Part shown: in pieces, positions 1 to 64,000 of the stretch
How positions within the stretch are numbered: the stretch's first letter is position 1
Layout of the letters: each line of letters begins with the position of its first letter
The notes under the pieces: model-generated
What the model saw: only the letters and a program-made list of their open reading frames with translations
The model's database searches: none
Told to the model about the DNA's origin: nothing
Position numbers and translations under genes: made by a program
Assembly (NCBI GenBank): GCA_049976425.1
Contig: JBMFIG010000002.1
Span: 57,078-121,077, forward strand
Direction: 5' to 3'
From: Thermoproteus sp.
Lineage (GTDB): Archaea > Thermoproteota > Thermoprotei > Thermoproteales > Thermoproteaceae
Length of the DNA: 64,000 bases

Positions 1-1
1 G

Positions 2-1654
2 GCGGGAGGCGTCGCGGACTTCTACGCGTCGTTGCTGGGATATCTGATCTACGGAGGCCGCTACGTAGGGTACTCGCCTAGAGGCTACGGAGGATTTTCA
101 GGCTACGTCGCGGTAAGTCCTCTGAGCGGCAACGTGGCGTGGGACGGACATTACGGAGGCGTCACGCTCACAGAGGTCGGCGGGTACGGAGCCACGTCGC
201 GGCTGATCCCGTGGTCCTATCCGGCCCCCTCGGATCTGCCCACTTACGGCCTCGCGATGCTCCTATCGCGTTGGTCCTACTCGACGTCGCCGGACTATAT
301 ATGGGCCACGCTTGTTGGCGGCTATTACCAGTACACGAGCCCGGCCACCGACCCCATCACCGGCCTCACGGGTGTTGCCCAAGGAGCTGTCTTCGCCTCG
401 CCGCCGCCCAAGGGGCCCGCCTATCCGGCTGACGTGTACGTCTACGTGCTACAGCCGTGGGGTTCGGCGAGCCAAAGTGCCGCGTCGTATGTGTCGAGCG
501 TAGTGAGGGGGAATAACGGCCAGCCGATCGGCGCGATTCTGTGGTCGCTGGTGCCTCTGGTCCCATGTAGGTCGCTCTCCTGCGCCGATCCTCAGAAAGC
601 TTGGTGGAACGGCGAGTTCTCAGGGAACGCGGCGCTGAAGGGAGCGGCCTACGGGCTGGCCGTCATGTGGTTCGGCAAATCCCCCATCAGTGTAACCATA
701 TACGTCAACGCGAGCGGCGCGCGGTACGTCAACGGGTCTTGGGCTGGCTCGACGTGGCCGACGGCCGGGACCTGCAACATTTCCCTCGGCACATTCCAGC
801 TGGAGCCCCATAAGCCGTACTTGGTAGTGCCGGGCTCTGCGGTCCCCCTCCCCAACTCGTCCGGTTGCGGGCTGGCCCCGACTCCGCCGGGCTGGCTCCT
901 CACGCCCACAGACGATGGCTTCTTCTGGGTAGAGTTCGTAACCGGCAAAACGGCCAGCTACGGGTACTACTACACGACCGCGCTGGCCGTGAACTATACA
1001 GTATCCGACGACTTGGGCCGCCTCCTCCGCCCCGGCGAGATCTTCGCCGCCACTTTCTGTCTGGCGATAAACGGAACGAGACCATATCCCCCCTCCCTCG
1101 CCAACTGGTTCCCGTCTGGTTGCGCGCCGTTGGGCTGGCTTCCGCTGGACATATCGCATGGCCCCTACGTATATTGGAAGGCGGACTGCTCCGACGGCCA
1201 GGCAAGCGTGCGGGGCGATATAGGGCCCTACGCGGGTTTCGACGTGATGTTGGGGTCCGTGGGGCTGATGCACGGCTCCATATTATATGTATATATAAAG
1301 CCATATATTCTTGTAAATAGTTCTGGTATCTATATATATGTAGACAGTAATCTCAGTAAATATATAAAAGGCTATTATCTATATCTAAATAGAAACGGGA
1401 CGTGGGTACGTCAATATTTCTGTCCAGGCGACGTGATACACATGCCGTGGAGCGTGGCCGAGAAGCTGGCCGTATATCCCTGGGATCCCGTCAAGGTACT
1501 GCCCGCGCTGAGCCTCACGGCGCTCGCCAAGTCGGATATAGTGTACCCGATACCTCAGTGGTCCACCCTGGCCAACTGGTGGTCTCTGCCAACCGATGCG
1601 GGGATGTACAGCGACCTCTCTGCGCTCGCCTCGCTCGGCTGTATCCCCGCGTAG
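2..1654 (+). CDS. Large secreted/surface protein, C-terminal part (5' truncated by window edge)
   Basis: Frame is open from position 2; G/Y/W/P/S/T-rich, paired Cys, several NxS/T sequons; no recognisable catalytic motif. Confidence 0.6.
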   Translation, partial: AGGVADFYASLLGYLIYGGRYVGYSPRGYGGFSGYVAVSPLSGNVAWDGHYGGVTLTEVGGYGATSRLIPWSYPAPSDLPTYGLAMLLSRWSYSTSPDYIWATLVGGYYQYTSPATDPITGLTGVAQGAVFASPPPKGPAYPADVYVYVLQPWGSASQSAASYVSSVVRGNNGQPIGAILWSLVPLVPCRSLSCADPQKAWWNGEFSGNAALKGAAYGLAVMWFGKSPISVTIYVNASGARYVNGSWAGSTWPTAGTCNISLGTFQLEPHKPYLVVPGSAVPLPNSSGCGLAPTPPGWLLTPTDDGFFWVEFVTGKTASYGYYYTTALAVNYTVSDDLGRLLRPGEIFAATFCLAINGTRPYPPSLANWFPSGCAPLGWLPLDISHGPYVYWKADCSDGQASVRGDIGPYAGFDVMLGSVGLMHGSILYVYIKPYILVNSSGIYIYVDSNLSKYIKGYYLYLNRNGTWVRQYFCPGDVIHMPWSVAEKLAVYPWDPVKVLPALSLTALAKSDIVYPIPQWSTLANWWSLPTDAGMYSDLSALASLGCIPA

Positions 1655-1656
1655 GG

Positions 1657-2289
1657 TCAGCTACCGAACGCCCTATCGCCGGCATCGCCGAGCCCGGGCA
1701 CAATAAACCCGTTTTTGTTGAGGACCTCGTCTATAGCCACAGCGTAAACCTCGGCTTGAGGGTATGTGGACAGCACGCGCTCTACTCCTATCGGCGTCGC
1801 TATGACGGAGGCCACCATCAGCCTTTTAGGCGAGCCTCTGCCCAGCACCTCCCGTATCGCAGAGGCCATAGTGATGCCGGTGGCCAGCATCGGATCCGCC
1901 ATGAGGACCACCGAGCCCTCCACCTCCGGAAGCCTTACGTAATATACGTCGACGCCTATGGCGCCCCCCTCCTCCTTCCTCCTAGCCGCGATGACGCCTA
2001 TCTTGGCCTCGGGGAAGGCCTTGAGGAGCCCCTCGACGAGCGGCATGGCCGCCCTCAGCACCTCGACTATCACCACCTTGTCGAGATCCTCGAGCACCAA
2101 GCCCCTAGCCTCCCCCAGCGGCGTCTGGACCACGACCTCCCTTCTGGGAAACCTCTTGGCGATCTCGTACCCCATTATGCGGCCGAGCTTGACAAGGCCC
2201 TTGCGGAACTCCAGGCTGTTGGTGTTCTTATCGCGGAGTTTCGTGAGTACGTGTTGCGCGTATGGATGGTCAATTATATATACCGGCAT
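1657..2289 (-). CDS. upp: Uracil phosphoribosyltransferase
   Basis: [24 protein letters not shown] motif, C-terminal [14 protein letters not shown]. Confidence 0.97.
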
Positions 2290-2309
2290 GTGGAGCAGTA
2301 GACGCGGGT

Positions 2310-2361
2310 ATATGAAGATAGGCCCTTGTCCCGAGAGGTGACGAGAGTTCGCGCTCTGAAG
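2310..2361 (+). ncRNA. Box C/D guide sRNA candidate (16S rRNA-targeting)
   Basis: Intergenic C box ATGAAGA (2312), 12-nt guide, D' CCGA (2331), C' GTGACGA (2338), 11-nt guide, D CTGA (2356); canonical archaeal spacing. Confidence 0.8.
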
Positions 2362-2393
2362 GGCAACTTTTAAAGGGATAACACCGCAGGGGC

Positions 2394-2987
2394 ATGGGTT
2401 GGCTGTATCGGCCTTATAGATCGAGCGAGGTCGTCGACTTCGTTCTGGCCATAGCGTCGGTCGCCGTCGCCTACGTCTTCAACATAGCTAACCCGATAGC
2501 CGGCGTCTTGTTGCCCACGATAGCGATAGCCATAGCCATAGTGCCCCATGAGCTGGCGCATAGACAGGTGGCCAGACGCAGAGGTTGCTGGTCGCGTTTC
2601 GTCCTCTACCAGCCCGGCTTCCTCGTCACCCTGATAGTAAACGGCCTCGTCGGCGCCTTCACGAGGGCGCCCGTGTTGTTCATATCGGGATACACGCTCA
2701 TATCCTGCCACAGCTACACGCGCGAGGACGACGGCTTGATCTCTCTGGCTGGCCCTCTGACCAACATAGCAGTGGCCTTGCTGTCGCTGGCGCTCCTATC
2801 TCTGCCGATAGCCCTCGGCCTTCTCTCGATCCAGTTCTTGATCTACTTGATGAGGCTCAACGCGTTCGTCGCCTTCTTCAACCTCCTGCCTCTCGGCCCT
2901 CTAGACGGCTCAAAGATATTCAGGTGGAACATAGCCGTCTGGGCGGTCATGTTCCTGGTAGCGATCTACCTCTCGTTCATACTCTAG
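2394..2987 (+). CDS. Site-2 protease, peptidase M50 family
   Basis: HELAH zinc motif, [17 protein letters not shown]; multiple TM segments. Confidence 0.93.
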
Positions 2988-3013
2988 CCAGAGATCGAGA
3001 ATACGGGGGGAAC

Positions 3014-5485
3014 CTATCTTTCAAGCCGCGCCAGTCTGTCGAGTAGCTTCCTGTACTCGTCGCGTAGCTTCTCCACCTCCTCCCGCAACCTCTGGTACTC
3101 CGCCCCGCGATCCATGGCCTTCCTGATCTTGTCGGCGGCCTCGCGCGCCATCCTCCTAATCCTCCCGTCCACGTCCCTCTCAGCCCTTTCCTGGAGATCT
3201 GGCAGAAGCCTCGCGTCCATTAAGTCCAAAGCCGCCGTCACCGCGGCTGCCCTTATGCGGTAGTTCTCGTCGCGGAGCGCTCTGCGCAACGTCTCGAGAA
3301 CCTGCGGCCTGGGGCCGAACTTGGAGAGCGACTGGACAGCCGTCATCCTGACCCACGTCGGCTTGTCCTCGGCGGCATAGCGCAGGACCACCTCAAAGGC
3401 GTTATCGCTCCCGAGCTCGGCGAGCCCCTCTATGGCGCCTCTAGTCACCACGTCCATATGCCCGCCGTACTCCAAGGCCTTCTTGAGGCTGTGTTCGGCG
3501 AACTCCCACTTGATCCTCCCCAAAGCCCTAGCCGCCTCGTATCTGACGTAGTAGCTCTCGGAGCCGTCGTGAAGCACCTTGTCCAGAAATTCGGCGGCCT
3601 CGCGCCGCCTCGCGTTGCCCAGCGCCTCCATGACGGCGCGGCGGGCCCTCGGGTGGCGCAACTCGCGGTAGGCCTCCATCAACGCCTTGACGGCATCTGC
3701 CGTGCCTATGGCGCCCAGCGCGCGGGCGGCCTCGGCTGCGACGCCCCAGAACTTGTCGCGGAGCGCCTTGGCGAGGAGCTCCACAGCCCTATTGCTCCCG
3801 TTCTTCCTCAGAGCCTCCACGGCTTGTAGCCTGCAGTACAGATGTTCGTCGTCCAACATCGCGCCGAGCACCTCCACCGGGAAGTTGAGCTCCACGACCT
3901 TCAACAGCTTGAACTCGGGGTCTATGCAAACGTACTTAGGCCTCTCGCCCAGGGGCACCTCCAGGCGCTTCTCCGAGAAGTTCGCCGCGATTCTATCGCG
4001 CCGCCCGTCCTCGTAGACGACGTCGATCTCCAGCGGGAGGGTGTAGACGGGGAAGCTGTCGTCGGGTTGCGTCTGCTCGAGGATCACCCTCACGCCGTTG
4101 TTCTTGTTCCAAGACGCCTTGACGACCGGGTGGCCGGCGGAGTAGAAGAACTGGCGCCACAGCCACTCGAGATCTCTGCCGCTCGCCTCCTCGAGGGCTT
4201 TCCTCAAGTCCTCTATATCGGCGTTCTTGTACCTGTGGCGCTCCAGAAACAGCTTGAGCCCTCTCCTAAACGCGTCGTCGCCCAGCAAGCTCCTGATCAT
4301 GTGCAACACCACCGACCCCTTCTCGTAGGAATGTCTGTCGAAGACCTCCTCGGGTATGGCGTAGAGGTTGGTCACTATGGGCCTGGCGTAGCGCGTGCCG
4401 TACTCGTTGAGGTACGCCTTTAGGTTCAAGTAGATCTCGTAGAGATATTCATCACGGCCCTTGGAGCGCTCGGTCCAGAGAGCCTCTATGAACGTCGCAA
4501 ACGACTCGTTTATGGATATGTGTCCCCAGTCCTTTGCCGTGACCAGATCGCCGAACCACTGATGGGCCATTTCGTGGGCCACAAGCGGATCGGAGGAGAA
4601 GTCCTCCTCGGCGCAGGGGAAGTCGCCGTAGGGGCAATGTGCGTGCTTGTCGTGCAGGGTCCAGTCCGTGAGTATAGTAAATGTTGCATTCTCCATACCG
4701 CCATATACGAATTCTTGGACGACCACTTGGGCGTAGCGCTCGTACGGATAGGGAACTCCCAAATACTCCTCGAAGAACTTCATTATGTTGCAGGTGTTCC
4801 TGAAGCTGTACTGCATCGCCCCGGCGCGTCCCCTAGGTAGCCAGTATTCGAGAGCCACGTCGCCGCACTTATCCCTCACTATCTCGAAGTCGCCGGCCGC
4901 CAGCGCTATCAAGTACGGCGACATTGGGTGTCTCATCTCCCAGATGAACGTCTGCCGGTCTCCGTCGTCCTTCACCTCGACGAGCACGCCGTTGCTCCCC
5001 GCCACGTAGGGCTTGGGGACCGTAATGGACAGCTTCCAGGGGAATTTTATGTTGGGCGTGTCGGGGAGGGGGAGCCAGTACCTATTGTCCTCGCTCTCTC
5101 CCTGCGTCCAGGCCATGGGCACCCTATAGGGGTGGTGTTTGTCCGGTAGGACGAAGTAGATGCCCTTGCGGGGCCTCGCCCTATACCTTATCTCGAACTC
5201 GGCCTCGCGGCCCGCTGGGAGGTCCAAGTGGAGCGTTATCGTCTCCCCGTCGTAGGAGTAGCTGGTCGAGGCGCCCAGCACCTCGAGCTCCACCGCGTCC
5301 AGCGCCACCTTGCGGAGATCCCTCTTGGCCCTTACCCTATACTTCACGACGCCTTTTACCTCGCGGTTCCAGAGGTCGATCTCTATATCTGCGTCGAGCT
5401 TTAGCACGTCGAAGTCGTACTGTCGCGGGAAGCGGGGGACGTATTCGGGAAAGGCGAAGTCCCTCCCCAACAAATACCTAGTCAT
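3014..5485 (-). CDS. M1 family aminopeptidase with C-terminal HEAT repeats and coiled coil
   Basis: GGMEN, HEMAHQWFG...NESFA, YEKG; repeated HEAT-like helices (VRYEAARALG). Confidence 0.93.
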   Translation of the reverse strand: MTRYLLGRDFAFPEYVPRFPRQYDFDVLKLDADIEIDLWNREVKGVVKYRVRAKRDLRKVALDAVELEVLGASTSYSYDGETITLHLDLPAGREAEFEIRYRARPRKGIYFVLPDKHHPYRVPMAWTQGESEDNRYWLPLPDTPNIKFPWKLSITVPKPYVAGSNGVLVEVKDDGDRQTFIWEMRHPMSPYLIALAAGDFEIVRDKCGDVALEYWLPRGRAGAMQYSFRNTCNIMKFFEEYLGVPYPYERYAQVVVQEFVYGGMENATFTILTDWTLHDKHAHCPYGDFPCAEEDFSSDPLVAHEMAHQWFGDLVTAKDWGHISINESFATFIEALWTERSKGRDEYLYEIYLNLKAYLNEYGTRYARPIVTNLYAIPEEVFDRHSYEKGSVVLHMIRSLLGDDAFRRGLKLFLERHRYKNADIEDLRKALEEASGRDLEWLWRQFFYSAGHPVVKASWNKNNGVRVILEQTQPDDSFPVYTLPLEIDVVYEDGRRDRIAANFSEKRLEVPLGERPKYVCIDPEFKLLKVVELNFPVEVLGAMLDDEHLYCRLQAVEALRKNGSNRAVELLAKALRDKFWGVAAEAARALGAIGTADAVKALMEAYRELRHPRARRAVMEALGNARRREAAEFLDKVLHDGSESYYVRYEAARALGRIKWEFAEHSLKKALEYGGHMDVVTRGAIEGLAELGSDNAFEVVLRYAAEDKPTWVRMTAVQSLSKFGPRPQVLETLRRALRDENYRIRAAAVTAALDLMDARLLPDLQERAERDVDGRIRRMAREAADKIRKAMDRGAEYQRLREEVEKLRDEYRKLLDRLARLER

Positions 5486-5600
5486 GGCACGATGAGGAGT
5501 CTAGGTTTAAAGCATTCCCTACAATGGCGTTGCGGAACCTCGGCGATCTGCGAACTGGGCTCAGGCCGTATACTTTTTAAATCGCGCCTCTCGCCAATGC

Positions 5601-6716
5601 GTGATCGACAAGATAAAGCCGCAGACGGTGGGACAGGAGCGGGCTCTCAACGCGTTGTCCGATCCGGAGAACGAGATAGTGGGCCTCTTCGGCCCGACCG
5701 GCACAGGGAAATCGTTGTTGAGCATAGCGTACGGGATCTCCTCGGTGCAGGGAGGCAAGTATAAGCGGTTCGTAATAGCGAGGCCCATCGTCGACGTCTC
5801 CACGGGCCGCGCGCTGACGCCTGAGGATCTCGGCGAGATGTACTACAAGCTGGCGGCCGTATATCTCGAGGATATCTTGGGCGAATACGCCACGCGGGAG
5901 GAGATAGAGAAGCTGTTGAGGGAGGAGACGGTCATAGTGACCGACGTGAACTACCTGAGGGGCAGGACCTTCGACGACACGGTCATATTCCTCGACGATG
6001 CCCAGAACGTCCAGCCTGACAGCGCGGCCGAGGTCCTCATAAGGCTGGGGAGAAACAGCAAGCTCATAGTGGCGGGCGATCCCGTGTTTCAGCGGAGCGA
6101 GGACGGCGCGGACGGCGCGACGCTGTTGAGGGAAGCCTTGCTCGGCGAGGAGAAGGCCGTGGTCGTGGATCTAGGCGTGAAGGACATCGTGAGGCCGGGG
6201 GCCAGGAGGGGGATAAAACTAGCCCTAGAGCTGCGCATGCGTAAGCGCCGCCTCACCGACTCGGAGAGATACGTGCACGACGCTTTCAGGGTCTACGCCC
6301 CCGATGCGGATGTCATAACCGCTATAGAGTTCAAGGCGGACAAGGAGTCCCTAGGCATAAAGGGCGATGTCCCCGACGCCCTTGTCTTCGTGAAGGAGGG
6401 CCACTTGGGCAGGGCGGTGGGCAGAGGCGGCGAGCGGATAAAAAACGTCGAGAACGACACAGGCCTTAGGTTGCGGCTCGTCGAGATGACGCTCGATTTC
6501 AAGAACTGGATAAGGGCGTTGCACCCCGCCGGCTGGATATCGAAGCACATACTCGACGTGGACTTCGCCGGCCCCGAGCTACTGGTGACAGTTAGGCGGA
6601 ACGAATTCGGCGCCTTTGTAGGGCATAGAGGCGCCTACGTGAGGCTTATGGACCGCGTCTTCAGAAGGCTCCTGTCCATAGGCGTCCGCGCAGTGGAGGC
6701 CGAGGAGGAGAAGTGA
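5601..6716 (+). CDS. PhoH-family ATPase with C-terminal KH domains
   Basis: GPTGTGKS, YLRGRTF, LDDAQN, GDPVFQ; KH loops AVGRGGERIK and FVGHRG. Confidence 0.88.
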   Translation: MIDKIKPQTVGQERALNALSDPENEIVGLFGPTGTGKSLLSIAYGISSVQGGKYKRFVIARPIVDVSTGRALTPEDLGEMYYKLAAVYLEDILGEYATREEIEKLLREETVIVTDVNYLRGRTFDDTVIFLDDAQNVQPDSAAEVLIRLGRNSKLIVAGDPVFQRSEDGADGATLLREALLGEEKAVVVDLGVKDIVRPGARRGIKLALELRMRKRRLTDSERYVHDAFRVYAPDADVITAIEFKADKESLGIKGDVPDALVFVKEGHLGRAVGRGGERIKNVENDTGLRLRLVEMTLDFKNWIRALHPAGWISKHILDVDFAGPELLVTVRRNEFGAFVGHRGAYVRLMDRVFRRLLSIGVRAVEAEEEK

Positions 6717-6991
6717 AGATCCGCCTTCATATATTTATAAAGGGCGAGTTGAACCTGCCCGGCGTGCCGTTTAGGCATATAATGAGGGACGTGGCCAGGA
6801 GGAACAACGTAACTGGCTGGGTGCGTTTCGTCTCGGACGACGTGGCCGAGGCCGTGCTCGAGGGCGAGGAGAGAGACGTCGACGCGGTGCTTAGGTGGGC
6901 CTACGCGGGCCCGCAGGGCACCAAGGTCAGGGAGGTCGAGATATTGAGGGAGGAGTACAGAGGCGAGTACGGCGATTTCAAAATCCTATAG
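6713..6991 (+). CDS. Acylphosphatase-fold protein (divergent active site)
   Basis: GV.FR, TGWVR, EAVLEG, F.I C-terminus; GTGA overlap with PhoH-KH. Confidence 0.8.
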   Translation: MKIRLHIFIKGELNLPGVPFRHIMRDVARRNNVTGWVRFVSDDVAEAVLEGEERDVDAVLRWAYAGPQGTKVREVEILREEYRGEYGDFKIL

Positions 6992-7588
6992 CGGCCGCGG
7001 GGCTGTCAGAATCCAGTAGAGGGCTAGGTATAGGGCGAAGCCAAGCGCCATGTGCGCGACGTAGGGCACTCCGTACTTAGCCAACACGTAATCCCCCTCT
7101 ATCCTCTCCGGCGGCTTGTACTTCTCGAGGTCTTTGACCTCGCCGATGATGTACCTATGGCTCCGCCTCAAGGCCTCCTCGCGGGGTATGCATATGTGGG
7201 TAAGCCTCTGGGCGAGGGTCATCTTGCAGGGTTTTCCCCTGTTCGCCAGAAATAGCCAGATGGAGGTGCCCAGGATCGATATGCCGGCGCCTAACACCAC
7301 GACAGCCGGCGTGGGCAGTACGGGCGAAAACGGCGGGAATAGGGACAACGCGATTATCGTGAGCGAGTCTGCGTATCCGCTGCCGGTCAGCCGCATGGCC
7401 AGCGCCAATATGAGGCCCAGTATAGGCGACATGAGGTACAGCGGCGTGCCTCGCGAGAAGTACGCGGCGGCGAGAGCCGGCGGGAAGAGGAGGGCGACGA
7501 CCCAAGCGTCTATCTCCCTCGTCTTTATGTCCTGGTACGACGCCAGGCCTAGGACGGCCAGCTCCGCCAGGCCGAGCTCCAACATCAC
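6986..7588 (-). CDS. Prepilin/prearchaellin peptidase-like protein (A24)
   Basis: YQDIKTREID first Asp, GSGYAD second Asp, C-terminal GVPYV; TM helices. Confidence 0.75.
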   Translation of the reverse strand: MMLELGLAELAVLGLASYQDIKTREIDAWVVALLFPPALAAAYFSRGTPLYLMSPILGLILALAMRLTGSGYADSLTIIALSLFPPFSPVLPTPAVVVLGAGISILGTSIWLFLANRGKPCKMTLAQRLTHICIPREEALRRSHRYIIGEVKDLEKYKPPERIEGDYVLAKYGVPYVAHMALGFALYLALYWILTAPRPL

Positions 7589-8484
7589 GGAAGCCTCCTC
7601 TTCAACTCGTCTATTCTGGGAGTCCTCAACGGGTCTATTCCTCTGCCCAATGCTATCTTCACCGTGGCTACTCCGACGTGTTTTAAGAACGTCAAAATCC
7701 CGCCGACGGTCATAGGCACCTCGAAGACCTCGCCAGACAGTAGATCGACGGTGAGCTTCACCCTCATCCTGTGCTCGGCCGGTATATCGGGGCTCGTCAG
7801 AGCCATTATGGGACCCGAGGCGCCCTCTATCCAGTTGTGGTGGGCCTCGGGCAAGATCTCCACCAGGGGATCCAGCTTTGCGTTCTCGTTCACCTCGTTC
7901 TTGACCCTATAGGCGAGCCCTTGCATAGAAGCAGGCGCCACTATAGTCGGCCTCGCGCCTAGGATCTTGATCAGCCTGTCGACGAGCCCCTCGTCGTAGG
8001 GCAACGAGGAGGGCACGTCGAAGTCGATCCCGTAGATCCTCTTCAAGACCCATAAGGCCGCGGTCAACATCTGCGGCAGGGCGGCGCGAGGCGCCGAGGC
8101 CTTCGGCACCTTGACCACGGGCACTCCCATCTCCGCCAGCTTGCCGCCTGTAGTTATGGCGATCACCGGCATGCCCCGCCTCAAGGCGGCGGCCGCGGCC
8201 GTGAGGGTCTCGGCAGTGTTTCCCGAGTAAGACACGGCGAGCATGAGGCCGTCCCTCCCTCTGAAGAAGTAGTCCTTGACGACGACCGCCTCGAAGGGCC
8301 ATTCCCGCACCGTCGATAGGTCCCTTATCAGATCCCCCACGACGCCGGAGCCTCCCATCCCCGCCACGTACAGTCTGTCCGCCGGCGCCAGCCTATAGAC
8401 GCGTCCCTCGTGCCGGTACTCCTCGGGGAGATCGACCCCGGACCTAATCACGTACCTCTCCCAATTCAGATAGTCGTCCAGCAC
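7585..8484 (-). CDS. Bifunctional phosphoglucose/phosphomannose isomerase
   Basis: GMGGSG, SYSGNTAET, PRAA, NENAK, PEAHHNWIEG. Confidence 0.93.
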   Translation of the reverse strand: MLDDYLNWERYVIRSGVDLPEEYRHEGRVYRLAPADRLYVAGMGGSGVVGDLIRDLSTVREWPFEAVVVKDYFFRGRDGLMLAVSYSGNTAETLTAAAAALRRGMPVIAITTGGKLAEMGVPVVKVPKASAPRAALPQMLTAALWVLKRIYGIDFDVPSSLPYDEGLVDRLIKILGARPTIVAPASMQGLAYRVKNEVNENAKLDPLVEILPEAHHNWIEGASGPIMALTSPDIPAEHRMRVKLTVDLLSGEVFEVPMTVGGILTFLKHVGVATVKIALGRGIDPLRTPRIDELKRRLP

Positions 8485-8522
8485 GTGTCAGTTATGCCTA
8501 ATTAATATATGCTAGTCTCTCT

Positions 8523-10478
8523 GTGGAGTTTCGCGTCGTCGTTAACGGCGTGGAGATCGTGAGGGAGTGGAGCTGGGATAGAATATCCAAGGTCAAGGAG
8601 GAGTTGAAGAGAATGGGGTTCCGATGGACCGGCGGCGGGTGGGTGGGCAGATTGAGGGACCCCGCATCCCTATATGCGCTGAAGGCTTTGCTCGACCTAA
8701 AAGACGAGGAGCTGGAGGAGGTCTTGAAGGCAAGCGGCCTCGACTCGGGCGACGCGATACTGGTTGTAGGCGACATCCCCGACCGCCTGAAGCCCTACGT
8801 CGTGGCCTCCTACGGCTCCTCACACCTCGTATCTGCGACTAGGTTCATCAGAGACTTCGTGGCCTCGGACAAGAAGGCTATCGCCGAGGCTCTATCCTAC
8901 GACGAGTACGTGCGCCGCGCCGCCGAGGAGTTCAAGGCCTTGGTCGGAGGCATGGAGGTTAAGGGCGATCTGGAGGCCGTCGTGAAGAACGCCGTGGAGA
9001 TAGCTCTCGGCTCGGAGCGCCTTAAGGCGCTTTACGAGAAGCGGACGGCGTGGAGGCGCGTGGAGCTCTGGCCTACGAAGGCCGTGCTGAACTTCGCCGG
9101 AAGGGAGCTGTTCGCCGAGCTGGGCAACTTCAAGCTGGCGTACAACATCGTCGGGAAGGACGGCGAAGTGAAACAAGTTTTTATAAAACTTGTTAGAGCA
9201 TCAAGAGAAAATGATAAAGTAATAATAACATATCCAGTATTTATTAGAGATAAAATTTCTGAAGTGTTAAGAAAGTATGGTTATATTGTTGTAAAGAAAG
9301 ATTTGGAATATAGACAAGTCCAGTATAAACAGAACATATCGCTCTATGATTTCCAGAAGCGGGCTGTCGACAGCTGGGAGCGGGCGGGCAGGAGGGGCAC
9401 CATAGCGGTGCCCACCGGCGGCGGGAAGACCTTCATAGCCATGGCCGCCTTGGCCAGGGCGTCGACCACGGCGCTCGTATTAGCGGTTACGCAGGAGCTG
9501 GCCGCCCAGTGGGCGGAGCGGCTGAGGCGGTATCTAGGCGTGAGCCCCGGCATGTTGGGCGCAGGCAAACACGACGTGAGGGACGTCACGGTGGCCATAT
9601 ACAACTCCGCGGTGAAGTACGTCGACGAGCTGGTGGGGAAATTCGGCGTGGTTGTGTTCGACGAGGCGCACCACGTGCCCGCCGAGACGTTTAAGGAGAT
9701 AGCGCTGGCCCTCGACTCGCCCTTTAGGCTTGCTATATCGGCAACGCCCAAGCGCGAGGACGGCAACGAGCTGTTGATATACGAAGCGGTCGGCCCCTTG
9801 GTATATAGAGCTACATACACTGAGATGATAGAGGCGGGTCTGGTCGTCCCCGTGGAGCACTATAGGATATATATAAAGCCAAGTCCTGAGGAGGAACAAG
9901 AGTATAGGTCGGCCCAGGCTACTACGGACAACGCCATAGTCTTGCGGAATATAGCGTCTCAGATCTCGCCGAAAATCCCTATAGCCGTCGAGATAGTGAA
10001 GAGGGAGGTGGCCTTGGGCCACAAGGTGCTGGTGTTTACCCAGTTCCTGGAGCAGGCAAAGGCCATATACGATAAGTTGCGCGAGGAGTCGATACGCGCC
10101 GAGCTGATAACGTCGGAAGAGCGCGACAGGAGCTCTGCCTTCTCTCGTTTCCTCTCAGGGATCACGAAGGCCGTGGTAACCACCACAGTGCTTGACGAAG
10201 GCGTGGACGTGCCTGATGCGGACGTCGCCGTGATAGTCAGCGGTAGCGGCTCCAAGCGGCAGATGTTGCAACGGGTTGGGAGGGTGGTAAGAAAGGCCCC
10301 GGGCAAGTCCGTGGCGCGGGTGTACGAGCTGATAGCTAGAGGCACCATAGAGGAGGCGCTGTCGGAGGCCCGGCACGTGGACGACGTGATAGAGGAATCG
10401 GTATGTAGGAAGTTCTCAGAGCAGACCTTTAGGGAGTTCCTGCGTTCGACGAAGCTCACGGATTTCAGGAGCTTTTAA
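8523..10478 (+). CDS. XPB/Rad25-like SF2 helicase with N-terminal extension
   Basis: PTGGGKT, DEAHH, SATPKR, LDEGVDVP, QRVGRVVR. Confidence 0.9.
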   Translation: MEFRVVVNGVEIVREWSWDRISKVKEELKRMGFRWTGGGWVGRLRDPASLYALKALLDLKDEELEEVLKASGLDSGDAILVVGDIPDRLKPYVVASYGSSHLVSATRFIRDFVASDKKAIAEALSYDEYVRRAAEEFKALVGGMEVKGDLEAVVKNAVEIALGSERLKALYEKRTAWRRVELWPTKAVLNFAGRELFAELGNFKLAYNIVGKDGEVKQVFIKLVRASRENDKVIITYPVFIRDKISEVLRKYGYIVVKKDLEYRQVQYKQNISLYDFQKRAVDSWERAGRRGTIAVPTGGGKTFIAMAALARASTTALVLAVTQELAAQWAERLRRYLGVSPGMLGAGKHDVRDVTVAIYNSAVKYVDELVGKFGVVVFDEAHHVPAETFKEIALALDSPFRLAISATPKREDGNELLIYEAVGPLVYRATYTEMIEAGLVVPVEHYRIYIKPSPEEEQEYRSAQATTDNAIVLRNIASQISPKIPIAVEIVKREVALGHKVLVFTQFLEQAKAIYDKLREESIRAELITSEERDRSSAFSRFLSGITKAVVTTTVLDEGVDVPDADVAVIVSGSGSKRQMLQRVGRVVRKAPGKSVARVYELIARGTIEEALSEARHVDDVIEESVCRKFSEQTFREFLRSTKLTDFRSF

Positions 10479-10492
10479 AGGCGTGATAAGTT

Positions 10493-10672
10493 GTGGAGAT
10501 CGTCGAGGAGTACCTCTATCTATTGCTGGAGGCTGTAGCGGCGGCGGTATTTATGGCTGTAATAACTATGGTAGGCGAAGGGCTAATAAAAGATATTATG
10601 TTAATATATAAACAGAGTTTACAAGATATAAAATATATGCTAAATATAATAAAACATGAGAATATTATATAA
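10493..10672 (+). CDS. Small membrane/pilin-like protein (59 aa, not in ORF track)
   Basis: GTG start, MEIVEEYLYLLLEAVAAAVFMAVITMVGEGLIKD...; overlaps next ORF. Confidence 0.5.
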   Translation: MEIVEEYLYLLLEAVAAAVFMAVITMVGEGLIKDIMLIYKQSLQDIKYMLNIIKHENII

Positions 10673-10766
10673 TATATTGTTAATAATACTAATATTGTTT
10701 CTGCTGTGGATTCTTGTGCAGGTAGGAAATATCGTGAGTACAATGACTATACTTTTTATTAAATGA
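10656..10766 (+). CDS. Small single-TM protein (36 aa, not in ORF track)
   Basis: MRILYNILLIILILFLLWILVQVGNIVSTMTILFIK; ATGA overlap with downstream ORF. Confidence 0.4.
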   Translation: MRILYNILLIILILFLLWILVQVGNIVSTMTILFIK

Positions 10767-11032
10767 TATCACAAATTGAGGTTATATATGTAATTATTAT
10801 ATTGATCTTATCTTTATTTATATTTGTTTTATTTTCAAAAGTTGCTCAATCGTTATCGTTTGACAGGTATATATTTCTTCTCTCATTATATGCTAGATGT
10901 GGTAAAATCTATAATTATACATATTATTCCAATACATATTTAAATAATACTGTGCTTATTTGTATCAATATTACGTCGATTAATGGGAACCTCACGTATT
11001 CGGTCAGTTATCTGGTAGCCACACGGCCGTAG
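10763..11032 (+). CDS. Small pilin-like/membrane-anchored protein
   Basis: MISQIEVIYVIIIL N-terminus resembles class III signal; hydrophobic helix then NxS/T-rich tail with two Cys. Confidence 0.55.
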   Translation: MISQIEVIYVIIILILSLFIFVLFSKVAQSLSFDRYIFLLSLYARCGKIYNYTYYSNTYLNNTVLICINITSINGNLTYSVSYLVATRP

Positions 11033-11085
11033 TTTCGGTTCGTCTAGCCTCTTCACCGATCGTCCAGGCCAGACCTCCTCATCCG
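11033..11085 (-). ncRNA. Box C/D guide sRNA candidate (possibly tRNA-targeting)
   Basis: Minus strand: ATGAGGA, 12-nt guide, ACGA, GTGAAGA, 11-nt guide GGCTAGACGAA, CCGA; boxes degenerate but spacing canonical. Confidence 0.55.
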
Positions 11086-11285
11086 CTTTTCGTCTACACC
11101 TCTTCATTAAATCTTGATGCGAGCCGACTCGCATAATATGCTATTATATTGAAAACTTAATATAAAACAGCTAGAACATTTATTAAAAAATAAAATAAGC
11201 TCTTTTAGTTACTAAGATATTGTAAATAGAATACAAATAGTAAAGAGAGCAAGTAAGAATTAAAAAGGTATCCAAGGGAGGGGCC

Positions 11286-11627
11286 ATGGCCGAGCAGAGG
11301 GATCTATCCCAATACCAGAGGGTGGTGATCGACCAAGATCTATGTATATCATGCGGTGCATGCGTTGCCGTATGCCCCTGGCAAGCCCTTGAGCTGGACG
11401 AGAACGCGAAGGCGCGCCTGATCTGGGAGAAATGCTACGACGACTTCAGTTGCGTGGCGGCATGTCCCGTGAAGTGTATATACAAGGCCAGCGAGGCGCC
11501 TGACGACGCCAAGAAGAAGCCCAACTGGTACAGATTAGGCAGACAGTTGAGCCCCGACGAGCAGAAGATACTGAACGACTGGAAGGCGAAGTTCGGCATA
11601 CCGGTGGATCCGTTGCCTCCGAGCTGA
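11286..11627 (+). CDS. Dicluster ferredoxin with C-terminal extension
   Basis: CISCGACVAVCP and CYDDFSCVAACP; GGGAGGG RBS-like upstream. Confidence 0.92.
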   Translation: MAEQRDLSQYQRVVIDQDLCISCGACVAVCPWQALELDENAKARLIWEKCYDDFSCVAACPVKCIYKASEAPDDAKKKPNWYRLGRQLSPDEQKILNDWKAKFGIPVDPLPPS

Positions 11628-11651
11628 AATTTTTAGGCGTGTAGAAGTTCG

Positions 11652-12416
11652 ATGGAAAAGATTTTTCAGATCGCCGATCTGTTAAACAGATCCAACTGCG
11701 CGGTAGCCCTTACAGGCGCCGGCGTGTCCACAGCCAGCGGCATACCAGACTTCAGAGGTCCCCAAGGCATCTGGAGAAGCGTAGATCCCTCCAAGTTCGA
11801 GATCTCGTACTTCTACCAAAACCCCGACGAGGTCTGGAGGTTGTTCATCTCGATCTTCGTGCCTAAGGGAGACGTCGTTCCCAACGCCGCGCATAGGGCC
11901 CTGGCGCAGCTGGAATCCATGGGGAGGCTGTGCGCCGTCATTACTCAGAACGTCGACGGGCTACATCAGGCGGCCGGGTCCGTCAGAGTCGTAGAGCTAC
12001 ACGGCTCGGTCAAGTACGCGGTATGTACAAAATGCGGCATGAAGTACACGCTCAGCGAGGTGCTATCGACATATGACGGCTCTGCGCCCAGGTGTAGGGT
12101 CTGCGGCGGTGTCTTGAAGCCCGACGTGGTGTTCTTCGGAGAGCCTCTGCCCCAGGAGGCGTTCAATGAGGCCGTATTGCTCTCGGAACTCGCCGACGTC
12201 TTCATGGTCATAGGCTCCTCGCTAGCCGTGGCGCCGGCAAACCGACTGCCGTTGATAGCTAAGAGACATGGGGCGAAGATCGTGATCATAAACTCCGGGC
12301 CTACCGAGATGGACGAAATAGCCGACATAGTGATCGAGGGGAGGGCCGAGGAGATACTTCCCAAGATAGTCGAGGCCCTAAGAGCAAGCTATAGCGAAGG
12401 GGCTTCTCGACACTAG
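11652..12416 (+). CDS. cobB: Sir2/CobB NAD-dependent protein deacylase
   Basis: GAGVSTASGIPDFRG, TQNVDGLH, HGS, CxxC..CxxC, KPDVVFFGE. Confidence 0.96.
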   Translation: MEKIFQIADLLNRSNCAVALTGAGVSTASGIPDFRGPQGIWRSVDPSKFEISYFYQNPDEVWRLFISIFVPKGDVVPNAAHRALAQLESMGRLCAVITQNVDGLHQAAGSVRVVELHGSVKYAVCTKCGMKYTLSEVLSTYDGSAPRCRVCGGVLKPDVVFFGEPLPQEAFNEAVLLSELADVFMVIGSSLAVAPANRLPLIAKRHGAKIVIINSGPTEMDEIADIVIEGRAEEILPKIVEALRASYSEGASRH

Positions 12417-12917
12417 GGATTTCGCGAGCTGTTCCCTTAACTTCGGCACGTCTATACAGCCGATCTTCTGAGGAGCGCCTTCGAGGAGCTCGAGCGCCTC
12501 CTGTGCCAGAAGGACGAACTTGTCGGGCGCCCCCTCCTGCAACTTGACGAAGGCGGCAGACATCAAAATCAGGCCCTGTAGAGCCCTATCGCCGCTCCTA
12601 CGCCAAGCCGGCTCTATCTCAGCATGGGCTTCCCAGAACCGCTCGGAGTTGAATAGCTCAACGAATCTGCCTATATCGCCGCTACCCAACGAGTCCTCAT
12701 CGGTTACGTCAATGACTGCGTAGACGCGTCCTACGGCCCCCTCTATCTTACGTCTGGCCTCCTCGGCATCGATGCCGCGCACGAGGATCTCAAGGTGGCG
12801 CGAGGCTATCCTTACGTTTAATGCGGGGAGGATGCCCCTTAGATCGCGCAATAGTTGGGCCCTCTGAGAGGGCGCGAAGCCCGGGTTTTCAGCTATTATA
12901 AGATATCGATCTCCCAT
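12378..12917 (-). CDS. DUF309 domain protein with N-terminal small alpha/beta domain
   Basis: LFNSERFWEAHAEIEPAW...QGLI signature. Confidence 0.85.
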   Translation of the reverse strand: MGDRYLIIAENPGFAPSQRAQLLRDLRGILPALNVRIASRHLEILVRGIDAEEARRKIEGAVGRVYAVIDVTDEDSLGSGDIGRFVELFNSERFWEAHAEIEPAWRRSGDRALQGLILMSAAFVKLQEGAPDKFVLLAQEALELLEGAPQKIGCIDVPKLREQLAKSLVSRSPFAIACS

Positions 12918-13250
12918 TTATATTTTAACAATGACCTTCTTCAAATCAAACTGAATATCAACGATAACTTTTAAATCACCATAACTCTGCTTAATGCGCC
13001 TCACGGCGGCAAGTGCTCTGTTTATCCTCTCCAACAGTTCTGCGTTATCCGGAAGCTCGCCGCCTGTATAGAGCTCGACCCCCTCTGTCAACTTCAGCTC
13101 GACGCCGAACGCCTTGGCCAGCTCGACGAACTTGAGATATCTCTCCTCCATTGCGGTTAGATTCTCTCTCTTATTCCTGTAACGTTCGGCGTATTCCTTC
13201 AACGAAGCGAGGATGTTCTCGAGCTCGCTGAGGGTGAGGAAGAGCGACAT
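12918..13250 (-). CDS. Hypothetical protein (helical hairpin + C-terminal beta hairpin)
   Basis: 110 aa ORF abutting DUF309 gene and overlapping upstream stop. Confidence 0.75.
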   Translation of the reverse strand: MSLFLTLSELENILASLKEYAERYRNKRENLTAMEERYLKFVELAKAFGVELKLTEGVELYTGGELPDNAELLERINRALAAVRRIKQSYGDLKVIVDIQFDLKKVIVKI

Positions 13251-13681
13251 TATCCCTGCCCTCCGTAGTAGTACGCTATCTCCACGTTTCCCACACAGAA
13301 CTTTATGTAGCCCGGCGTTATGTCGCGGCAGCCTAGCGTGTTGAGCTCCACCTCGGGCATTTTAAGGGGCTCAACAGGCCTCGCCTTGGGGAACGGCGGG
13401 ATCACTTCGGGCAGATCCTCCGGCGTTATGTACGTGCCGGACGGCTCCACGACAATGGAATAGTCCCTTAGCCCCAGTTTGTCGGCCATGTTGCTGGCGG
13501 TCACTATGCGCTCCATCAGCTCGCCGACGGCTCCGTAGAGATGTCCGAGAGAGCCGAGCTGGATTAGGTAGCGCCCCACCTGCCTGCGCGCGAACACTAT
13601 CGGCGTCGCCTCTATAGAAGACTGGACATCTCTTAAGGTCCATAATATTTGATCTATATTTCTAGAATTTATAATGATCAT
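13250..13681 (-). CDS. Hypothetical protein
   Basis: 143 aa ORF translationally coupled on both sides. Confidence 0.75.
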   Translation of the reverse strand: MIIINSRNIDQILWTLRDVQSSIEATPIVFARRQVGRYLIQLGSLGHLYGAVGELMERIVTASNMADKLGLRDYSIVVEPSGTYITPEDLPEVIPPFPKARPVEPLKMPEVELNTLGCRDITPGYIKFCVGNVEIAYYYGGQG

Positions 13682-13815
13682 AATATTATCCTAATTTTTT
13701 CATTATAAGGATCTATATATACTACTTCGTTCTCGCCAAGCACCTCTATCAGTTTTTGCTTTATTGCGGGATCTATGTTGAGCGAGGAGACCCTTACCTT
13801 TTTCAGACTCTTCAT
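13678..13815 (-). CDS. Hypothetical small protein (45 aa, not in ORF track)
   Basis: MKSLKKVRVSSLNIDPAIKQKLIEVLGENEVVYIDPYNEKIRIIL; ATGA overlaps at both ends exactly fill the gap. Confidence 0.7.
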   Translation of the reverse strand: MKSLKKVRVSSLNIDPAIKQKLIEVLGENEVVYIDPYNEKIRIIL

Positions 13816-14021
13816 GGCACGAGCGTAATGGTGTTGCCCCGTAGTATGACGTATGTGCCGGTCGGCATGATCTCCAGAAGGTCGATGGGCAAGTCGGGCG
13901 CTCTAGGAGGCCATACGAAATCTACGCCTTCTCCCCTTATCACGAGCGGCTCGGCCTTCTTCGTGCCCAATATCTGGAGCGCTTTCCGTAGCAGATCCAG
14001 CTGATCTGTATAAATTATCAT
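13812..14021 (-). CDS. Hypothetical small protein
   Basis: 69 aa ORF, TATA-like TTAATATATAT about 20-30 nt upstream on minus strand; first gene of coupled run. Confidence 0.7.
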   Translation of the reverse strand: MIIYTDQLDLLRKALQILGTKKAEPLVIRGEGVDFVWPPRAPDLPIDLLEIMPTGTYVILRGNTITLVP

Positions 14022-14061
14022 GGATCCGTCTAAGGGCGATATATATTAATAGTTTGTCCCT

Positions 14062-15858
14062 CTATGCGTGGGGGCTCCCTCCATCGGCGATCCTATATAC
14101 CAGATATTGGGCAGAGGGACATGCCTTGGAACAGATAAGGCATCCTATGCATCTATTCTCGTCGACCACGAAACGGCCATCGGAGTCCCTTCTGAGAGCC
14201 TTGGTGGGGCACCAGCTTATGCACAGATCGCAATGTCCGCAGATAGAGGCGCGCACCACAAGCGCTGCCGCGTCCAGAGCCGCGCGGCCCTCGATCTTGG
14301 AGAAGTTGCCGGATAGCCTCACCTCGCCGTCCTTCCGCGTCACCCGTATTATGTCGCTCTCCCGGCGCACTTGGCCGAGCATCTTCAGCAACTGTAGCGC
14401 GGTGGCGGCGTCGGGATGGACGCCCGCCAGCTCCAGCCCTCTATCCGTTCGCCTAATCCTCACGGGGTATTCCGCCTTGACGGACAGCTTGACGAATCTC
14501 CTGAGATCGCCCGGAATAGCCTTCCTCCAGCGCCACAGCCCGTATCTGAGATAGGCCTCGTCTTTGTAATGCTCCAAGATCTTCTCCTCAAGCCTCTCGT
14601 AGATGCCCGGGTAGCTTATACGCACCAGCTCTAGCTCGGCCATTTCGTTGGCGGGGCAGACAACGCAACCAAGCCTGTCGAATCCCCTCTCGTAGGCCTT
14701 GTTGTAGGGGAGGTCGTGGAGGAAGATATAGCCCCAGATCTCCAGCGCTATCCAGTCCTGGAGGGGGGCCACCACTATGGTCCTAGCCACCCAGCGGCTT
14801 GAGGAGATCTTGCCGAGCTTGGCCCTCTGGAAGGACTCCGCCGCCCTCTGGCCGACCACGGATATAATGCCTTGCGGGAAGCGCTCGGCCACCGCCTTGG
14901 TTATAGGCGCCAGTTTTATCACCTTGCAACACCATCGGTAGTCGCGGGCCGGCGGGCCGAACTCGTCCAGCGCCTTCCAGAACCTGTCGCCCGCCGAGGC
15001 CACTATCAGCTCCGCCTTATACCTCTCGACTACCTCCTTCACGTTGTCGTACGTCTCCGGGGCTTCCAAGCCCGTGTCGTTGAACAGTATGGCGTAGGGG
15101 TGGCCGGTCCTGGCCACTAGGTCTAAGGCCACCAAGCTGTCCTTCCCGCCCGAGTAGGAGACCACCACGGGGAGCTTATACTGCGAGAAGACCCTCGAGA
15201 GGAACTCGATCGCCTCCTCGGCCTTCCTCTCTATGTGGGCGCGGTTCAGCTCGGCGAACAGCCTCATATCGCTAGGCCTCCCCTCTGGCAACCTCGGCCT
15301 AGCCCTCCACGACTTCACTACGTGGAGCCGCGCGCCTCTGAAAAGCTTCGCGACGCCGTGTATCTTCCCGTCCTTGGTCGAGATGGCGACGTGCGTATAG
15401 CGGCGCTCGGGGAGAGAGCCCTCGACCACGCGGTCTCTATGTATGTCGTAGCCGACGGGGAGATCTTGGAGATCGACGATTGCCCACCACCCCCGTCTTC
15501 TAGCCAAGATCTCGCTGACCCCCTCATAGAGAGGGCGGAACCTCCACCGTCCCTCCACGACATCGTAGAACCTGTGGCCTATGATCCTCCCCCTGACTAT
15601 GACCTCGTCGGCTTGATCCGCGTAGCCCGGGATCTTGTTGAGGAGGACCACCTCGCCGCTGGGCACTAAATCTCTCAGAGAGGCGTCGCCGAGCTCGTAC
15701 TCCACGGCCCCCCTCACGATCTCTAGATCGGCCTCGAACGCAGGCCTGACGTCGCCCGGCTCGGTGACGTAGACAGGGCGTATATTGTTGCATCTATCGG
15801 CTACGTCGTGGGGATCCAGCACGGGCACGTTCAGCTCCTCGCACCAATAGATGCGCAC
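14062..15858 (-). CDS. PAPS reductase-family protein with C-terminal 4Fe-4S dicluster
   Basis: SYSGGKDS PP-loop, WCCKVIK, RLGCVVCP, CGHCDLCISWCP and CIGCLICSKACP. Confidence 0.9.
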   Translation of the reverse strand: MRIYWCEELNVPVLDPHDVADRCNNIRPVYVTEPGDVRPAFEADLEIVRGAVEYELGDASLRDLVPSGEVVLLNKIPGYADQADEVIVRGRIIGHRFYDVVEGRWRFRPLYEGVSEILARRRGWWAIVDLQDLPVGYDIHRDRVVEGSLPERRYTHVAISTKDGKIHGVAKLFRGARLHVVKSWRARPRLPEGRPSDMRLFAELNRAHIERKAEEAIEFLSRVFSQYKLPVVVSYSGGKDSLVALDLVARTGHPYAILFNDTGLEAPETYDNVKEVVERYKAELIVASAGDRFWKALDEFGPPARDYRWCCKVIKLAPITKAVAERFPQGIISVVGQRAAESFQRAKLGKISSSRWVARTIVVAPLQDWIALEIWGYIFLHDLPYNKAYERGFDRLGCVVCPANEMAELELVRISYPGIYERLEEKILEHYKDEAYLRYGLWRWRKAIPGDLRRFVKLSVKAEYPVRIRRTDRGLELAGVHPDAATALQLLKMLGQVRRESDIIRVTRKDGEVRLSGNFSKIEGRAALDAAALVVRASICGHCDLCISWCPTKALRRDSDGRFVVDENRCIGCLICSKACPSAQYLVYRIADGGSPHA

Positions 15859-15900
15859 AGGTATTACGATTTCTATTTAAATAGGGCCGTTAGCACCTCC

Positions 15901-16590
15901 ATGCGCGCCTTGATTTTGGCTGGGGGTTTTGGTAAGAGGCTTTATCCGTTGACTAGCGAGGTGCCGAAGCCTCTTCTGTCTGTTGCGGGGAAGCCTATTC
16001 TCGTGAGGCAGATCGAGTGGCTTAGGGGGCAGGGCTTCCGGGATTTCGTCCTCGCGGTTGGGTATCTACGCCATAAGGTCTTCGAGGCTTTGGGCGACGG
16101 GAGGAGGCTGGGCGTGAGGATATTCTACAGCGTTGAGGAGGAGCCTCTCGGCACAGCCGGCGCGATCAAGAACGCCGCGCCGTTTCTAGACGACGACGTC
16201 TTCGTGGCGACTAACGGCGACGTGGTGACGGACATCCCCGTCAAGCCTCTCCTAGACGCCCTATCCGACGCAGACGCCGCGATCGCCCTCGTCCCTCTGA
16301 GAAGCCCCTACGGCGTGGTCGAGGTAGACGGAGACGGCTACGTCTCGGCCTTCAGGGAAAAGCCCGTCTTGGAAGGCTACCTCATAAACGCAGGCGTCTA
16401 CGCCATGAGGAGGGAGGTTTTGGAGTTGTTGCCCGAGAAGGGCAATATCGAGGAGACCACATTCCCGCAACTGGCCAAGAAGAGAAGGCTGAAGGCCGTG
16501 GTGTATAGAGACGCCTTCTGGAGATCTATAGACACCGTGAAAGACCTGGAAGAGGTCGAGAGGATATTAGGCGGCGATGGAAAGCCTTGA
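15901..16590 (+). CDS. Sugar-phosphate nucleotidyltransferase
   Basis: [31 protein letters not shown]; ATG 15901 follows TTTAAAT box. Confidence 0.93.
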
Positions 16591-18307
16591 GGACGTAGTC
16601 CTCAAATACGCCCTCCTAAACGCGGTCAAGTACGGAGGACGTGCCGAGCCTAAGGCGGTTATGTCCAAGATTATGGCCGAGCGGCCGGATTTGAGGTCAA
16701 GGGCGCGGGAGATCAAGGCGCTTGTGGATTCCGTGGTCGAGAAGGTGAACTCCATGGGCCTCGAGGAGCAGAGGGCGTTGCTGGCGTCCAGATGGCCGGA
16801 GGCCCTCGAGGAAAGGAAGGAGAAGGCGGAGAAGAGGCCGAGCGTCGAGGCTCTGCCGCCTCTGCCGGAGGTGGATCAGTCCAAGGGGGTCGTAGTAAGG
16901 TTCGCCCCAAACCCCGACTTCGTGCTCCACCTAGGTAGCGCGCGGCCCGCCGTACTGAACTACGCCTACAAGCTCAAGTACGGGGGGAGGTTCGTCCTCC
17001 GTTTCGAGGACACGGATCCCAGGATAAAGAAGCCGTTGGTGACCGACGAGGTGAACGCCTACGAGGCCATAAGGGAGGATCTGAGGTGGCTTGGCGTCAA
17101 GTGGGACGAGGAGTACATCCAGTCGTCTAGGATGGAGATCTACTACGAACACGCCAGGAGGCTGATAGAGCTCGGCGGCGCCTACGTCGATCTGTGTAAG
17201 CCGGAGGAGTGGCGCAGACTCAGAAACGCGGGCAAGGCTTGCCCGCATAGAGACGCGTCGGTTGAGGACAATCTGGAGCTGTGGGATAGGATGCTCCGCG
17301 GCGACTTCGGAGAAGGCGAGGCGGTTCTGAGGGTAAAGACCGACCTAGCGCATCCTGATCCCAGCGTGAGGGACTGGGTGGCCTTCAGGATAATAGACAC
17401 GGACAAGACCCCCCATCCTCTTGTGGGGTCCAAGTATAGGGTATGGCCCACCTACAACTTCGCCGTGTCTGTAGACGACCACTTGATGGGCATCACCCAC
17501 GTGTTGAGGGCGCAGGAACACAGCGTGAACACAGTCAAACAGTCGTTTTTGTTCAAGCACTTCGGCTGGAGGCAGCCTGTCACTATACACTTCGGGAGGC
17601 TTAAGATAGAGGGCGGCTCCTTGAGCAAATCAAAGCTCAAGGCCTTGAGAGTGAGGTTCGACGACATAAGCATGCCGACGCTCTCGGGCTTGAGGAACCG
17701 GGGAATACTCCCGGAGGCCATATGGGAGCTGATACTGAGCGTCGGCATAAAGCCGTCCGACTCCACGGTCTCCATGGCGAATCTCCTCGCAATAAACAGG
17801 AAGATCCTCGACCCCATCGCGGATAGGTATATGTTTGTGCCGGATCCGGTGCGGCTATCGTTGGATCTCCCCGCGAAATTCGCCGTGAGGCTTCCCCAAC
17901 ATCCCAGCTTCCCCGAGCGCGGCCACCGCGTCTACGAGCTGGGGCCCGGGCGCGTGGCCGTCTACATATCCAGAAGGGATGCGGAGCAGGGCGAGTTCAG
18001 GCTGATGGAGTTCGTCAACGTCTCCGCCCGAAAAGTCGGCGAGGACGAATACGTAGGCGAGGTGGTGGGCACCACTATCGATGAAGCGCGCAAGCGGAAG
18101 ATGCCCATAATACAGTGGGTGCCCGACGGATCGCCTGAGGTCGTCGTGGTCAAGCCAGTGGCGGTGGGCAAGAAAGTGGAGGAGCGCGGCTTCGTGGAGG
18201 CCAAGGCGCTGGAGCTCGGGGAGGGCTCGGCGGTGCAGTTCGTGCGCTACGGCTTCGTCAAGCTGGCGTCCAGGAAGGATAGGTTGTTCACCTACATACA
18301 CGAATGA
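16577..18307 (+). CDS. gltX: Glutamate--tRNA ligase
   Basis: RFAPNP, HLGS (HIGH), RFEDTDP, LSKS (KMSKS); archaeal N-terminal domain. Confidence 0.97.
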
Positions 18308-19278
18308 GGCTCCTCTTCGACGCACTCACCCCTAAACAAGCCAGGATAGCGTCTCTGTTGAGGCTTGAGGGAGGGCTCGATCTGGCCATCACCTGCAGGG
18401 AGTACTACCACGTCAAGGATATGCTCGACCGATACGCCGTGGAGTATAGATGTATAGGCAAATACGGCGAGACTCCGTACGAGAAGCTGGTCGAGGGACT
18501 ACGGCGCCAGCTAGAGCTCGCGGAGCTGGTGAAGGGGCTCGACGGCGTCTTGTCGTTCCCGAGCCCGGACGCGGTGAGGGTGGCCTTCGGCCTAGGCAAG
18601 AAGTCGGTGGTGCTCAACGACACCCCACACGCCTATCACGCCAACAGCTTGACGATACCTCTATCCGAGTACTTGATAGCCCCCGCCGCGATACCCGAGG
18701 ACGCGTGGAGGCCCTACTGCCCCAAACGCGTCGCGACCTTCGACGGCCTCTTCGAGTACATGTGGGTCTCTCGCCATCGCCCCAACATAGAGACGGTCAG
18801 AGGGCTGGGGCTGGAGCCGGGGCGTTACGTGGTCTTCAGACCGGAGGAGGCAAAGGCCGCCTATTACAGATGGAACAACGCAGAGTTGAGGCGCAAGCTC
18901 GTGGACCTGGTCAGAGAGTTGGGGTACACGGTGGTCAACGTGCCCAGATACGACGACCAGATAATCGAGGGCGCAATTAATTTAACCAAGGCAGTCGACC
19001 ATCTAGATCTCGCCTACTACGCGGCGGCCGTGATCACCGGAGGCATGACCATGGCGACTGAGGCGGCCTTGCTGGGGACGCCGGCTCTGTCCTATTTTCC
19101 CGAAACCCTCTACGTCGATACGTACCTCAAGGACAAAGGCGCCCCCCTGCACAGGTGCAGAGATGTCGACGGATGCGCGGCGGAGCTGAAGAAGGCCCTG
19201 GACGAGGGTAGAAAGCCGGCGGTGAGGCTCGAGGATCCCATAAAGCTAATAGTCGACATCGCGCATGCCGTGTTTTAA
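18304..19278 (+). CDS. DUF354 family GT-B fold protein
   Basis: [40 protein letters not shown]. Confidence 0.85.
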
Positions 19279-19337
19279 AAGCTCCTTATGCCTATATTGA
19301 AGCTCAAGCTTTATATGTCCCAAGCATCTAACAGTCG

Positions 19338-19718
19338 ATGGGCGTGCGGTCTGTGGCTCTTCTGAGAGTCGGCAAGGATTTCGGCGTTGTTATGTTGGAG
19401 ATGAAGGTGGTGGGGCTGAGAGAGCTCGACGAGGAGCCCAGAGACGTCGTTGGGGATATGCTCGAGATAGAGAAGGAGGTGCTCCGCATTATGCCCGAGC
19501 TGTCGTCCATGTCGCATTCCGACGCCGTGGTGGAGGACGGAGGCAGGAGGTTCTACGTGGCCAGGTTCTACCTCAACAATGCCAGAGTTGAGTACGTCCT
19601 CCTCATATCGCCTAAGAACAGCTTGAGGGGCTTGATCCGCAAGTTCGTGGAGCAGGGGTGGTCCGTTAAATTCCTCGTCGAGAAGAAGACCGCCGCAAAG
19701 AAGCCCTATTGGAGATAG
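19338..19718 (+). CDS. Hypothetical protein
   Basis: 126 aa ORF with typical codon usage, TTTATAT box upstream; convergent overlap with AK6. Confidence 0.7.
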   Translation: MGVRSVALLRVGKDFGVVMLEMKVVGLRELDEEPRDVVGDMLEIEKEVLRIMPELSSMSHSDAVVEDGGRRFYVARFYLNNARVEYVLLISPKNSLRGLIRKFVEQGWSVKFLVEKKTAAKKPYWR

Positions 19719-20259
19719 ACTCAAGACGCTCCAGAAATCCGCTCTTCAGCGAATAGGCAAGCCAGTCGACTTCCTCGTCGATGCATGCGCCATTTCTGAG
19801 ACAGTTGACAACTGCCTCGGCCGTCTGTAGGCTGGATCTGTTGGTCACGTCTATCTGGTATATATCTCCCCATTTGCCCCTCGCCTCGACGTATATGTAG
19901 TCGAGGAGTTCAGCCCAGACGTTGTCTAGGATCTTGTGGAGGGGCCACCTCCTGTCTGCAAGATCCTTGAAGAGCACGTCAGGCCTCTTCCTGAGGACGA
20001 AGACCCGGTCTACGTCATCCACGATATCCAACACGTGCGTATCCAGTATGTAGTCGCCCGTTAGCTCCTTCGCGAGCTCCTCGCGGGCGGCCTCCACATC
20101 AACTATATCATAGGTCAAGGAATGCGGATCCCAAGACGTAAACGGCTTGCCCGCGAGCACCGCGGCGGCCTCGACGCATTTGACGCGCAGTACTTGGGCT
20201 ACAGCTCTGCAGACTGTGGTCTTCCCGACCCCAGGGGTGCCGGTGATGAGGACCCTCAA
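19666..20259 (-). CDS. Atypical adenylate kinase AK6/Fap7 family
   Basis: LITGTPGVGKTT, ILDTH, R.W...KI.DNV.AE; TTG start 2 nt after asnS stop. Confidence 0.9.
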   Translation of the reverse strand: MRVLITGTPGVGKTTVCRAVAQVLRVKCVEAAAVLAGKPFTSWDPHSLTYDIVDVEAAREELAKELTGDYILDTHVLDIVDDVDRVFVLRKRPDVLFKDLADRRWPLHKILDNVWAELLDYIYVEARGKWGDIYQIDVTNRSSLQTAEAVVNCLRNGACIDEEVDWLAYSLKSGFLERLESISNRASLRRSSSRRGI

Positions 20260-20261
20260 GC

Positions 20262-21557
20262 TTAAGGATACTTCCTCCTTATATCTCTCGGAAACGGCAC
20301 GGCGTCCCTTATGTGGTCGAGCCCAGCTATCCACATGACGACCCTATCGACGCCCAGCCCGAAGCCCGAGTGGGGGACGGAGCCGTAGCGCCTGAGGTCG
20401 ATATACCACTGATAGTCCTTGGGGTTGAGCCCGAAACGCTCTATCTTGGACACGAGCTCCTTCTCGTCGTATATCCTCTCGCCGCCGCCTATAATCTCGC
20501 CGTACCCCTCGGGGGCCAACACATCGACGCTTAAAGTGACCTCGGGCCTCTGGGGATCGTTTCTGTGGTAGAAGGCCTTGACCTTCTCCGGAAATCCGTA
20601 GAGCTGTATGGGCCTATCGAACTGAAGAGTCAGTATACGCTCTTCGTCCGCGCCTAGGTCGTCCCCCCACTTTATGTCGACGCCCTTGGCCTTTAGTATA
20701 TCCACGGCCTCGTCGTACGACACCCTATGGAACGGAGGCTTGACCGCCTCCAGAGGCTCCGTCTTCCTGCCCAACAACTTCAGCTCATCGAGCCTCTCCT
20801 CCAGCACCTTGGAGACTATATAGGATATCAGCTCCTCGTTGACCTTCATGAGGTCGTCGAGGTGGTACCAAGCCATCTCGGCCTCTGCATGCCAGAACTC
20901 GGTCAGATGTCTCCTGGTACGCGACGGCTCGGCTCTGAAGCTCGGCGCGATGGTATAGACCTTCTCCAGGCTGAATATAAAGGCCTCTAGATAGAACTGC
21001 GAGCTCTGGGTCAGATACACGAAGTCGTCGAAGTAGGGCACCTTGAAGAGGGTAGCGCCGCCCTCGACAGCGGCGGTTATGAACATGGGCCCCTGCACCT
21101 CGTAGTAGCCCCGCGACCTGAAGTACTCGTGTATGGCTCCGAACACCGTGTGGCGTATCTTCAAGACGGCCTGCATTTTCCGGCTCCTCAGCCAGAGGTG
21201 TCTGACGTCGAGGAGGTACTCGCTGTCGGCTTGCGCCGCGTCCTCGTTTATGGGGTAGGGCGCGCCCTCGTAGTACCAGTCGACCGACTGGACGTGTAGC
21301 TCCTTGCCGCCAGGCGCCCTCGGCTCGTCCTTGATCAAGCCCGTGGCGACCAGCGACGACTCCAAGTTCAGCCTCTGTGCTACGTTGAAGGCCTCGGTGC
21401 CCCGCGCGAACACTAGCTGGAGAATGCCGGTGGAATCTCTGAGCACTATGAAGATCTTATCTTTCAACTCCCTTTTCCTGTACACCCACCCTCTCACGGT
21501 CACCGTGCCGGAGGATTTAAAGGCCTCCGCTATACTCACAGCGCGTCTATAGGCCAT
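20262..21557 (-). CDS. asnS: Asparagine--tRNA ligase
   Basis: RHLWLRS, YLTQSSQFYLE, FRAEPSRTRRHLTEF, KAFY, YGSVPHSGFGLG. Confidence 0.96.
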   Translation of the reverse strand: MAYRRAVSIAEAFKSSGTVTVRGWVYRKRELKDKIFIVLRDSTGILQLVFARGTEAFNVAQRLNLESSLVATGLIKDEPRAPGGKELHVQSVDWYYEGAPYPINEDAAQADSEYLLDVRHLWLRSRKMQAVLKIRHTVFGAIHEYFRSRGYYEVQGPMFITAAVEGGATLFKVPYFDDFVYLTQSSQFYLEAFIFSLEKVYTIAPSFRAEPSRTRRHLTEFWHAEAEMAWYHLDDLMKVNEELISYIVSKVLEERLDELKLLGRKTEPLEAVKPPFHRVSYDEAVDILKAKGVDIKWGDDLGADEERILTLQFDRPIQLYGFPEKVKAFYHRNDPQRPEVTLSVDVLAPEGYGEIIGGGERIYDEKELVSKIERFGLNPKDYQWYIDLRRYGSVPHSGFGLGVDRVVMWIAGLDHIRDAVPFPRDIRRKYP

Positions 21558-21558
21558 A

Positions 21559-21825
21559 TTACCTCTGTTGAGGAGCCTCCTTGTAGACGCCCACGATAAC
21601 TCCGTCAGGGCAGTCGTCGGCCTTTAGACCGACGTAGTCGCCATCCCTATATTCCCTAGTCTTCTCGCTACCGTCGCCGCACTTCACCACAGTGACCATA
21701 CGGCCCTCCCGCGGCCCGCCCCCCGCATCTATACGCTCGCTGGATCTCATGAATAGATACACCATCACGCCCAGTACCACGACAGCGGTTACGAACATGG
21801 CAATTAAGCCGTAGTCTATCGGCAT
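21559..21825 (-). CDS. Small membrane-anchored hypothetical protein
   Basis: N-terminal TM, two Cys in small beta domain; directly upstream of asnS. Confidence 0.75.
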   Translation of the reverse strand: MPIDYGLIAMFVTAVVVLGVMVYLFMRSSERIDAGGGPREGRMVTVVKCGDGSEKTREYRDGDYVGLKADDCPDGVIVGVYKEAPQQR

Positions 21826-21932
21826 AGAGTCCTAGAGATCCTAGTATTTAAGCTGAATTCTGCACGCAATACGTTATATGTGTAATTAAAATATTTTGAT
21901 AATATATAAATTTAAATTCATTTATAAATAAT

Positions 21933-22742
21933 CTATTTCCTAGACTCTAAAATACCAGCTTTTATATAATAAGCATCTCCATACCCCAGCACCTCGAGCA
22001 TCTCGTATAGAGATCTCACCGCGGAGAGCACTATAGTGCTGGATCTGCCCGCGGCGGCCGCCGTAGCGTATCTCACGTCCTTGCCCGCATGTTTTAGAGC
22101 GAAGGTGCCGGGCTCGTCGGAGTACATCCTGTCTATATACACCGAGCCTATGTCCTTGAAAACGGTCTGTTGCAGCAGCTCCTTGAACTGGCTCGGCGGT
22201 ATTCCGTGGGCGGCGGCCAGCGAGGCGGCCTCGCCTAGAACGGCCACTGTGCCTATTAGTAGGGAGTTGTAGGCCAGCTTAAGCACGACGGCCTTCTCGA
22301 ACTCGCCGACGTACATGACCTTGCCCAACTCGGCGAACAGCTTCGAATACCTCCCGTATACCTCCGCGTCGCCTCCTATTATGTATATGGCGTCGCCCCG
22401 CTCCACGTTTCCGGGCCCTCCAACCACGGGGGCCGCCATGACCTTAATCCCCCTGGCGGCAAGAGCTTTACGTGCCGCGTCGGCGCCCGCGAGGGAATAT
22501 GTGCCCATCAACGCGACGGCATCGCCTCCGACCTCGCTCACCAACGATAGGAGGGCCTCGTCGTCTGCGACGAACACGGCGGCAAGTCCCCGGGCCTCCG
22601 ACGGGCTCGATATAGGCGTGGCGGGGAGCCCCTCTAGCCTTCTACGCGTCCTGTTCCAGGCGTAGACCTTATGGCCTAATTGGGCCGCCCTTTTGACGAA
22701 GGCGGCCCCCATCCTTCCCGTGCCGATCACCGTCACCTCCAT
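21933..22742 (-). CDS. NAD(P)-dependent beta-hydroxyacid dehydrogenase family
   Basis: IGTGRMG, WNRT, APVVGG, LKLAYN, KDVRYA. Confidence 0.9.
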   Translation of the reverse strand: MEVTVIGTGRMGAAFVKRAAQLGHKVYAWNRTRRRLEGLPATPISSPSEARGLAAVFVADDEALLSLVSEVGGDAVALMGTYSLAGADAARKALAARGIKVMAAPVVGGPGNVERGDAIYIIGGDAEVYGRYSKLFAELGKVMYVGEFEKAVVLKLAYNSLLIGTVAVLGEAASLAAAHGIPPSQFKELLQQTVFKDIGSVYIDRMYSDEPGTFALKHAGKDVRYATAAAAGRSSTIVLSAVRSLYEMLEVLGYGDAYYIKAGILESRK

Positions 22743-22778
22743 GCAAGGCTTTTAACTAGGCGTAATATCTGTTTCGCC

Positions 22779-23819
22779 GTGGTGAAAATAGTGAGGGTGG
22801 ATCCGCTGAATCCGCGGGACGAGGATATAGCCGAGGCCGCCGCCGTTATAAGATCGGGGGGCCTCGTGGCCTTCCCCACAGAGACCGTGTACGGCCTCGG
22901 CGCCGATGCGTTCAACGCAGAAGCTTCGGCGAGGATATTTAAGGCCAAGGGAAGGCCGGCGGACAACCCCCTCATAGTCCACATATCCTCGCTGGACATG
23001 GCCCTCGAGCTAGGCGATATGCCGGAGAGAGCCGTCGAGGTTGCCAAGAAGGCGTGGCCGGGCCCGATAACTTTCGTGGTCAAGAAAAAGGCCGATCTGC
23101 CGGCGGTGGTCACGGCAGGCCGCCCGACGGTGGCGTTGCGCTGTCCCGCCCACCCCGTCGCCCTAAAGCTGATAGAGGCGGCCGGCACGCCTATAGCCGC
23201 CCCAAGCGCCAACAAGGCCGGGAGGCCGAGCCCCACCGAGGCCTCCCACGTGGCCGAAGACCTCGGCGACTCCGTCGACCTTATCTTGGACGCCGGCAGG
23301 ACGTTCTTCGGCGTGGAGTCCACCATAGTCGACGTGACGAGGGAGCCCCCGGTCCTTCTGAGACCGGGCCCATTCACCGTGGAGGAGCTGAAATCCTTAT
23401 TGGGCGAGGTGGAGATCCCGCCCTTCGCCAGAGGGCTGGGCGAGGCGGACGTGGCGCTCGCGCCCGGCATGAAGTATAGGCACTACGCGCCCGAGACTCC
23501 GCTGATCCTTGTCGACTTCGATCTGGCCTCTGCCGTGAGGGCGACCCACGAGCTGGGCTTAAGAGTGGCCGTTCTGTGCCTCGCCGGGAGGTGCGCGGAT
23601 GCCGACGCCGCGATCAACGTGGGGTCCGATCTGTACGAGATAGCGAAAAACCTCTACGACGCCCTCAGACGCGTCGACAAGGTAAAGGTCGACGTGGCGC
23701 TCGCGCCCACGGTGCCGGAGAGGGGGATAGGGCTGGCTATAATGAACAGGCTGAGGAAGGCCTCCGGCTTCAAGCTCGCCGCGACCGAGGAAGAGTTAAG
23801 GAGGCTCTTGAGGGGATGA
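22779..23819 (+). CDS. sua5: Threonylcarbamoyl-AMP synthase Sua5
   Basis: AFPTETVYGLGA, KGRPADNPLIVH, APSAN, PGMKYRHYAP, NRLRKAS. Confidence 0.96.
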   Translation: MVKIVRVDPLNPRDEDIAEAAAVIRSGGLVAFPTETVYGLGADAFNAEASARIFKAKGRPADNPLIVHISSLDMALELGDMPERAVEVAKKAWPGPITFVVKKKADLPAVVTAGRPTVALRCPAHPVALKLIEAAGTPIAAPSANKAGRPSPTEASHVAEDLGDSVDLILDAGRTFFGVESTIVDVTREPPVLLRPGPFTVEELKSLLGEVEIPPFARGLGEADVALAPGMKYRHYAPETPLILVDFDLASAVRATHELGLRVAVLCLAGRCADADAAINVGSDLYEIAKNLYDALRRVDKVKVDVALAPTVPERGIGLAIMNRLRKASGFKLAATEEELRRLLRG

Positions 23820-24586
23820 GCTGGGTCGACGAGTTCTTCGACGATATATATCGCGACTTCATGGAGCACTATAGGGGGCCTGAGATAAGCGCTAAGGAGG
23901 CGCGCTTCCTCGCCGAGGCTTTGGGCATAGAGCGGGGCAAGCGCTTCCTCGACGCCGCGTGCGGCCACGGGAGGCACATGCGGCATATGCCTCCGGACTC
24001 GGTGGTGGGCCTCGATATAAACATACGGTACCTCTCGGAGGCTAAGAGATACGGCGACGTCGTGGCCGCCGATTTGAGAATGCCTCCCTTCAGACGCCGT
24101 GCGTTCGACGGAGCCTACATAATGCACAGCACGCTGGGGATGTTCGGGGACGAGGAAGACTTGGAGATATTGATGTGGCTATCCGGCTCCATAAAGCCCG
24201 GCGGATCTCTCGCCGTGGATCTGGCCAACAGAGCGAAGGTGGACAAGGCGTACGCCGCGCTTGGGGAGAGCTGGAATATGTGGATATCCGCCGGCCCGTA
24301 CAAGGTCCTATCGGTGGCCGCCTACAATCCGCTGACTGGGAAGATAAGGGAGACCAGATACCTCTACAAAAACGGGAAGTATGTAGGGACGAGGACCCTG
24401 GAGCTTAGGCTGTACTCGCCGAGCGAGCTGGGCCTCATGTTGCGCAGTGTCGGCATGGCCATCAAGGCGGTCTATGGGGATTTCGACGGGTCGCCGTACT
24501 CGGACAACTCTGAGAGGTATATAGCGATCGCCGTGAAGACCGGCGGCGCTCCGGAGAATTTAAAGGCGGCGATATCCTGGCCGTAG
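23816..24586 (+). CDS. Class I SAM-dependent methyltransferase
   Basis: LDAACGHGRH motif I, LRLYS; ATGA overlap with sua5. Confidence 0.88.
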   Translation: MSWVDEFFDDIYRDFMEHYRGPEISAKEARFLAEALGIERGKRFLDAACGHGRHMRHMPPDSVVGLDINIRYLSEAKRYGDVVAADLRMPPFRRRAFDGAYIMHSTLGMFGDEEDLEILMWLSGSIKPGGSLAVDLANRAKVDKAYAALGESWNMWISAGPYKVLSVAAYNPLTGKIRETRYLYKNGKYVGTRTLELRLYSPSELGLMLRSVGMAIKAVYGDFDGSPYSDNSERYIAIAVKTGGAPENLKAAISWP

Positions 24587-24615
24587 CGTTATATTTACCC
24601 TCTGCAATTCTCCCT

Positions 24616-25482
24616 ATGCGGCTCTACTACTTCAAAAACGCCGAGGATTTGGCCAGGCAGATCGCGGGGACGTTGGGCCTAGACGCCAAGCTCGTCGAGG
24701 AGAGGGATTTCCCCGACGGCGAGGTTCTGGTGAGGGTGGAGCCAGCTAGGGAGGCGATTCTGTTGGCCCGGCTCTATCCCGACGTCAACAAGAACTTGGT
24801 TAAGCTGTTCCTGGCACTCGACGCCCTAAGCGACTACGGAGCCGACAGGGTGGTGCTCGTGGCGCCGTATCTCCCATATGCGAGACAAGACAGACGGTTC
24901 CGCGAGGGGGAGCCCATAAGCGTTAAGTTCCTTCTAGGCCATTTGAGGCAGTACCCCGTCTCGCACCTCATAGCCGTCGACCTCCACAAGCCCTATATCG
25001 GCGACTACGTGGCGGGCCTACGCGTCGTCAACGTATATCCAGCGGAGAAATACGCGGCGGCCGTTAGGAGGTGGAACGTGGACGTCGTCCTAAGTCCCGA
25101 CGCGGGATCCCTCCACAGAGCCGCGGCGTTGGCCGAGCTGTTGGGAGTGCCCTACAACCACTTCGAGAAGTTTAGGGATAGGGAGACGGGGGAGATCTAC
25201 ATGAAGCCCAGAGGAGACGTGAATCTCCAGGGGAAGTCGGTGGTCCTAGTCGACGATATACTGGCCACAGGCGGCACGTTGGTCGATGCGTGTAAAAACG
25301 CGAAGTTGTTGGGGGCATCCGCGGTATACGCCGTGGTTTCGCACTGCCAGTTGTTGGGCAACGCAAGGGAGAAGATCAGAGGTTGCGTAGACGCGCTCTA
25401 CTGCACCAACACCATACCTTGCGAGTACTCCAGCGTAGACATCTCGGAGGACCTCGCCAGGAGCATATCGGCAATCCTATAG
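24616..25482 (+). CDS. prs: Ribose-phosphate pyrophosphokinase
   Basis: FPDGE, PYARQDRRF, VDLH, SPDAG, VDDILATGGT. Confidence 0.96.
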   Translation: MRLYYFKNAEDLARQIAGTLGLDAKLVEERDFPDGEVLVRVEPAREAILLARLYPDVNKNLVKLFLALDALSDYGADRVVLVAPYLPYARQDRRFREGEPISVKFLLGHLRQYPVSHLIAVDLHKPYIGDYVAGLRVVNVYPAEKYAAAVRRWNVDVVLSPDAGSLHRAAALAELLGVPYNHFEKFRDRETGEIYMKPRGDVNLQGKSVVLVDDILATGGTLVDACKNAKLLGASAVYAVVSHCQLLGNAREKIRGCVDALYCTNTIPCEYSSVDISEDLARSISAIL

Positions 25483-26487
25483 CCGCCAGTATCTGGACTG
25501 GATAGACCTCACCTCGGCCAAGATCTTCGCCAACCTCCCCCATACCGAGTGGTCGCTGACGCTGGGCTCCTCGGGCGGGGCGCGGCCTAGGCTGGCCAGC
25601 TCCATCGCCAACATTTTAGACCCCTCCTTGAGCACGGCGTAGTTGTAGCCGCCCTCTAGAAGGAAGACCGCAGGCACGTTTAGGGAGAGCAAGGACCTAA
25701 CGGCGTACCTATACCCGTTGAGGGTGAAGCCCATATCGGCGAGTGGATCCTCCTTGTGCGCGTCCCAGCCCAACGACACTATCAAGACGCGGGGGCCGTA
25801 CTGCCTCAATATAGGCATGACGATCTCGTCGAAGATCTTCTTGAAGCCGTCGTCTCCTAGGCCAGGGGGCATGGGCACGTTGACGTTGAAGCCCTCGCCC
25901 CTCCCCCTCCCGACCTCGTCGGGGAAGCCGGTGCCCGGGTATAGGGTCAACGGATCCTGGTGCGTCGAGATATAGAGCACGTCCCTATCGTAGAGGATCT
26001 CCTGGGTGCCGTTGCCGTGGTGGACGTCTATGTCAACAATCGCCGCGCCTTCTCCATAAAGGGCCCCGACAGCCGCCGTGTTGAATATACAGAAACCCTG
26101 GGTGGGAGCCGTCAAGGCCCTTCCCGACCTGCCGGCGTGATGGCCGGGAGGCCTTGCCAATATGTAGGCGTGTTCCCTCGAATCCAACGCGTCGAGTATT
26201 GCCGACACGGCCGTAAGGGCGGCGTTGCACGTGCCGGGGGACACCCAAGTGTCGCCGTCTAGCTCCGTGAGGTTGCCCAAGCTACATAGATCCTCGATAT
26301 ACCTTATGTAGTCTCTGCCGTGCGCCGCCTCTAGACGTTGGAGAACGTCGTCTCTGGCGCGCGGGGCGACGAGAGGCGCGCCAGCCTCCCTAACCCCTTC
26401 TAGGGCGTAGTCGAGGCGGCGGGGGTTCTCGGGATGTCCGGGCCCGGTCTCGTGTCCCTTGAAGACGTCGTCGTAGTATACCCTCAC
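25477..26487 (-). CDS. Histone deacetylase-family Zn amidohydrolase
   Basis: HPENPRR, RPPGHHA, DVHHGNGTQ, DAHKEDPL, LEGGY. Confidence 0.95.
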   Translation of the reverse strand: MRVYYDDVFKGHETGPGHPENPRRLDYALEGVREAGAPLVAPRARDDVLQRLEAAHGRDYIRYIEDLCSLGNLTELDGDTWVSPGTCNAALTAVSAILDALDSREHAYILARPPGHHAGRSGRALTAPTQGFCIFNTAAVGALYGEGAAIVDIDVHHGNGTQEILYDRDVLYISTHQDPLTLYPGTGFPDEVGRGRGEGFNVNVPMPPGLGDDGFKKIFDEIVMPILRQYGPRVLIVSLGWDAHKEDPLADMGFTLNGYRYAVRSLLSLNVPAVFLLEGGYNYAVLKEGSKMLAMELASLGRAPPEEPSVSDHSVWGRLAKILAEVRSIQSRYWRL

Positions 26488-26543
26488 GGGATAGACCTAG
26501 CCATCTATTAAAGAGCAGTTGGTTTTATTTTAGCCGAAAGTAC

Positions 26544-26747
26544 ATGATGTTGAAGAGGAAAAAGAAGGAACTAGACGAGGATGAGGAGATCGAGAAGTTG
26601 CTCCGCGACGACGCGACCGCCGACGACGCGGCAGAAGGGAACGACGAGGACAGATACCTTAAGATTAAGATAGAGGTGGAGGGCCTCAGAGAATTGACGC
26701 AGGCATTGGAGGAGCTTGTAGAGGCCATAAAGTCGCGGGAGAAATAG
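26544..26747 (+). CDS. Small acidic hypothetical protein with C-terminal amphipathic helix
   Basis: 67 aa ORF with typical codon usage after T-rich promoter-like sequence. Confidence 0.65.
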   Translation: MMLKRKKKELDEDEEIEKLLRDDATADDAAEGNDEDRYLKIKIEVEGLRELTQALEELVEAIKSREK

Positions 26748-26856
26748 CGCACTGAGGCCCATATCGGCGGTTTGCGATATAAGGCGAGGCCGGGCGCCGG
26801 TTTTCTACAAAGGCTTGCTGGCGGAAATAACATAAAACGCGCTTTAAGCCCTACGC

Positions 26857-27573
26857 ATGGCCGTCGAGCCCTCCGATAAACTGACCGGAGCCGCCGGATC
26901 CCGAGGAGAGCTGGCTGACGCCGGGCAGACCGGCTGTGTGTTGCCCGTCGGGTCCTACGAACAACACGGCCCGTTCCTCCCGCCGACGGTCGACACGGAG
27001 ATAGCTATCTACGTGGCTCGGAGACTCGCCGAGAGGTTGGGCGCCCGGGTGTTGGAGCCTATCTGGTATACGTGTAGCAAAGAGCATCAAGATTTCCCTC
27101 CCACTATATACGTCGAGTGCGACGTCTTTCTATCGTATATAACCGGCGTTCTGAGAACTGCGGCTAAGTGGTGTAGCTACGTAGTGGTGGTGGCGGGACA
27201 CGGCGGCGTCGCAGACGTGGGGAACCTGGCGGCTTCGCAACTCGACTACGAGTTGGGGCCGAAAATACTCTGGCTGAACGTGTGGAGCCTGGCGGCCGTG
27301 AGGGATCACGCCGGCTCCGACGAGGCGAGCGTGTATCTAGCCATAGGCGGCAGGCTTATCGACACCCCTAGGGAGAGGGTATGCGAGGGCGACGTGCATA
27401 TGATGAGGTACTTACGGACGGCGTGGATGTCCCGAAGCGGCGTCGTCGGATGTATAGACCCAGCCGAGATCTCCGCGGAGAGGGGATCGACGTTGCTGGA
27501 AACAATAGTTGACAAGGCCTACCAACGGGCTAATGCTTTTTTATCCACAATTCGGGCCGTCTATCGTGCATAG
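26857..27573 (+). CDS. arfB: Creatininase-family FAPy deformylase (riboflavin pathway, ArfB-like)
   Basis: GSYEQHGP.LP..D, HGG, DHAG..E; first gene of riboflavin cluster. Confidence 0.8.
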   Translation: MAVEPSDKLTGAAGSRGELADAGQTGCVLPVGSYEQHGPFLPPTVDTEIAIYVARRLAERLGARVLEPIWYTCSKEHQDFPPTIYVECDVFLSYITGVLRTAAKWCSYVVVVAGHGGVADVGNLAASQLDYELGPKILWLNVWSLAAVRDHAGSDEASVYLAIGGRLIDTPRERVCEGDVHMMRYLRTAWMSRSGVVGCIDPAEISAERGSTLLETIVDKAYQRANAFLSTIRAVYRA

Positions 27574-27577
27574 CGTG

Positions 27578-28228
27578 ATGCAACTAAAGTTGATAGGGTA
27601 TAGGGAGTGGACGGAGACGTTGGGCTTCAGGCGGGAGCACGTGATACAGCAAGTACAGGCGGAGCTCCACAAAAGGGCCTGGGCCGAGTACACGTCCATA
27701 GACGCCCTCCCGCATCACATGCGCTACGACTACCTGCTGATATACTCAAACAACGTGCCCGTAAAGGCGTTGGCGGATAAGGTGAAGTCGTTGCAGGAGG
27801 TGTCGCCGGTGCCGGTGGAGTACTGTATAGGGCGCGGCGGCACTCCGTTGGAGGCCTACGAAGCCTGCGGAGAGGGGGACACAGCGGGGGGCTCGGCCGT
27901 CGTGGGCCATATGGACATAGTCAACAGCACGAGGCAGACCGAGAGGATGGGGTCCTACGACGTGTATGTAGTGGTGGGCGACCTAATAAACAAGGCCAAC
28001 ACCATCTGTAGGGGGCTGGGCTGTCTGGCCTTCTACCTAGGAGGCGACAATATAATGATATTCCTCCCCGACGTGAAGACGGGCTACCTCCTCTACGACC
28101 AGATATACATAGACGTGCGGCTGGGCATCGGCATCGCCGAAAGGCCCTATACGGCCTTCGCCAAGGCCACCGAGGCTCTCGACTCTATGAGGAGAGACGG
28201 CGTGGTGGGCGTCAGAGTGCTGAGATGA
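27578..28228 (+). CDS. gch3: GTP cyclohydrolase III (IIa)
   Basis: GYREWTETLG..REH.IQ, H.DI, FYLGGDNIM. Confidence 0.92.
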   Translation: MQLKLIGYREWTETLGFRREHVIQQVQAELHKRAWAEYTSIDALPHHMRYDYLLIYSNNVPVKALADKVKSLQEVSPVPVEYCIGRGGTPLEAYEACGEGDTAGGSAVVGHMDIVNSTRQTERMGSYDVYVVVGDLINKANTICRGLGCLAFYLGGDNIMIFLPDVKTGYLLYDQIYIDVRLGIGIAERPYTAFAKATEALDSMRRDGVVGVRVLR

Positions 28229-28878
28229 GGCCTTACGTCTACCTCGCGGCGGCCGTCACCGTAGACGGCAGAATAGCCAGCAAGACGGGCTACTCCCGCC
28301 TTTCTTGCCCCGTCGATTTGAGGAGGCTACACGCGCTCCGCGCCAAGGTAGACGCCGTGCTGGTGGGGGCAAGGACCGTCAAGGTCGACAACCCGAGGCT
28401 GACCGTGAGGTATGTCGAAGGCCGGAACCCGGTACGGGTGATAGTCGACGGGTCGTTGAGCGTCCCGCAGTCTGCCCGGGTCTTCGACGGCTCGGCGCCA
28501 ACGATAGTCTTGACTACGGAGAAGGCCCCGCGCGAGAAGGTGGCGGCCTTGAGGGAACGCGGCGTCGAGGTGATCCAGTTTCCGGGGGACGCCGTGCCGC
28601 TCCGGGAGGCGTTGGAGAGGCTCTACGTCTCCGGCATAAGAAGCGTCTTGGTGGAGGGCGGCGGCCGCATTAACTGGCAGATGCTGAGCCAATGCCTGGT
28701 CGACGAGCTGGTGATAACGGTGACCCCATATGCGTTTGGGGCCGGCACGTCGCTTCTGGAAGGGCCGGGGTACGACGACGTGGAGTCCGCGCCGTTTAGG
28801 TTGAGGTTGCTGTCGGCCGAGATATGCGAGTGCGGGCAGGAGGTTGTGTTGAGGTATAGGGTTGAGTGTAAACAGTAG
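28225..28878 (+). CDS. arfC: 2,5-diamino-6-ribosylamino-4(3H)-pyrimidinone 5'-phosphate reductase (Rib7/ArfC)
   Basis: DGRIA, DAVLVGARTV..DNPRLT, VEGGG, LVDEL. Confidence 0.9.
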   Translation: MRPYVYLAAAVTVDGRIASKTGYSRLSCPVDLRRLHALRAKVDAVLVGARTVKVDNPRLTVRYVEGRNPVRVIVDGSLSVPQSARVFDGSAPTIVLTTEKAPREKVAALRERGVEVIQFPGDAVPLREALERLYVSGIRSVLVEGGGRINWQMLSQCLVDELVITVTPYAFGAGTSLLEGPGYDDVESAPFRLRLLSAEICECGQEVVLRYRVECKQ

Positions 28879-28896
28879 TTTACACAAGGCATATAT

Positions 28897-29559
28897 ATGG
28901 ATGAACTTAGGTTGACGATGACGTTGGAGAAGGCGATAGAGGCCTTGAGGGCTGGCAGGCCCGTGCTCATATACGACGGCGATTATAGAGAGGCCGAGGC
29001 CGACTTCGTGGTGAGGGCCGACGCGGTGACCCCCGGCCTCGTCAGGTGGCTGAGGCAGAACGCAGGCGGGCTCCTATGTTTCGTGACGACGGAGGAGATA
29101 GGGAGGGCGCTCGGCCTCGAGTTCCTCTCCGAATACTACCGCAAGATGGGGCTCTCCGTGTTGCCCAGATACGGCGACGAGCCCGCGTTCATGGGCTACG
29201 TCAACCACAAGAAGACCAAGACAGGCGTCAGGGACTCGGACAAGGCTTTGACCATAAGAGAGCTGGCGAGGGTTGTCGAGATGGCGTTGAGCGACCCCGA
29301 CAGAGCCAAGAAGACGTTCGTGGACGAGTTCTACGGGCCGGGCCACGTGCCGGTGCTCGGGGCCAGGATAGGTAGGAGGTGGGGCCACACGGAGCTGTCG
29401 GCCATACTCGCCAAGGCCGCCGGCCTGCCTCCAGCCCTCGCCATAATCGAGGTCCTAGGCCCCAGCGTAGACGCTATGCCGTACGAGGAAGTAGAGGAGC
29501 TGGCGAAGTCCTTGGGCGTGCCGTTGCTGAGGGGCGAGGAGCTAAAGGCCCTTGCGTAG
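28897..29559 (+). CDS. ribB: 3,4-dihydroxy-2-butanone-4-phosphate synthase
   Basis: [33 protein letters not shown]. Confidence 0.93.
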
Positions 29560-29967
29560 CTTGATCACTATCCTGGTCCGTCTCGAGTCCTCGACGAACT
29601 TTGCCACGTAGGGGGCGAGCCTCTCGACCTCTCTGCGCGATACCGTGTGCCAGGTCGGACACGTCTTGTCCACGTAGACCTCGCGCCCGTCGTAGACCAG
29701 CGGGTAGAGCCTACAGCCGATGGGCCTATGCTCGTAGATGGTGCAGCTGGCCGTCGCGGGGTCGTAGAATACGCAGTGCCCGTCCACGTTCTTCAGCCTC
29801 AACATATCGCCGTCGGCGACGGCGAAGTCCTCGAGCCGATACCCCAAGGCCTCGATACGCTCCACGTCCTCCGGCAAGAGCTCCATCTCGGTCCCTACGC
29901 AACATATACCGCATTTTATGCACTTGAACCTCACCTCGAAGAACGAGGGGTTGGACCAGACGCTCAC
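29542..29967 (-). CDS. YkgJ family cysteine cluster protein
   Basis: [11 protein letters not shown]....[15 protein letters not shown]. Confidence 0.9.
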
Positions 29968-30938
29968 TCCACCACGTAGAGAGGTCTCTCCCCTCTGAAG
30001 AACCGCACAACGTTCTCCGCGGCCACCTCGGCCATCTTGATCCTGGTCTCCAAAGCGGCGCTCCCTATATGGGGGGTGAGGACTACGTTAGGCATACTCA
30101 CAAGCTCGTGAGTGTGGGGGAGCGGCTCCACTTCATATACGTCCAGCGCCGCGCCGGCCAGAATGCCCTCCCGTAGAGCCCTCAGAAGAGCCTCGGTGTC
30201 CACCACGGGGCCTCTGGCGACGTTGACGAAGTAGGCGCCGCGCTTCATCTTAGAGAACCTCTCCCAGTTCATCAAGTGCCGGGTCTCGGGCGTCAACGCC
30301 ACCGAGACGATCACGAAATCGCTGGTCGACAGCAACTCGTCGAGCGGCAGATACCTTATGCCTAACGCGAACTCCACCTGGGGCTTCCTGGTGCGGGACC
30401 AGTAGACGACCTCGGCGCCGAACGCCAGAAGGCGCCTGGCTATGGCCGCGCCCAAGTTGCCGAGCCCCACGATGCCCGCCCTCTTGCCCCGTATATCAGA
30501 ACCTATGAGGGCGCCCCAGACGTCGTACGCCTTGCCCTCCCTAATCAGCCTATCGCCCTCGACTATCCTCCTGACTAGGGCCAGCAAGAGGCCCACGGCG
30601 AGATCGGCCGTGGCGTCGACCAGCACCTCGGGTGTGTTGGTCACCACGATGCCCCTCCGCCTGGCCTCGGCGACGTCTATGTGGTCGTACCCCACCGAGA
30701 CGGTGGAGATTATCCTGAGGTTCTTGGCGCTGGACAGCACCTCCCTATCCACGACATCTCCCACGAAGACCACCATGGCGTCGCACTCGGCGGCGGCCCT
30801 CTTGAGGGCGTCCTTCGGGATGCCCGCCGTCAGCCAAGCCGGCTTGCCGTAGGGGTACGCTCTGACCTCTCCCACCTCGGCCAGTTTCCTGTAGAGTATC
30901 TCGGGGAACGTATCCCTGCTGACGAATATACAGACCAC
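29964..30938 (-). CDS. gyaR: Glyoxylate reductase / D-2-hydroxyacid dehydrogenase
   Basis: [33 protein letters not shown]. Confidence 0.88.
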
Positions 30939-30944
30939 GGGAAA

Positions 30945-31394
30945 TTACCGGTCTATATTAAGAAGACGTCTTAGCCACTCCGGCATCTTCGGGCTCGGGA
31001 CCACGTCGAGGGCGTCGTACGGCTTTATGTCGAGCACGGGGCTCCCAGTCCAGGCGTCCAGATTGCGCAGGCGGAGCCGGGGCGGCTCCACGGCCACTAT
31101 CTCCGCCACGGTCAGACCTATGGGGTTCGGCCTCGGCGGAAACCTCGTGGCGAATATGCCGACCTCAGGCGCGTCTGGGAGGCGCTTAGGCCTCACCCTC
31201 AACTCTGTGTGCTCTACTCTGTCCATATACCATATGACGAAGACGTGGCTGTACTCCTCGAGGCCCAGCAAGCCGTCGGCGTACTCGTCGAAAACCCTAA
31301 CCGTGGATACGAAGCTCCTCCTGCCGGCCCCTCGCTCCTCTTGGGGGAGCCCCTCCTCGACGTAGCCTATGGGCCTAAGCCTTATCTCCCTCAA
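30945..31394 (-). CDS. tsaA: tRNA m6t6A37 methyltransferase TrmO/TsaA family
   Basis: PIGYV, GIFATR.P.RPNPIGLT, LDIKPY. Confidence 0.9.
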   Translation of the reverse strand: MREIRLRPIGYVEEGLPQEERGAGRRSFVSTVRVFDEYADGLLGLEEYSHVFVIWYMDRVEHTELRVRPKRLPDAPEVGIFATRFPPRPNPIGLTVAEIVAVEPPRLRLRNLDAWTGSPVLDIKPYDALDVVPSPKMPEWLRRLLNIDR

Positions 31395-31879
31395 GAGATC
31401 ACTTGCGCCGTGATGGACGGGCTGATTATTATCTGTCCGTTGGCGTACGTCACGTGGGGGAACGATATGAGCAACTTCTCCGTGGAGCCCCCGCTGAGCC
31501 TCATCCCGCCCGTTATGTGTACCTTGAACACTCCGCTGGGGATGCGGGCAGTGATGTTGACGCCCCCTATCTCGATCGTGGCGCTGGATACCGTGAAGAA
31601 CACCTCGTTGTACTCGCCGGCTGGCGCCGAGGCGGAGACGAGCAACTGCGGCGTGTGCGTCAGCGCTATGGTCCTGCTACCGTTGAAGATCACGACCCAG
31701 CCCGAGTTGTTGCCGACCCTATGAAGCGCCACAGACGTGAAGGTGAGGTATATGGCGAGGTTAGGCGCCGGCGGGTCGGACACATAGACGTCTACGCGGC
31801 CCTGGGATAGGTAAAAATAGAGGAAGGCCACGGCGGCTAGGATCACTACCACGGCCGCTATAGCTGGCCAGACCCGCAT
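31391..31879 (-). CDS. DUF4382-like membrane-anchored beta-sandwich protein
   Basis: N-terminal TM, VYVSDPP, PAGEY, PSG..K. Confidence 0.7.
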   Translation of the reverse strand: MRVWPAIAAVVVILAAVAFLYFYLSQGRVDVYVSDPPAPNLAIYLTFTSVALHRVGNNSGWVVIFNGSRTIALTHTPQLLVSASAPAGEYNEVFFTVSSATIEIGGVNITARIPSGVFKVHITGGMRLSGGSTEKLLISFPHVTYANGQIIISPSITAQVIS

Positions 31880-31917
31880 GGAGGAATGGATCAGACCGGC
31901 TTATAAGCTGTAGCGCC

Positions 31918-32565
31918 TCAGAAATGGAGCAGGTCGACTCCGACGAACGCCTTGAGGAATATATTAATCCCGAAAAGCGCCAGCAAAGCCGATAGGGCTA
32001 TGAGCAGATAGCCGTACCTCCTGTTGTTCAACACCCTGGACGCGCCTCCGCCGAGCGAGGCCATTAGGGAGAGCCAGAGGTAGTCCATCCAGACGTGGGC
32101 GCCGTACATCGCGGCTACGCCCAGGGGTCCCAGCGCGAAGGCCTCGCCGACTAGAGGAAGGCCGACCGTGGCCCACCACATCAAGAAATATGGGTTGGCC
32201 CCAGTGAAGACCAGGCCCGTCATGAAAGGCGGCAGGGAAAGCCGCCCGCCGGACATCTGCCTCGTATTGCCTCTTATGGAGGCCAGCCCGTCGCTTGCTG
32301 TCAGGTAGGCAAAGAAGAGCGAGAACGCCAGCGAGACGGCGGCGAGCGGCTTCTGGAAGGAGCCAAGCGCGCCGGCGACCAGCCCGAGCGCCAACACGTA
32401 GGGGAGCTCGAACGCCATATGGCCCGCGGCCACTGCAAGCCCCGACCTCGCCGCCGCCCTAGGACGCAAGGCGCCCGAGACGACGGCCGCCGTCGTTAGA
32501 GGACCCGGCGAGAAGGCGCCCGACGGCGTCACCATCAATGTCTGTATGATTAAGTCGGCCAGCAT
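31918..32565 (-). CDS. LysE family translocator
   Basis: SGAFSPGP, GH..E, NPYFLMWW. Confidence 0.9.
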   Translation of the reverse strand: MLADLIIQTLMVTPSGAFSPGPLTTAAVVSGALRPRAAARSGLAVAAGHMAFELPYVLALGLVAGALGSFQKPLAAVSLAFSLFFAYLTASDGLASIRGNTRQMSGGRLSLPPFMTGLVFTGANPYFLMWWATVGLPLVGEAFALGPLGVAAMYGAHVWMDYLWLSLMASLGGGASRVLNNRRYGYLLIALSALLALFGINIFLKAFVGVDLLHF

Positions 32566-32566
32566 A

Positions 32567-32989
32567 TCACCGCAGGGCCGATAATGCCCGTCTGAGGACC
32601 TGCCGGACGTTGGGGTAAGTCCGTAGCCCGTCCAGCTCGGCCTCGGATACCCACACGCCGTTGTTCAGCCTCCCCCCAACGCGCCTCACCAGGAAGACCA
32701 AGTCGTAGTGTATATGGATCTCGTCCGGGTAGCGGACCGTCTCCCTCAATATCGCGAAGGGCAGAGGCTCCTCGACCACGTCGTCGCTGGAGATCCCGCT
32801 GACGGGGCCCACAGGCTCCACCACGAGCCCCGTCTCCTCCCGGAACTCCCGGACCACGGCTTCGGACGGGGTCTCGTCGGGCTCGACGTGGCCGCCCGGG
32901 TAGAGCCAGACGCCCAGCTTCTCGTGATACACCACAAGCGCTCTCCCGTCCTCTATAAGTATGCCGGAGGCGACGACGCACTTCCTCAC
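32567..32989 (-). CDS. NUDIX hydrolase
   Basis: PGGHVEPDETPSEAVVREFREETG Nudix box. Confidence 0.95.
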   Translation of the reverse strand: MRKCVVASGILIEDGRALVVYHEKLGVWLYPGGHVEPDETPSEAVVREFREETGLVVEPVGPVSGISSDDVVEEPLPFAILRETVRYPDEIHIHYDLVFLVRRVGGRLNNGVWVSEAELDGLRTYPNVRQVLRRALSALR

Positions 32990-33024
32990 CGTCGATACGT
33001 AAATAGCCCACTAAAAAAATTGCC

Positions 33025-33804
33025 GTGGACGCGGCCGCGTTGGTGGCGGTAGGCGTGGCCGTCGGGATCTTGATAGGGGTGACAGGCTCTAGCGGCGTCG
33101 CGCTGACGGTGCCGGCGCTTTCCTACATGGGCTACACATATCAACAGTCGGTAGGCGCGAGCCTCTTAGTCGACCTGATAGCGTCGGCCTCGGCCTTACT
33201 GATATACATAAGGGCGGGGGACGTAGATTGGCGGTACGCCCTTGTGCTAGGCGCCGGCGCTGCGGCGGGCGCGCAACTGGGCTCCCACTTGGCCGTTAGG
33301 TCGCCCGAAAGGCCGTTGGAGGTGCTCTTCGCGGCCTCCTCGCTCTATTTCGCCTACACGTCGATAAGAAACAGCGCGTCCAATATCGACAGAGGTCTGC
33401 TCCCCCCTGTCCGTCGCTTCTTCGCCTCTATAGGGCCACGGGCCCGCCGCGCGGTGATCGCCCTATCCAGCATAGCCATCGGAGTCATGTCGGGCCTTGT
33501 AGGGGCCAGCGGAGGCATCATGTTCGCCGTGGCGATAAGCTCGATGAGCGATATGCCGATAAGGAAGGTCGTGGGGACCGCCATGGCGGCCATGGCGCTG
33601 TCGGCGCTCAGCGGTGCGTTGGCCTACATTTATTTAGGGGTCACGGACGTGGTAGCCGCGATAGTCGTAGGGACCTCTGCCCTTCTCGGCGGCTATGTGG
33701 CGGCCAGACTCGCCCACAGAATATCGCAGAGACATATATACACAGCGCTCGCCGTGCTTTTCGCGGCAGTGGCCGTGCTTGAGCTTGCTAAAGCAATATC
33801 GTGA
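33025..33804 (+). CDS. TauE/SafE sulfite exporter family
   Basis: Internal duplication GVTGSSG / GLVGASGG, multi-TM. Confidence 0.88.
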   Translation: MDAAALVAVGVAVGILIGVTGSSGVALTVPALSYMGYTYQQSVGASLLVDLIASASALLIYIRAGDVDWRYALVLGAGAAAGAQLGSHLAVRSPERPLEVLFAASSLYFAYTSIRNSASNIDRGLLPPVRRFFASIGPRARRAVIALSSIAIGVMSGLVGASGGIMFAVAISSMSDMPIRKVVGTAMAAMALSALSGALAYIYLGVTDVVAAIVVGTSALLGGYVAARLAHRISQRHIYTALAVLFAAVAVLELAKAIS

Positions 33805-33927
33805 GGACGCCCTGACGATTTATCGTAGATAGCAAGGGAGAACGGCCGCGTCCGTGGCGTTTTAGTCCGCGATATAGTTTATGTATGTTTATGGGAGATG
33901 CCTTTAAAGGCACACAGTCCGCTGCGC

Positions 33928-35253
33928 ATGGATCAAAAAACAATTTACGCAATAATAGGAGCTATTGTAATAATAGCAATAGTAGGAATAGCCGCTGTGG
34001 CTATGATGGGCGGCGGCAAACAGCAGACGCCAACAATCACCACGGTGACCCAGGTATCCACAGTTACGCAGGTATCTACGACGACCGTTACTCAATACGC
34101 ACAACAGCCTACGGCCACCTCGACGGTCACTGCAACGCAGACATTAACCGTCACCCAAACGGCTACCCAGCCGGGTCTGCCCAGTTCTTGCGGGGGCTTA
34201 AGCGGCCAGATAATTGCCGGAGGCGCCACGTTCCCGGGCCCCCAGTTCGACTACTGGACTAAGTACCTCTACAACGCCACGGGCGGCAGGATTAAGATAA
34301 CTTACAACTACGTCGGCTCTGGGGCGGGCCAGACGTCTCTTATCAAGGGCGAGTACGCCTTCGCCGGCTCCGATCTGCCGCTGGCCCCCGATAGGTACAA
34401 CCAGTACAAGGGCCAGATAATACAGTTCCCCGACATACTCGGTAGCGAGCTGTTGGTGTACAACGTGCCCGAGATAGCATACGTCAAGACCCACATGAGG
34501 CTGAACCTAACCGCCGAGATTATAGCGGGGATATACATGGGCACCATAAGGTACTGGGACGATCCGGCGATAAAGGCTGTCAACCCCGGCCTCGCGAGCC
34601 TCCTGCCCCACAAGGAGATCACGCCGGTCCATAGATCCGACGCCTCGGGGACGACGGGCTGGTTCACCCTATTCCTGAGCAAGTCCGTGCCTCGGTGGAA
34701 CCAGACGGTCGGCTGGGGCCTCTCCGTTAACTGGCCGGTAGATCAGATGGGCGTCTCCAAGGCCGGGCAGGGGAACCCGGGCGTGGCCCAGATAGTGCTG
34801 AACACGCCCTACTCCATCGGGTACGTGGAGTACAACTATTGGATAACCCAGAAGGATAAGTTCGACGCCGTTGGGGGCTACGCCTATCTGCGCAACGACA
34901 ACGACGGGAAGTTCTACGACGCCACGCCGGAGGCGGTGTCCCAAGCGGCCGCCGCGGGGATACAGCAGGTGGTCCAGAGGCTGGGCGGATTCCCGAGCGC
35001 GGCCGACAACTGGTGGCAGGTGATACAGGTCTTCGCCAACCCGCCTAGGGGCTATCCGCTGGTGGCCTTCTCCTTCGCCATGTTGAGGACCGACTACAGC
35101 TCGTACCCCAACGGACAGACGGTGGCCGCCGTGGTCAAGTGCTTCTGGCAGTACGCCTTGACGACAGGTCAGGAACAGCTGGTGCCGGGCTACCTCCCGT
35201 TGCCCAAGGACATAGCCCAAATAGGCCTCAACGGCCTCAACCTAATAAAGTAG
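33928..35253 (+). CDS. pstS: Phosphate ABC transporter substrate-binding protein
   Basis: N-terminal TM, Thr-rich linker, GGATF, GSGAG, FAGSD, HRSDASGTT; CTTTAAAG box about 25 nt upstream. Confidence 0.95.
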   Translation: MDQKTIYAIIGAIVIIAIVGIAAVAMMGGGKQQTPTITTVTQVSTVTQVSTTTVTQYAQQPTATSTVTATQTLTVTQTATQPGLPSSCGGLSGQIIAGGATFPGPQFDYWTKYLYNATGGRIKITYNYVGSGAGQTSLIKGEYAFAGSDLPLAPDRYNQYKGQIIQFPDILGSELLVYNVPEIAYVKTHMRLNLTAEIIAGIYMGTIRYWDDPAIKAVNPGLASLLPHKEITPVHRSDASGTTGWFTLFLSKSVPRWNQTVGWGLSVNWPVDQMGVSKAGQGNPGVAQIVLNTPYSIGYVEYNYWITQKDKFDAVGGYAYLRNDNDGKFYDATPEAVSQAAAAGIQQVVQRLGGFPSAADNWWQVIQVFANPPRGYPLVAFSFAMLRTDYSSYPNGQTVAAVVKCFWQYALTTGQEQLVPGYLPLPKDIAQIGLNGLNLIK

Positions 35254-35267
35254 TTTTTCCTAGGCCT

Positions 35268-36158
35268 ATGGTCGAGCTCCTCCTATTGGGTTTTGCTCTT
35301 TATATAATCTATGTACTATTTTTGATTTTTATAAAGTTGAGGTGGGGTCTGAGGCTTCTGGCGTTCTTGGTGCCGGCCGCCGTCGCCTCCCTCGTCGTGA
35401 TGTTCTTCGTGAGGGCGTTGCCGGCCATAGAGCACGAGGGCCTCGCGTTGTTCACCACTGCGCGGTGGGACGCCCAGCACGAGCAGTACGGCCTACTGCC
35501 AGCGCTTCTAGGCACGCTCATAACCACTGCGGTGGCCTTGGCCATAGCCCTCCCCCTCGCCGCCTCCTTCGCGGTCTTCGTAAACGAGGTTGTGCCCCAA
35601 CGGTATAGGGGCCTCGTCTCCTCCTTCATGGACGCCACGGCCTCCCTGCCCACAGTTGTCTACGGTCTGTGGGGCCTAACCGTCTTGACCCGATACATCT
35701 ACGAATATTTCGGGACCACGACAAGCCTCCTCACGGCGTCTCTACTGTTGTCGATCATAATCACTCCCTACGCCGCCGCGATAATCAGAGAGGGCTACGC
35801 GTCGATCCCCAGAGAGATCGTCGAGGCGATATACGCGTTGGGCGCCACCAAGGCCGAGGCCATATACATCAAGTTGAGGTATATCAAGAACTATCTGCTG
35901 GGCGGCACCTTCCTGGCAATGGGCAGAGCCATGGGGGAGACAGTGGCGGTGGCCATGGTGGTGGGCGGCAACTACGTGAGCCTCCCGACAAATCTGCTGA
36001 ACTCCGGGGTCACCATATCGTCGCTCATAGCGCTCCAGTTCCCCAACGCGCAGATAGCGAACTACATGGAGCCGGCCTTGATGGCGGCTGCCTTCGTCCT
36101 GGCCGCGGTGGGGCTCGCAATAAACACCACGGCTGTCTACTTCCTCTTTAGGAGATGA
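35268..36158 (+). CDS. pstC: Phosphate ABC transporter permease
   Basis: PTVVYGLWG, ALGATK, GRAMGETVAV. Confidence 0.94.
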   Translation: MVELLLLGFALYIIYVLFLIFIKLRWGLRLLAFLVPAAVASLVVMFFVRALPAIEHEGLALFTTARWDAQHEQYGLLPALLGTLITTAVALAIALPLAASFAVFVNEVVPQRYRGLVSSFMDATASLPTVVYGLWGLTVLTRYIYEYFGTTTSLLTASLLLSIIITPYAAAIIREGYASIPREIVEAIYALGATKAEAIYIKLRYIKNYLLGGTFLAMGRAMGETVAVAMVVGGNYVSLPTNLLNSGVTISSLIALQFPNAQIANYMEPALMAAAFVLAAVGLAINTTAVYFLFRR

Positions 36159-37069
36159 ACGTCTTGTTGCGCAGGTTGATAAGCGTCGTCGTCCTTCTGC
36201 TCATATCGGCGCTCGCCCTCGCGTCCATAGCCCCCCTGTTCTTGATAACCCGCGACATCTTGGCCAGCGGCGTTGAGGCGATAGCCAGGATCGGGCCCGC
36301 CTTCTTCACGGCGCTTCCTCCGTCGCCCAACGACGCGACCGGCGGCGTAGGGCCCGCCCTTGTCGGGACGTTGTTCATGTCGGCGCTGGCCTCGCTCTTG
36401 GGCTTCGCCGTGGGCTTCCCGGTCGGCGTCTACATAGGCGAGTATAGACACGAGTTCGCCGCGAAGATTGCGAGGATCAACGTGAACGTGTTGGTGGAGT
36501 TCCCCACGATCACCATAGGCCTATACGTCTACGCCATCTCCGAGTCGGTGGCCCCCTCGCTGGACAGATCCCTCTCGCCGTTTCTCCAGTGGGCCTCCGG
36601 CGTGCCCGTATTGGGCTACTTCCTCGGCCCCATATCAGTCTTCAACGCATACGCCGGCGCCGCGGCCCTCACGCTCATAATGGTGCCCTACGTGGCGTTG
36701 TTCACAGCGTCGGCGTACTCCTCGGCGGAGAGGAACTTGAGGGAGGCGGCCTACGCCATAGCGGGAGACGAGAGGAAGGCTCTGTTCGTCGTGATGAGGA
36801 AGGCGTTGGGCAGATCTGTGCTGACCGCGTTCTTGCTGGGCTCGGCCAAGGTAGCGGGGGAGACGGCCCCCCTCCTCTTCACCTCCGCCTTCAACGACTT
36901 CTACGGGCCGTTCACTCAATACACGGCCTCGATACCTGTCTTGATATACAGGTTCGCGACGACGCCGTTTCCAATATACAAGGAAGTCGCCTACGGCGCC
37001 GCCGCTGTGCTTCTGCTGATAGTGTTCGCCCTCTTCATATCGGCGAGGGCTCTGTCGAGACATGCCTAG
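36155..37069 (+). CDS. pstA: Phosphate ABC transporter permease
   Basis: PTITIG, LREAAYA, AGETAPLL. Confidence 0.93.
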   Translation: MNVLLRRLISVVVLLLISALALASIAPLFLITRDILASGVEAIARIGPAFFTALPPSPNDATGGVGPALVGTLFMSALASLLGFAVGFPVGVYIGEYRHEFAAKIARINVNVLVEFPTITIGLYVYAISESVAPSLDRSLSPFLQWASGVPVLGYFLGPISVFNAYAGAAALTLIMVPYVALFTASAYSSAERNLREAAYAIAGDERKALFVVMRKALGRSVLTAFLLGSAKVAGETAPLLFTSAFNDFYGPFTQYTASIPVLIYRFATTPFPIYKEVAYGAAAVLLLIVFALFISARALSRHA

Positions 37070-37102
37070 GCGGGTTGTTTCAGGCCGGGATCCGGAGAGG
37101 AC

Positions 37103-37849
37103 ATGAGCCTCGTGGCCGAGGGCGTCACGGTCTCCTTCGACAAGAACGTAGTGCTTGACGGAGTGAGCCTAGAGGTGCCGGCGAGGACCATCTTCGCCTT
37201 GATGGGGCCGTCGGGATCCGGCAAGTCGACCCTTCTGAGGGTGTTCAACAGGTTGATAGAGATATACCCCAACGCCAAGGTGTCGGGCCGCGTGTACCTC
37301 GACGGCAGGGACATATTCAAGATGGATGTTGTGGAGCTCAGGACGAGGGTCCAGATGGTGTTCCAGATACCTAACCCCATCCCCAACCTCTCGATATTCG
37401 AGAACGTGGCTTTGGGGGTGAAGCTCAACGGGCTGGCGAGATCCAAGCGGGATCTGCGGGACAGAGTGCGTTGGGCTCTGGAGCGGGCGCAGCTCTGGGA
37501 GGAGGTCAAGGACAGGCTCGGCTCACCGGCGTCGGTCCTCTCGGGCGGACAACAACAGAGGCTCTGCCTAGCCAGGGCGTTGGCGTTCCAGCCGGAGGTC
37601 CTCCTGATGGACGAGCCCACCGCCAACCTCGACCCGGAGAACACCGCCAAGATAGAGTCGCTCATGCTCGACCTCAAGAAAGACACGACGATAGTGCTCG
37701 TCACGCACTACCCGCCGCAGGCGGCGCGCGTGAGCGACTACGTGGCCTTCCTCTACAGAGGCAAGATAGTCGAGGTGGGGAGGACCAGCGAGGTGTTCAT
37801 GAGGCCCAGACACGAGCTGACGGAGAGGTACGTGACGGGGAAGATATGA
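37103..37849 (+). CDS. pstB: Phosphate ABC transporter ATPase
   Basis: GPSGSGKS, MVFQ.PNP, LSGGQQQRLC, T..YVTG. Confidence 0.96.
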   Translation: MSLVAEGVTVSFDKNVVLDGVSLEVPARTIFALMGPSGSGKSTLLRVFNRLIEIYPNAKVSGRVYLDGRDIFKMDVVELRTRVQMVFQIPNPIPNLSIFENVALGVKLNGLARSKRDLRDRVRWALERAQLWEEVKDRLGSPASVLSGGQQQRLCLARALAFQPEVLLMDEPTANLDPENTAKIESLMLDLKKDTTIVLVTHYPPQAARVSDYVAFLYRGKIVEVGRTSEVFMRPRHELTERYVTGKI

Positions 37850-38460
37850 GGCGTCTGCTGGATCTCGCCGAGGCCCAGATAGCCGAGCTCTTGAGGAAGG
37901 CGGCCGAGATCGCCACGGGCGCCCTCGACGTCGCGGCCGAGTGCTTCGGCGGCGTCTGCCAGCCGGAGAGGGCCAGAGCCGCGGCGTCCGAGGTGCGCAG
38001 AATACACGAACACATCGCCGAGCTGGCGCTGGAGGCGATAGCCAGATATTCGCCTGTGGCGGTAGATCTCAGATACCTCAGAGGGGCCATGTTCGCCTCG
38101 TACGACCTCTACAGAGTCGCGAGGTACGGATACGACGTGGCCGACATAGCGTCCCGCCTAGGCTCCGGATGCTCCAGCGAGAAGGTGCGCGAGATATCGC
38201 GAGTCGTAAGGCGCATGGTGGCCGAGTCTGTCGAGATGTTGTTAAGCCATAGGTCAGACAAGCTGGACGAGATCGTGAGGCTCGACGACGAGATCGTCGA
38301 CAAGTCCTACATGGACTCGGTGGCGAGGCTCATGGAAAGACGCGAGAAGTGCGACGTGGTCGAGGCCATGGCGTTGAGGCTTCTAGAGAGGGCGTCAGAC
38401 CACGCCGTCTATATAGCTAGGCAGGCCAACTTCGTCGCGACCGGCGAGCTCTACCTCTAG
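37846..38460 (+). CDS. phoU: Phosphate uptake regulator PhoU
   Basis: P.A.DLR, DL.R, DDEIVD, LERASDHA; ATGA overlap with pstB. Confidence 0.9.
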   Translation: MRRLLDLAEAQIAELLRKAAEIATGALDVAAECFGGVCQPERARAAASEVRRIHEHIAELALEAIARYSPVAVDLRYLRGAMFASYDLYRVARYGYDVADIASRLGSGCSSEKVREISRVVRRMVAESVEMLLSHRSDKLDEIVRLDDEIVDKSYMDSVARLMERREKCDVVEAMALRLLERASDHAVYIARQANFVATGELYL

Positions 38461-38725
38461 GCGTGAATCCGGCCACGCAGTTATTCGCCGGCCATACAGC
38501 CCTCCAGCGCTTTCCCAAGCCCGCCGCCTTACTCTAGGCGGCTCCTCGGCCCCGCCTCAACAACTCAGATAGACGAAGAGCAACCCTCCGTAGGCTTAGA
38601 GATACTCCTTGTCGGTATTCGCGTAATACGTCCTCGGCCCCTGCAGAATCGCCGGTCTATAAACAGACCCGGTCGTTGTCGATTTCGGCGGACTGCCAGC
38701 TCCCGCTACGCGTAGCGGTTGACGG

Positions 38726-38740
38726 CAAAAAGTTTAAAAA
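38726..38740 (+). promoter_or_regulatory. BRE/TATA promoter of tRNA-Glu
   Basis: CAAAAAG-TTTAAAAA about 25 nt upstream of leader start. Confidence 0.7.
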
Positions 38741-38777
38741 TAGCGAAGTGTATGGGGGACGCCCCGGGCGTCGGGGA

Positions 38778-38898
38778 GCCGTGGCAAGCCGGCCACTCCA
38801 ACCGGTCGTCTAGTCCGGTCAAGGATATGGGCCTCTCGGGGCGCCGAAGGCCGCGCCGGAGGGAGCCCAAGACCCGGGTTCAAATCCCGGCCGGGGCA
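38778..38898 (+). tRNA. tRNA-Glu(CTC) with two introns (3/4: 38781-38801; 37/38: 38839-38863)
   Basis: Removing both introns gives GCCCCGG...CCGGGGC-A cloverleaf with anticodon CTC (38835-37) and TTCAAAT T-loop; BHB helices GGAG/CTCC and CTCT/GGAG; CCA not encoded. Confidence 0.92.
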
Positions 38899-38967
38899 TC
38901 CAATTCCTATTGATGCTATGGAGCAAGCCCCTATACGGCCCCTTGCGGCCGTCGGTGCGGGCGGCCG

Positions 38968-38980
38968 TAAAGCTTATAAA
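38968..38980 (+). promoter_or_regulatory. BRE/TATA promoter of tRNA-Asp
   Basis: TAAAG-CTTATAAA about 25 nt upstream of leader start. Confidence 0.7.
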
Positions 38981-39020
38981 CATCGCCCAGTTCTCCGATC
39001 GATGCCCCGGACGTCGGGGA

Positions 39021-39129
39021 GCCGTGGATCCGCCGGCGACGGCGGCCACTCCAACCGGTCGTATAGTCCGGACTAGTATGCGGGCCTGTCGAGCCCGTGA
39101 CCCGGGTTCAAATCCCGGCCGGGGCGCCA
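39021..39129 (+). tRNA. tRNA-Asp(GTC) with 3/4 intron (39024-39054)
   Basis: Spliced cloverleaf GCCCCGG...CCGGGGC-G-CCA, anticodon GTC; same GGAG/CTCC BHB. Confidence 0.93.
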
Positions 39130-39574
39130 CACCTTTCATTCCTCGTGGTATTAATTATCCTCATGGGTGTCTGATATTGGCTTAGTGGAGATTTGTTGTT
39201 TGCAACACTATGTTTATTCTTCGTGCAGTTCTGATATGATACGCATCAAGAGGCTAGTTGAGAAAGTGTGAATTGCGTTACCAGATATGTGATGGTAACT
39301 ATGTGGGGGTGTCTGTTGTGTGGCGCAGTTATTTGTTAAGCAGAGCGATTGTGATAGACCGTAGCAGGTCCAGCGCTGGCGTGAGGGAAATGTATCTAAG
39401 CGGCTTGTATATTTCGTAATGATATCTGCCTTACTCTGTGGTGGGGTGTTTTGGTTATGTAAATGCTGTAGCCGAGCGCGGCTAGTGCCGTGGCTGATGC
39501 GGGGGGTGCCCCGCTCGCCGGTGATTGCGACAAAGGCTATATTACGAGCCTAAGCGTCGCTAGTAAATATCTGA

Positions 39575-40282
39575 TCACAGCTTGACTAGGCCTAGGTAGA
39601 GTCTGCCTAGCTCTTTATTGTTTAGAAGCTCGCTGGCGGGTCCTGTGTAGTTTACGCGACCTGATACCAGTAGGTAGGCTTTGTCGGAGGTTTCGAGTGC
39701 CTTCTTGGCGTTTTGCTCGGCGAGTATTATGGTGTGGCCCATGTCTCTGAGTTTCTGGATAAGGGTTAGTATGTCTGTGGCGAATTTGGGGGATAGCTGG
39801 GCGGTGGGTTCGTCGAATAGGAAGTACTTGGCGTCTCTCATCAAGGCCATTGCCACGGCTATCATCTGCCTCCAGCCTCCGCTGAGTTCGCGGGCTGGTC
39901 TGTTTAGGTAGGGTTTTATGGGGACTATCTCCAGCACCTCCTCCAGCTTTCCTCTGAACCTCTCGGCGTCTAGGGTGTAGGCGGCCATTCTGAGGTTTTC
40001 TAGTACTGTGAGGTTTTGGAAGACGTTTTTTGTCTGCTGTAGGTAGGCTAGGCCGAGCCTGGCCCGTTCATGTGCGGGCATCTTGGTGGCGTCTCTGTCT
40101 CCTATGTAGACGTGGCCTCCGAATATCTTTGCAATTCCCGCGATGGCTTTGAGGAGGGTGGATTTCCCGCTTCCGTTTGGCCCCACGACTGCGGTTATCT
40201 CGCCGGGTCTCGCCTCTAGATCCGCTTCGTAGAGTACCTGCAACTTTCCGTAGCCCGCGTTGAGGGATTTCGCGGCGATCAT
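39575..40282 (-). CDS. livF: Branched-chain amino acid ABC transporter ATPase (LivF-like)
   Basis: GPNGSGKS, LSGG, DEPT..LSP, EQNA, YLG. Confidence 0.9.
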   Translation of the reverse strand: MIAAKSLNAGYGKLQVLYEADLEARPGEITAVVGPNGSGKSTLLKAIAGIAKIFGGHVYIGDRDATKMPAHERARLGLAYLQQTKNVFQNLTVLENLRMAAYTLDAERFRGKLEEVLEIVPIKPYLNRPARELSGGWRQMIAVAMALMRDAKYFLFDEPTAQLSPKFATDILTLIQKLRDMGHTIILAEQNAKKALETSDKAYLLVSGRVNYTGPASELLNNKELGRLYLGLVKL

Positions 40283-41022
40283 TCCCCCAAGTATATCTGG
40301 GCTACTAGGGGGTTTGTGAAGACTTGCTGGGGCGGCCCTTCAAGCACTACTTTACCTTCGTGCATGAAGTAGGCGTAGTCAGCGTAGTCTATGGCTAGGT
40401 CGAGCCGATGTTCCACGACTAGTAGCGCCACCCCGCTCTTGGCCAGATCTCTGAGCCTCTTGAAAAGGTCTAGGGCAAGGCTTGGGTTTAGCCCCGCCGC
40501 TGGCTCGTCTAGTAGGAGGACCTCCGCCCCTGACATCACCGCCCGCGCCAGCTCAAGTAGCTTCATCTGGCCGCCGCTGAGCTCCTCCGCGGGCCTGTCC
40601 CACATGTGGTCCAGCCCCACTAGTTTCAGCAACTGGAAGGCCTTCTCGGCGAGTTCCCTCTCTCCCCTCTGCCATCCGCCGAGGGTTGGCCTCTCCCGCT
40701 GGAGGTTGCCCACCACCACGTTGTCTAGGATCGTAAGCCTATACGCAATGCGGGGGGTCTGGAAGGTTCTGAATATGCCAAGCCTCCTCCGCTCGTGGGG
40801 CGGCGCCTTTGTTATGTTCCTCCCGCCGTAGTATATCCTCCCCCCATCTGGGGGGATTACGCCAGTTATTACGTTTATGAGGGTTGTCTTCCCCGAGCCG
40901 TTTGGCCCGGCTAGGAGGGTAAAAAAGCCCGGTTTCACCTCTACGGTGGCCCCGTCGAGGGCCTTGACTCCGCCGAAGCGCTTGACTACCCGCTCAGCTC
41001 TTAGTAATGGCCCAGATTTCAT
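40279..41022 (-). CDS. livG: Branched-chain amino acid ABC transporter ATPase (LivG-like)
   Basis: FGG..A, GPNGSGKT, RTFQ, LDEPAAGLNP, VEH, YLG. Confidence 0.9.
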   Translation of the reverse strand: MKSGPLLRAERVVKRFGGVKALDGATVEVKPGFFTLLAGPNGSGKTTLINVITGVIPPDGGRIYYGGRNITKAPPHERRRLGIFRTFQTPRIAYRLTILDNVVVGNLQRERPTLGGWQRGERELAEKAFQLLKLVGLDHMWDRPAEELSGGQMKLLELARAVMSGAEVLLLDEPAAGLNPSLALDLFKRLRDLAKSGVALLVVEHRLDLAIDYADYAYFMHEGKVVLEGPPQQVFTNPLVAQIYLGE

Positions 41023-42415
41023 AGTCGGCGATGTCTCTGTCCCCCGCCTCATTTAGCTTGGTGTATCCCGAGGCGCCGAAGTACTTGCCGGCGACATCGG
41101 GAAATATCTGTTGTATCTTCTGGGTGTCTGTGGTGCCGGCTTGGAGTATGGAGTAGGTGATTAGCCAGATAGCGTCGTAGGCGTTGTACGCATAGGAGTC
41201 TGGCTCTCTGTTATAGTTCTGGAGTATGTAGTTGCGGACTCTGTCGTAGTAGGGGCTACGGGCTGGGGCGAACTTGGGGCTGACGAACCCGCCGACCGCC
41301 ACGGCGAACTCGGCGGCGTCGGGGACCAACAGCTCTGTGAGTCCGGTGGAGCCGTCTGCGCCGTACCACTTGACTTGCCTCAGCTCGGGGTACTTGGCGG
41401 CGGTGATGAAGATAGTCTGCAACTCGGCGAATCCAAAGGCGGCGACGGCTACCTTATCAGCACCGTATTTAGACACGGCGTCTCTAACCTTCTGGGCCAA
41501 GACGCTTACCTCTGTGGAGAACTCGCCTTTCTGGGGGTCGTAAGTCGCGGCGCGGATCACCTCGAAGCCTCTGGACTGGGCTAGGGACTCCAAGCCCTTC
41601 ACGAGGCCGTTGCCCCAGTCGTCGTTGCGCCATATCACCACGACGGCCTTCACCCCCGCGTCTTGTAAAATCTTAGATATGGCCCTCACCTGTTTGTTAT
41701 CGTCAGGTGGGAGTCTGAATATGTAGTCGTTGGGTATCGCCAACGCCGGCGCCGTGGAGGATATGGATATTGTGATCAGCTTGTTCTCGTCGGCGTAGGG
41801 CTTCATGGTCCTGACCTCGCCGGAGGTCCTCACCACGTAGAACTTCACGCCTCTGCTGTGGAGAGCCTTCATCTGGTCAAGGGCCTTTGTGGGATCGGCC
41901 GCTGTGTCTGCCACCACTATTCTAATTCTAAAGGTAGCATTTATCTTAGTCAGATATGCGTTTACGTCGTGTTCCGCCAGCCTAGCCGCGGCGACGGCTA
42001 GCTCGCCTAAGGAGGCGAGGCGCCCACTGAGAGGTTGCAACACCCCAATCTCAACGACGTTCGGCGCCTCGGTGGGGTTGACGTCAACTATGACTGGGGT
42101 GAGATAGCCGGAGGGAGGTTGTTGCGCCGGGGGCTGTCCCTTCACCACCTTGTCGTCGGCCGCTATATACATTCCAATAAGAGTCCACTTATAGCTAGGC
42201 GCGGCGGATGTAGTAGCTGTCGCCGTTGGCAATGTAGTTGCCGTTATCTGCGTAGCGGTTGTGGCGGGGGGCGTTGTTGTCGCTGTGGGGGTGATAATCG
42301 GCGGTGGCTGTGTGGATGTTGTGGCTTGTTGAGGCGACACGCTGGCGTAGTAGAGAAGCACCGTTACTGCCACTGCAATAACAGCTATGATTATTCCCAT
42401 TATCATCTTATTCAT
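40994..42415 (-). CDS. Liv-type ABC substrate-binding protein, membrane anchored, apparently circularly permuted
   Basis: N-terminal TM + Thr/Pro linker; IGVLQPLSG, DTAADP, STAPAL, FRL.P.D, AYDAI, GASG...LNEAGDR. Confidence 0.88.
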   Translation of the reverse strand: MNKMIMGIIIAVIAVAVTVLLYYASVSPQQATTSTQPPPIITPTATTTPPATTATQITATTLPTATATTSAAPSYKWTLIGMYIAADDKVVKGQPPAQQPPSGYLTPVIVDVNPTEAPNVVEIGVLQPLSGRLASLGELAVAAARLAEHDVNAYLTKINATFRIRIVVADTAADPTKALDQMKALHSRGVKFYVVRTSGEVRTMKPYADENKLITISISSTAPALAIPNDYIFRLPPDDNKQVRAISKILQDAGVKAVVVIWRNDDWGNGLVKGLESLAQSRGFEVIRAATYDPQKGEFSTEVSVLAQKVRDAVSKYGADKVAVAAFGFAELQTIFITAAKYPELRQVKWYGADGSTGLTELLVPDAAEFAVAVGGFVSPKFAPARSPYYDRVRNYILQNYNREPDSYAYNAYDAIWLITYSILQAGTTDTQKIQQIFPDVAGKYFGASGYTKLNEAGDRDIADYEIWAITKS

Positions 42416-42479
42416 GTGTTGTTGTTTGACTGTATTTTTAAGCTTTAAGCTTTTAAAAGCCAGTTTTCTTTTCGATTTC

Positions 42480-43442
42480 ATGAAGATGATTTATCTAGTC
42501 GGGGCTGTATTTGCCGTATGGGCGGCTGTGTCTTGGTATTTCTGGCCTAGGGAGGTCGTGGACGCCGTGGTATACGCCTCTATTCTCGTGTTGGCCTCTA
42601 TCGGCTTGACGCTCGCCTATTTGACCACGAAGGTGCCCAACTTTGCTCACGGCGTTTTTATTAACATAGGCGTGGTCTCAGCTCTCTCGGTGGCGCAGAT
42701 TTACAAAACTGCGCCGTACGTCGCACTGCCCCTCGCCGTTGCGCTGTCTACCGCCGCGGCGCTGGGGCTGTATTTCTTCCTCCTGCCTCTCTACAAGAGG
42801 CAGAGCTCGCCGGATGTTATGATGATGGCCACGATGGCCTATAATATTGTGTTTATAGGTGTCTTAAATGCATATGCGGACTGGGCCGGGAGGACCTATG
42901 GCATATTCATGAGAGGGATTACCCTAGTGCCGTATGACGTCTCCATAGAGGGCTATCCCGGGGTCTACCTCCTGGCGCCGCTTGCCGCGGTGGCCACCTC
43001 AGTCGCTCTCCACCTCTTTCTCAAGACTAAGGTAGGGGCGGCTTTGAGGGCGGCTGTGGAGAACGAGGAACTAGCCAGATCTCTGGGAATAAACGTGGAG
43101 AGGATGTACGCACTGGCCTGGGCCATAGCGGGCGCCGTGGCGGGGATAGCTGGGGTCTTTCTGCCGCTTTACATCGAGGCTACGCCGGACGTGGGGTGGT
43201 TGCTACTCGTCAGCTTCTTCGCGGCGAGTATAGTAGGTGGTCTTAGCAATATCTATGGGGCCTTGGCTGGAGGGGTTTTGATGGGTTTTGTAGAAGTATT
43301 GGGGACTGTGCAGTTCGCCAGCCTGCTCTACTTCTTGTTTGGGATCCCCCAGTACCAGGTGACTGCCTACAGGCCGCTGGTGCCTCTGCTTGTGATTGCC
43401 GTGACGTTGCTAATCTCTCCGCGGGGCCTGTTGGGGAGATGA
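42480..43442 (+). CDS. livH: Branched-chain amino acid ABC permease (LivH-like)
   Basis: GLTL......NFAHG, TKVGAALRA..EN.ELA..LGIN, P.GLLG. Confidence 0.9.
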   Translation: MKMIYLVGAVFAVWAAVSWYFWPREVVDAVVYASILVLASIGLTLAYLTTKVPNFAHGVFINIGVVSALSVAQIYKTAPYVALPLAVALSTAAALGLYFFLLPLYKRQSSPDVMMMATMAYNIVFIGVLNAYADWAGRTYGIFMRGITLVPYDVSIEGYPGVYLLAPLAAVATSVALHLFLKTKVGAALRAAVENEELARSLGINVERMYALAWAIAGAVAGIAGVFLPLYIEATPDVGWLLLVSFFAASIVGGLSNIYGALAGGVLMGFVEVLGTVQFASLLYFLFGIPQYQVTAYRPLVPLLVIAVTLLISPRGLLGR

Positions 43443-44530
43443 GACTCTACGTTGGACTCATAGCGTACCTGGCCAGCGTAGCGCTTGTATGGGCCACTGG
43501 ACGCGACGTGGTTAGCTACCTACTCACGACTGTGGTTGACATATCTGTATATCTCCTTATTACTCTCTCACTTAACCTAGAAGCTGGCATCGCCGGCATT
43601 CCTAACTTCGGCAGAGTGCTCACCGTAGCCTTCGGCGCCTACGTCGCCGGCGGCGTTGTGGGAAGAGTTGCATTGTGGATAGCCGGCCTTAACTATGACT
43701 ACGTAGCTGACAACCCCTCCGCCGTGTCTGCCCTCGCGAGGAGCTTATCGCAACTTCAAGCCGCCCTACTCCTACTCATGGGGCTGGTCGCCAGCGCCTT
43801 GGTCGGCGCGGCGCTGGGCGCCCTCACCTCTCTGCCGGCGAGGAGGCTGTCAGCTGATTATCTGGCGATTACGTTGCTTGCTTTTGGCGACGTGGCTTAC
43901 TACGTGGGGCTCAACTACGAGCCGCTTGTAGGCGGCACTCTAGGCGTGGCGACGCCGCCGATATACGAGAGGCTTTTTGGAGGCGGCGCCGCGAGAGCCA
44001 TCGGGGCCGCGCTGGTGTCAACAGCCGTAGTGGCCGCCGCGTACGTCCTATTACTGAGGCTGGACAGGTCGCCTTTTGGCAGGATTTTGAGAATACATAG
44101 GGAAGATCCCGAACTGGTCTCTGTGCTGGGGAGGGATCCCGCGTTGCTGAGGGCTTGGACCATGGCTATCGGCGGCGCCGTGTCGGCTGTGGCAGGTCTC
44201 CTCTATGCCCTCTACGTGGGGGCTGTGCATCCAAGGGGTTTCGAGAGGACAACCTTTACCTTCTACCCGTGGCTTATAATGGTGATGGGAGGCATGGGCA
44301 ACAGCCGCGGGGCGGTGGAGGGCGTGTTTATATTTATAGTAATATACCGCCTCCTTGATATATACAAATACGAGGTGGGCGCCGTGGTGGGTTTCGACCC
44401 GGTGTGGCTTGGCTACATGCTGTTCGGCGCCATGGCCATGGTTATTATATTGACAATGCCCAGAGGGATACGCCCAGAGGAGATAAAGCCCCTAACCACG
44501 GAGCTGGTGACCGCCCGGCGGGAGGGGTAG
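43439..44530 (+). CDS. livM: Branched-chain amino acid ABC permease (LivM-like)
   Basis: SLNL..G..G..NFG, DYLAITLLAF, SPFGR.LR..RED, GGMGN. Confidence 0.9.
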   Translation: MRLYVGLIAYLASVALVWATGRDVVSYLLTTVVDISVYLLITLSLNLEAGIAGIPNFGRVLTVAFGAYVAGGVVGRVALWIAGLNYDYVADNPSAVSALARSLSQLQAALLLLMGLVASALVGAALGALTSLPARRLSADYLAITLLAFGDVAYYVGLNYEPLVGGTLGVATPPIYERLFGGGAARAIGAALVSTAVVAAAYVLLLRLDRSPFGRILRIHREDPELVSVLGRDPALLRAWTMAIGGAVSAVAGLLYALYVGAVHPRGFERTTFTFYPWLIMVMGGMGNSRGAVEGVFIFIVIYRLLDIYKYEVGAVVGFDPVWLGYMLFGAMAMVIILTMPRGIRPEEIKPLTTELVTARREG

Positions 44531-44735
44531 AGACGCTAACTAGGGCGTGTTGAGCCAGCGTGTATGCTAGGTAAAAACCGCCGTCCTAGTCTGCCTCGCT
44601 TTCTTGTTCGTCATTATAATACCTGCCACTCTCCCCGAATGGTAATCACTATCTGTTCGATTTCACCGATTTAGTTTTGTTAGAAGTTACTTTGGTATAG
44701 AAATGCTTAAAAATACATGTTCAACAACTAAAGAC

Positions 44736-44906
44736 GTGACAAAGTTGAAGAGTCCATATCTCGGGATGAGAATCCCGGAGGGTCTGTAATTTAACACCGA
44801 CCGAAGCGAGAAGTGCTTCAGAGACTACAAGGGTAAGTGGTTGTTGCTCTTCAGCTACCCTGCCGACTTCACGCCTGTGCGCATCACGGAGTTCGTTGCG
44901 TTCAGT
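44736..44906 (+). pseudogene. Peroxiredoxin (AhpC/Prx6-type) remnant
   Basis: Reads PYLGMRIPEGL*FNTD...[28 protein letters not shown]; in-frame TAA at 44787, peroxidatic Cys codon is CGC, truncated. Confidence 0.85.
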
Positions 44907-45338
44907 ACCTGGATGGACTACTTCTGGCTAACCTCATGGCATCCCTAGGCCGGCGCCGCGGCCCGCCTGCTCTCTGCCAGGCTATACGCCGTGTTTTTCG
45001 CGGCGCTGGCGGAACTCCTTATATACTTCGGCGCAGAGCTAATAGTGGGCGTAGTCGCCCCGCGGAAGAGCTATGCCGTTGTAATGATGGAGTCCCGCAA
45101 AGATCACCAGCACATCAGCTAGCAATATTTACACACGGCACAAAAACTTACGACCAAATTAAGCAACAGAAACATGGAGAGCCGTAGCGCCTTTTAACGA
45201 ACGGCGCGTCTTCCTCAAAAGTACTGAGGCGGATCCGTCGGCTCTCTGTTGTACATGTGGGCGGACGCGGACCTCGCTTGCGAACTTAACGCACCGGATA
45301 CTTTCGCGAGGCGTTGCCGTTCAGTAGTAGTCGCCGGC

Positions 45339-45749
45339 TTAAAGCGGCTTGACGGGCGTGACGGCGCCGCAGGCGGTGCACCTCAACATATAGATGCGTT
45401 CTTCCCTCTGGAGGACGGTGTCTATGGAGCCGCAGACGGGGCATATCACGTAGAACTTGAGGTACCTCTCGTAGACGGCCTCCACGACCTTCGGGGTCCT
45501 CTCGCCGCTGAGGATCAGCGAGTCTCCGTCTATCATGCCGGGCGTGGCCAGCTCCTTCTGGAAGAACTTAGCTATGTGGGCGGGGTCTCTGTTGAGCCTC
45601 TTGGCTATCTGGCCCAAGTTCGCTATCACGGTCCTGCGGGGGAGGTTCTGTATCTCGAGTTTGGGTATCTCGGCCCTTCTCTGGGCCTTGGGCGTGACGA
45701 TCTTGTAGGCCCGCTCCAGGAGGTCCATGTACTCCTTTTCCGAGGACAC
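45339..45749 (-). CDS. eif2b: Translation initiation factor 2 beta subunit
   Basis: LNRDP.H..KF..KELATPG, CPVCGS.DT, CTACGA zinc ribbon. Confidence 0.96.
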
Positions 45750-45776
45750 AAAGGCGGCTTGAGCCCTCCTTAAAAA

Positions 45777-46964
45777 TTATACCCTCTCTATCACCACGGC
45801 GGCTCCCTGGCCTCCGCCGACGCAGAGGGTGGCGACGCCTCTGTCCTTGCCCTCTAGCTGTAGCTGTCTGGCGAGCGTGCCTATCAGCCTGGCGCCCGTA
45901 GCGCCCAGCGGATGGCCTATCGCTATCGCGCCCCCTCTCTTGTTCACCCTGTCCTCCTCTATGCCCAGCTCCTTGATGGCGTACAGCGTCACCACGGCGA
46001 AGGCCTCGTTTATCTCCCAGAGGTCTATGTCCCTCACGGTCAGCCCCGCCCTCTCGAGCGCCTTCCTCGACGCGGGGACGGGGCCTTTGCCCATGACGGC
46101 AGGCGGCACGCCGGCGAAGCCGTAGCTGACCATCCTCGCCATGGGCTGGAGGCCGTACTTCTTGACGGCTCTCTCCGACATGAGGAGGACGTAGGACGCG
46201 CCGGTGTTGAGCGGCGACGAGTTGCCGGCCGTTATCACTCCGTCTGCCCTAAACGCGGGGGGCAGTTGGGCCAGCTTCTCGAGGCTGGTGTCGGGCCTCA
46301 CCGACAAGTCCCTATCCACCACGACCCTCCTCCCCTCCTGCTCCACCTCCACCGGTATTATCTCGCTCTTGAAGTACCCGTCTTGCTGGGCCTTGTAGGC
46401 CAGCTGGTGGCTCCTCAAGCTCCATCTGTCCATCTCCTCCCTGGTTATCTTGGTCTCCTCGGCCAGCTTCTCGGCGGTTAGCCCCATGACGTAGCCTATG
46501 TTGAGCTCGTAGAAGGCGTACTCCTCGGTGAAGAACTTGGGGTTGAGGACTATGTGGGGGTTGTCGTACATGGGCACTCTGGACATATGCTCGACGCCTC
46601 CAGCGATCACTATATCGGCCATCCCCGTCGCTATCTCGTTGGCGCCCATGACGACAGAGGTTATCGACGAGGCGCACTGTCTATCCACGGCGGCCGCCGG
46701 CACGGTCACGGGCAGCTTGGCCGCGAACACGACGTGCCTACCGCCGTAGAGGAACCCCTCGCCTGTCTGTAGCGCCATGCCGGTTATTAGGTCGTCCACC
46801 TCCTCGGGCCTTATGCCGTTCCTCTCTATTATGTCCCTCACCACTATCGCGGCGATCTCCTCAGGCCTCATGTTGTAGTAGATGTCTTTCTGCGGCTCCT
46901 TCCTGGTCAATCTGCTGAAGGGGACCCTCCTGAAGTCTACTATGTATACGTTCCGGAGGCTCAT
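45777..46964 (-). CDS. Acetyl-CoA C-acyltransferase (thiolase)
   Basis: RQCASS, NEAF, GHPLGATG, CVGGGQG. Confidence 0.95.
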   Translation of the reverse strand: MSLRNVYIVDFRRVPFSRLTRKEPQKDIYYNMRPEEIAAIVVRDIIERNGIRPEEVDDLITGMALQTGEGFLYGGRHVVFAAKLPVTVPAAAVDRQCASSITSVVMGANEIATGMADIVIAGGVEHMSRVPMYDNPHIVLNPKFFTEEYAFYELNIGYVMGLTAEKLAEETKITREEMDRWSLRSHQLAYKAQQDGYFKSEIIPVEVEQEGRRVVVDRDLSVRPDTSLEKLAQLPPAFRADGVITAGNSSPLNTGASYVLLMSERAVKKYGLQPMARMVSYGFAGVPPAVMGKGPVPASRKALERAGLTVRDIDLWEINEAFAVVTLYAIKELGIEEDRVNKRGGAIAIGHPLGATGARLIGTLARQLQLEGKDRGVATLCVGGGQGAAVVIERV

Positions 46965-48952
46965 TTACCCTTATACTGCGGCTTCCTCTTCTGGAGGAAC
47001 GCGCTCACCCCCTCGTACAGATCCTCGGTGGAGAACACTACGCCGAAGTGCGCGGCCTCGAGATCCAGCGCGGCCCACAGCGGTGCCTCGTAGCCGTAGT
47101 TTATGGCGTATTTGGCCATGGCCAGCGCTATCGGCGGCTTCTCGGCGAGCTTAAGCGCGAGGGCTCTCGCCTCTTGCTCGAGCCTCTCGGGAGGCACTAC
47201 CTTGTTGACCAGCCCTATCCTCTCCGCGTCCCTCGCCGATATGTTGTCGCCGGTGAATATGATCTCCTTGGCCTTGGCCAGCCCCACCAGTCTGGTCAAC
47301 CTCTGCGTCCCGCCTCCGCCCGGGAAGAGGCCCAGGTTGACCTCGGGCTGTCCCAACACGGCTGTCTCAGACGCTATCCTCAAGTCGCAGGCCAGCGCCA
47401 GCTCTAGGCCGCCGCCGAGAGTGTAGCCGTTCAGGGCGCATATGACCGGCCTATCCAGCTTCTCTATCTTCTCCGTCAGCTCGTGTAGCCCTCTAGACAG
47501 CTTGTACGCGAGGAGCGGAGTGGTCCCCACAAAGCCGGTGATATCGGCGCCGGCCGAGAAGGCCCTGCCCACGCCGGTTATCACCACTGCGCGGACCTTC
47601 TCGAAGTCGGTCCTCGAAATCTCGTCGAGGGCCGCGGACAGCTCCTCCACCATCTTGGCATTAATTGAGTTGAGGCGCTCGGGCCTGTTCAGTATTATCC
47701 AGGCTATGGGCGGCTCGTAGCGGACTATTATGGTCTCCAGCTTCCTCTCCTCGGCCTTTACATACGTATAGAAGCCCTCCCCCGACTTCCTCCCGAGCTT
47801 CCCCGACTGGGCCATCTGGACGAGAAGCGGATCGGGGGCGAACTCCTCGAAGCCCGTCTTGCTCCTCCACGCCTCGAGCGCCTTGACCACCGCGTCTATG
47901 CCGAGCTCGTCGGCGAGCTCCAACGGGCCCTTGGGCCAGTTGAGGCCGAGCCTCACGGCCTTGTCCACGTCCTCCTTGGTCGCTATCCCCTCTCTGACCA
48001 AGTAGGCCGCCTCGTTTATGGCCGGCGCGAGTAGAGCCACGACGTCGAGCCTCTCGCCGGGCTCTTTAGGTATGTCGGGCCACTGGAACTTGCCAGGCGC
48101 CGGGTACTTGTAGAAGCCCTCCCCAGTCTTCACGCCGTATTTCTTCTGTTGGCACTTCTCTGTGATCAAGTGGCATGGATGCATCTTGAAGCCGCGCTTC
48201 GCCATGGCGTCTCCGATGAAGCAAATGACGTCTATCCCCGTGTAGTCCATGAGCAGGAAGGCGCCCATGGGGAGCCCGACGCGGTATCTTAGGGCCGAGT
48301 CCACCGCTATTATGTCCGCCTCGCCTCTGGCCACGGTCCAGCAAGCGGCGTCGTTGACCCTTGCTAGAATCCTGTTCACGATAAAGCCCGGCACGTCCTT
48401 GTTCACCACGACCGTCTGTTTGCCCAACTGGGCTGCATATTCGGCGACCTTCTTGACAGTCTCGTCGCTGGTGTACTTGCCCTTGATTATCTCGACCAGC
48501 GGCATCAGAGGAGGCGGGTTGAAGAAGTGCATGCCGACTACGAGAGGCCTCCTCTCGGGCTTGACCGCCTCGGAGATCTCGGTTATGGGGAGGCTGGATG
48601 TGTTGGTCGCCAATATGGCGTTTGGCGGGGCGCATCGGTCGGCCTCCGCGAACACCTTCTTCTTGGTCTCGATCTCCTCTATCACCGCCTCGACCATTAT
48701 CTCGGCGCCTTCGACAGCCTTACACACGTCGTTCACGATAGGCCTAATCCTGCCCAATATGGTCTGGACGTCCTCCTTTATCTGGCCCTTCTCGGCGAAT
48801 TTCTTGAGGGACCACTCGATGCTCTGTAAGGCTCTCTTGAGGAAATCCTCGGCGACGTCGACCAGGGCGACCTCGTAGCCAGCTATGGCGAAGAGCTCGG
48901 CGATTCCGTGGCCCATAGTGCCGGCCCCTATGACTGCCACCTTTTTAGCCAT
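46961..48952 (-). CDS. 3-hydroxyacyl-CoA dehydrogenase / enoyl-CoA hydratase fusion
   Basis: GAGTMG, NTSSL, HFFNP, GFIVNR; C-terminal FSAGAD, GGGLE, PE..LG..PGGGG. Confidence 0.95.
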   Translation of the reverse strand: MAKKVAVIGAGTMGHGIAELFAIAGYEVALVDVAEDFLKRALQSIEWSLKKFAEKGQIKEDVQTILGRIRPIVNDVCKAVEGAEIMVEAVIEEIETKKKVFAEADRCAPPNAILATNTSSLPITEISEAVKPERRPLVVGMHFFNPPPLMPLVEIIKGKYTSDETVKKVAEYAAQLGKQTVVVNKDVPGFIVNRILARVNDAACWTVARGEADIIAVDSALRYRVGLPMGAFLLMDYTGIDVICFIGDAMAKRGFKMHPCHLITEKCQQKKYGVKTGEGFYKYPAPGKFQWPDIPKEPGERLDVVALLAPAINEAAYLVREGIATKEDVDKAVRLGLNWPKGPLELADELGIDAVVKALEAWRSKTGFEEFAPDPLLVQMAQSGKLGRKSGEGFYTYVKAEERKLETIIVRYEPPIAWIILNRPERLNSINAKMVEELSAALDEISRTDFEKVRAVVITGVGRAFSAGADITGFVGTTPLLAYKLSRGLHELTEKIEKLDRPVICALNGYTLGGGLELALACDLRIASETAVLGQPEVNLGLFPGGGGTQRLTRLVGLAKAKEIIFTGDNISARDAERIGLVNKVVPPERLEQEARALALKLAEKPPIALAMAKYAINYGYEAPLWAALDLEAAHFGVVFSTEDLYEGVSAFLQKRKPQYKGK

Positions 48953-49021
48953 AGCTAGGGCGAGAGACGCGTTTTTAAAGAAGAGCTACGTCTATTGGCT
49001 AAATAGAAATATATAGCACTA

Positions 49022-50110
49022 CTATTTAATTCTCCTCTCCATCAACGACTCGACGAACTGCGGGGAGGCGTTTTCCAGAACCGCTACGAGGAGCCTCGCG
49101 GCATTTACCGCGTCGTCAACCCTAAGGACCTCGACGGGGGAGTGCACGTAGCGCGTGGGTATGCTTATGGCGACCGCGGGCACGCCCTCCCGCCGGAAGG
49201 CTATGGCCATGGCGTCGGTGGTGCCGCCGTAGAGGACCTCCATCTGGTGCGGTATCCCCTCCCTCCTCGCCACCTCGGCCACGAAGTCTCTGAGCCTCGG
49301 ATGCGCTATGAAGAGGCCGCCTCTCCCCCCGTCCATGACCTTTATGGCGGGGCCGCCGCCGAGCCTCACGACGTACTCCCTCTCTGATGTGCCCGGCACG
49401 TCGGCGGCTATGGTGGTGTCGAGCGCGACTGCGTAATGCGGGGCGACCCTCTCGGCAGCCACGGCGGCGCCCCTAAGCCCTACCTCCTCCTGCACGGTGG
49501 CTACGGCGTAGAGGGTCACCGGGAGCTCTCGAAGCCGTCTCAACGCCCACAACATGACAGCGAGCCCCACCCTGTCGTCGAAGGCCTTGCCGGTGACGGC
49601 GCCGTTTGCGAGCTCGGCGAACTCTCTGTCGAGGACGGCCACCGAGCCGACGCCTACGCCGAGCTTCTCCACCTCCTCCGCGCTGGAGGCGCCTATATCG
49701 ACGAATATGTCCTTCATCTCAGGCGCCTCCCTCTCCTTGCCCGGTTGCGTGATGTGGGGAGGCCTCGTCCCCACTACTCCCGGGATCTTCCTGCCGTCCC
49801 GCGTCCTCACGACGACTCTCTGCCCCACCAACGTCACCTCGTTCCAGCCCCCGATCGGCTTGACTCTCAGGAAGCCGTTCTTCTCCACGTGGTCCACCAT
49901 GAGCCCTATCTCGTCCATATGGGCGGCGACCATAGCCCTATAGTCGGACTTGCCGTGCTTGACGCCGTAGACGTTGCCCCACCTATCCACGAAGAGCTCG
50001 TCGACGTAGGGCTCCATCTCGGCGATCACTATCTCCCTAACTTCGTCCTCAAAGCCGGAGGGGCCGAAGGCCTCGGACAGACGCTTCAGCAGAGGTTTGA
50101 AGTCGTCCAT
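49022..50110 (-). CDS. M42 (TET-type) aminopeptidase
   Basis: AHMDEIG, KAFDDR, QEEVGLRG, GGTTD, RYVHSP. Confidence 0.95.
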   Translation of the reverse strand: MDDFKPLLKRLSEAFGPSGFEDEVREIVIAEMEPYVDELFVDRWGNVYGVKHGKSDYRAMVAAHMDEIGLMVDHVEKNGFLRVKPIGGWNEVTLVGQRVVVRTRDGRKIPGVVGTRPPHITQPGKEREAPEMKDIFVDIGASSAEEVEKLGVGVGSVAVLDREFAELANGAVTGKAFDDRVGLAVMLWALRRLRELPVTLYAVATVQEEVGLRGAAVAAERVAPHYAVALDTTIAADVPGTSEREYVVRLGGGPAIKVMDGGRGGLFIAHPRLRDFVAEVARREGIPHQMEVLYGGTTDAMAIAFRREGVPAVAISIPTRYVHSPVEVLRVDDAVNAARLLVAVLENASPQFVESLMERRIK

Positions 50111-50176
50111 GTAGGCCCGTAGGGCCGCCCCTATTAAATATTGGGGCCGGCCGAAAAACTCCGGCGATAAAATAGG

Positions 50177-51832
50177 CTATTGCTTGAGGAGGTCCCTATA
50201 TTTGTCCCGCAACACCTTTTTGTCTATCTTGCCGGTACCCGTCATTGGGAGGTCGGACACGACCATCACCTTGTCCGGTAGCCACCACTTCGGTATCTTG
50301 CCGGCGTCCACGAACTTCTGGAGATGCGCGATTATCTCGTCGGGATTTACGGAGGCGCCGGGCTTGGGCACGACGAAGGCCACGGGCCTCTCGCCCCACT
50401 TCTCGTGGGGTAGCCCGACCACAGCGGCTATCCCCACCGCGGGGTGCGTCATTATGAGATCCTCGAGCTGGAGCGACGATATCCACTCGCCGCCCGACTT
50501 TATGACGTCCTTGAGCCTGTCCACTATCTTTATCCTGCCGTCGGGGCACCAGACCGCCGCATCGCCCGTGTGGAACCAGCCGTTGCGCCAGGCGGTCTTG
50601 GTCTTCTCGGGATCTCCTATATATTCGGGGGTTATCCAGGGAGCCCTCAAGGCGAGCTCGCCCGCCGTCTTGCAGTCCCGCGGCACCGGCTTGTCGTTCT
50701 CGTCGACGACGGCGAACTCCGAGAGGGGGTTGGGGAGGCCGGTCATCACTATCAAGTCGTACGCCTTGTCTAGATCCTCCGGCAACTTCTCGGTGGGCTT
50801 GAAGAACCCAAGCGACACCACAGGCGCCGTCTCCGTCATGCCATAGCCCGTCCTCGGCACGAAGCCGGCGTCGGCCGCCTTCCTCGCGAGCTCCTTGGGC
50901 AACGCAGCGCCGCCGACTATGTATATCGGCGCAAGCCGCCTGATCCCCTCGACGTACTTGGGCAGATCGGGGTGGGTCACGAGCATGTAGAGTATCGTGG
51001 GGACGCCCGCCATGGCCTTGACCTCCTCCTCGACTATCAGCCTCAGTATGTGGCCGTAGTCGAACCTCCCCGGCATGACCTGCCTCCAGCCCATGAGCGC
51101 GTAGACCCACGGAAGGCCCCAGGCGTGTACGTGGAACATGGGGACCAAGTAGAGGGCGGTGCACGGCTTCCCGTCTATGTTAGCGCAGTCGTTTCTGGCG
51201 AGGCCTCTATAGCCGACGGCGGCTAGCGCCACGCTGAATGTGTGGAGCACGAGCTGTCTGTGGGTGAAGTAGGCGCCCTTCGGCCTGCCCGTGGTGCCCG
51301 ACGTGTAGAGCACCGTCGCGACTGTGTTCTCGTCCAGATCGGGAAGCTCCTTCTCCTCGCCCGACTTTATGACGTCCTCGATCTCGGGATCCTTCCCCAC
51401 GACCCCCATTCCGTCGGATATCTGGACGTAAAGCTTGACCGACTTGAGGTGGGGCCTCAGCTTGTCGACCAGCTGGGCGAAGTCTCTATGGTATATCAAG
51501 GCCTTGTCGCCGGCCTGATTTATAGTGTAGGCTATGTCCTCGGGCGCCAGGCGCACGTTGACCGTGTGGAGGGCCGCGCCTATGCCGGGCACAGCCCAGT
51601 AGAGGTCCCAGTGCCATATGGTGTTCCAGTCCAGCGTGGCGACCCGGTCGCCGGGTCCTATACCTAGCTTCCTCAAGCCGTCGGCCAGCCTCAGAATACG
51701 TCGATACTCCTCTCCATACGTCGACCTCCTATCGGCGCCGTGCGGCGGCCTGTGGACTATCTGCACATCGCCAAATACATAGTTTACATATCTCAGTAGA
51801 TTATTCAATGTTAGTTGATATTTGTAGGCCAT
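50177..51832 (-). CDS. Acyl-CoA synthetase (fatty-acid--CoA ligase)
   Basis: YTSGTTGRPKG, GYGMTE, DRLKDVIKSGGE, TGKIDK. Confidence 0.93.
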   Translation of the reverse strand: MAYKYQLTLNNLLRYVNYVFGDVQIVHRPPHGADRRSTYGEEYRRILRLADGLRKLGIGPGDRVATLDWNTIWHWDLYWAVPGIGAALHTVNVRLAPEDIAYTINQAGDKALIYHRDFAQLVDKLRPHLKSVKLYVQISDGMGVVGKDPEIEDVIKSGEEKELPDLDENTVATVLYTSGTTGRPKGAYFTHRQLVLHTFSVALAAVGYRGLARNDCANIDGKPCTALYLVPMFHVHAWGLPWVYALMGWRQVMPGRFDYGHILRLIVEEEVKAMAGVPTILYMLVTHPDLPKYVEGIRRLAPIYIVGGAALPKELARKAADAGFVPRTGYGMTETAPVVSLGFFKPTEKLPEDLDKAYDLIVMTGLPNPLSEFAVVDENDKPVPRDCKTAGELALRAPWITPEYIGDPEKTKTAWRNGWFHTGDAAVWCPDGRIKIVDRLKDVIKSGGEWISSLQLEDLIMTHPAVGIAAVVGLPHEKWGERPVAFVVPKPGASVNPDEIIAHLQKFVDAGKIPKWWLPDKVMVVSDLPMTGTGKIDKKVLRDKYRDLLKQ

Positions 51833-51859
51833 ATAATAGGGATTGTTCGTCCTTTTAAG

Positions 51860-52804
51860 CTATACGGGGTAGAGCTTGAGCGCGAGCTTCTGGAGGAAGC
51901 CGGGGACGTACCTTATCCCGCCCATGCCGACGCGGCCTGCGACGAACGGCGCGGTGGCCTCGTCCAAGAGGCGGAGGTCGTCCGCGGGCAACTGGAGCCG
52001 CAACGCGCCTGCGACGTCCTCGGCCTGTGCGGCGTTCTTCACGCCGGGTATTGGTAGGATCCCTCTGTGTCTGAGCCAGGCGAGGACCACGGCGGCGGGC
52101 GACACGCCCCTCCTCTGGGCAACCGCCTTGACGGCCTCTACGACCCTCCTCCCCGCCTCTGTGGAGGCTTTCTTGAATGCGGGATCCATGGACCTGGCTC
52201 TGTCGGGTCCCCACTTGCCCAACGCGGCGCCTTTGGCCAGAGGCGACCACGCGATGATCTTGACCCCCAGCTCCTCCGCCGTCTTCCTGAACTCCTCGGC
52301 GTCGGCCGCCCTGTTGAGGGGGTTGTACTCTATTTGGTCCGACACTATCTCGTGGCGTTTCAAACATTCGGAGGCCCGGCGGAGTAGCCGCGCGTCGAAG
52401 TTGCTCACGCCGATCTCCGCCGTCAGCCCCGCCTCCTTCAGCCGCTCCAGCTCTCTCAAGACCCTACATAGAGGCGCATATACGGGCGGGGGCCAGTGGA
52501 GCTGGAGGAGATCTATACGGCCGAGACGCGCCAGGCTGGCCTTGGCCGACTTCTCGACGCGCCCCCAGTGGAAGCCCGCAACCTTGGTGGCCACCACGAC
52601 GTCGTAGCCCCGTACGGCCTCGCCCACGAACCTCTCGGACTCGCCCCATCCATATATCTCGGCCGTGTCGACGAAGTTTATGCCTAGCTCGAAGGCCCTC
52701 CTATAGGCCTTGAGGAGCTCCGCCTTGTCTACCGTCCAGGCCCTGCCCCCGGCCTGCCAGGCGCCTATGCCTACATCGCTGACCTTGAGGCTCCCGAGCT
52801 CCAT
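51860..52804 (-). CDS. Aldo/keto reductase
   Basis: DTAEIYG, ATK, LHWP, IGVSNF, WSPL, PIPG; true start is ATG overlapping upstream TGA. Confidence 0.92.
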   Translation of the reverse strand: MELGSLKVSDVGIGAWQAGGRAWTVDKAELLKAYRRAFELGINFVDTAEIYGWGESERFVGEAVRGYDVVVATKVAGFHWGRVEKSAKASLARLGRIDLLQLHWPPPVYAPLCRVLRELERLKEAGLTAEIGVSNFDARLLRRASECLKRHEIVSDQIEYNPLNRAADAEEFRKTAEELGVKIIAWSPLAKGAALGKWGPDRARSMDPAFKKASTEAGRRVVEAVKAVAQRRGVSPAAVVLAWLRHRGILPIPGVKNAAQAEDVAGALRLQLPADDLRLLDEATAPFVAGRVGMGGIRYVPGFLQKLALKLYPV

Positions 52805-54540
52805 CAGCTCCTCCTCGCGGCTTCCTCCCTCAACGCCCTCTTCAATATTTTGCCTACGGCCGTCTTGGGCAGATCGTCTCTGAACTCGACGAGCCTCGGA
52901 CGCTTGTAGGGGGCGAGCCTCTCGGAGGCCCAGCCGATTATGTCTCCGGCCGATACCTTGCCCTTGCACTCGTCCTTCAACACTATATAGGCCTTGGGTA
53001 TCTCCCCAGCGTCGGGATCCGGCACGCCTATGACCGCCGCCTCCTTGACGCATGGATGCTGGTACAGCACCTCCTCGATCTCGCGGCTGAAGACGCTGTA
53101 GCCCTTGTACTTTATCATATCCTTCTTCCTGTCCACTATGTAGAAGTAGCCCTCCTCGTCCATATAGGCTATGTCGCCGGTCCTGAACCATCTGAGGCCG
53201 CAACACTCGAAGAAGGCCTCGGCGTTTTCCTCGGGCTTGTTGTGGTAGCCCTTCATGACCTGGGGGCCCGATATGACCAGCTCGCCGGTCTGTCCCGGCG
53301 GCAGGAGCTCCGGCTTGTCGAGGTCGGCCACTGCGGCGTACGTGCTCGGTATGGGCAGGCCTATGGAGCCGGGCTTGTGCCTCCCGTTGAGCAACGGGTT
53401 TAGGTGGGTCACCACCGCGGTCTCGGTCATGCCGTAGCCCTCCCTCAGGGGGGCGCCGGTCAGCTCCTCGAACTTCTTGGCGACCTCGACCGGGAGGGGC
53501 GCCGAGCCGGATATACAGAAGGCGAGGCTCCGCAGATCGTAGCGCTGCGCGTCTGGGCTGTGGATCATGACGTTGTATATAGTGGGTACCCCGTGGAAGA
53601 CCGAGGCCCTGTACTTGGCTATGTCCGAGAGCACGCGCCTCATGTCGAACCGCGGGTAGACCAACACAGTATGGCCTTCGAAGATGGCGTAGTGCATGAC
53701 GGTCACCTGGCCGTATATATGGTACCACGGAAGCACCCCCACCAACACCATGGGCTTGTCGGGCGGCATGCCCTTGGCCCTCCTGACCACGTCGTAGAAG
53801 GGCTTCAGCTGTTGTAGGTTGGCCGATATGTTTGCGTGGGTTATCTCGGCCCCTTTGGGGACGCCGGTGGTCCCGCCGGTGTACATCAGCGCCGCCAGAT
53901 CCTCCTCGGGCCTTATCGGCGCCCTGCCGGTCTCCCTCTCGTATCCCAACAGATCCGTGTACCTCTGGAAGACGCCGCCGTACCTCACCTTGGGCGGCCT
54001 TATCTGTCTCCTGGCCAGCGGCTTGAGCCACTTAGGCATGTACTCAGTCATCTCGACCACGTAGACCTTCTCGAACTTGTACTCCTCGAAGGCCTTGACG
54101 GCCTTATCGTAGAGCACGTCGGCGGTGAAGAGGACCCTTGCCGAGGAGTCCCTGGCCTGTCTGACGACCTCGCCGGGCGTGTAGAGCGGGTTCATGGGCG
54201 TCACGACGGCCCCGATCTTGAGCGCCGCGTAGAACGCCACGGCGTAGGCGGGGTGGTTCGGCATGTATATCGCCACGACGTCGCCCTTGGAGACGCCGGC
54301 CTCCCTAAGTGCTTTGGCGACCCTATCGCTGTGGTCCGCCAAGACTCCGTACTTCACCTTCCCCCCAAAATAGATATAGGCGGGCCTATCGCCGTAGGCG
54401 GCCGATCGATCTAGGTAGACATATAGAGGCTCCGGCTTTATCTCGACGTCCGGAGGGACGCCCTCGTCGTAGTTCTTAACCCAAGGCCGCGTCTTTATAT
54501 ATTTTTCGAAGACTTCCTTGGAATTCACTTGTCTATACAC
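52804..54540 (-). CDS. Long-chain fatty-acid--CoA ligase (FadD-like)
   Basis: YTGGTTGVPKG, EGYGMTE, GPQVMKGY, VGKILKR. Confidence 0.94.
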   Translation of the reverse strand: MYRQVNSKEVFEKYIKTRPWVKNYDEGVPPDVEIKPEPLYVYLDRSAAYGDRPAYIYFGGKVKYGVLADHSDRVAKALREAGVSKGDVVAIYMPNHPAYAVAFYAALKIGAVVTPMNPLYTPGEVVRQARDSSARVLFTADVLYDKAVKAFEEYKFEKVYVVEMTEYMPKWLKPLARRQIRPPKVRYGGVFQRYTDLLGYERETGRAPIRPEEDLAALMYTGGTTGVPKGAEITHANISANLQQLKPFYDVVRRAKGMPPDKPMVLVGVLPWYHIYGQVTVMHYAIFEGHTVLVYPRFDMRRVLSDIAKYRASVFHGVPTIYNVMIHSPDAQRYDLRSLAFCISGSAPLPVEVAKKFEELTGAPLREGYGMTETAVVTHLNPLLNGRHKPGSIGLPIPSTYAAVADLDKPELLPPGQTGELVISGPQVMKGYHNKPEENAEAFFECCGLRWFRTGDIAYMDEEGYFYIVDRKKDMIKYKGYSVFSREIEEVLYQHPCVKEAAVIGVPDPDAGEIPKAYIVLKDECKGKVSAGDIIGWASERLAPYKRPRLVEFRDDLPKTAVGKILKRALREEAARRS

Positions 54541-54546
54541 GTAAAA

Positions 54547-54594
54547 TGTTTTAAAAATTGAGTTAGCCCCACGACGAAATCAATATTTAAAACA
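54547..54594. promoter_or_regulatory. Mirror-image divergent promoter / inverted repeat
   Basis: TGTTTTAAAAATTGA-N18-TCAATATTTAAAACA (14/15 complementary) between divergent CoA ligase and ACAD. Confidence 0.65.
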
Positions 54595-54613
54595 GCCCTC
54601 GACGGAGGGCGTA

Positions 54614-55846
54614 ATGGTATTCCCGCTGGACTCCATAACCGACTACTCGGTAGTGCTGACGCCGGAACACGAGATGTTCAGGAAAGCCGTTAGGGAGTTC
54701 GTCGAGAGGGAGATAGCCCCGCGCGCCATGGAGATAGAGGAGAGGAATGAGCCGCCGCTGGACATAATTAAAAAAATAGCTGAGCAGGGCTTCTACGGCA
54801 TAGGGATACCCGAGAAATACGGCGGGCAGGGCGGGGACCACAGAATGGCCGCGATAATGAGCGAGGAGTTCTGCAGAGTCTTGCCGGGCCTCAGCGTGTA
54901 CTTCGGCACCAACGAGCTTTTCCTAACCCCCATACTGCTCTTCGGGACTGAGGAGCAGAGGCAGAAGTACATCCCGCCGATAGCGAGGGGCGAGAAGCTG
55001 GGCGCCTTCGCCGTCACGGAGCCCTGTTGCGGTTCCGACGTGGCGGGTATACAGACCAGGGCGGAGAAGAAAGGCGATAGGTGGATCATAAACGGAAGGA
55101 AGGCCTTCATCAGCAGCTCGGACGTGGCCGACTACTTCGTGGTGCTCGCCAGGACCTACCCGCCGCCCGACAAGAGGACGCGATACCTCGGCCTTACCTT
55201 CTTCATAGTGGAGAAGGGGACGCCCGGGTTCAAGGTGGAGCAGTGCTACCACAAGATGGGCCTACACGGCGACAACGCGTGCGAGCTCGTCTTCGAGAAC
55301 GTGGAGGTCCCCGACGAGAATAGGGTGGGCGAGGAGGGGATGGGCTTCATATACGCCATGGAGACCTTCGACAGGACGAGGATAGGCGTGGCGGCCCAGG
55401 CGGTGGGCATGGCCCAAGGGGCCTTCGAGAAGGCGTTCCAGTACGTCCACCAGAGGCAAGCCTTCGGGGTCCCCGTGGCGTACTTCCAAGCCATTCAATT
55501 CAGCCTAATGGACATGGCGGCCAAGCTGATGTCGGCGAGGTTGTTGACCTATCTGGCGGCTAAGCTGGCCGACGAGGGCAGGAAGGAGTTCACCTTCGTC
55601 GCGTCGCTGGCCAAGTTCTACGCCACCGAGGCGGCGGAGGAGATAATATCGGAAGCCATAAACCTACACGGCGGCGTGGGCGTAATCGTGGAGACCGGCA
55701 TAGAGAGGTTCCTCCGCGACGTCAAGATAACCCAGATCTACGAAGGCGCCAACAACATACAGCGCCTGACCGCGTACCGCCAGCTGATCCGCCTCCTGAG
55801 GGAGAAGGGCCAGATCCCCGAGGATGTGGCGAAGCTCGTCACATGA
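54614..55846 (+). CDS. Acyl-CoA dehydrogenase
   Basis: TEP..GSD, NGRKAFI, RQAFG, HGG.G, IYEGANNIQ. Confidence 0.95.
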   Translation: MVFPLDSITDYSVVLTPEHEMFRKAVREFVEREIAPRAMEIEERNEPPLDIIKKIAEQGFYGIGIPEKYGGQGGDHRMAAIMSEEFCRVLPGLSVYFGTNELFLTPILLFGTEEQRQKYIPPIARGEKLGAFAVTEPCCGSDVAGIQTRAEKKGDRWIINGRKAFISSSDVADYFVVLARTYPPPDKRTRYLGLTFFIVEKGTPGFKVEQCYHKMGLHGDNACELVFENVEVPDENRVGEEGMGFIYAMETFDRTRIGVAAQAVGMAQGAFEKAFQYVHQRQAFGVPVAYFQAIQFSLMDMAAKLMSARLLTYLAAKLADEGRKEFTFVASLAKFYATEAAEEIISEAINLHGGVGVIVETGIERFLRDVKITQIYEGANNIQRLTAYRQLIRLLREKGQIPEDVAKLVT

Positions 55847-57015
55847 GGAGGGTCGCCGTAGTGGGGGTAGGGATCTCGAAGTTCGGCTATAGGCCCGACG
55901 TATCTCTCCCCGAGCTGGCCTGGGAGGCCGTCAAGGAGGCGTTGGACGACGCGAGGCTGGACGCCAAGGACATAGAGGCCTACGTCGTCGGGAACGTCGG
56001 CGGCTGGTCCAGCGAGCCCCTCCCCGCCGTCGTGGTCGGCGAGTACTGCGGGCTCGCCCCAAGTAGCGGGATAAGGGTGGAGGCGGCCTGCGCCAGCGGG
56101 TCCTCCGCGGTCAGGACCGCCTACCACATGGTGGCCAGCGGCGAGGCCGACATCGTCATGGCGATGGGCGTCGAGAAGATGAACGAGTCGCCCACGCCCA
56201 CAGTCGTCGAGTTCATAGGGAGGGCCGGCAACTACTTCTGGGAGTTCGAGAACTTCGGCTTGACGTTCCCCGGCTACTACGCTCTACATGCCACAGCCTA
56301 CATGAACAAGTACGGCGCCACCGAGGCCGACCTCTGCGAGGTAGCCGTCAAGAACCACTACTACGGCAGTCTCAACCCCAAGGCGCAGTTCCAGAAGCCC
56401 ATAACGCTAGAGGAATGCCTCAAGTCGAGGTACGTGGCCTGGCCTCTGAAGCTCTACGACTCGTCTCCTATAACCGACGGCTCGGCCGCCGTCATACTGG
56501 CGAGCGAGGAGGTCGCCAAGAAGATAACGGACACCCCGGTCTGGATAAAGGCCATAGGCGCCGCGAACGGCACGAGCAACCTCAGCAAGAGGGAAGACTT
56601 CACAGGCCTGGAGGCGGCGCGGCTCGCGGCGCAGAGGGCCTACAGGAAGGCCGGCATAGACCCCAACGAGCCCGTCAAGTACCTCGACGTGGCCGAGGTC
56701 CACGACTGCTTCACCATAGCGGAGATCATGGCCTACGAGGATCTGGGCTTCGCGAAGAGGGGCGAGGGGTACAAGCTGGCGAGGGAGAAGCAGACCTATA
56801 TAGGCGGCGTGATCCCGGTGAACTTGAGCGGCGGCCTTAAGGCCAAGGGCCATCCCATAGGCGCAACCGGAGTTGCCATGATAGCAGAGCTCACGAGGCA
56901 GTTGAGGCAGGAGGTGGAGAGGGACAGACAGGCGCCGATAAGGAAGGGCATGGCTCTGGCCCACAACGTCGGCGGGACCGGGCACTACGCGTTCGTGACC
57001 ATACTGTCGCTATGA
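55843..57015 (+). CDS. SCP2-type thiolase domain protein
   Basis: EAACASG, EVHDCF, GHPIGATG, HNVGG. Confidence 0.92.
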   Translation: MRRVAVVGVGISKFGYRPDVSLPELAWEAVKEALDDARLDAKDIEAYVVGNVGGWSSEPLPAVVVGEYCGLAPSSGIRVEAACASGSSAVRTAYHMVASGEADIVMAMGVEKMNESPTPTVVEFIGRAGNYFWEFENFGLTFPGYYALHATAYMNKYGATEADLCEVAVKNHYYGSLNPKAQFQKPITLEECLKSRYVAWPLKLYDSSPITDGSAAVILASEEVAKKITDTPVWIKAIGAANGTSNLSKREDFTGLEAARLAAQRAYRKAGIDPNEPVKYLDVAEVHDCFTIAEIMAYEDLGFAKRGEGYKLAREKQTYIGGVIPVNLSGGLKAKGHPIGATGVAMIAELTRQLRQEVERDRQAPIRKGMALAHNVGGTGHYAFVTILSL

Positions 57016-57557
57016 GCACCGTCATAGAGAAGCTCAGGGAATACCTCGACAAGGCCGAGGCCGAGCAGATAAGGCAGCTGGACCAGCTAGTCGCCGCGAC
57101 GGGGCTCCCCGTGTATAAGGACCCCAAGACCGGCGCGCTGGTCTGGGTAGACGTGAGGGAGCTCAGGCTGAGGTTCCAGCTCTCCGTCAACAAGATAGCC
57201 AAATTCGTCGAGGGGCTCTCCCAGGAGCGGCTGTACTACACAGTATGCAAGAGGTGCGGGGCCAAGTACTTCCCGCCGCAGGCCGACTGCCCGAGGTGCA
57301 AGGCGTCGGACATGGAGTGGAGGGAGGTCTCGCGGGAGGGGGAGCTGGTCACGTGGACCGTGATAAACGTGAAGCCCGCCAGCTTTGCCCACAACAAGGA
57401 CTACGTGGTCGGTATAGTGAGGATGCCCGACGGCTTCAACATAACCGCGTGGGTCGACGCAGATCCCTCGGCGCTTAGGCCCGGCATGAGGCTGAGGCTG
57501 GTCGTCGGGAGGAGGCCCGGCGAGAACTACATAACCTATTGGTTCAAGCCCGCCTAA
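57012..57557 (+). CDS. DUF35 Zn-ribbon/OB-fold thiolase partner
   Basis: CKRCG..YFPP...CPRC followed by OB-fold; ATGA coupled to thiolase. Confidence 0.9.
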   Translation: MSTVIEKLREYLDKAEAEQIRQLDQLVAATGLPVYKDPKTGALVWVDVRELRLRFQLSVNKIAKFVEGLSQERLYYTVCKRCGAKYFPPQADCPRCKASDMEWREVSREGELVTWTVINVKPASFAHNKDYVVGIVRMPDGFNITAWVDADPSALRPGMRLRLVVGRRPGENYITYWFKPA

Positions 57558-57646
57558 TAACGGCCTTTTTCGGCGCGCCTGCCTATAGCGAGGCGCCGTT
57601 GCGCTAAATAGGGACAATATTTTTAACTTGGGCCTCACGAGGGCCA

Positions 57647-58798
57647 ATGTTGCCGAGGGCGTTCATAACAAGCGTGGTGGGGTCGTGGCCGAGGCCGAAA
57701 TGGCTCCTCGAGGCGTTCGAGAGGAGGGAGGCCGGCCTCATCGACGACGAGACCCTCAAGATCTATATGGACGATGCGGCAAGGCTCGCCATAAAGGATC
57801 AGGAGGAGGCGGGGATAGACGTGGTGACAGACGGCGAGCAGAGGAGGACCAGCTTCGTGGCGTTCGTCGGTCAGAAGCTCAAGGGCTTCAAGATAGTCAA
57901 GGCCGAAGAGCTCCACCCCGAGGCGCGGGAGATAATGAAGCGTTACAAGGCGCCCCTCACCATCTGGAGGCCCGTCATATCGGGCTATATAGAGGACAGC
58001 GTGATCGCCGCCGACGAGGCCCAGTTCGCCAAGGCCGTCGCGTCCAAGCCCATCAAGGTCACCCTGCCGTCGCCCTACCTCATCATGTGGGAAAGCTGGC
58101 ACTCCAAGATATCGGCGCCCTACTACCCCAGGCCCGAGGACGCCGCCGAGGCCTACGCGAAGGTCCTCAGGAGGGAGATCGCCAGGCTTATAGACGCCGG
58201 CGTCGCCTTCATACAGCTCGACGAGCCCATGCTCGGCGACCTCCTCGAGGCCGCCGAGAACGAGCCAGACCGCTACAAGAAGGTGGCCTCCGAGATATAC
58301 GGCCAGAAGTACAGAGGACTGAAAGACGAGATAAGGCTCGCCGTCGATCTCGTCAACGAGGTGGTCCAGGGATACGAGACGTCGGTCCGCATAGGCATGC
58401 ACCTCGACAGATGGCCCACAGAGGACTCCCCCGTAGTGGGCTACGAAAAGCTGGCGCCGACGATCTTCGACGTAAAGGTCAGACAGTACGTTGTGGAGTA
58501 TAAGGCCCCCAAGATGGGCGACCCCGTCGAGTTCGCCAAGATACTTCCCAGCGACAAGGAGATAGGGCTGGGCTCCGTCGACGTGAGGGACCACAAGCGG
58601 GTCGAGACGCCCGAGGAGATAGTGGCACACGTAGAGCGGATAGTGAAGTACGTGGACCCCACGCGCATTTGGCTGAACCCCGACTGCGGCTTCGCGCCCG
58701 GCCAATTCAGGGCGTTCCCGAGGGACGTCGCCAGGGCGAAGCTGAAGGCGATGGTCGAGGCCGCCAGGAGGCTCAGAGAAAAGTACTGGTGGGCCTAA
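57647..58798 (+). CDS. Cobalamin-independent methionine synthase II family (core MetE-like)
   Basis: VGSWPRP, TDGEQRR, IQLDEP, ETPEE, NPDCG. Confidence 0.88.
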   Translation: MLPRAFITSVVGSWPRPKWLLEAFERREAGLIDDETLKIYMDDAARLAIKDQEEAGIDVVTDGEQRRTSFVAFVGQKLKGFKIVKAEELHPEAREIMKRYKAPLTIWRPVISGYIEDSVIAADEAQFAKAVASKPIKVTLPSPYLIMWESWHSKISAPYYPRPEDAAEAYAKVLRREIARLIDAGVAFIQLDEPMLGDLLEAAENEPDRYKKVASEIYGQKYRGLKDEIRLAVDLVNEVVQGYETSVRIGMHLDRWPTEDSPVVGYEKLAPTIFDVKVRQYVVEYKAPKMGDPVEFAKILPSDKEIGLGSVDVRDHKRVETPEEIVAHVERIVKYVDPTRIWLNPDCGFAPGQFRAFPRDVARAKLKAMVEAARRLREKYWWA

Positions 58799-58901
58799 TT
58801 TTTCCTTGCCCTCTCTACAAGTCTACGGACGGAGCCGACGCGCTCTGGAGACGGTCCGCCGCGTAGCTTTAAGCTTTTAAGGCCGGTCAGGGGCACGGCT
58901 C

Positions 58902-59380
58902 GTGGAGGAGTTGCCGAAGCCTTGGCTCGACCCGGCGAGGTACAAGGAGGTCAGGCTTAAGGAGGCCCTCTACGAGGCGGAGATAGCGGAGCGTTTTCTG
59001 GAGACGGGCCTCGTCCGCAACGCGGCCGGGAAGGCGTTTCAGGCATGGAAGGCGCTCGTGGCGGCCTTCGCGTCAGACAAGCTTGAGGATTTGAAGAAGG
59101 CGTTCCCTGGGTATAAGCGGCTGAGGGGACAGCGGAGGAGGGTAGAAAGGGCTCTGTGGATCGTGGCGGTCATGCCTACGTCAAGGCTAAAGATCGTGGC
59201 CCAACTGGTCGGGGGCGACGTAGACCTATACACTAATCTAGCTCTCCTGCTCCACGAGTATCAGTACAATGGGCCGGACGCAGAGGGGTCTTGAGCGTCT
59301 ACCAGAGCGACGAGTCGGCGGCCCGCGACGTGGCCAAGCTTTTGGCCAAGATCAAGGAGCTCGCGCAACCGCGTCCGTAG
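58902..59380 (+). pseudogene. PaREP1 family protein, frameshifted at G run 59285-59288
   Basis: RNAAGKAFQAWKA, LHEYQYNGPD; adding one G restores EGVLSVYQSDESAARDVAKLL...* ending 59380. Confidence 0.8.
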
Positions 59381-59407
59381 TACGGCCGACCTAGCGCGGG
59401 CGAGGGG

Positions 59408-60439
59408 CTACACGCCCGCGGGGCGGCTGGCGGATCCTTGAATGCCCGTTTGCGCGTTGCCGGTCAGCATCCGCGGCGCGGTGGCTAGAAGACCCACCAA
59501 GCCGATGGCGACCAGAGGCGCTCCTATGAGCATCCACAGCGTGGCCACGCCGGCCGCCAAAACGTACAGCCACGGCCGCGCGGCTCCGAGATCTCGAAGA
59601 ACGGGCCACGTCAGTATAAAGGCGGCTACCAGCGGGATGTACCACGACAGCACGTAGGCCGTGGCCCAGCCAAGCGAGTCGACGAATGCCTCTAGGTCCG
59701 CGAAGAAGAACAGGTGCCGGGCCATTAACAGGAGGGAGGCCGAGAGCAACAAGGCGGCTGCAACTAGGGATATGCGGCGTCTGGGGGCGAGGCGCCACAG
59801 CGCCGAGTAGAGCAGGTAGATCCCCAGAAGCGCTCCTAGGAACAGCGCCCGCGCCCCCTCGCTCGTAGCGGAAATCGCGGCGGGGAGCGCCGCCATCAGG
59901 GCAAGCCCAGCGGCGGATCTGCCCGCCGCGCCTCTGCCGTACGAGAAGTAGAGATACGCGGCGTAGGAGAAGAAGCCGAAGGCGAGCACCGCCTCGTACA
60001 TCCGGGCTAGCCTAAGCCAGCTGGCGTAGGGATCGATAGAGGCCAGAAGCAACGGGTTCCCTCCGGCGGGATAGAAGGGCTCCATCTCGGGATACAGCGG
60101 CGCGTCCATGAAGACGTGGAGAGCCCATCCGGCGGCGCCGCCCAGCGCGTAGGCCCAGGGGGACTCGGCGCTTTCCAGCTTGAATGCGGCGGACAGCGGC
60201 CGTAGAAGCCCCCGCGCGGCGTATAGGACGAGTCCCGACGCAGGGCCTAGCGTCGCCGCGGCCAGGAAGGTGTGGGTGAGGCCGTGGAGAGGCCCCTCTA
60301 TCCCTAAGACGGCTTTGGCTAGGGGCTCTACGTCGACGAGGAACGTGGAGACGATGAGGAGAGCCGGCCAGTTCACGTATCCCCTCAAGACGAGCCCCGC
60401 GAGGAGCGATGAGGCTAGGTGATACGTGGTGAACGGCAC
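59408..60439 (-). CDS. Membrane-bound metal-dependent hydrolase (YbcI/DUF457-like) with extra TM segments
   Basis: PFT.YH, DVEP, HGLTHT, HVFMD. Confidence 0.8.
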   Translation of the reverse strand: MPFTTYHLASSLLAGLVLRGYVNWPALLIVSTFLVDVEPLAKAVLGIEGPLHGLTHTFLAAATLGPASGLVLYAARGLLRPLSAAFKLESAESPWAYALGGAAGWALHVFMDAPLYPEMEPFYPAGGNPLLLASIDPYASWLRLARMYEAVLAFGFFSYAAYLYFSYGRGAAGRSAAGLALMAALPAAISATSEGARALFLGALLGIYLLYSALWRLAPRRRISLVAAALLLSASLLLMARHLFFFADLEAFVDSLGWATAYVLSWYIPLVAAFILTWPVLRDLGAARPWLYVLAAGVATLWMLIGAPLVAIGLVGLLATAPRMLTGNAQTGIQGSASRPAGV

Positions 60440-60604
60440 GAAACTGTTTGGGCTAGTTTAAAAAAGCTTCCGCGCCAACAGGAGGATGGACGCCGCGGTC
60501 CAAGAGCTGGGGCTGAGGACGGACGAGGCAACAAGAGGATCGACGGGCTCTACGCCGCCCTTCTGACATACAGAAGTTGTTTATTGACCGTTAGGCCGGG
60601 CGCC

Positions 60605-61879
60605 TCACGCGTCGAGGAGGCCTCTGCCCCTCCTCCTCAAGACGACGGCCTCGAGGAACGTGTCCCTGACCGGCTCGTAAACCCGCTTATAGAAGCGCGA
60701 CTGGCTTTCCAGAACCTCCCGGGGAAACGACGAGACGTACTGAACCGCCGCCTCCCAAGCCCTCTGGTACGGCACGACTAGGTCTATCTTCCACGCCACC
60801 TCCCTATCGTAGTCCTGCGGCCTCTGGGGCTTCCCGCCTATCATGAAGAGGCCCGTCTCCTCGTCTACCTGCACCTCCTCGCCGGCGATCTCCACGAACC
60901 TCCTCTCCTCCTTCCTGCCGGCCGCCGCGCTCCCCCCGGCGCCGCGCGCGGTCCCCCTCGCCGCCGGGCCGTAGTGTTTCGCCCACGCGTAGAATATGGC
61001 CCTATTTAGGCCGAAGGACTTGGCCTTGTCCAAATCGCCGTAGAGGACGAAGTAGCGCGCCGCCTGGAGGAGCGCCATTACCTGGAACCGCCCTATCTTC
61101 GCCGGGGCCTCCCTCCCGCGGGCCGACACGGGCTCGTGGACCGGCTCGTACTCGGCCAGAGCCGCCTCGACCAGCCGAGCCGCCTCGCCCGGCTCAACGC
61201 GGGCGTAGCACCCCTCCTCGTGCCTGGGGCTCTCGGGGTTGGCCCAGTCGGGGGAGAAGCTGGAGAGCTTGTCGAGGGGGATGCAGACGGCGGCGTAGTT
61301 GAGCTCCCTATGTAGCGAGAGGGGGGCCGTGAAGACCCTCTTGGGATCCACCAGATCCTCCACCTTCAAGACCCCGCCGGAGCGCTCGGAGAGCTCCCTA
61401 AGCGCCGGGGCGGTCCTCTTGAGGACGTACCTCACCAAGGCGTGGGCCTCCTCGACCGGCCTCGCGCCCGGGAGAGCCCCCTCGTTGATCCTCACGTGTA
61501 TTCCCTCCCCCGACCACAAGACGTACACCGACCTCGACACGCCCAGCTTGTCCAGCTCCGATATTATGGCCTCGGCCGCCCTCACGGCGAGCTCCCACTT
61601 GTCTATCTTGGTGTCTATATCGAAGAAGGGGGTGTAGGCCTTGATCTTGGAGTCGGCCACGTCCTCCTGGGCCTCCACCCTGCCGTAGACGGCGGCGGTG
61701 GCGTAGAACGTCCTGGCGCCGAGCGCCTTGGCCAGCCTAGGCACGTCGTCCGGAGACCTAAGCGACAGAGGCCTGCCCGACCTGTCGTAGCGGGTGAACG
61801 CCTTGCCGTAGACGGCAACCCAGCGGCCTTTAGAGAAGTTGAAGATCTCCCTCTTGACCGCCTCCCTCTCGTAGTACAT
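60605..61879 (-). CDS. Archaeo-eukaryotic primase (AEP)-like domain fused to uncharacterised C-terminal domain
   Basis: FFDID, SGEGIHV, D..RVFTAPLSLH; distinct C-domain RFQVMALLQAAR...GLNRAIFYAWAK. Confidence 0.75.
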   Translation of the reverse strand: MYYEREAVKREIFNFSKGRWVAVYGKAFTRYDRSGRPLSLRSPDDVPRLAKALGARTFYATAAVYGRVEAQEDVADSKIKAYTPFFDIDTKIDKWELAVRAAEAIISELDKLGVSRSVYVLWSGEGIHVRINEGALPGARPVEEAHALVRYVLKRTAPALRELSERSGGVLKVEDLVDPKRVFTAPLSLHRELNYAAVCIPLDKLSSFSPDWANPESPRHEEGCYARVEPGEAARLVEAALAEYEPVHEPVSARGREAPAKIGRFQVMALLQAARYFVLYGDLDKAKSFGLNRAIFYAWAKHYGPAARGTARGAGGSAAAGRKEERRFVEIAGEEVQVDEETGLFMIGGKPQRPQDYDREVAWKIDLVVPYQRAWEAAVQYVSSFPREVLESQSRFYKRVYEPVRDTFLEAVVLRRRGRGLLDA

Positions 61880-61891
61880 GTAGCAAGGATC

Positions 61892-62482
61892 TCAGGACTT
61901 TATTAGGCCGAGGAAGCCGTCCGCGATTAGTTGCACAGCCCAGGCGGCCACTATGAGGCTGAAGAACCGCGAGAATATCTTGAGAGTATTGCTCCCGACG
62001 AGCTTGATCAGCAGGAGGGAGTACCTCATCGTGGCGTAGGTCAGCGCCGAGGCGACGGCTATGGCGAGCACCAGCGAGAGCGGGTTGTAGTACGTGGCCA
62101 TAACCATGACCGAGGTTATGGCGCCGGGCCCCACCAACATGGGCGTGATTATGGGCACGATCACGTAGTCCTCGGGGTTTATGCCCATGGTGCGGGGCGC
62201 CCCCTCCCTCAATATGTCGACAGCTATGACGAGGAGCAGTATGCCGCCGGCCGCCCTAAAGCCGTTGATGTTTATATTGAAGATGTAGAATATATAGGGG
62301 CCGCCCAGGGCGAACAGCAAGAGGAGGGACGGCACAGTCACCGCCACTAGCTTGAGGAAACGGGGGTACATCCTCTCGTAGTTGGGCAAGACCGCCAGCA
62401 GAGGTATCGCGCCCAGAGGATCGATTATGGCGTAGAGCTGGGCCGCGCCCACCAAGGCGTCCACCAACGAAAACGGTTGCAT
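61892..62482 (-). CDS. MarC family membrane protein
   Basis: IIDPLG, AGGILL, VPIITPMLVGPGAI. Confidence 0.93.
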   Translation of the reverse strand: MQPFSLVDALVGAAQLYAIIDPLGAIPLLAVLPNYERMYPRFLKLVAVTVPSLLLLFALGGPYIFYIFNININGFRAAGGILLLVIAVDILREGAPRTMGINPEDYVIVPIITPMLVGPGAITSVMVMATYYNPLSLVLAIAVASALTYATMRYSLLLIKLVGSNTLKIFSRFFSLIVAAWAVQLIADGFLGLIKS

Positions 62483-62695
62483 GACGGCGCCAAGTCGCCT
62501 CTATAAAAATTCGGCCCCCCGAGCAATCGGCCTCCGCCGCGGCCAAGCCTCGTGAAGCCGCCGTCATGGCGAGCCCGGCCGACGCGCCGCCGTCTCTCGA
62601 GACCTCGAGAGATCGTGGGGGCAGAGCCCTCCGTACTTGACAAATAGATAAATTATTATAATTATTAAATTAATTTCATATTAAAATGATTATGC

Positions 62696-63760
62696 CTATG
62701 TATTCTTCCTAAGTATATAGACCACAGCTACAGAGGCGGCGACGGCGGCGGCCAGGGCCACGAGTAGCGGCATGGGTGTGGGGATCTGCTGGCTCGATAC
62801 CGCGTTTCTGTAGCCGGTCTCGGGCCAGAACTCGACTATCACCGGCGATTTGCAGAAGCCGGCTAGCTGGAAGTACCTGGCCACGGCTCTCTCCGCCGTG
62901 CTCTTGTCGGGAGGCGTCCCGTTTATGTAGGGGAACACCAAGGCCAGAGGCCCCGACCACACCAATATGTGTATCATGTCGCGCCGTTCGACAGCGCCTA
63001 TCTCCTTCTCCATCTCTATGGCGGCGCTCCTCAACTTGTCTAGCTCGTCGTCGTTGAGCATGTAGGGCACCCAGTAGATCACGGCGCGGGGCCTCTCGCC
63101 GTTCGGCAACATGGCATATATCCTATCGAGCAACGCCAAGCTCTTCGAGACGTTCGTGGTCTTCACGACTATCGGCTGGCGTGGGAACGTATACGGCGAG
63201 ATCGAGAACACGACGTCGCCGAAGCTCTTCACAACTCCCTCTACCGCCGAGCCGTTGTTGTTCAACGCCGCGCCTAGACTGCGGAAGGCCTTGACGTGGA
63301 ACTTGGCCTCTATCTGGCCCAACGCGTCGTCCAGCGACTGGGCCGAGACAGACACCGTCTCGCCCCACAAGCCCTTGTTTACGTGGATCGTCACCAACAG
63401 AGTCACGTTGGGGCCGAGAGCCCGTATCGCCGCGTCGATGAGCACGTCGCCAGGCACGCGTAGCTCTGTAGAGTTAAGCAGGGACTTGTATATTTGATAG
63501 CTCGGCAGTAGCTCCGGCGCGGTCATCGGCGAGGAGTTTGCGTGCATATTTTTAACTATATAAACATAAACATCACAGCCGTTAACGGTGAGTATATATG
63601 TAGGTTTCAGGATATCTAGAATTTTAGTATCATTAACCACGATATATGGTAAGCTCTGATTTATCTGCGTGTTCTGGCTTGGAACAGCGGCCCGTGTTAC
63701 CATTACGAGCGACGTTGCTAGTATGATGATCGCCAACGTCGTTGGTGCCAACCTGGACAC
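62696..63760 (-). CDS. Secreted hypothetical protein with C-terminal TM anchor
   Basis: Signal peptide, NxS/T sequons, C-terminal hydrophobic helix + RK. Confidence 0.75.
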   Translation of the reverse strand: MSRLAPTTLAIIILATSLVMVTRAAVPSQNTQINQSLPYIVVNDTKILDILKPTYILTVNGCDVYVYIVKNMHANSSPMTAPELLPSYQIYKSLLNSTELRVPGDVLIDAAIRALGPNVTLLVTIHVNKGLWGETVSVSAQSLDDALGQIEAKFHVKAFRSLGAALNNNGSAVEGVVKSFGDVVFSISPYTFPRQPIVVKTTNVSKSLALLDRIYAMLPNGERPRAVIYWVPYMLNDDELDKLRSAAIEMEKEIGAVERRDMIHILVWSGPLALVFPYINGTPPDKSTAERAVARYFQLAGFCKSPVIVEFWPETGYRNAVSSQQIPTPMPLLVALAAAVAASVAVVYILRKNT

Positions 63761-63930
63761 GCTGACTCAACCCAGTAACGATATAAAATTTGCATACTCG
63801 GAGTCTACGCCTAGGTCTCGGTAGAGGGGGGCTTGCGGGGTCTTCCTCGGCGCGGTAGTCCGTCCTCGCGAGGGCCCTACAGCGGCGTATCGGCTGGGGA
63901 CGCGGGGATTCGCCGCCAGCCGCGTCGGGC

Positions 63931-64000
63931 TTACGGAGGCAGTCTGGCCACGACTTTCCTCACTTTCTTCCCGTCGGGTGTCTTGAAAAGCGCTATCACG
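63931..64000 (-). CDS. creN7: Chromatin protein Cren7, 3' end (5' beyond window)
   Basis: Minus strand reads VIALFKTPDGKKVRKVVARLPP*, matching the C-terminus of Thermoproteales Cren7 as recalled. Confidence 0.8.
   Translation of the reverse strand, partial: VIALFKTPDGKKVRKVVARLPP

What the first reader, a model, noticed from the sequence alone, without database searches (positions are those of the whole stretch)
1278..63660. Sharp AT-rich patches, several inside intact genes, recurring roughly every 10 kb
Seen: 100-200 nt tracts drop abruptly in GC while the reading frame stays intact. Hand counts give about 22% GC at 1281-1380 and about 23% at 9181-9300 inside the XPB-like helicase, versus about 65% at 9061-9120. 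Further patches lie at 10560-11270, 12890-12995, 13635-13730, 21840-21985, 33870-33990, 35240-35340, 42390-42500, 51780-51840, 62640-62715 and 63540-63660. Synonymous codons switch to A/T and back, so the pressure acts on DNA or RNA rather than protein. Clusters fall near 1, 9-13, 22, 34-35, 42, 52 and 63 kb. Inference: cis-acting chromosome-architecture elements (nucleoid-protein or SMC-like loading/boundary sites, melting sites) or sites of local mutation bias, overlaid on coding sequence.
Basis: partly seen in the sequence, partly recalled or inferred. Interest (0 to 1): 0.72.

Follow-up and report, generated by a model that had tools for sequence, protein, structure and literature searches.

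The report
AT-rich islands in a GC-rich archaeon
This heat-loving archaeon's GC-rich genome is dotted with sharp, roughly 100-base AT-rich islands, mostly at gene starts but some running in frame through essential genes, which are inherited across its genus, are not evenly spaced, and look like places where the DNA is allowed to stay easy to melt.

Summary
The other listed tracts sit at gene starts, gene junctions or intergenic DNA. The "every 10 kb" spacing is not supported (window p=0.08, nothing on five other contigs).

The genome holds 461 such islands, median 104 nt, GC about 0.2. Of the 365 that are at least 60 nt, about half lie at gene starts and about a quarter inside genes, including PolB, Rad50-like, TopoVI-B and RNAP A''. 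Inside genes GC3 falls from 0.72 to 0.19, and amino-acid make-up explains only half of the drop.

Islands are orthologous sequence, not insertions, foreign DNA or repeats. 61/61 are kept at about 95% identity, most are kept within the genus, and almost none in the sister genus.

In islands, substitutions towards AT and towards GC balance (34:54). Elsewhere they run heavily towards AT (123:41 intergenic, 1898:506 at third codon positions).

Best reading (about 0.45): these are tracts where the GC-maintaining pressure does not act and AT-biased mutation has run its course. They are predicted to be the only DNA melted at growth temperature. No published description was found.

The parts
1280..1395 (+). 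AT island (116 nt, GC 0.21) deep inside a 957-aa ORF that begins before the window and ends at 1654. No Pfam family.
   Evidence: GC1/2/3 is .28/.21/.13 against .56/.53/.74 outside. The ORF is real (G000-G007 differences 45/40/146 by codon position). The island has the same length and GC in G007 and G008.
8523..10478 (+). XPB-like helicase gene (651 aa) that hosts the second intragenic island.
   Evidence: Pfam ResIII, Helicase_C and ERCC3_RAD25_C; the helicase core starts at residue 272. Full-length orthologues exist in both genera.
9166..9352 (+). AT island (187 nt, GC 0.26) covering residues about 215-277 of the helicase gene, just before the helicase core.
   Evidence: These are homologous residues, not an insertion. 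GC at the same place is .24 in G007.29 in G008.29 in G002.35 in G001 and .49 in G006. It is not AT-rich in three of four sister-genus orthologues. The reading frame is shifted inside it in G004.
10584..10984 (.). Long AT island (401 nt, GC 0.21) in the 800-nt non-coding gap after the helicase gene.
   Evidence: Its length varies between congeners (401, 395, 488, 343 nt) but it stays AT-rich.
11133..11271 (+). AT island upstream of a ferredoxin gene (11286-11627). It contains that gene's BRE/TATA.
   Evidence: Promoter PWM 10.1 at the right distance from the ATG. The sequence diverges between congeners except around the TATA, but stays AT-rich.
12886..12995 (-). AT island across the junction of two same-strand genes: the last 78 nt of 12918-13250 and the first 32 nt of 12378-12917.
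   Evidence: Kept at 110-113 nt and GC .20-.27 in four congeners.
13642..13727 (-). AT island over the first 40 nt of gene 13250-13681 and 46 nt upstream of it.
   Evidence: Kept in five congeners, 86-92 nt, GC .14-.30.
21842..21972 (-). AT island between the stop of 21933-22742 and the start of the small gene 21559-21825.
   Evidence: A 74-nt part of it is missing in G006 and G001.
33932..33990 (+). Short AT island in the first codons of a solute-binding-protein gene (33898/33928-35253).
35291..35338 (+). Short AT island in the first codons of an ABC permease gene (35268-36158).
42377..42497 (.). AT island over a divergent promoter pair (minus-strand start 42415, plus-strand start 42480) and the first codons of both genes.
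   Evidence: PWM 11.1 and 10.4. Pfam: solute-binding protein and permease.
44327..44370 (+). Short AT island near the 3' end of permease gene 43439-44530.
44638..44732 (.). Intergenic AT island after 44530.
48972..49031 (-). AT island between the stop of 49022-50110 and the start of 46961-48952.
   Evidence: Kept in G007 and G002.
51773..51864 (-). AT island over the first 60 nt of an AMP-binding enzyme gene (50177-51832) and the spacer to the upstream gene.
   Evidence: Kept in G007 and G008.
54494..54592 (.). AT island over a divergent promoter pair (minus-strand start 54528/54540, plus-strand start 54614).
   Evidence: PWM 10.0 and 10.0. Kept in G007, G008 and G002.
62634..62719 (-). AT island upstream of a MarC-family gene (61892-62482), reaching the stop of the next gene.
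63546..63664 (-). AT island at or upstream of the start of gene 62696-63547. The open frame runs on to 63760, so the true start is uncertain.
   Evidence: A candidate start at 63526 has PWM 9.1.

Best explanation
The tracts are discrete AT islands: median about 105 nt, GC about 0.2, with edges sharp to within 10 nt. They are a heritable property of the DNA in this genus. They are not periodic and not a repeat family.

About half lie on gene starts (core promoter plus flanking DNA and the first codons). About a quarter run in frame through genes, and only through genes or regions whose GC3 bias is weak.

Mechanism I commit to: across the genome, recent substitutions run strongly from G/C to A/T, and some GC-favouring pressure holds the DNA far above the equilibrium of that flux. 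In the islands that pressure does not act. Composition has therefore run down to the AT-rich equilibrium, limited only by what the encoded protein tolerates, and the two directions of substitution now balance.

I infer that the reason is physical. Tracts of this length and composition are the only DNA predicted to be melted at the growth temperature of a reverse-gyrase-bearing hyperthermophile. Near promoters such opening is useful or harmless. Once a tract is open, a single A/T-to-G/C change buys no stability. This is a cooperative, two-state behaviour, and it would explain the sharp edges and the long persistence. By analogy with Thermococcus, the islands would be local targets of reverse gyrase and ssDNA-binding protein.

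Shown here: DNA-level cause, inheritance, placement, substitution balance.
Inferred: melting in vivo, two-state behaviour, protein targeting.
For: DNA-level cause:
- GC1/2/3 is .28/.20/.19 inside 57 in-frame islands against .55/.40/.72 in their flanks.
- In 75 intragenic islands observed GC is .227, expected from the amino acids .425, and the minimum possible .158. Amino-acid composition explains 50% of the drop.

Vertical descent and persistence:
- 61/61 islands in blocks aligned to G007 (about 95% identity) are retained. Identity is .927 in islands against .930 in flanks.
- Intragenic islands are AT-rich in the orthologue in 6/7 cases for G007, 15/26 for G002 and 1/26 for the sister-genus genome G010. 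Intermediate GC3 values (.35-.47) occur.
- Upstream islands are kept in 26/27 (G007), 18/22 (G002, baseline 16%, P=2.7e-10) and 3/16 (G010, baseline 10%, n.s.).
- Two G000-only islands keep their amino acids (TopoVI-B .87 against .84 background; C1:33091-33198 .78 against .74), which means synonymous recoding in place.

Substitution balance, polarised with G008, 20 islands:
- Islands S>W 34, W>S 54.
- Non-island intergenic 123:41 (Fisher P=2.9e-8). Third codon positions 1898:506.
- Implied equilibrium GC is .28 for ordinary intergenic DNA, whose actual GC is .54. Islands are at .22-.23 with implied .26-.38.

Placement:
- Island coverage is 7-7.5% at -100..-25 from gene starts against 0.6-0.9% in gene bodies.
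- Junction occupancy is 17.4% divergent, 8.8% tandem and 4.3% convergent (chi-square P=9e-9).
- 58/74 internal islands lie in the lowest GC3 quintile of genes and none in the top two quintiles. Across 117 10-kb bins, GC3 against island count gives Spearman -0.64.

Physics:
- In the model, 14/17 window islands are more than 50% open at 86 C and 0.3 M salt, against 5 bp outside them. Predicted Tm gaps are 10-28 C.

Literature, passages read:
- In T. kodakarensis, reverse gyrase binds AT-rich regions, and these denature and recruit RPA when it is missing (10.64898/2025.12.08.692931).
- Reverse gyrase acts locally at AT-rich promoters (10.64898/2025.12.08.692955).
Against: - The sister genus has equally GC-rich genomes (G015 .613, G017 .602) and one reverse gyrase gene, yet 2-20 times fewer islands. 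By recall it also lives at least as hot. A purely physical cause does not explain why this is genus-specific.
- Nothing here shows melting in vivo. The model ignores supercoiling, proteins and loop entropy.
- The substitution counts in islands are small (88 polarised events, 20 islands) and rest on parsimony with an outgroup at about 82% identity.
- Length conservation of some intergenic islands across congeners (139/140/141/145 nt; 86-92 nt) hints at constraint beyond composition.
- Half of all islands lie on gene starts, so a regulatory, protein-binding role is equally compatible with their placement.
- The identity of the GC-favouring pressure (selection for duplex stability, codon selection or biased gene conversion) is not established.
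Confidence: 0.45

Rival explanations
1. The islands are positively selected binding platforms for a genus-specific chromatin, roadblock or silencing protein, or for extended regulatory complexes at promoters. AT-richness would then be maintained by selection.
For: - Strong enrichment at gene starts.
- 82% retention of upstream islands across the genus against a 16% baseline.
- Conserved lengths of several intergenic islands.
- A lineage-specific abundance that a lineage-specific protein would explain.
- Published analogue: TrmBL2/Smc peaks on DNA that is at least 75% AT in T. kodakarensis (PMC11840125, passages).
Against: - No motif beyond TA-rich hexamers, and no 10-11 bp phasing.
- Sequence inside intergenic islands diverges freely while composition stays the same.
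- The W>S rate per site in islands is not lower than in other intergenic DNA (odds ratio 1.63, P=0.02, in the wrong direction for selection for AT).
- Internal islands avoid all genes with high GC3, which looks like tolerance rather than targeting.
- SMC hinge was found in 0/31 genomes. Histones were found in 0/8 and 0/8 genomes of the two genera.
Confidence: 0.2
2. Locally raised mutagenesis: islands are open DNA in which cytosine deamination is faster, so that AT-richness feeds on itself (a melting-deamination ratchet).
For: - S>W changes in islands are 33 transitions to 1 transversion, against 1444:343 at third positions (Fisher P=0.013).
- The unpolarised ts/tv among S<->W differences is 6.6 in islands against 3.0-3.9 elsewhere.
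- The per-site S>W rate is 1.2-1.5 times that of other non-coding DNA.
Against: - The transition excess is not significant against non-island first and second positions plus intergenic DNA (943:114, P=0.25).
- The rate increase is not significant (P=0.12).
- Islands are at steady state, not decaying (34 S>W against 54 W>S). No island was gained or lost among 61 at about 5% divergence.
- UDG genes are present in both genera.
Confidence: 0.15
3. The intragenic islands are internal or antisense promoters, or former gene junctions, that produce separate products. An example would be a helicase-only XPB.
For: - The XPB island lies exactly before the helicase core.
- In G004 the frame shifts inside it, and the second ORF starts with an ATG inside the island.
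- TATA-like hexamers are enriched in islands.
Against: - No strong BRE/TATA match with a correctly spaced start codon and an ORF of at least 50 aa was found in the XPB island. At 1280-1395 the only such match leads an antisense ORF whose frame does not fit the substitution pattern.
- Internal islands are spread evenly along genes.
- Islands run through catalytic cores such as the PolB YGDTDS stretch.
Confidence: 0.08
4. Amino-acid composition or selected rare-codon clusters (translational pausing) cause the tracts.
For: - N, I, K, Y and F are enriched 1.4-2.8-fold in islands.
- AT-ending codons are rare in this genome (GC3 0.80).
Against: - Only 50% of the GC drop follows from the amino acids.
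- About three quarters of islands are not inside genes.
- Orthologous residues are GC-coded in the sister genus.
Confidence: 0.05
5. The tracts are short recombinant tracts from AT-rich donors, mobile inserts, or assembly artefacts.
For: - Edges are sharp.
- Tract length is similar to the short conversion tracts known in Crenarchaeota (recalled).
Against: - The residues are homologous, with no length change.
- Some G000-only islands keep their amino acids.
- Intermediate states occur.
- The same islands are present in two single-contig genomes of the genus (G007, G002).
- Only 52 of 66,430 island pairs share any similarity, mostly on four small contigs.
Confidence: 0.03

Closest known systems
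Melting-prone AT-rich regions bound by reverse gyrase (and by RPA when it is absent) in Thermococcus kodakarensis (bioRxiv 10.64898/2025.12.08.692931 and 10.64898/2025.12.08.692955; passages read)
   Same: Both are local AT-rich tracts in a hyperthermophile. In both, predicted Tm lies at or below growth or stress temperature, many tracts are at promoters, and a reverse gyrase gene is present here.
   Different: The Thermococcus tracts are at least 200 bp with 55-75% AT, and the strongest are horizontally acquired genes or proviruses. The tracts here are about 100 bp with about 80% AT, are vertically inherited, and a quarter run in frame through core genes. No binding or melting data exist for this lineage.
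TrmBL2-dependent Smc-ScpAB stalling sites and domain boundaries in T. kodakarensis (PMC11840125; passages read)
   Same: AT content is at least 75% at the 100-200 bp scale, at tens to hundreds of sites per genome.
   Different: Those sites correlate with A-tracts. Here AA/TT is under-represented (0.91) and TA/AT is over-represented (1.12). The SMC hinge family was found in 0/31 genomes of this order that were searched. No spacing regularity was found.
Ordinary archaeal core promoters (BRE/TATA) of leaderless genes
   Same: About half of the islands cover a gene start. Six window starts have a strong BRE/TATA match inside an island.
   Different: The genome's own promoter profile is AT-rich only at -31/-30 and -27..-20. 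The rest of the upstream DNA is about 47-50% AT. A normal promoter is therefore about 12 nt, not 100 nt, and about 90% of gene starts have no island.
Xenogeneic AT-rich islands and H-NS-type silencing targets in bacteria
   Same: Both are AT-rich DNA in a GC-richer genome that would attract promiscuous transcription initiation.
   Different: The islands here are not foreign. They are orthologous positions in core genes, about 100 nt rather than gene-sized, and no silencer is known in this lineage.

Membership tests
   A Rayleigh scan over 3-16 kb gave a best period of 10.4 kb, R=0.59, p=0.08 in the window. R on C1, C3, C4, C5 and C6 was near the random expectation. The spacing CV is 1.06 in the window and 1.31 genome-wide.
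Smc-ScpAB/TrmBL2 boundary sites | An SMC complex is encoded | tested here: not met
   PF06470 (SMC hinge) was found in 0/31 genomes searched. The control search found it in 10 of 14 known genomes.
Smc-ScpAB/TrmBL2 boundary sites | A-tract-rich AT DNA | tested here: not met
   AA/TT odds are 0.91 and AT and TA odds 1.12. The top hexamers are ATATAT, TATATA and AAATAT. There is no 10-11 bp phasing.
Reverse-gyrase/RPA-targeted melting-prone regions | Predicted Tm at or below growth temperature while the flanks stay duplex | tested here: met
   Islands have Tm 68-79 C against 89.5-98 C for flanks at 0.3 M salt. 14/17 are more than 50% open at 86 C in the helix-coil model. The growth temperature is assumed from recall.
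Reverse-gyrase/RPA-targeted melting-prone regions | Reverse gyrase present | tested here: met
   TIGR01054 gives one full-length match in G000, at C15:16675-20304.
Reverse-gyrase/RPA-targeted melting-prone regions | Occupancy by reverse gyrase or ssDNA-binding protein in vivo | not testable with these tools
   Needs ChIP-seq or ssDNA footprinting.
Archaeal core promoter | BRE/TATA at -33..-20 from a start codon (leaderless) | tested here: inconclusive
   Met for starts at 11286, 42415, 42480, 54528, 54614 and 63526. Not met in the XPB island. The PWM threshold is strict (about the top 12% of true promoters).
Horizontally acquired AT-rich DNA or recombinant tract | Foreign origin: absent or non-homologous in relatives | tested here: not met
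   Residues are homologous and lengths equal. 61/61 are shared with G007. Some show synonymous recoding with the amino acids kept.
Repeat or mobile-element family (MITE-like) | Copies similar in sequence | tested here: not met
   52 similar pairs among 365 islands, mostly on the small contigs C41, C88, C91 and C93.
Rare-codon cluster / amino-acid-driven composition | Explained by the encoded protein, and confined to coding DNA | tested here: not met
   50% of the drop is explained by amino acids. 270 of 365 islands of at least 60 nt are not internal to genes.
Replication origin unwinding element | Next to Orc1/Cdc6, and few per genome | tested here: not met
   The single Cdc6_C match is on C9, a region poor in islands. 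There are 461 islands. ORB repeats were not searched.

The most novel reading that the evidence does not exclude
The islands are inherited 'open-state' domains of a hyperthermophile chromosome: about 100-bp tracts that are physically melted at growth temperature. They would behave as a two-state system, either duplex and GC-maintained or open and AT-saturated. The cell would use them as fixed entry or relief points for reverse gyrase, ssDNA-binding protein and transcription initiation. This design would have arisen in one genus and been written straight through the coding sequence of core genes such as PolB and XPB.
Probability: 0.25. Interest if true: 0.8.

Novelty: new variant of a known kind. 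Interest (0 to 1): 0.62.

Why it matters
Local AT-rich DNA has only recently been shown to be the weak point that reverse gyrase guards in hyperthermophiles (2025 preprints). This genus offers a natural, extreme test case:
- hundreds of sharply bounded islands at about 80% AT in a 60% GC genome;
- conservation for long evolutionary times;
- some islands forced through the catalytic cores of essential enzymes at a measurable cost in amino-acid change, and in one relative a frameshift;
- a sister genus of equal GC content that largely lacks them.

The islands separate the AT-biased substitution flux from the GC-maintaining force within a single genome. That bears directly on the old question of why prokaryotic genomes are more GC-rich than their mutation bias predicts. 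They also give concrete coordinates for ssDNA, reverse-gyrase and TSS mapping.

For annotation, they warn that AT-rich dips inside ORFs here are not gene boundaries, and that start codons next to islands are easily miscalled.

Tried and rejected
- RNA evidence: no RNA holder listed. The only holder of the stretch is one DNA run kept as contigs.
- Periodicity at about 10 kb: rejected.
- Motif and phasing: nothing specific in hexamers, dinucleotides or AA/TT and TA autocorrelation.
- GC 'clamps' beside islands: none. Flanks are at .55-.58 right up to the edge.
- Gene-content differences between the island-rich genus and its sister. None of the following separates them:
  - histone fold: 0/8 against 0/8;
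  - UDG: 8/8 against 8/8;
  - reverse gyrase: one full-length copy in each;
  - SMC hinge: 0/31.
- Origin proximity: the one Cdc6_C hit lies in an island-poor contig.
- Rfam on the window: only two tRNA matches, and no RNA family in any island.
- Repeat family: rejected.
- Avoidance of sense-strand T5+ runs in intragenic islands: weak (16 observed against 23.4 ± 3.9 expected).
- Earlier notes of this scan: two look-ups returned nothing relevant.
- Literature: four full-text searches found no description of in-frame AT islands in this lineage. This covers only the held library.
- Caveats on my own methods:
  - Genes come from a crude self-trained caller whose start choice tends to trim AT-rich 5' ends.
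  - I chose the HMM parameters myself.
  - Orthologue tests used 400-kb samples of G002, G010 and G007, not whole genomes.
  - Other genomes were sampled at 100 kb each.

Full report
**1. The observation**

The window has GC 0.595. Fifty first-order Markov shuffles of the window never produced a 100-nt window below GC 0.37, whereas the observed minimum is 0.13. A two-state HMM (GC 0.62 against 0.22, my own parameters) finds 17 islands in the window. Averaged over 306 islands, GC steps from 0.55-0.57 to 0.21-0.26 within 10 nt of the edge. There is no ramp and no GC clamp.

**2. Where the window's tracts lie**

I trained a simple codon-score gene caller on the genome. The genome is 1.84 Mb in 96 contigs with GC 0.60, and GC by codon position in long ORFs is 0.60/0.44/0.80.

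Two tracts are truly deep inside genes:
- 1280-1395 lies in a 957-aa ORF that starts before the window. The ORF is a real gene. Differences to a 95%-identical relative (G007) fall 45/40/146 on codon positions 1/2/3, with no gaps.
- 9166-9352 lies in a 651-aa XPB-like helicase gene (Pfam ResIII, Helicase_C, ERCC3_RAD25_C). It covers residues about 215-277, immediately before the helicase core, which starts at residue 272.

The other listed tracts lie elsewhere:
- on gene starts (13642-13727, 33932-33990, 35291-35338, 51773-51864, 63546-63664);
- on divergent promoter pairs (42377-42497, 54494-54592);
- on same-strand gene junctions (12886-12995, 21842-21972, 48972-49031, 62634-62719);
- in a long non-coding gap (10584-10984, 11133-11271).

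So 'several inside intact genes' holds for two tracts. A few others overlap the first or last 30-80 coding bases.

**3. Spacing**

A Rayleigh scan over periods of 3-16 kb gives a best period of 10.4 kb (R=0.59) with p=0.08 after correcting for the scan. Contigs C1, C3, C4, C5 and C6 show no such period. The spacing CV is 1.06 in the window and 1.31 genome-wide, which means random to clustered. The apparent regularity arose partly because islands near 26.5, 39.2, 44.7, 49.0 and 54.5 kb were not listed.

**4. The phenomenon is genome-wide**

- The HMM finds 461 islands covering 2.9% of the genome. The median is 104 nt, the interquartile range 63-137 nt, and the modal class 100-120 nt.
- The 365 islands of at least 60 nt break down as follows:
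  - 100 at a gene start only;
  - 93 at a junction of a gene start and another gene's end;
  - 46 at a gene end only;
  - 31 other;
  - 95 internal to called genes, of which 75 are in well-scoring genes.
- Island coverage is 7-7.5% at -100..-25 from gene starts, against 0.6-0.9% in gene bodies.
- Islands occupy 17.4% of divergent, 8.8% of tandem and 4.3% of convergent gene junctions (P=9e-9).
- They are not ordinary promoters. The genome's own promoter profile (675 genes) is AT-rich only at -31/-30 (BRE) and -27..-20 (TATA). The rest of the upstream DNA is about 47-50% AT.
- Genes with internal islands include Rad50-like, TopoVI-B, family-B DNA polymerase, RNA polymerase A'', V-ATPase subunits, ribonucleotide reductase, RIO kinase, NOG1, NMD3 and archaeosine TGT. 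In PolB an island runs across the YGDTDS stretch.

**5. A DNA-level cause**

In 57 in-frame islands GC1/2/3 is .28/.20/.19, against .55/.40/.72 in the flanks. N, I, K, Y and F rise, and A, P, G, R and V fall. For 75 intragenic islands the observed GC is .227. The value expected from their amino acids under the genome's codon usage is .425, and the minimum possible is .158. Amino-acid composition accounts for 50% of the drop. The refuting condition 'explained by amino-acid composition' is therefore not met.

**6. Not foreign, not repeats, not artefact**

- The XPB island consists of residues homologous to those of all orthologues, with no length change.
- Of 61 islands lying in blocks aligned to G007, all 61 are retained. 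Identity is .927 in islands against .930 in flanks.
- Two islands that G000 has and G002 lacks keep their amino-acid identity at background level (TopoVI-B .87 against .84; another .78 against .74). This means synonymous recoding in place. Intermediate GC3 values (.35-.47) occur in orthologues, which argues for gradual change.
- Only 52 of 66,430 island pairs share any similarity, mostly on four small contigs.
- Two single-contig genomes of the genus show the same islands, which excludes an assembly artefact of this MAG-like assembly.

**7. Lineage distribution**

- Dips more than 0.28 below the median, per 100 kb: 16.4, 12.8, 23.5 and 8.0 in four genomes of the window's genus. In six genomes of the sister genus the values are 3.5, 6, 4, 8, 4 and 1, including two that are equally GC-rich (.613.602). 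In two genomes of another family the value is 2 (samples of 100-400 kb).
- Intragenic islands are AT-rich in the orthologue in 6/7 cases for G007, 15/26 for G002 (about 68% amino-acid identity) and 1/26 for G010 of the sister genus.
- Upstream islands are kept in 26/27, 18/22 (baseline 16%, P=2.7e-10) and 3/16 (baseline 10%, n.s.).
- In the window, most islands keep their place and length in G007, G008, G006, G001 and G002 wherever flanks could be anchored.
- The sequence of an intergenic island diverges almost completely between congeners, except around the TATA, while it stays AT-rich.
- Histone fold, UDG, reverse gyrase and SMC hinge do not distinguish the two genera.

**8. Link to regional composition**

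Internal islands occur only in genes whose remaining GC3 is low. 58 of 74 lie in the lowest GC3 quintile (mean .73), 12 in the second, 4 in the third, and none in the top two quintiles, which cover about 545 kb (Mann-Whitney P=2.5e-22). Over 117 10-kb bins, island-masked GC3 and island count correlate at Spearman -0.64 (P=4e-15). There are multi-10-kb stretches with GC3 .68-.76 and 4-11 islands per 10 kb, and others with GC3 .83-.89 and 0-2 islands. Upstream islands are nearly independent of the gene's GC3. The single Orc1/Cdc6 gene lies in an island-poor contig.

**9. Substitution dynamics**

I polarised G000-G007 differences with G008 (about 82% identity) as outgroup. This covered 20 islands, by parsimony.

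| Site class | S>W | W>S | Actual GC | Implied equilibrium GC |
|---|---|---|---|---|
| Islands | 34 | 54 | .22-.23 | .26-.38 |
| Non-island intergenic | 123 | 41 | .54 | .28 |
| Third codon positions | 1898 | 506 | .85 | .61 |

The island ratio differs from the intergenic ratio at P=2.9e-8 and from the third-position ratio at P=1.4e-15. Per-site rates in islands are close to those of other intergenic DNA (S>W odds ratio 1.38, P=0.12; W>S odds ratio 1.63, P=0.02). So the whole genome is under an AT-directed substitution flux. Everywhere except in the islands, composition is held far above the equilibrium of that flux. The islands sit at that equilibrium, and I see no suppression of W>S changes in them.

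This fits the general finding that prokaryotes are more GC-rich than mutation bias predicts (PMC6867656, seen only as a search listing with the start of its abstract; the classic papers are recalled, not read). S>W changes in islands are 33 transitions to 1 transversion, which differs from third positions (P=0.013) but not from other sites (P=0.25). The case for extra deamination is therefore weak.

Caveats: the counts are small, polarisation is by parsimony, and the alignments are of low-complexity DNA.

**10. Physics and literature**

With an empirical Tm formula (written from recall), the window's islands have Tm 68-79 C at 0.3 M salt, against 89.5-98 C for their flanks. In a nearest-neighbour helix-coil model without loop entropy, supercoiling or proteins, 14/17 islands are more than 50% open at 86 C and 0.3 M salt, against 5 bp elsewhere in 64 kb. 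The genome encodes reverse gyrase, and the only run holding the stretch is a hot-spring metagenome.

Passages read in three papers give the nearest known biology:
- In T. kodakarensis, reverse gyrase binds AT-rich regions. When it is absent, these regions denature at 95 C and recruit RPA (10.64898/2025.12.08.692931).
- Reverse gyrase acts locally at AT-rich, underwound promoters (10.64898/2025.12.08.692955).
- TrmBL2 stalls Smc-ScpAB at DNA that is at least 75% AT and rich in A-tracts (PMC11840125).

Against the last of these, the islands here are TA-step-rich and A-tract-poor, and the order lacks a detectable SMC hinge.

**11. Verdict**

The regular spacing and the SMC-type reading fail.

My best explanation (0.45) is that islands are tracts exempt from the GC-maintaining pressure, so that AT-biased mutation has run to equilibrium. 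Most lie at gene starts, where easy opening is useful or harmless. A minority lie in weakly GC3-biased coding DNA, where they cost amino-acid changes. Amino-acid identity to the sister genus is .41 in islands against .53 outside them. In G004 there is a frameshift inside the XPB island. Cooperative melting would explain the sharp edges and the persistence.

The main weakness is that this does not explain why the sister genus lacks the islands. That keeps a genus-specific binding protein (0.2) and a deamination ratchet (0.15) alive as rivals.

Four full-text searches found no prior description.

Noticed in passing
window 33132-45194: A 12-kb stretch is absent at this place in G007 (alignment blocks break at C2:90209 and C2:102271) and did not align in the G008 contig either. 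It carries a phosphate-type ABC transporter with PhoU, two tRNA genes and a branched-chain amino-acid ABC transporter. It is possibly an indel next to tRNA genes.
   Followed up: partly
L181 (G004:C2:22001-27500), reverse-complement coordinates 2588-2700: In congener G004 the XPB orthologue changes reading frame inside the AT island: a 236-aa ORF, then a 424-aa ORF that starts with an ATG inside the island. This is either a real split or frameshift, or an assembly error in AT-rich runs.
   Followed up: partly
window 10479-11285: An 800-nt AT-rich non-coding gap after the helicase gene holds a small ORF for a hydrophobic peptide of about 36 aa (about 10657-10767). Its length varies between congeners (343-488 nt for the main island).
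   Followed up: no
window 38802-38894 and 39053-39125: Rfam finds two tRNAs, but ARAGORN finds only the second (tRNA-Asp). The first is 93 nt long, which suggests an intron-bearing tRNA.
   Followed up: no
G000 contigs C1:10-50 kb, C5:30-70 kb, C6:10-50 kb, C13:10-40 kb, C14:0-30 kb: These multi-10-kb regions have island-masked GC3 of .68-.76, against .83-.89 elsewhere. They are rich in information-processing genes (Rad50-like, TopoVI-B, PolB, RNAP A'', RNR). This is large-scale compositional domain structure of unknown cause.
   Followed up: partly
G000:C13:11811-15566: The ribonucleotide reductase gene contains an intein with a LAGLIDADG domain (Pfam).
   Followed up: no
G000 small contigs C41, C88, C91, C93: These are the only AT-rich segments that resemble each other (up to 99% over 83 nt, others about 75% over 95 nt). 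They are probably a repeat or array split over short contigs.
   Followed up: no
window 58902-59294: A PaREP1/PaREP8-family gene, a family typical of this group of archaea.
   Followed up: no
window 620-1273 (minus strand): A 217-aa antisense ORF inside the 957-aa gene has a strong promoter-like match at its GTG. The match lies inside the island at 1280-1395. The substitution pattern fits the plus-strand frame, so the antisense ORF is probably spurious, but antisense transcription from the island is untested.
   Followed up: partly

Follow-up and report, generated by a model that had tools for sequence, protein, structure and literature searches.

Introns that interrupt the acceptor stem of the tRNA between positions 3 and 4 (3/4 introns) occur in the Thermoproteales. 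Non-canonical bulge-helix-bulge (BHB) introns in Thermoproteales tRNA genes, including 3/4 introns, are said to have been described by Marck and Grosjean in 2003, by Sugahara and colleagues in 2007 and 2008, and by Fujishima and colleagues in 2010. The two tRNA genes that we describe here resemble these cases: the introns are of the protein-spliced kind, with a 3-nt bulge, a 4-bp helix and a 3-nt bulge at a site other than the anticodon; there can be several introns in one gene, and related intron sequences are common to Glu and Asp genes. The 3/4 intron itself is of a known kind, that is, a BHB intron cut by protein. What differs is the 5′ leader of the precursor, which holds a second copy of the 5′ strand of the acceptor stem. 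In the portions of the Thermoproteales intron literature that were accessible, there is no mention that the leader contains a conserved duplicate of the acceptor strand, that this duplicate lies at the transcription start or that it has a role. The available part of the tRNAscan-SE 2.0 description states that candidates are extended by 60 nt of flank for introns near the ends, so participation of the flank is implicitly known. A published description of the leader copy was not found in the literature searched, and an earlier mention in the primary papers on Thermoproteales introns is possible; as far as searched, the conserved stand-in strand is an undescribed accessory of tRNA splicing.

Three other described systems are close to this locus. 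In split tRNAs (Nanoarchaeum, Caldivirga and Desulfurococcales), according to the sections of the sources that were available, the pieces are held together by G+C-rich sequences that lie outside the mature tRNA, that present the BHB motif and that are then discarded (PMC4090602, PMC3218864, PMC4033280). The genes that we describe would use extra sequence in a similar way; however, each is a single transcript, and the piece that is held is a 3-nt exon. Moreover, the helper mimics the 5′ strand and would pair with the tRNA's own 3′ acceptor strand, whereas split tRNAs, as described in these same sections, use a dedicated complementary trailer. We found no sign that separate transcripts are joined in trans (each gene has a single TATA box, with no internal one, and one RNA contig covers the whole precursor). 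In permuted tRNA precursors, as far as the source extracts go, BHB processing likewise precedes the formation of the true ends by RNase P and RNase Z; in contrast, the genes in question involve neither a circular intermediate nor a permutation. In designed RNase P riboswitches, whether the enzyme accepts the precursor as a substrate depends on the shape of the 5′ leader, as might be the case here; these leaders are synthetic, are driven by a ligand and act by hiding the leader (PMC8925977), whereas the element that we describe is natural, would occupy the 3′ acceptor strand and would have splicing as its trigger.

Gene models

The window is the whole 64,000-nt stretch of Thermoproteus sp. DNA that we analysed; it is part of contig C2 of a 96-contig, 1.84-Mb assembly (G000; 60% G+C). 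Reading the sequence by hand, we find that positions 38733–39129 contain two head-to-tail tRNA genes with one TATA box apiece, tRNA-Glu(CUC) (gene 1) and tRNA-Asp(GUC) (gene 2), both of which lie within 38758–39129. In each gene G1-C2-C3 is followed by an intron (21 or 31 nt), by C4-C5-G6-G7 and by a normal cloverleaf, in which the D, anticodon and T arms were also assigned by hand. The order of elements is GAC, GCCCCGG, GCGT, CGGGGA, GCC, the 21-nt intron and CCGG in gene 1, and GAT, GCCCCGG, ACGT, CGGGGA, GCC, the 31-nt intron and CCGG in gene 2; the sequence of both genes is as described in the original prediction, which was made from the sequence alone and which identified tandem tRNAs with acceptor-stem introns and a shared leader. 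When the 3/4 intron is removed, GCC and CCGG together pair with CCGGGGC to give a standard cloverleaf with a 7-bp acceptor stem, and the rest matches the Rfam tRNA model. The features, all on the forward strand, are as follows (in these lines and below, ^ marks the predicted cut, and l1–l7 are the seven bases of the leader copy).

38733–38740, forward strand: TATA box TTTAAAAA of the tRNA-Glu gene, read from the sequence, 28 nt 5′ of the leader copy.
38761–38767, forward strand: leader copy l1–l7, GCCCCGG, equal to mature positions 1–7 of tRNA-Glu; identified by conservation and predicted to pair with 38891–38897.
38768–38777, forward strand: variable leader loop GCGT and G-run CGGGGA of tRNA-Glu; the central BHB helix, which covaries, has 38775–38777 and G1 (38778) as its 5′ strand.
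38778–38780, forward strand: exon 1 of tRNA-Glu (G1, C2, C3), placed by the BHB geometry.
38781–38801, forward strand: 21-nt BHB intron of tRNA-Glu at 3/4, with hairpin TGGC/GCCA, CTCC at 38796–38799 and bulge AA^C.
38802–38838, forward strand: exon 2 of tRNA-Glu (positions 4–37; anticodon CTC at 38835–38837), from the manual cloverleaf; the Rfam match begins at 38802.
38839–38863, forward strand: second intron of tRNA-Glu, canonical, at 37/38, 25 nt, with a full hBHBh′ motif (helix CTCT/GGAG, bulges CG^G and GG^A, hairpin GGCGC/GCGCC).
38864–38898, forward strand: exon 3 of tRNA-Glu, with the 3′ acceptor strand CCGGGGC at 38891–38897 and discriminator A at 38898; CCA is not encoded.
38974–38980, forward strand: TATA box TTATAAA of the tRNA-Asp gene, read from the sequence, 30 nt 5′ of the leader copy.
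39004–39010, forward strand: leader copy l1–l7, GCCCCGG, of tRNA-Asp, from sequence, conservation and folding.
39011–39020, forward strand: leader loop ACGT and G-run CGGGGA of tRNA-Asp; the central BHB helix has 39018–39020 and G1 (39021) as its 5′ strand.
39021–39023, forward strand: exon 1 of tRNA-Asp (G1, C2, C3), read from the sequence.
39024–39054, forward strand: 31-nt BHB intron of tRNA-Asp at 3/4, with CTCC at 39049–39052 and bulge AA^C.
39055–39129, forward strand: exon 2 of tRNA-Asp (positions 4–73 and an encoded CCA), with anticodon GTC at 39088–39090 and the 3′ acceptor strand at 39119–39125.

Standard gene finders handle these genes poorly. ARAGORN reports only tRNA-Asp, with its 5′ end misplaced into the last two bases of the intron, and misses tRNA-Glu; the Rfam tRNA model matches the two genes only from model positions 4 and 6 on, which is what a broken 5′ acceptor strand would be expected to give. 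An Rfam search around both genes at permissive thresholds returns the two tRNAs, two chance matches and nothing else. Three other candidate features of the region were set aside: the 6-kb block 3′ of tRNA-Asp, considered as a possible integrated mobile element, codes for an ABC transporter of the Liv type, contains no integrase and does not repeat the tRNA end; a scan for sigma-70 promoters and terminators is irrelevant for an archaeon; and the palindrome GACGCCC-C-GGGCGTC is found in gene 1 only, being missing from gene 2 and from the relatives.

A splice motif that includes the leader

The BHB geometry is exact in both genes, with a 4-bp helix (GGAG/CTCC), 3-nt bulges (CC^G and AA^C) and the intron hairpin beyond; the GGAG strand of the central helix consists of leader nucleotides −3 to −1 and G1, and the CTCC strand belongs to the intron. 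In an alignment of 41 distinct 3/4-intron genes of relatives (A1), the two BHB helices, that is, the central helix and the intron-side outer helix, are paired in 99.1% of 321 cells, with compensatory changes in five of the eight pairs; neither the observed pairing nor the observed covariation score is reached by any of 500 shuffles (slid controls, 26–56%). The central helix is fully paired (100%) in 41/41 sequences, and two of its four pairs covary; leader nucleotide −1 and the second base of the intron strand, in particular, form AU in 26 of the 41 sequences, GC in 13 and GU in 2. In the intron-side outer helix (TGGC/GCCA) 98.1% of the cells are paired, and three of the four pairs show changes on both sides. 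Covariation thus shows, at the level of sequence, both the 3/4 position of the intron and the helix between leader and intron, and because it pairs leader nucleotide −1 with the intron, the leader must be present at splicing. The same covariation bears out the claim that the GGAG/CTCC helix needs three leader nucleotides and that splicing has to precede 5′ maturation.

The exon-side outer helix (leader −7 to −4 with C4–G7) is different: in the window genes its four pairs form only with a 2-nt bulge, and across the family 70.1% of its cells are paired, with no covariation, so the BHB motif is best called relaxed. With this level of pairing, we rejected the idea that a leader-built outer helix with C4–G7 is the conserved reason for the G-run. 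Two alternative splicing patterns that would yield an identical mature tRNA were likewise rejected by hand, one in which the leader copy is the true exon 1 of a gene with a 7/8 intron and one in which the GCC of the leader is joined to C4; for neither can a 4-bp helix with flanking 3-nt bulges be drawn, and the upstream bases that would be needed are not conserved.

Conservation of the leader copy

A DNA search of 40 relatives returned matches that include the leader only in the window's own family (f1). A pattern for the junction of the intron and exon 2 gives 53 matches in 23 of the 29 family genomes; seven of these lie in coding sequence and were set aside (L037, L052, L056, L066, L072, L074 and L079), and the remaining 46 are tRNA genes in 22 genomes (6/9 in genus g1, 16/18 in g3 and 0/2 in g2). 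A second search adds two 3/4-intron genes with variant junctions (L084 and L100). We count 44 sequences, leaving out exact duplicates among near-identical genomes, L065/L026 (cut by a contig start), L063 (no normal 3′ end in the locus) and L062; L062, from genome G043, was excluded as an assembly problem, as its 3′ strand mismatches its own 5′ strand and it sits at a contig end. The contrast set consists of 33 distinct Glu/Asp genes that have no 3/4 intron and that were taken from this family and two further ones within the order.

All 44 of the analysed 3/4-intron genes, from two genera, carry the heptamer copy (GCCCCGG in 34, one C>T change in 8 and G7>C in 2). As the motif itself served to locate l1, the first base of the copy, there is some circularity in this count; the independent part is the constant distance from the TATA box. 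That distance is 25–30 nt (median 26) in 44/44 genes, so the copy is at the predicted transcription start, in agreement with the proposal that the TATA boxes place the start at the leader. In the Glu/Asp genes without the intron, the distance from the TATA box to G1 is 26–33 nt in 25 of the 28 that have a recognisable TATA box (median 28.5; outliers of 17, 48 and 48 nt); with equal spacing, the copy therefore occupies the place of the mature 5′ end, at or next to the transcription start. For this genome, the number of perfect GCCCCGG matches expected by chance is 0.004 over 39 start positions. Among the 33 genes of the contrast set, we find one relaxed match, upstream of that gene's own TATA box; of the 26 other tRNA hits tested in this genome, none carries a separate copy upstream (an upstream match for tRNA-Gln is the true 5′ end of that tRNA).

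Over 30 distinct leaders, the entropy of l1–l7 is 0–0.57 bits, compared with 1.4–2.0 bits for the 10 nt upstream and 1.5–1.8 bits for the loop that follows; thus, the copy is as conserved as an exon. Positions l1 and l6 are invariant, l7 is kept in 28/30 leaders, and the only substitutions are C>T, which keeps a G·U pair with the invariant 3′ strand, and G7>C in two leaders. As judged from sequence, conservation across two genera and three isoacceptor families shows that the copy is under selection. The copy had been described as reaching mature positions 1–11; positions 1–7 are repeated in the leader throughout the family, but positions 8–11 (NCGT) are specific to a lineage (1.5–1.8 bits at l8–l10). 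Among relatives the copy is thus strongly conserved and the BHB helix covaries, but a hairpin within the leader does not (vide infra).

These values bear on the view that the copy is a functionless scar, that is, the old 5′ end of an intron-less gene that was left behind when a block of 35–60 nt (loop, G-run, GCC, intron and CCGG) was inserted after position 7, or the product of a local duplication. Such a history agrees with the equality of the TATA-to-copy and TATA-to-G1 distances and with the fact that deleting everything between l7 and T8 yields exactly an intron-less gene; also, family members that have no intron have no block, and the intron-less gene L086 has a decayed look-alike, GCCCCTGG..CCGG, immediately 5′ of G1. 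A neutral scar would, however, decay like its neighbours, and the flanks of the copy are far more variable than the copy; in addition, the substitutions in the copy are restricted to those that preserve pairing. We therefore regard the absence of any present function as very unlikely.

Transcription and processing enzymes

The RNA data are two runs (X1 and X2) from the relative with locus L007 and two hot-spring metatranscriptomes (X19 and X20), which gave 0 reads. X1 contains a 162-nt contig with a depth of 155 that begins 10 nt before the copy (l1 = 1503) and spans both introns, the neighbouring contigs having depths of 19.9 and 53.1; X2 contains a single contig across the region, with no step in depth. 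Neither X1 nor X2 contains a spliced or a leader-plus-spliced contig, and contigs drop rare forms. The data hint, weakly, at transcription of the copy within an unspliced precursor that is abundant; ends are not visible in contigs, and carry-over of DNA is possible. From the promoter spacing and this one weak RNA clue, we infer that transcription starts at the copy or a little upstream of it.

The location of the heptamer, which coincides with the predicted start and keeps a constant spacing to the TATA box, would also be expected if the heptamer were a promoter element that acts at the level of DNA (an initiator or a signal in the initially melted region) and had no need to be present in the RNA. 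Against this, the heptamer is identical to the tRNA's own strand, the same place in intron-less genes is the transcribed mature 5′ end, the high-depth X1 contig covers the heptamer, and the other tRNA genes of this genome carry different sequences at this place; a promoter element is, in our judgement, extremely improbable.

The enzymes for cutting by the splicing endonuclease and joining by RtcB are encoded in the genome: we find the catalytic subunit of EndA (tRNA_int_endo) at G000:C13:21884-22114 (92.2 bits) and RtcB at C27:13349-14659 of G000 (592 bits). Their action on these precursors is putative. A type-T RNase P RNA (RNaseP-T, RF02357) is found with scores of 207–212 bits in the closest relative (G007) and in G016 and G010; neither RNaseP-T (RF02357) nor RNaseP_arch (RF00373) was found in the 96 contigs of G000, in which the RNase P RNA is probably unassembled.

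Predicted pairing of the leader copy

One partner available to the copy is the 3′ acceptor strand, CCGGGGC: all seven pairs are possible in 28 of the 30 distinct leaders and six of seven in the other two. Folding predicts the helix between the copy and the 3′ strand with a median probability of 1.00 at 37 °C and 0.96 at 85 °C, and the helix is present in both the minimum free energy (MFE) and the centroid structures of both window precursors; the ability of the copy to pair with the 3′ acceptor strand, as originally proposed, is thus what folding predicts. Because the 3′ acceptor strand is invariant, this helix is beyond the reach of covariation, and its support is conservation; the copy is rigid while the intron hairpin covaries freely in the same sequences, which points to an invariant partner, the 3′ strand. 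The helix and the clamp role that we assign to it below are predictions from folding only, which we hold with moderate confidence.

The copy is also able to pair with the leader's own G-run (CCCCG/CGGGG), and this complementarity, which is present in both window genes, could be its purpose: the resulting stem-loop might shield the 5′ end, modulate RNase P or act as a switch in competition with the BHB motif, the likeness to the acceptor strand being a side effect of the requirement for a match to the G-run. One lineage shows a matched change (GCCTCGG with CGAGGA, L006+/L075), the intron-less tRNA-Asp of G015 (L092) has lost the acceptor match but has, equally far from its TATA box, a hairpin in the leader (GCCGCG/CGCGGC), and after in silico splicing the hairpin forms in the minority of genes in which the native stem wins. 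In A1, however, the hairpin is 83.9% paired, compared with 81.9% in shuffles, and changes on both sides occur in only four cells, that is, no covariation beyond base composition; a free hairpin should covary as the intron hairpin does, and this one does not. In the hairpin, moreover, l1 would have no partner, and l6 and l7 would be paired in some leaders but not in others; nonetheless, l1 and l6 do not vary at all, and l7 hardly varies. Its 3′ strand overlaps the covarying BHB helix by 2–3 nt, so the leader hairpin and the BHB helix are mutually exclusive. The suggestion that the leader folds as its own hairpin thus fares poorly, and we think it unlikely that the G-run is the partner for which the copy is kept.

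Pairing of the copy with the 3′ strand affects the predicted energetics both before and after cleavage. Relative to the unconstrained optimum, a state with both the copy helix and the central BHB helix carries a penalty of only 2.8/1.5 kcal/mol; this BHB-competent state is favoured over the split native acceptor stem in 44/44 genes (median −7.6/−6.1 kcal/mol). When the copy is deleted in silico, the preference decreases by only 3–4 kcal/mol. The effect on retention of the 5′ cleavage product is larger: at 85 °C this product is predicted to bind the tRNA body with a median energy of −5.8 kcal/mol, the value being below −3 kcal/mol in 43/44 genes, compared with a median of −1.0 kcal/mol and 4/44 genes when the copy is deleted. 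Clamping after cutting is, therefore, the stronger rationale for the copy, at moderate confidence, and its contribution to the BHB preference is modest. The predicted probability of the central BHB helix is low despite the copy (median 0.02–0.07), and the fold energies of the whole precursors are unremarkable (z scores of −1.6 and −1.2). After in silico splicing, the spare strand is still on the 3′ strand, with a median of 0.91 at 37 °C and 0.92 at 85 °C, and the native stem is favoured in 7/44 genes at 37 °C and in 0/44 at 85 °C; since the native stem rarely wins, the hand-over from the spare strand to the real one is not explained thermodynamically and needs RNase P or kinetics to pull it.

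The same helix could instead serve as a timing gate, in which the copy hides the 3′ acceptor strand from RNase P until splicing has occurred and then releases it. With the copy at the 5′ end of the transcript, the stand-in stem would give RNase P nothing to cut; the family has a reduced, type-T RNase P RNA; and designed leaders that change shape are able to gate RNase P (PMC8925977). However, the release after splicing is not predicted by folding, and even when the copy is absent the BHB-competent state is preferred to the split 3+4 stem (by a median of −4.3 kcal/mol at 37 °C and −2.0 kcal/mol at 85 °C), so a gate would add little; we consider it quite unlikely. The original prediction of a conformational switch meets the same difficulty, as nearest-neighbour folding does not predict a spontaneous switch after splicing; the companion idea, that the leader "orders" splicing and RNase P cleavage, is superfluous, as this order already follows from the interruption of the acceptor strand and from the dependence of the BHB motif on the leader. 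A stand-in strand that acts as a clamp fits the data better than a timing switch.

Proposed role of the leader copy

We propose that the copy is a stand-in acceptor strand that pairs with the 3′ strand, thereby frees the real 5′ pieces for the BHB motif, clamps the 3-nt exon through cutting and ligation, and is then lost to RNase P; we give this proposal an even chance of being correct. Each gene would be transcribed from its own TATA box, with the start at the 7-nt copy or a few bases before it. In the unspliced precursor the copy, not the interrupted real 5′ strand, would pair with the 3′ acceptor strand (positions 66–72); the result would be shaped like a tRNA, except that a side arm would emerge from its body after position 7 and before position 8. 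This side arm, which consists of the leader G-run, G1–C3, the intron and C4–G7, would fold as the BHB motif, its central helix being formed by leader −3 to −1 and G1 with the CTCC of the intron. The splicing endonuclease would cleave at CC^G and AA^C, and the 5′ product, that is, the leader and only three exon bases, would be retained on the body because the spare strand is still paired to the 3′ strand. RtcB would ligate C3 to C4, the now continuous real 5′ strand would exchange with the identical spare strand, and RNase P would take off the leader of 17–32 nt. The strand exchange and the RNase P cleavage are steps that we purely infer; the hand-over would have to depend on RNase P cutting a minor conformer irreversibly, or on factors outside the folding model.

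If this proposal is true, a disposable RNA strand encoded in the leader is a new working part of archaeal tRNA maturation, one that makes introns at the extreme 5′ end of the tRNA workable at 85–100 °C. The genes provide a clear natural case in which splicing must precede trimming of the 5′ end, and their arrangement explains the mis-calls by gene finders such as ARAGORN. The idea may be extended, tentatively and with some doubt on our part, to a general rule of archaeal tRNA splicing, that is, that wherever the 5′ exon left by a BHB intron is so short (3–8 nt) that it would not remain base-paired, a spare acceptor strand in the leader takes the place of the real strand, displays the splice motif and secures the exon during cutting and ligation. 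Were the rule to hold, the spare strand would be the intramolecular counterpart of the helper sequences of split tRNAs and might represent an intermediate stage between tRNA genes of the cis-spliced and of the split type.

Origin of the leader copy

An origin as a scar is compatible with a present function as a stand-in strand, and the copy may have arisen in this way. The equal promoter spacing and the fact that deletion from l8 to G7 gives an intron-less gene suggest that the intron and its leader block are gained or lost in one step between two identical heptamers; this would be a concrete route for the one-step gain or loss of such introns between two identical 7-nt repeats. In that case the copy would represent the former 5′ end, retained for a different purpose.

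Two intron-less genes resemble later stages, each as an anecdote. In L086 the TATA box has moved closer to G1; in L092 a hairpin is at the old distance and the likeness to the acceptor strand is gone.

Leaders and introns of related tRNA-Glu and tRNA-Asp genes

The leaders of tRNA-Glu in two relatives, G001 (L009/L073) and G006 (L006-/L076), are 30–32 nt long. They contain the leader copy (the heptamer GCCCCGG that repeats mature positions 1–7) together with a tight GCCCC/GGGGC hairpin, and they also hold GGCCGGGC, which is similar to the genes' own T-stem/3'-acceptor junction, GGCCGGGGC; these leaders look as if they hold the remnant of an entire upstream minihelix.

Leftover leader structures occur in two Glu/Asp genes that lack introns:

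G024:C115:6492-6777, intron-less Glu/Asp gene with leftover leader structure (L086)
G015:C1:1131675-1131960, intron-less Glu/Asp gene with leftover leader structure (L092)

In L086, GCCCCTGG-GTCAA-CCGG lies immediately 5' of G1 (the first mature base), with the TATA box just ~16 nt upstream of this decayed leader copy, GCCCCTGG. In L092, the TATA-to-G1 distance is 44 nt, and a GCCGCG/CGCGGC hairpin starts at the point where the copy usually starts. The two genes possibly represent stages reached once the 3/4 intron had been lost.

In genus g3, from the window's own family, Glu/Asp genes carry as many as three introns each: several have an extra intron of ~20 nt in the T loop (TTCAAA|...|ATCC; L007/L031 in G016, L104 in G013 and L108 in G024), and others have D-loop introns.

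Long inserts and a partial tRNA match

The tRNA-Asp genes of genus g2, from the same family, have an insert of ~110 nt at 37/38, and one further locus matches a Glu-type tRNA only in part:

G011:C24:19203-19520, g2 tRNA-Asp with long 37/38 insert (L102)
G009:C55:15990-16304, g2 tRNA-Asp with long 37/38 insert (L103)
G017:C1:570495-570780, 3' part of a Glu-type tRNA (L107)

Beside its splice sites the g2 insert has a 12-bp G+C-rich stem, and a TATA-like box (AAACCTTAAAAGA / AAACCTTAATAATA) lies within the insert. The g2 genes thereby resemble the 'adjacent split' tRNA-Asp reported from Aeropyrum.

L107 matches solely from the anticodon arm to the 3' end, with an insert preceding the T arm, and no recognizable tRNA 5' part was found within 200 nt. 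The locus could be half of a split gene, a scar left by integration or a pseudogene.

tRNA complement of the window's genome

When the Glu and Asp exons were used to search whole genomes, tRNA-Glu(CUC) and tRNA-Asp were detected in both the window's own assembly (G000) and its closest relative (G007); the same searches gave no clear match to tRNA-Glu(UUC) in either. Rfam tRNA matches in G000 number only 30, so many heavily interrupted tRNA genes are still uncalled.

Two G000 tRNA genes have an unexpected first base:

G000:C37:630-733, + strand, tRNA gene with 5' strand CGGGCCG
G000:C1:312152-312260, - strand, tRNA gene with 5' strand CGGGCCG

Their 3' strand, CGGCCCC, predicts GGGGCCG, so C faces C at pair 1–72; a third gene (C10) with the same 3' strand has the expected G. 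The odd base could mean that the pair is mismatched, that the 5' base is supplied in another way or that an intron interrupts the gene very early.

The block downstream of tRNA-Asp

Immediately 3' of the window's tRNA-Asp lies a 6.07-kb block (39126-45193) that is missing in G007 (97–99% identical), in which synteny resumes at window position 45194. Its genes specify a Liv-type ABC transporter for branched-chain amino acids, with two ATPases, one binding protein and two permeases; neither an integrase nor a tRNA-end repeat was found in the block. Over its opening ~410 nt the block shares 71% identity with the DNA immediately 3' of tRNA-Asp in G012 and G023, from another genus.
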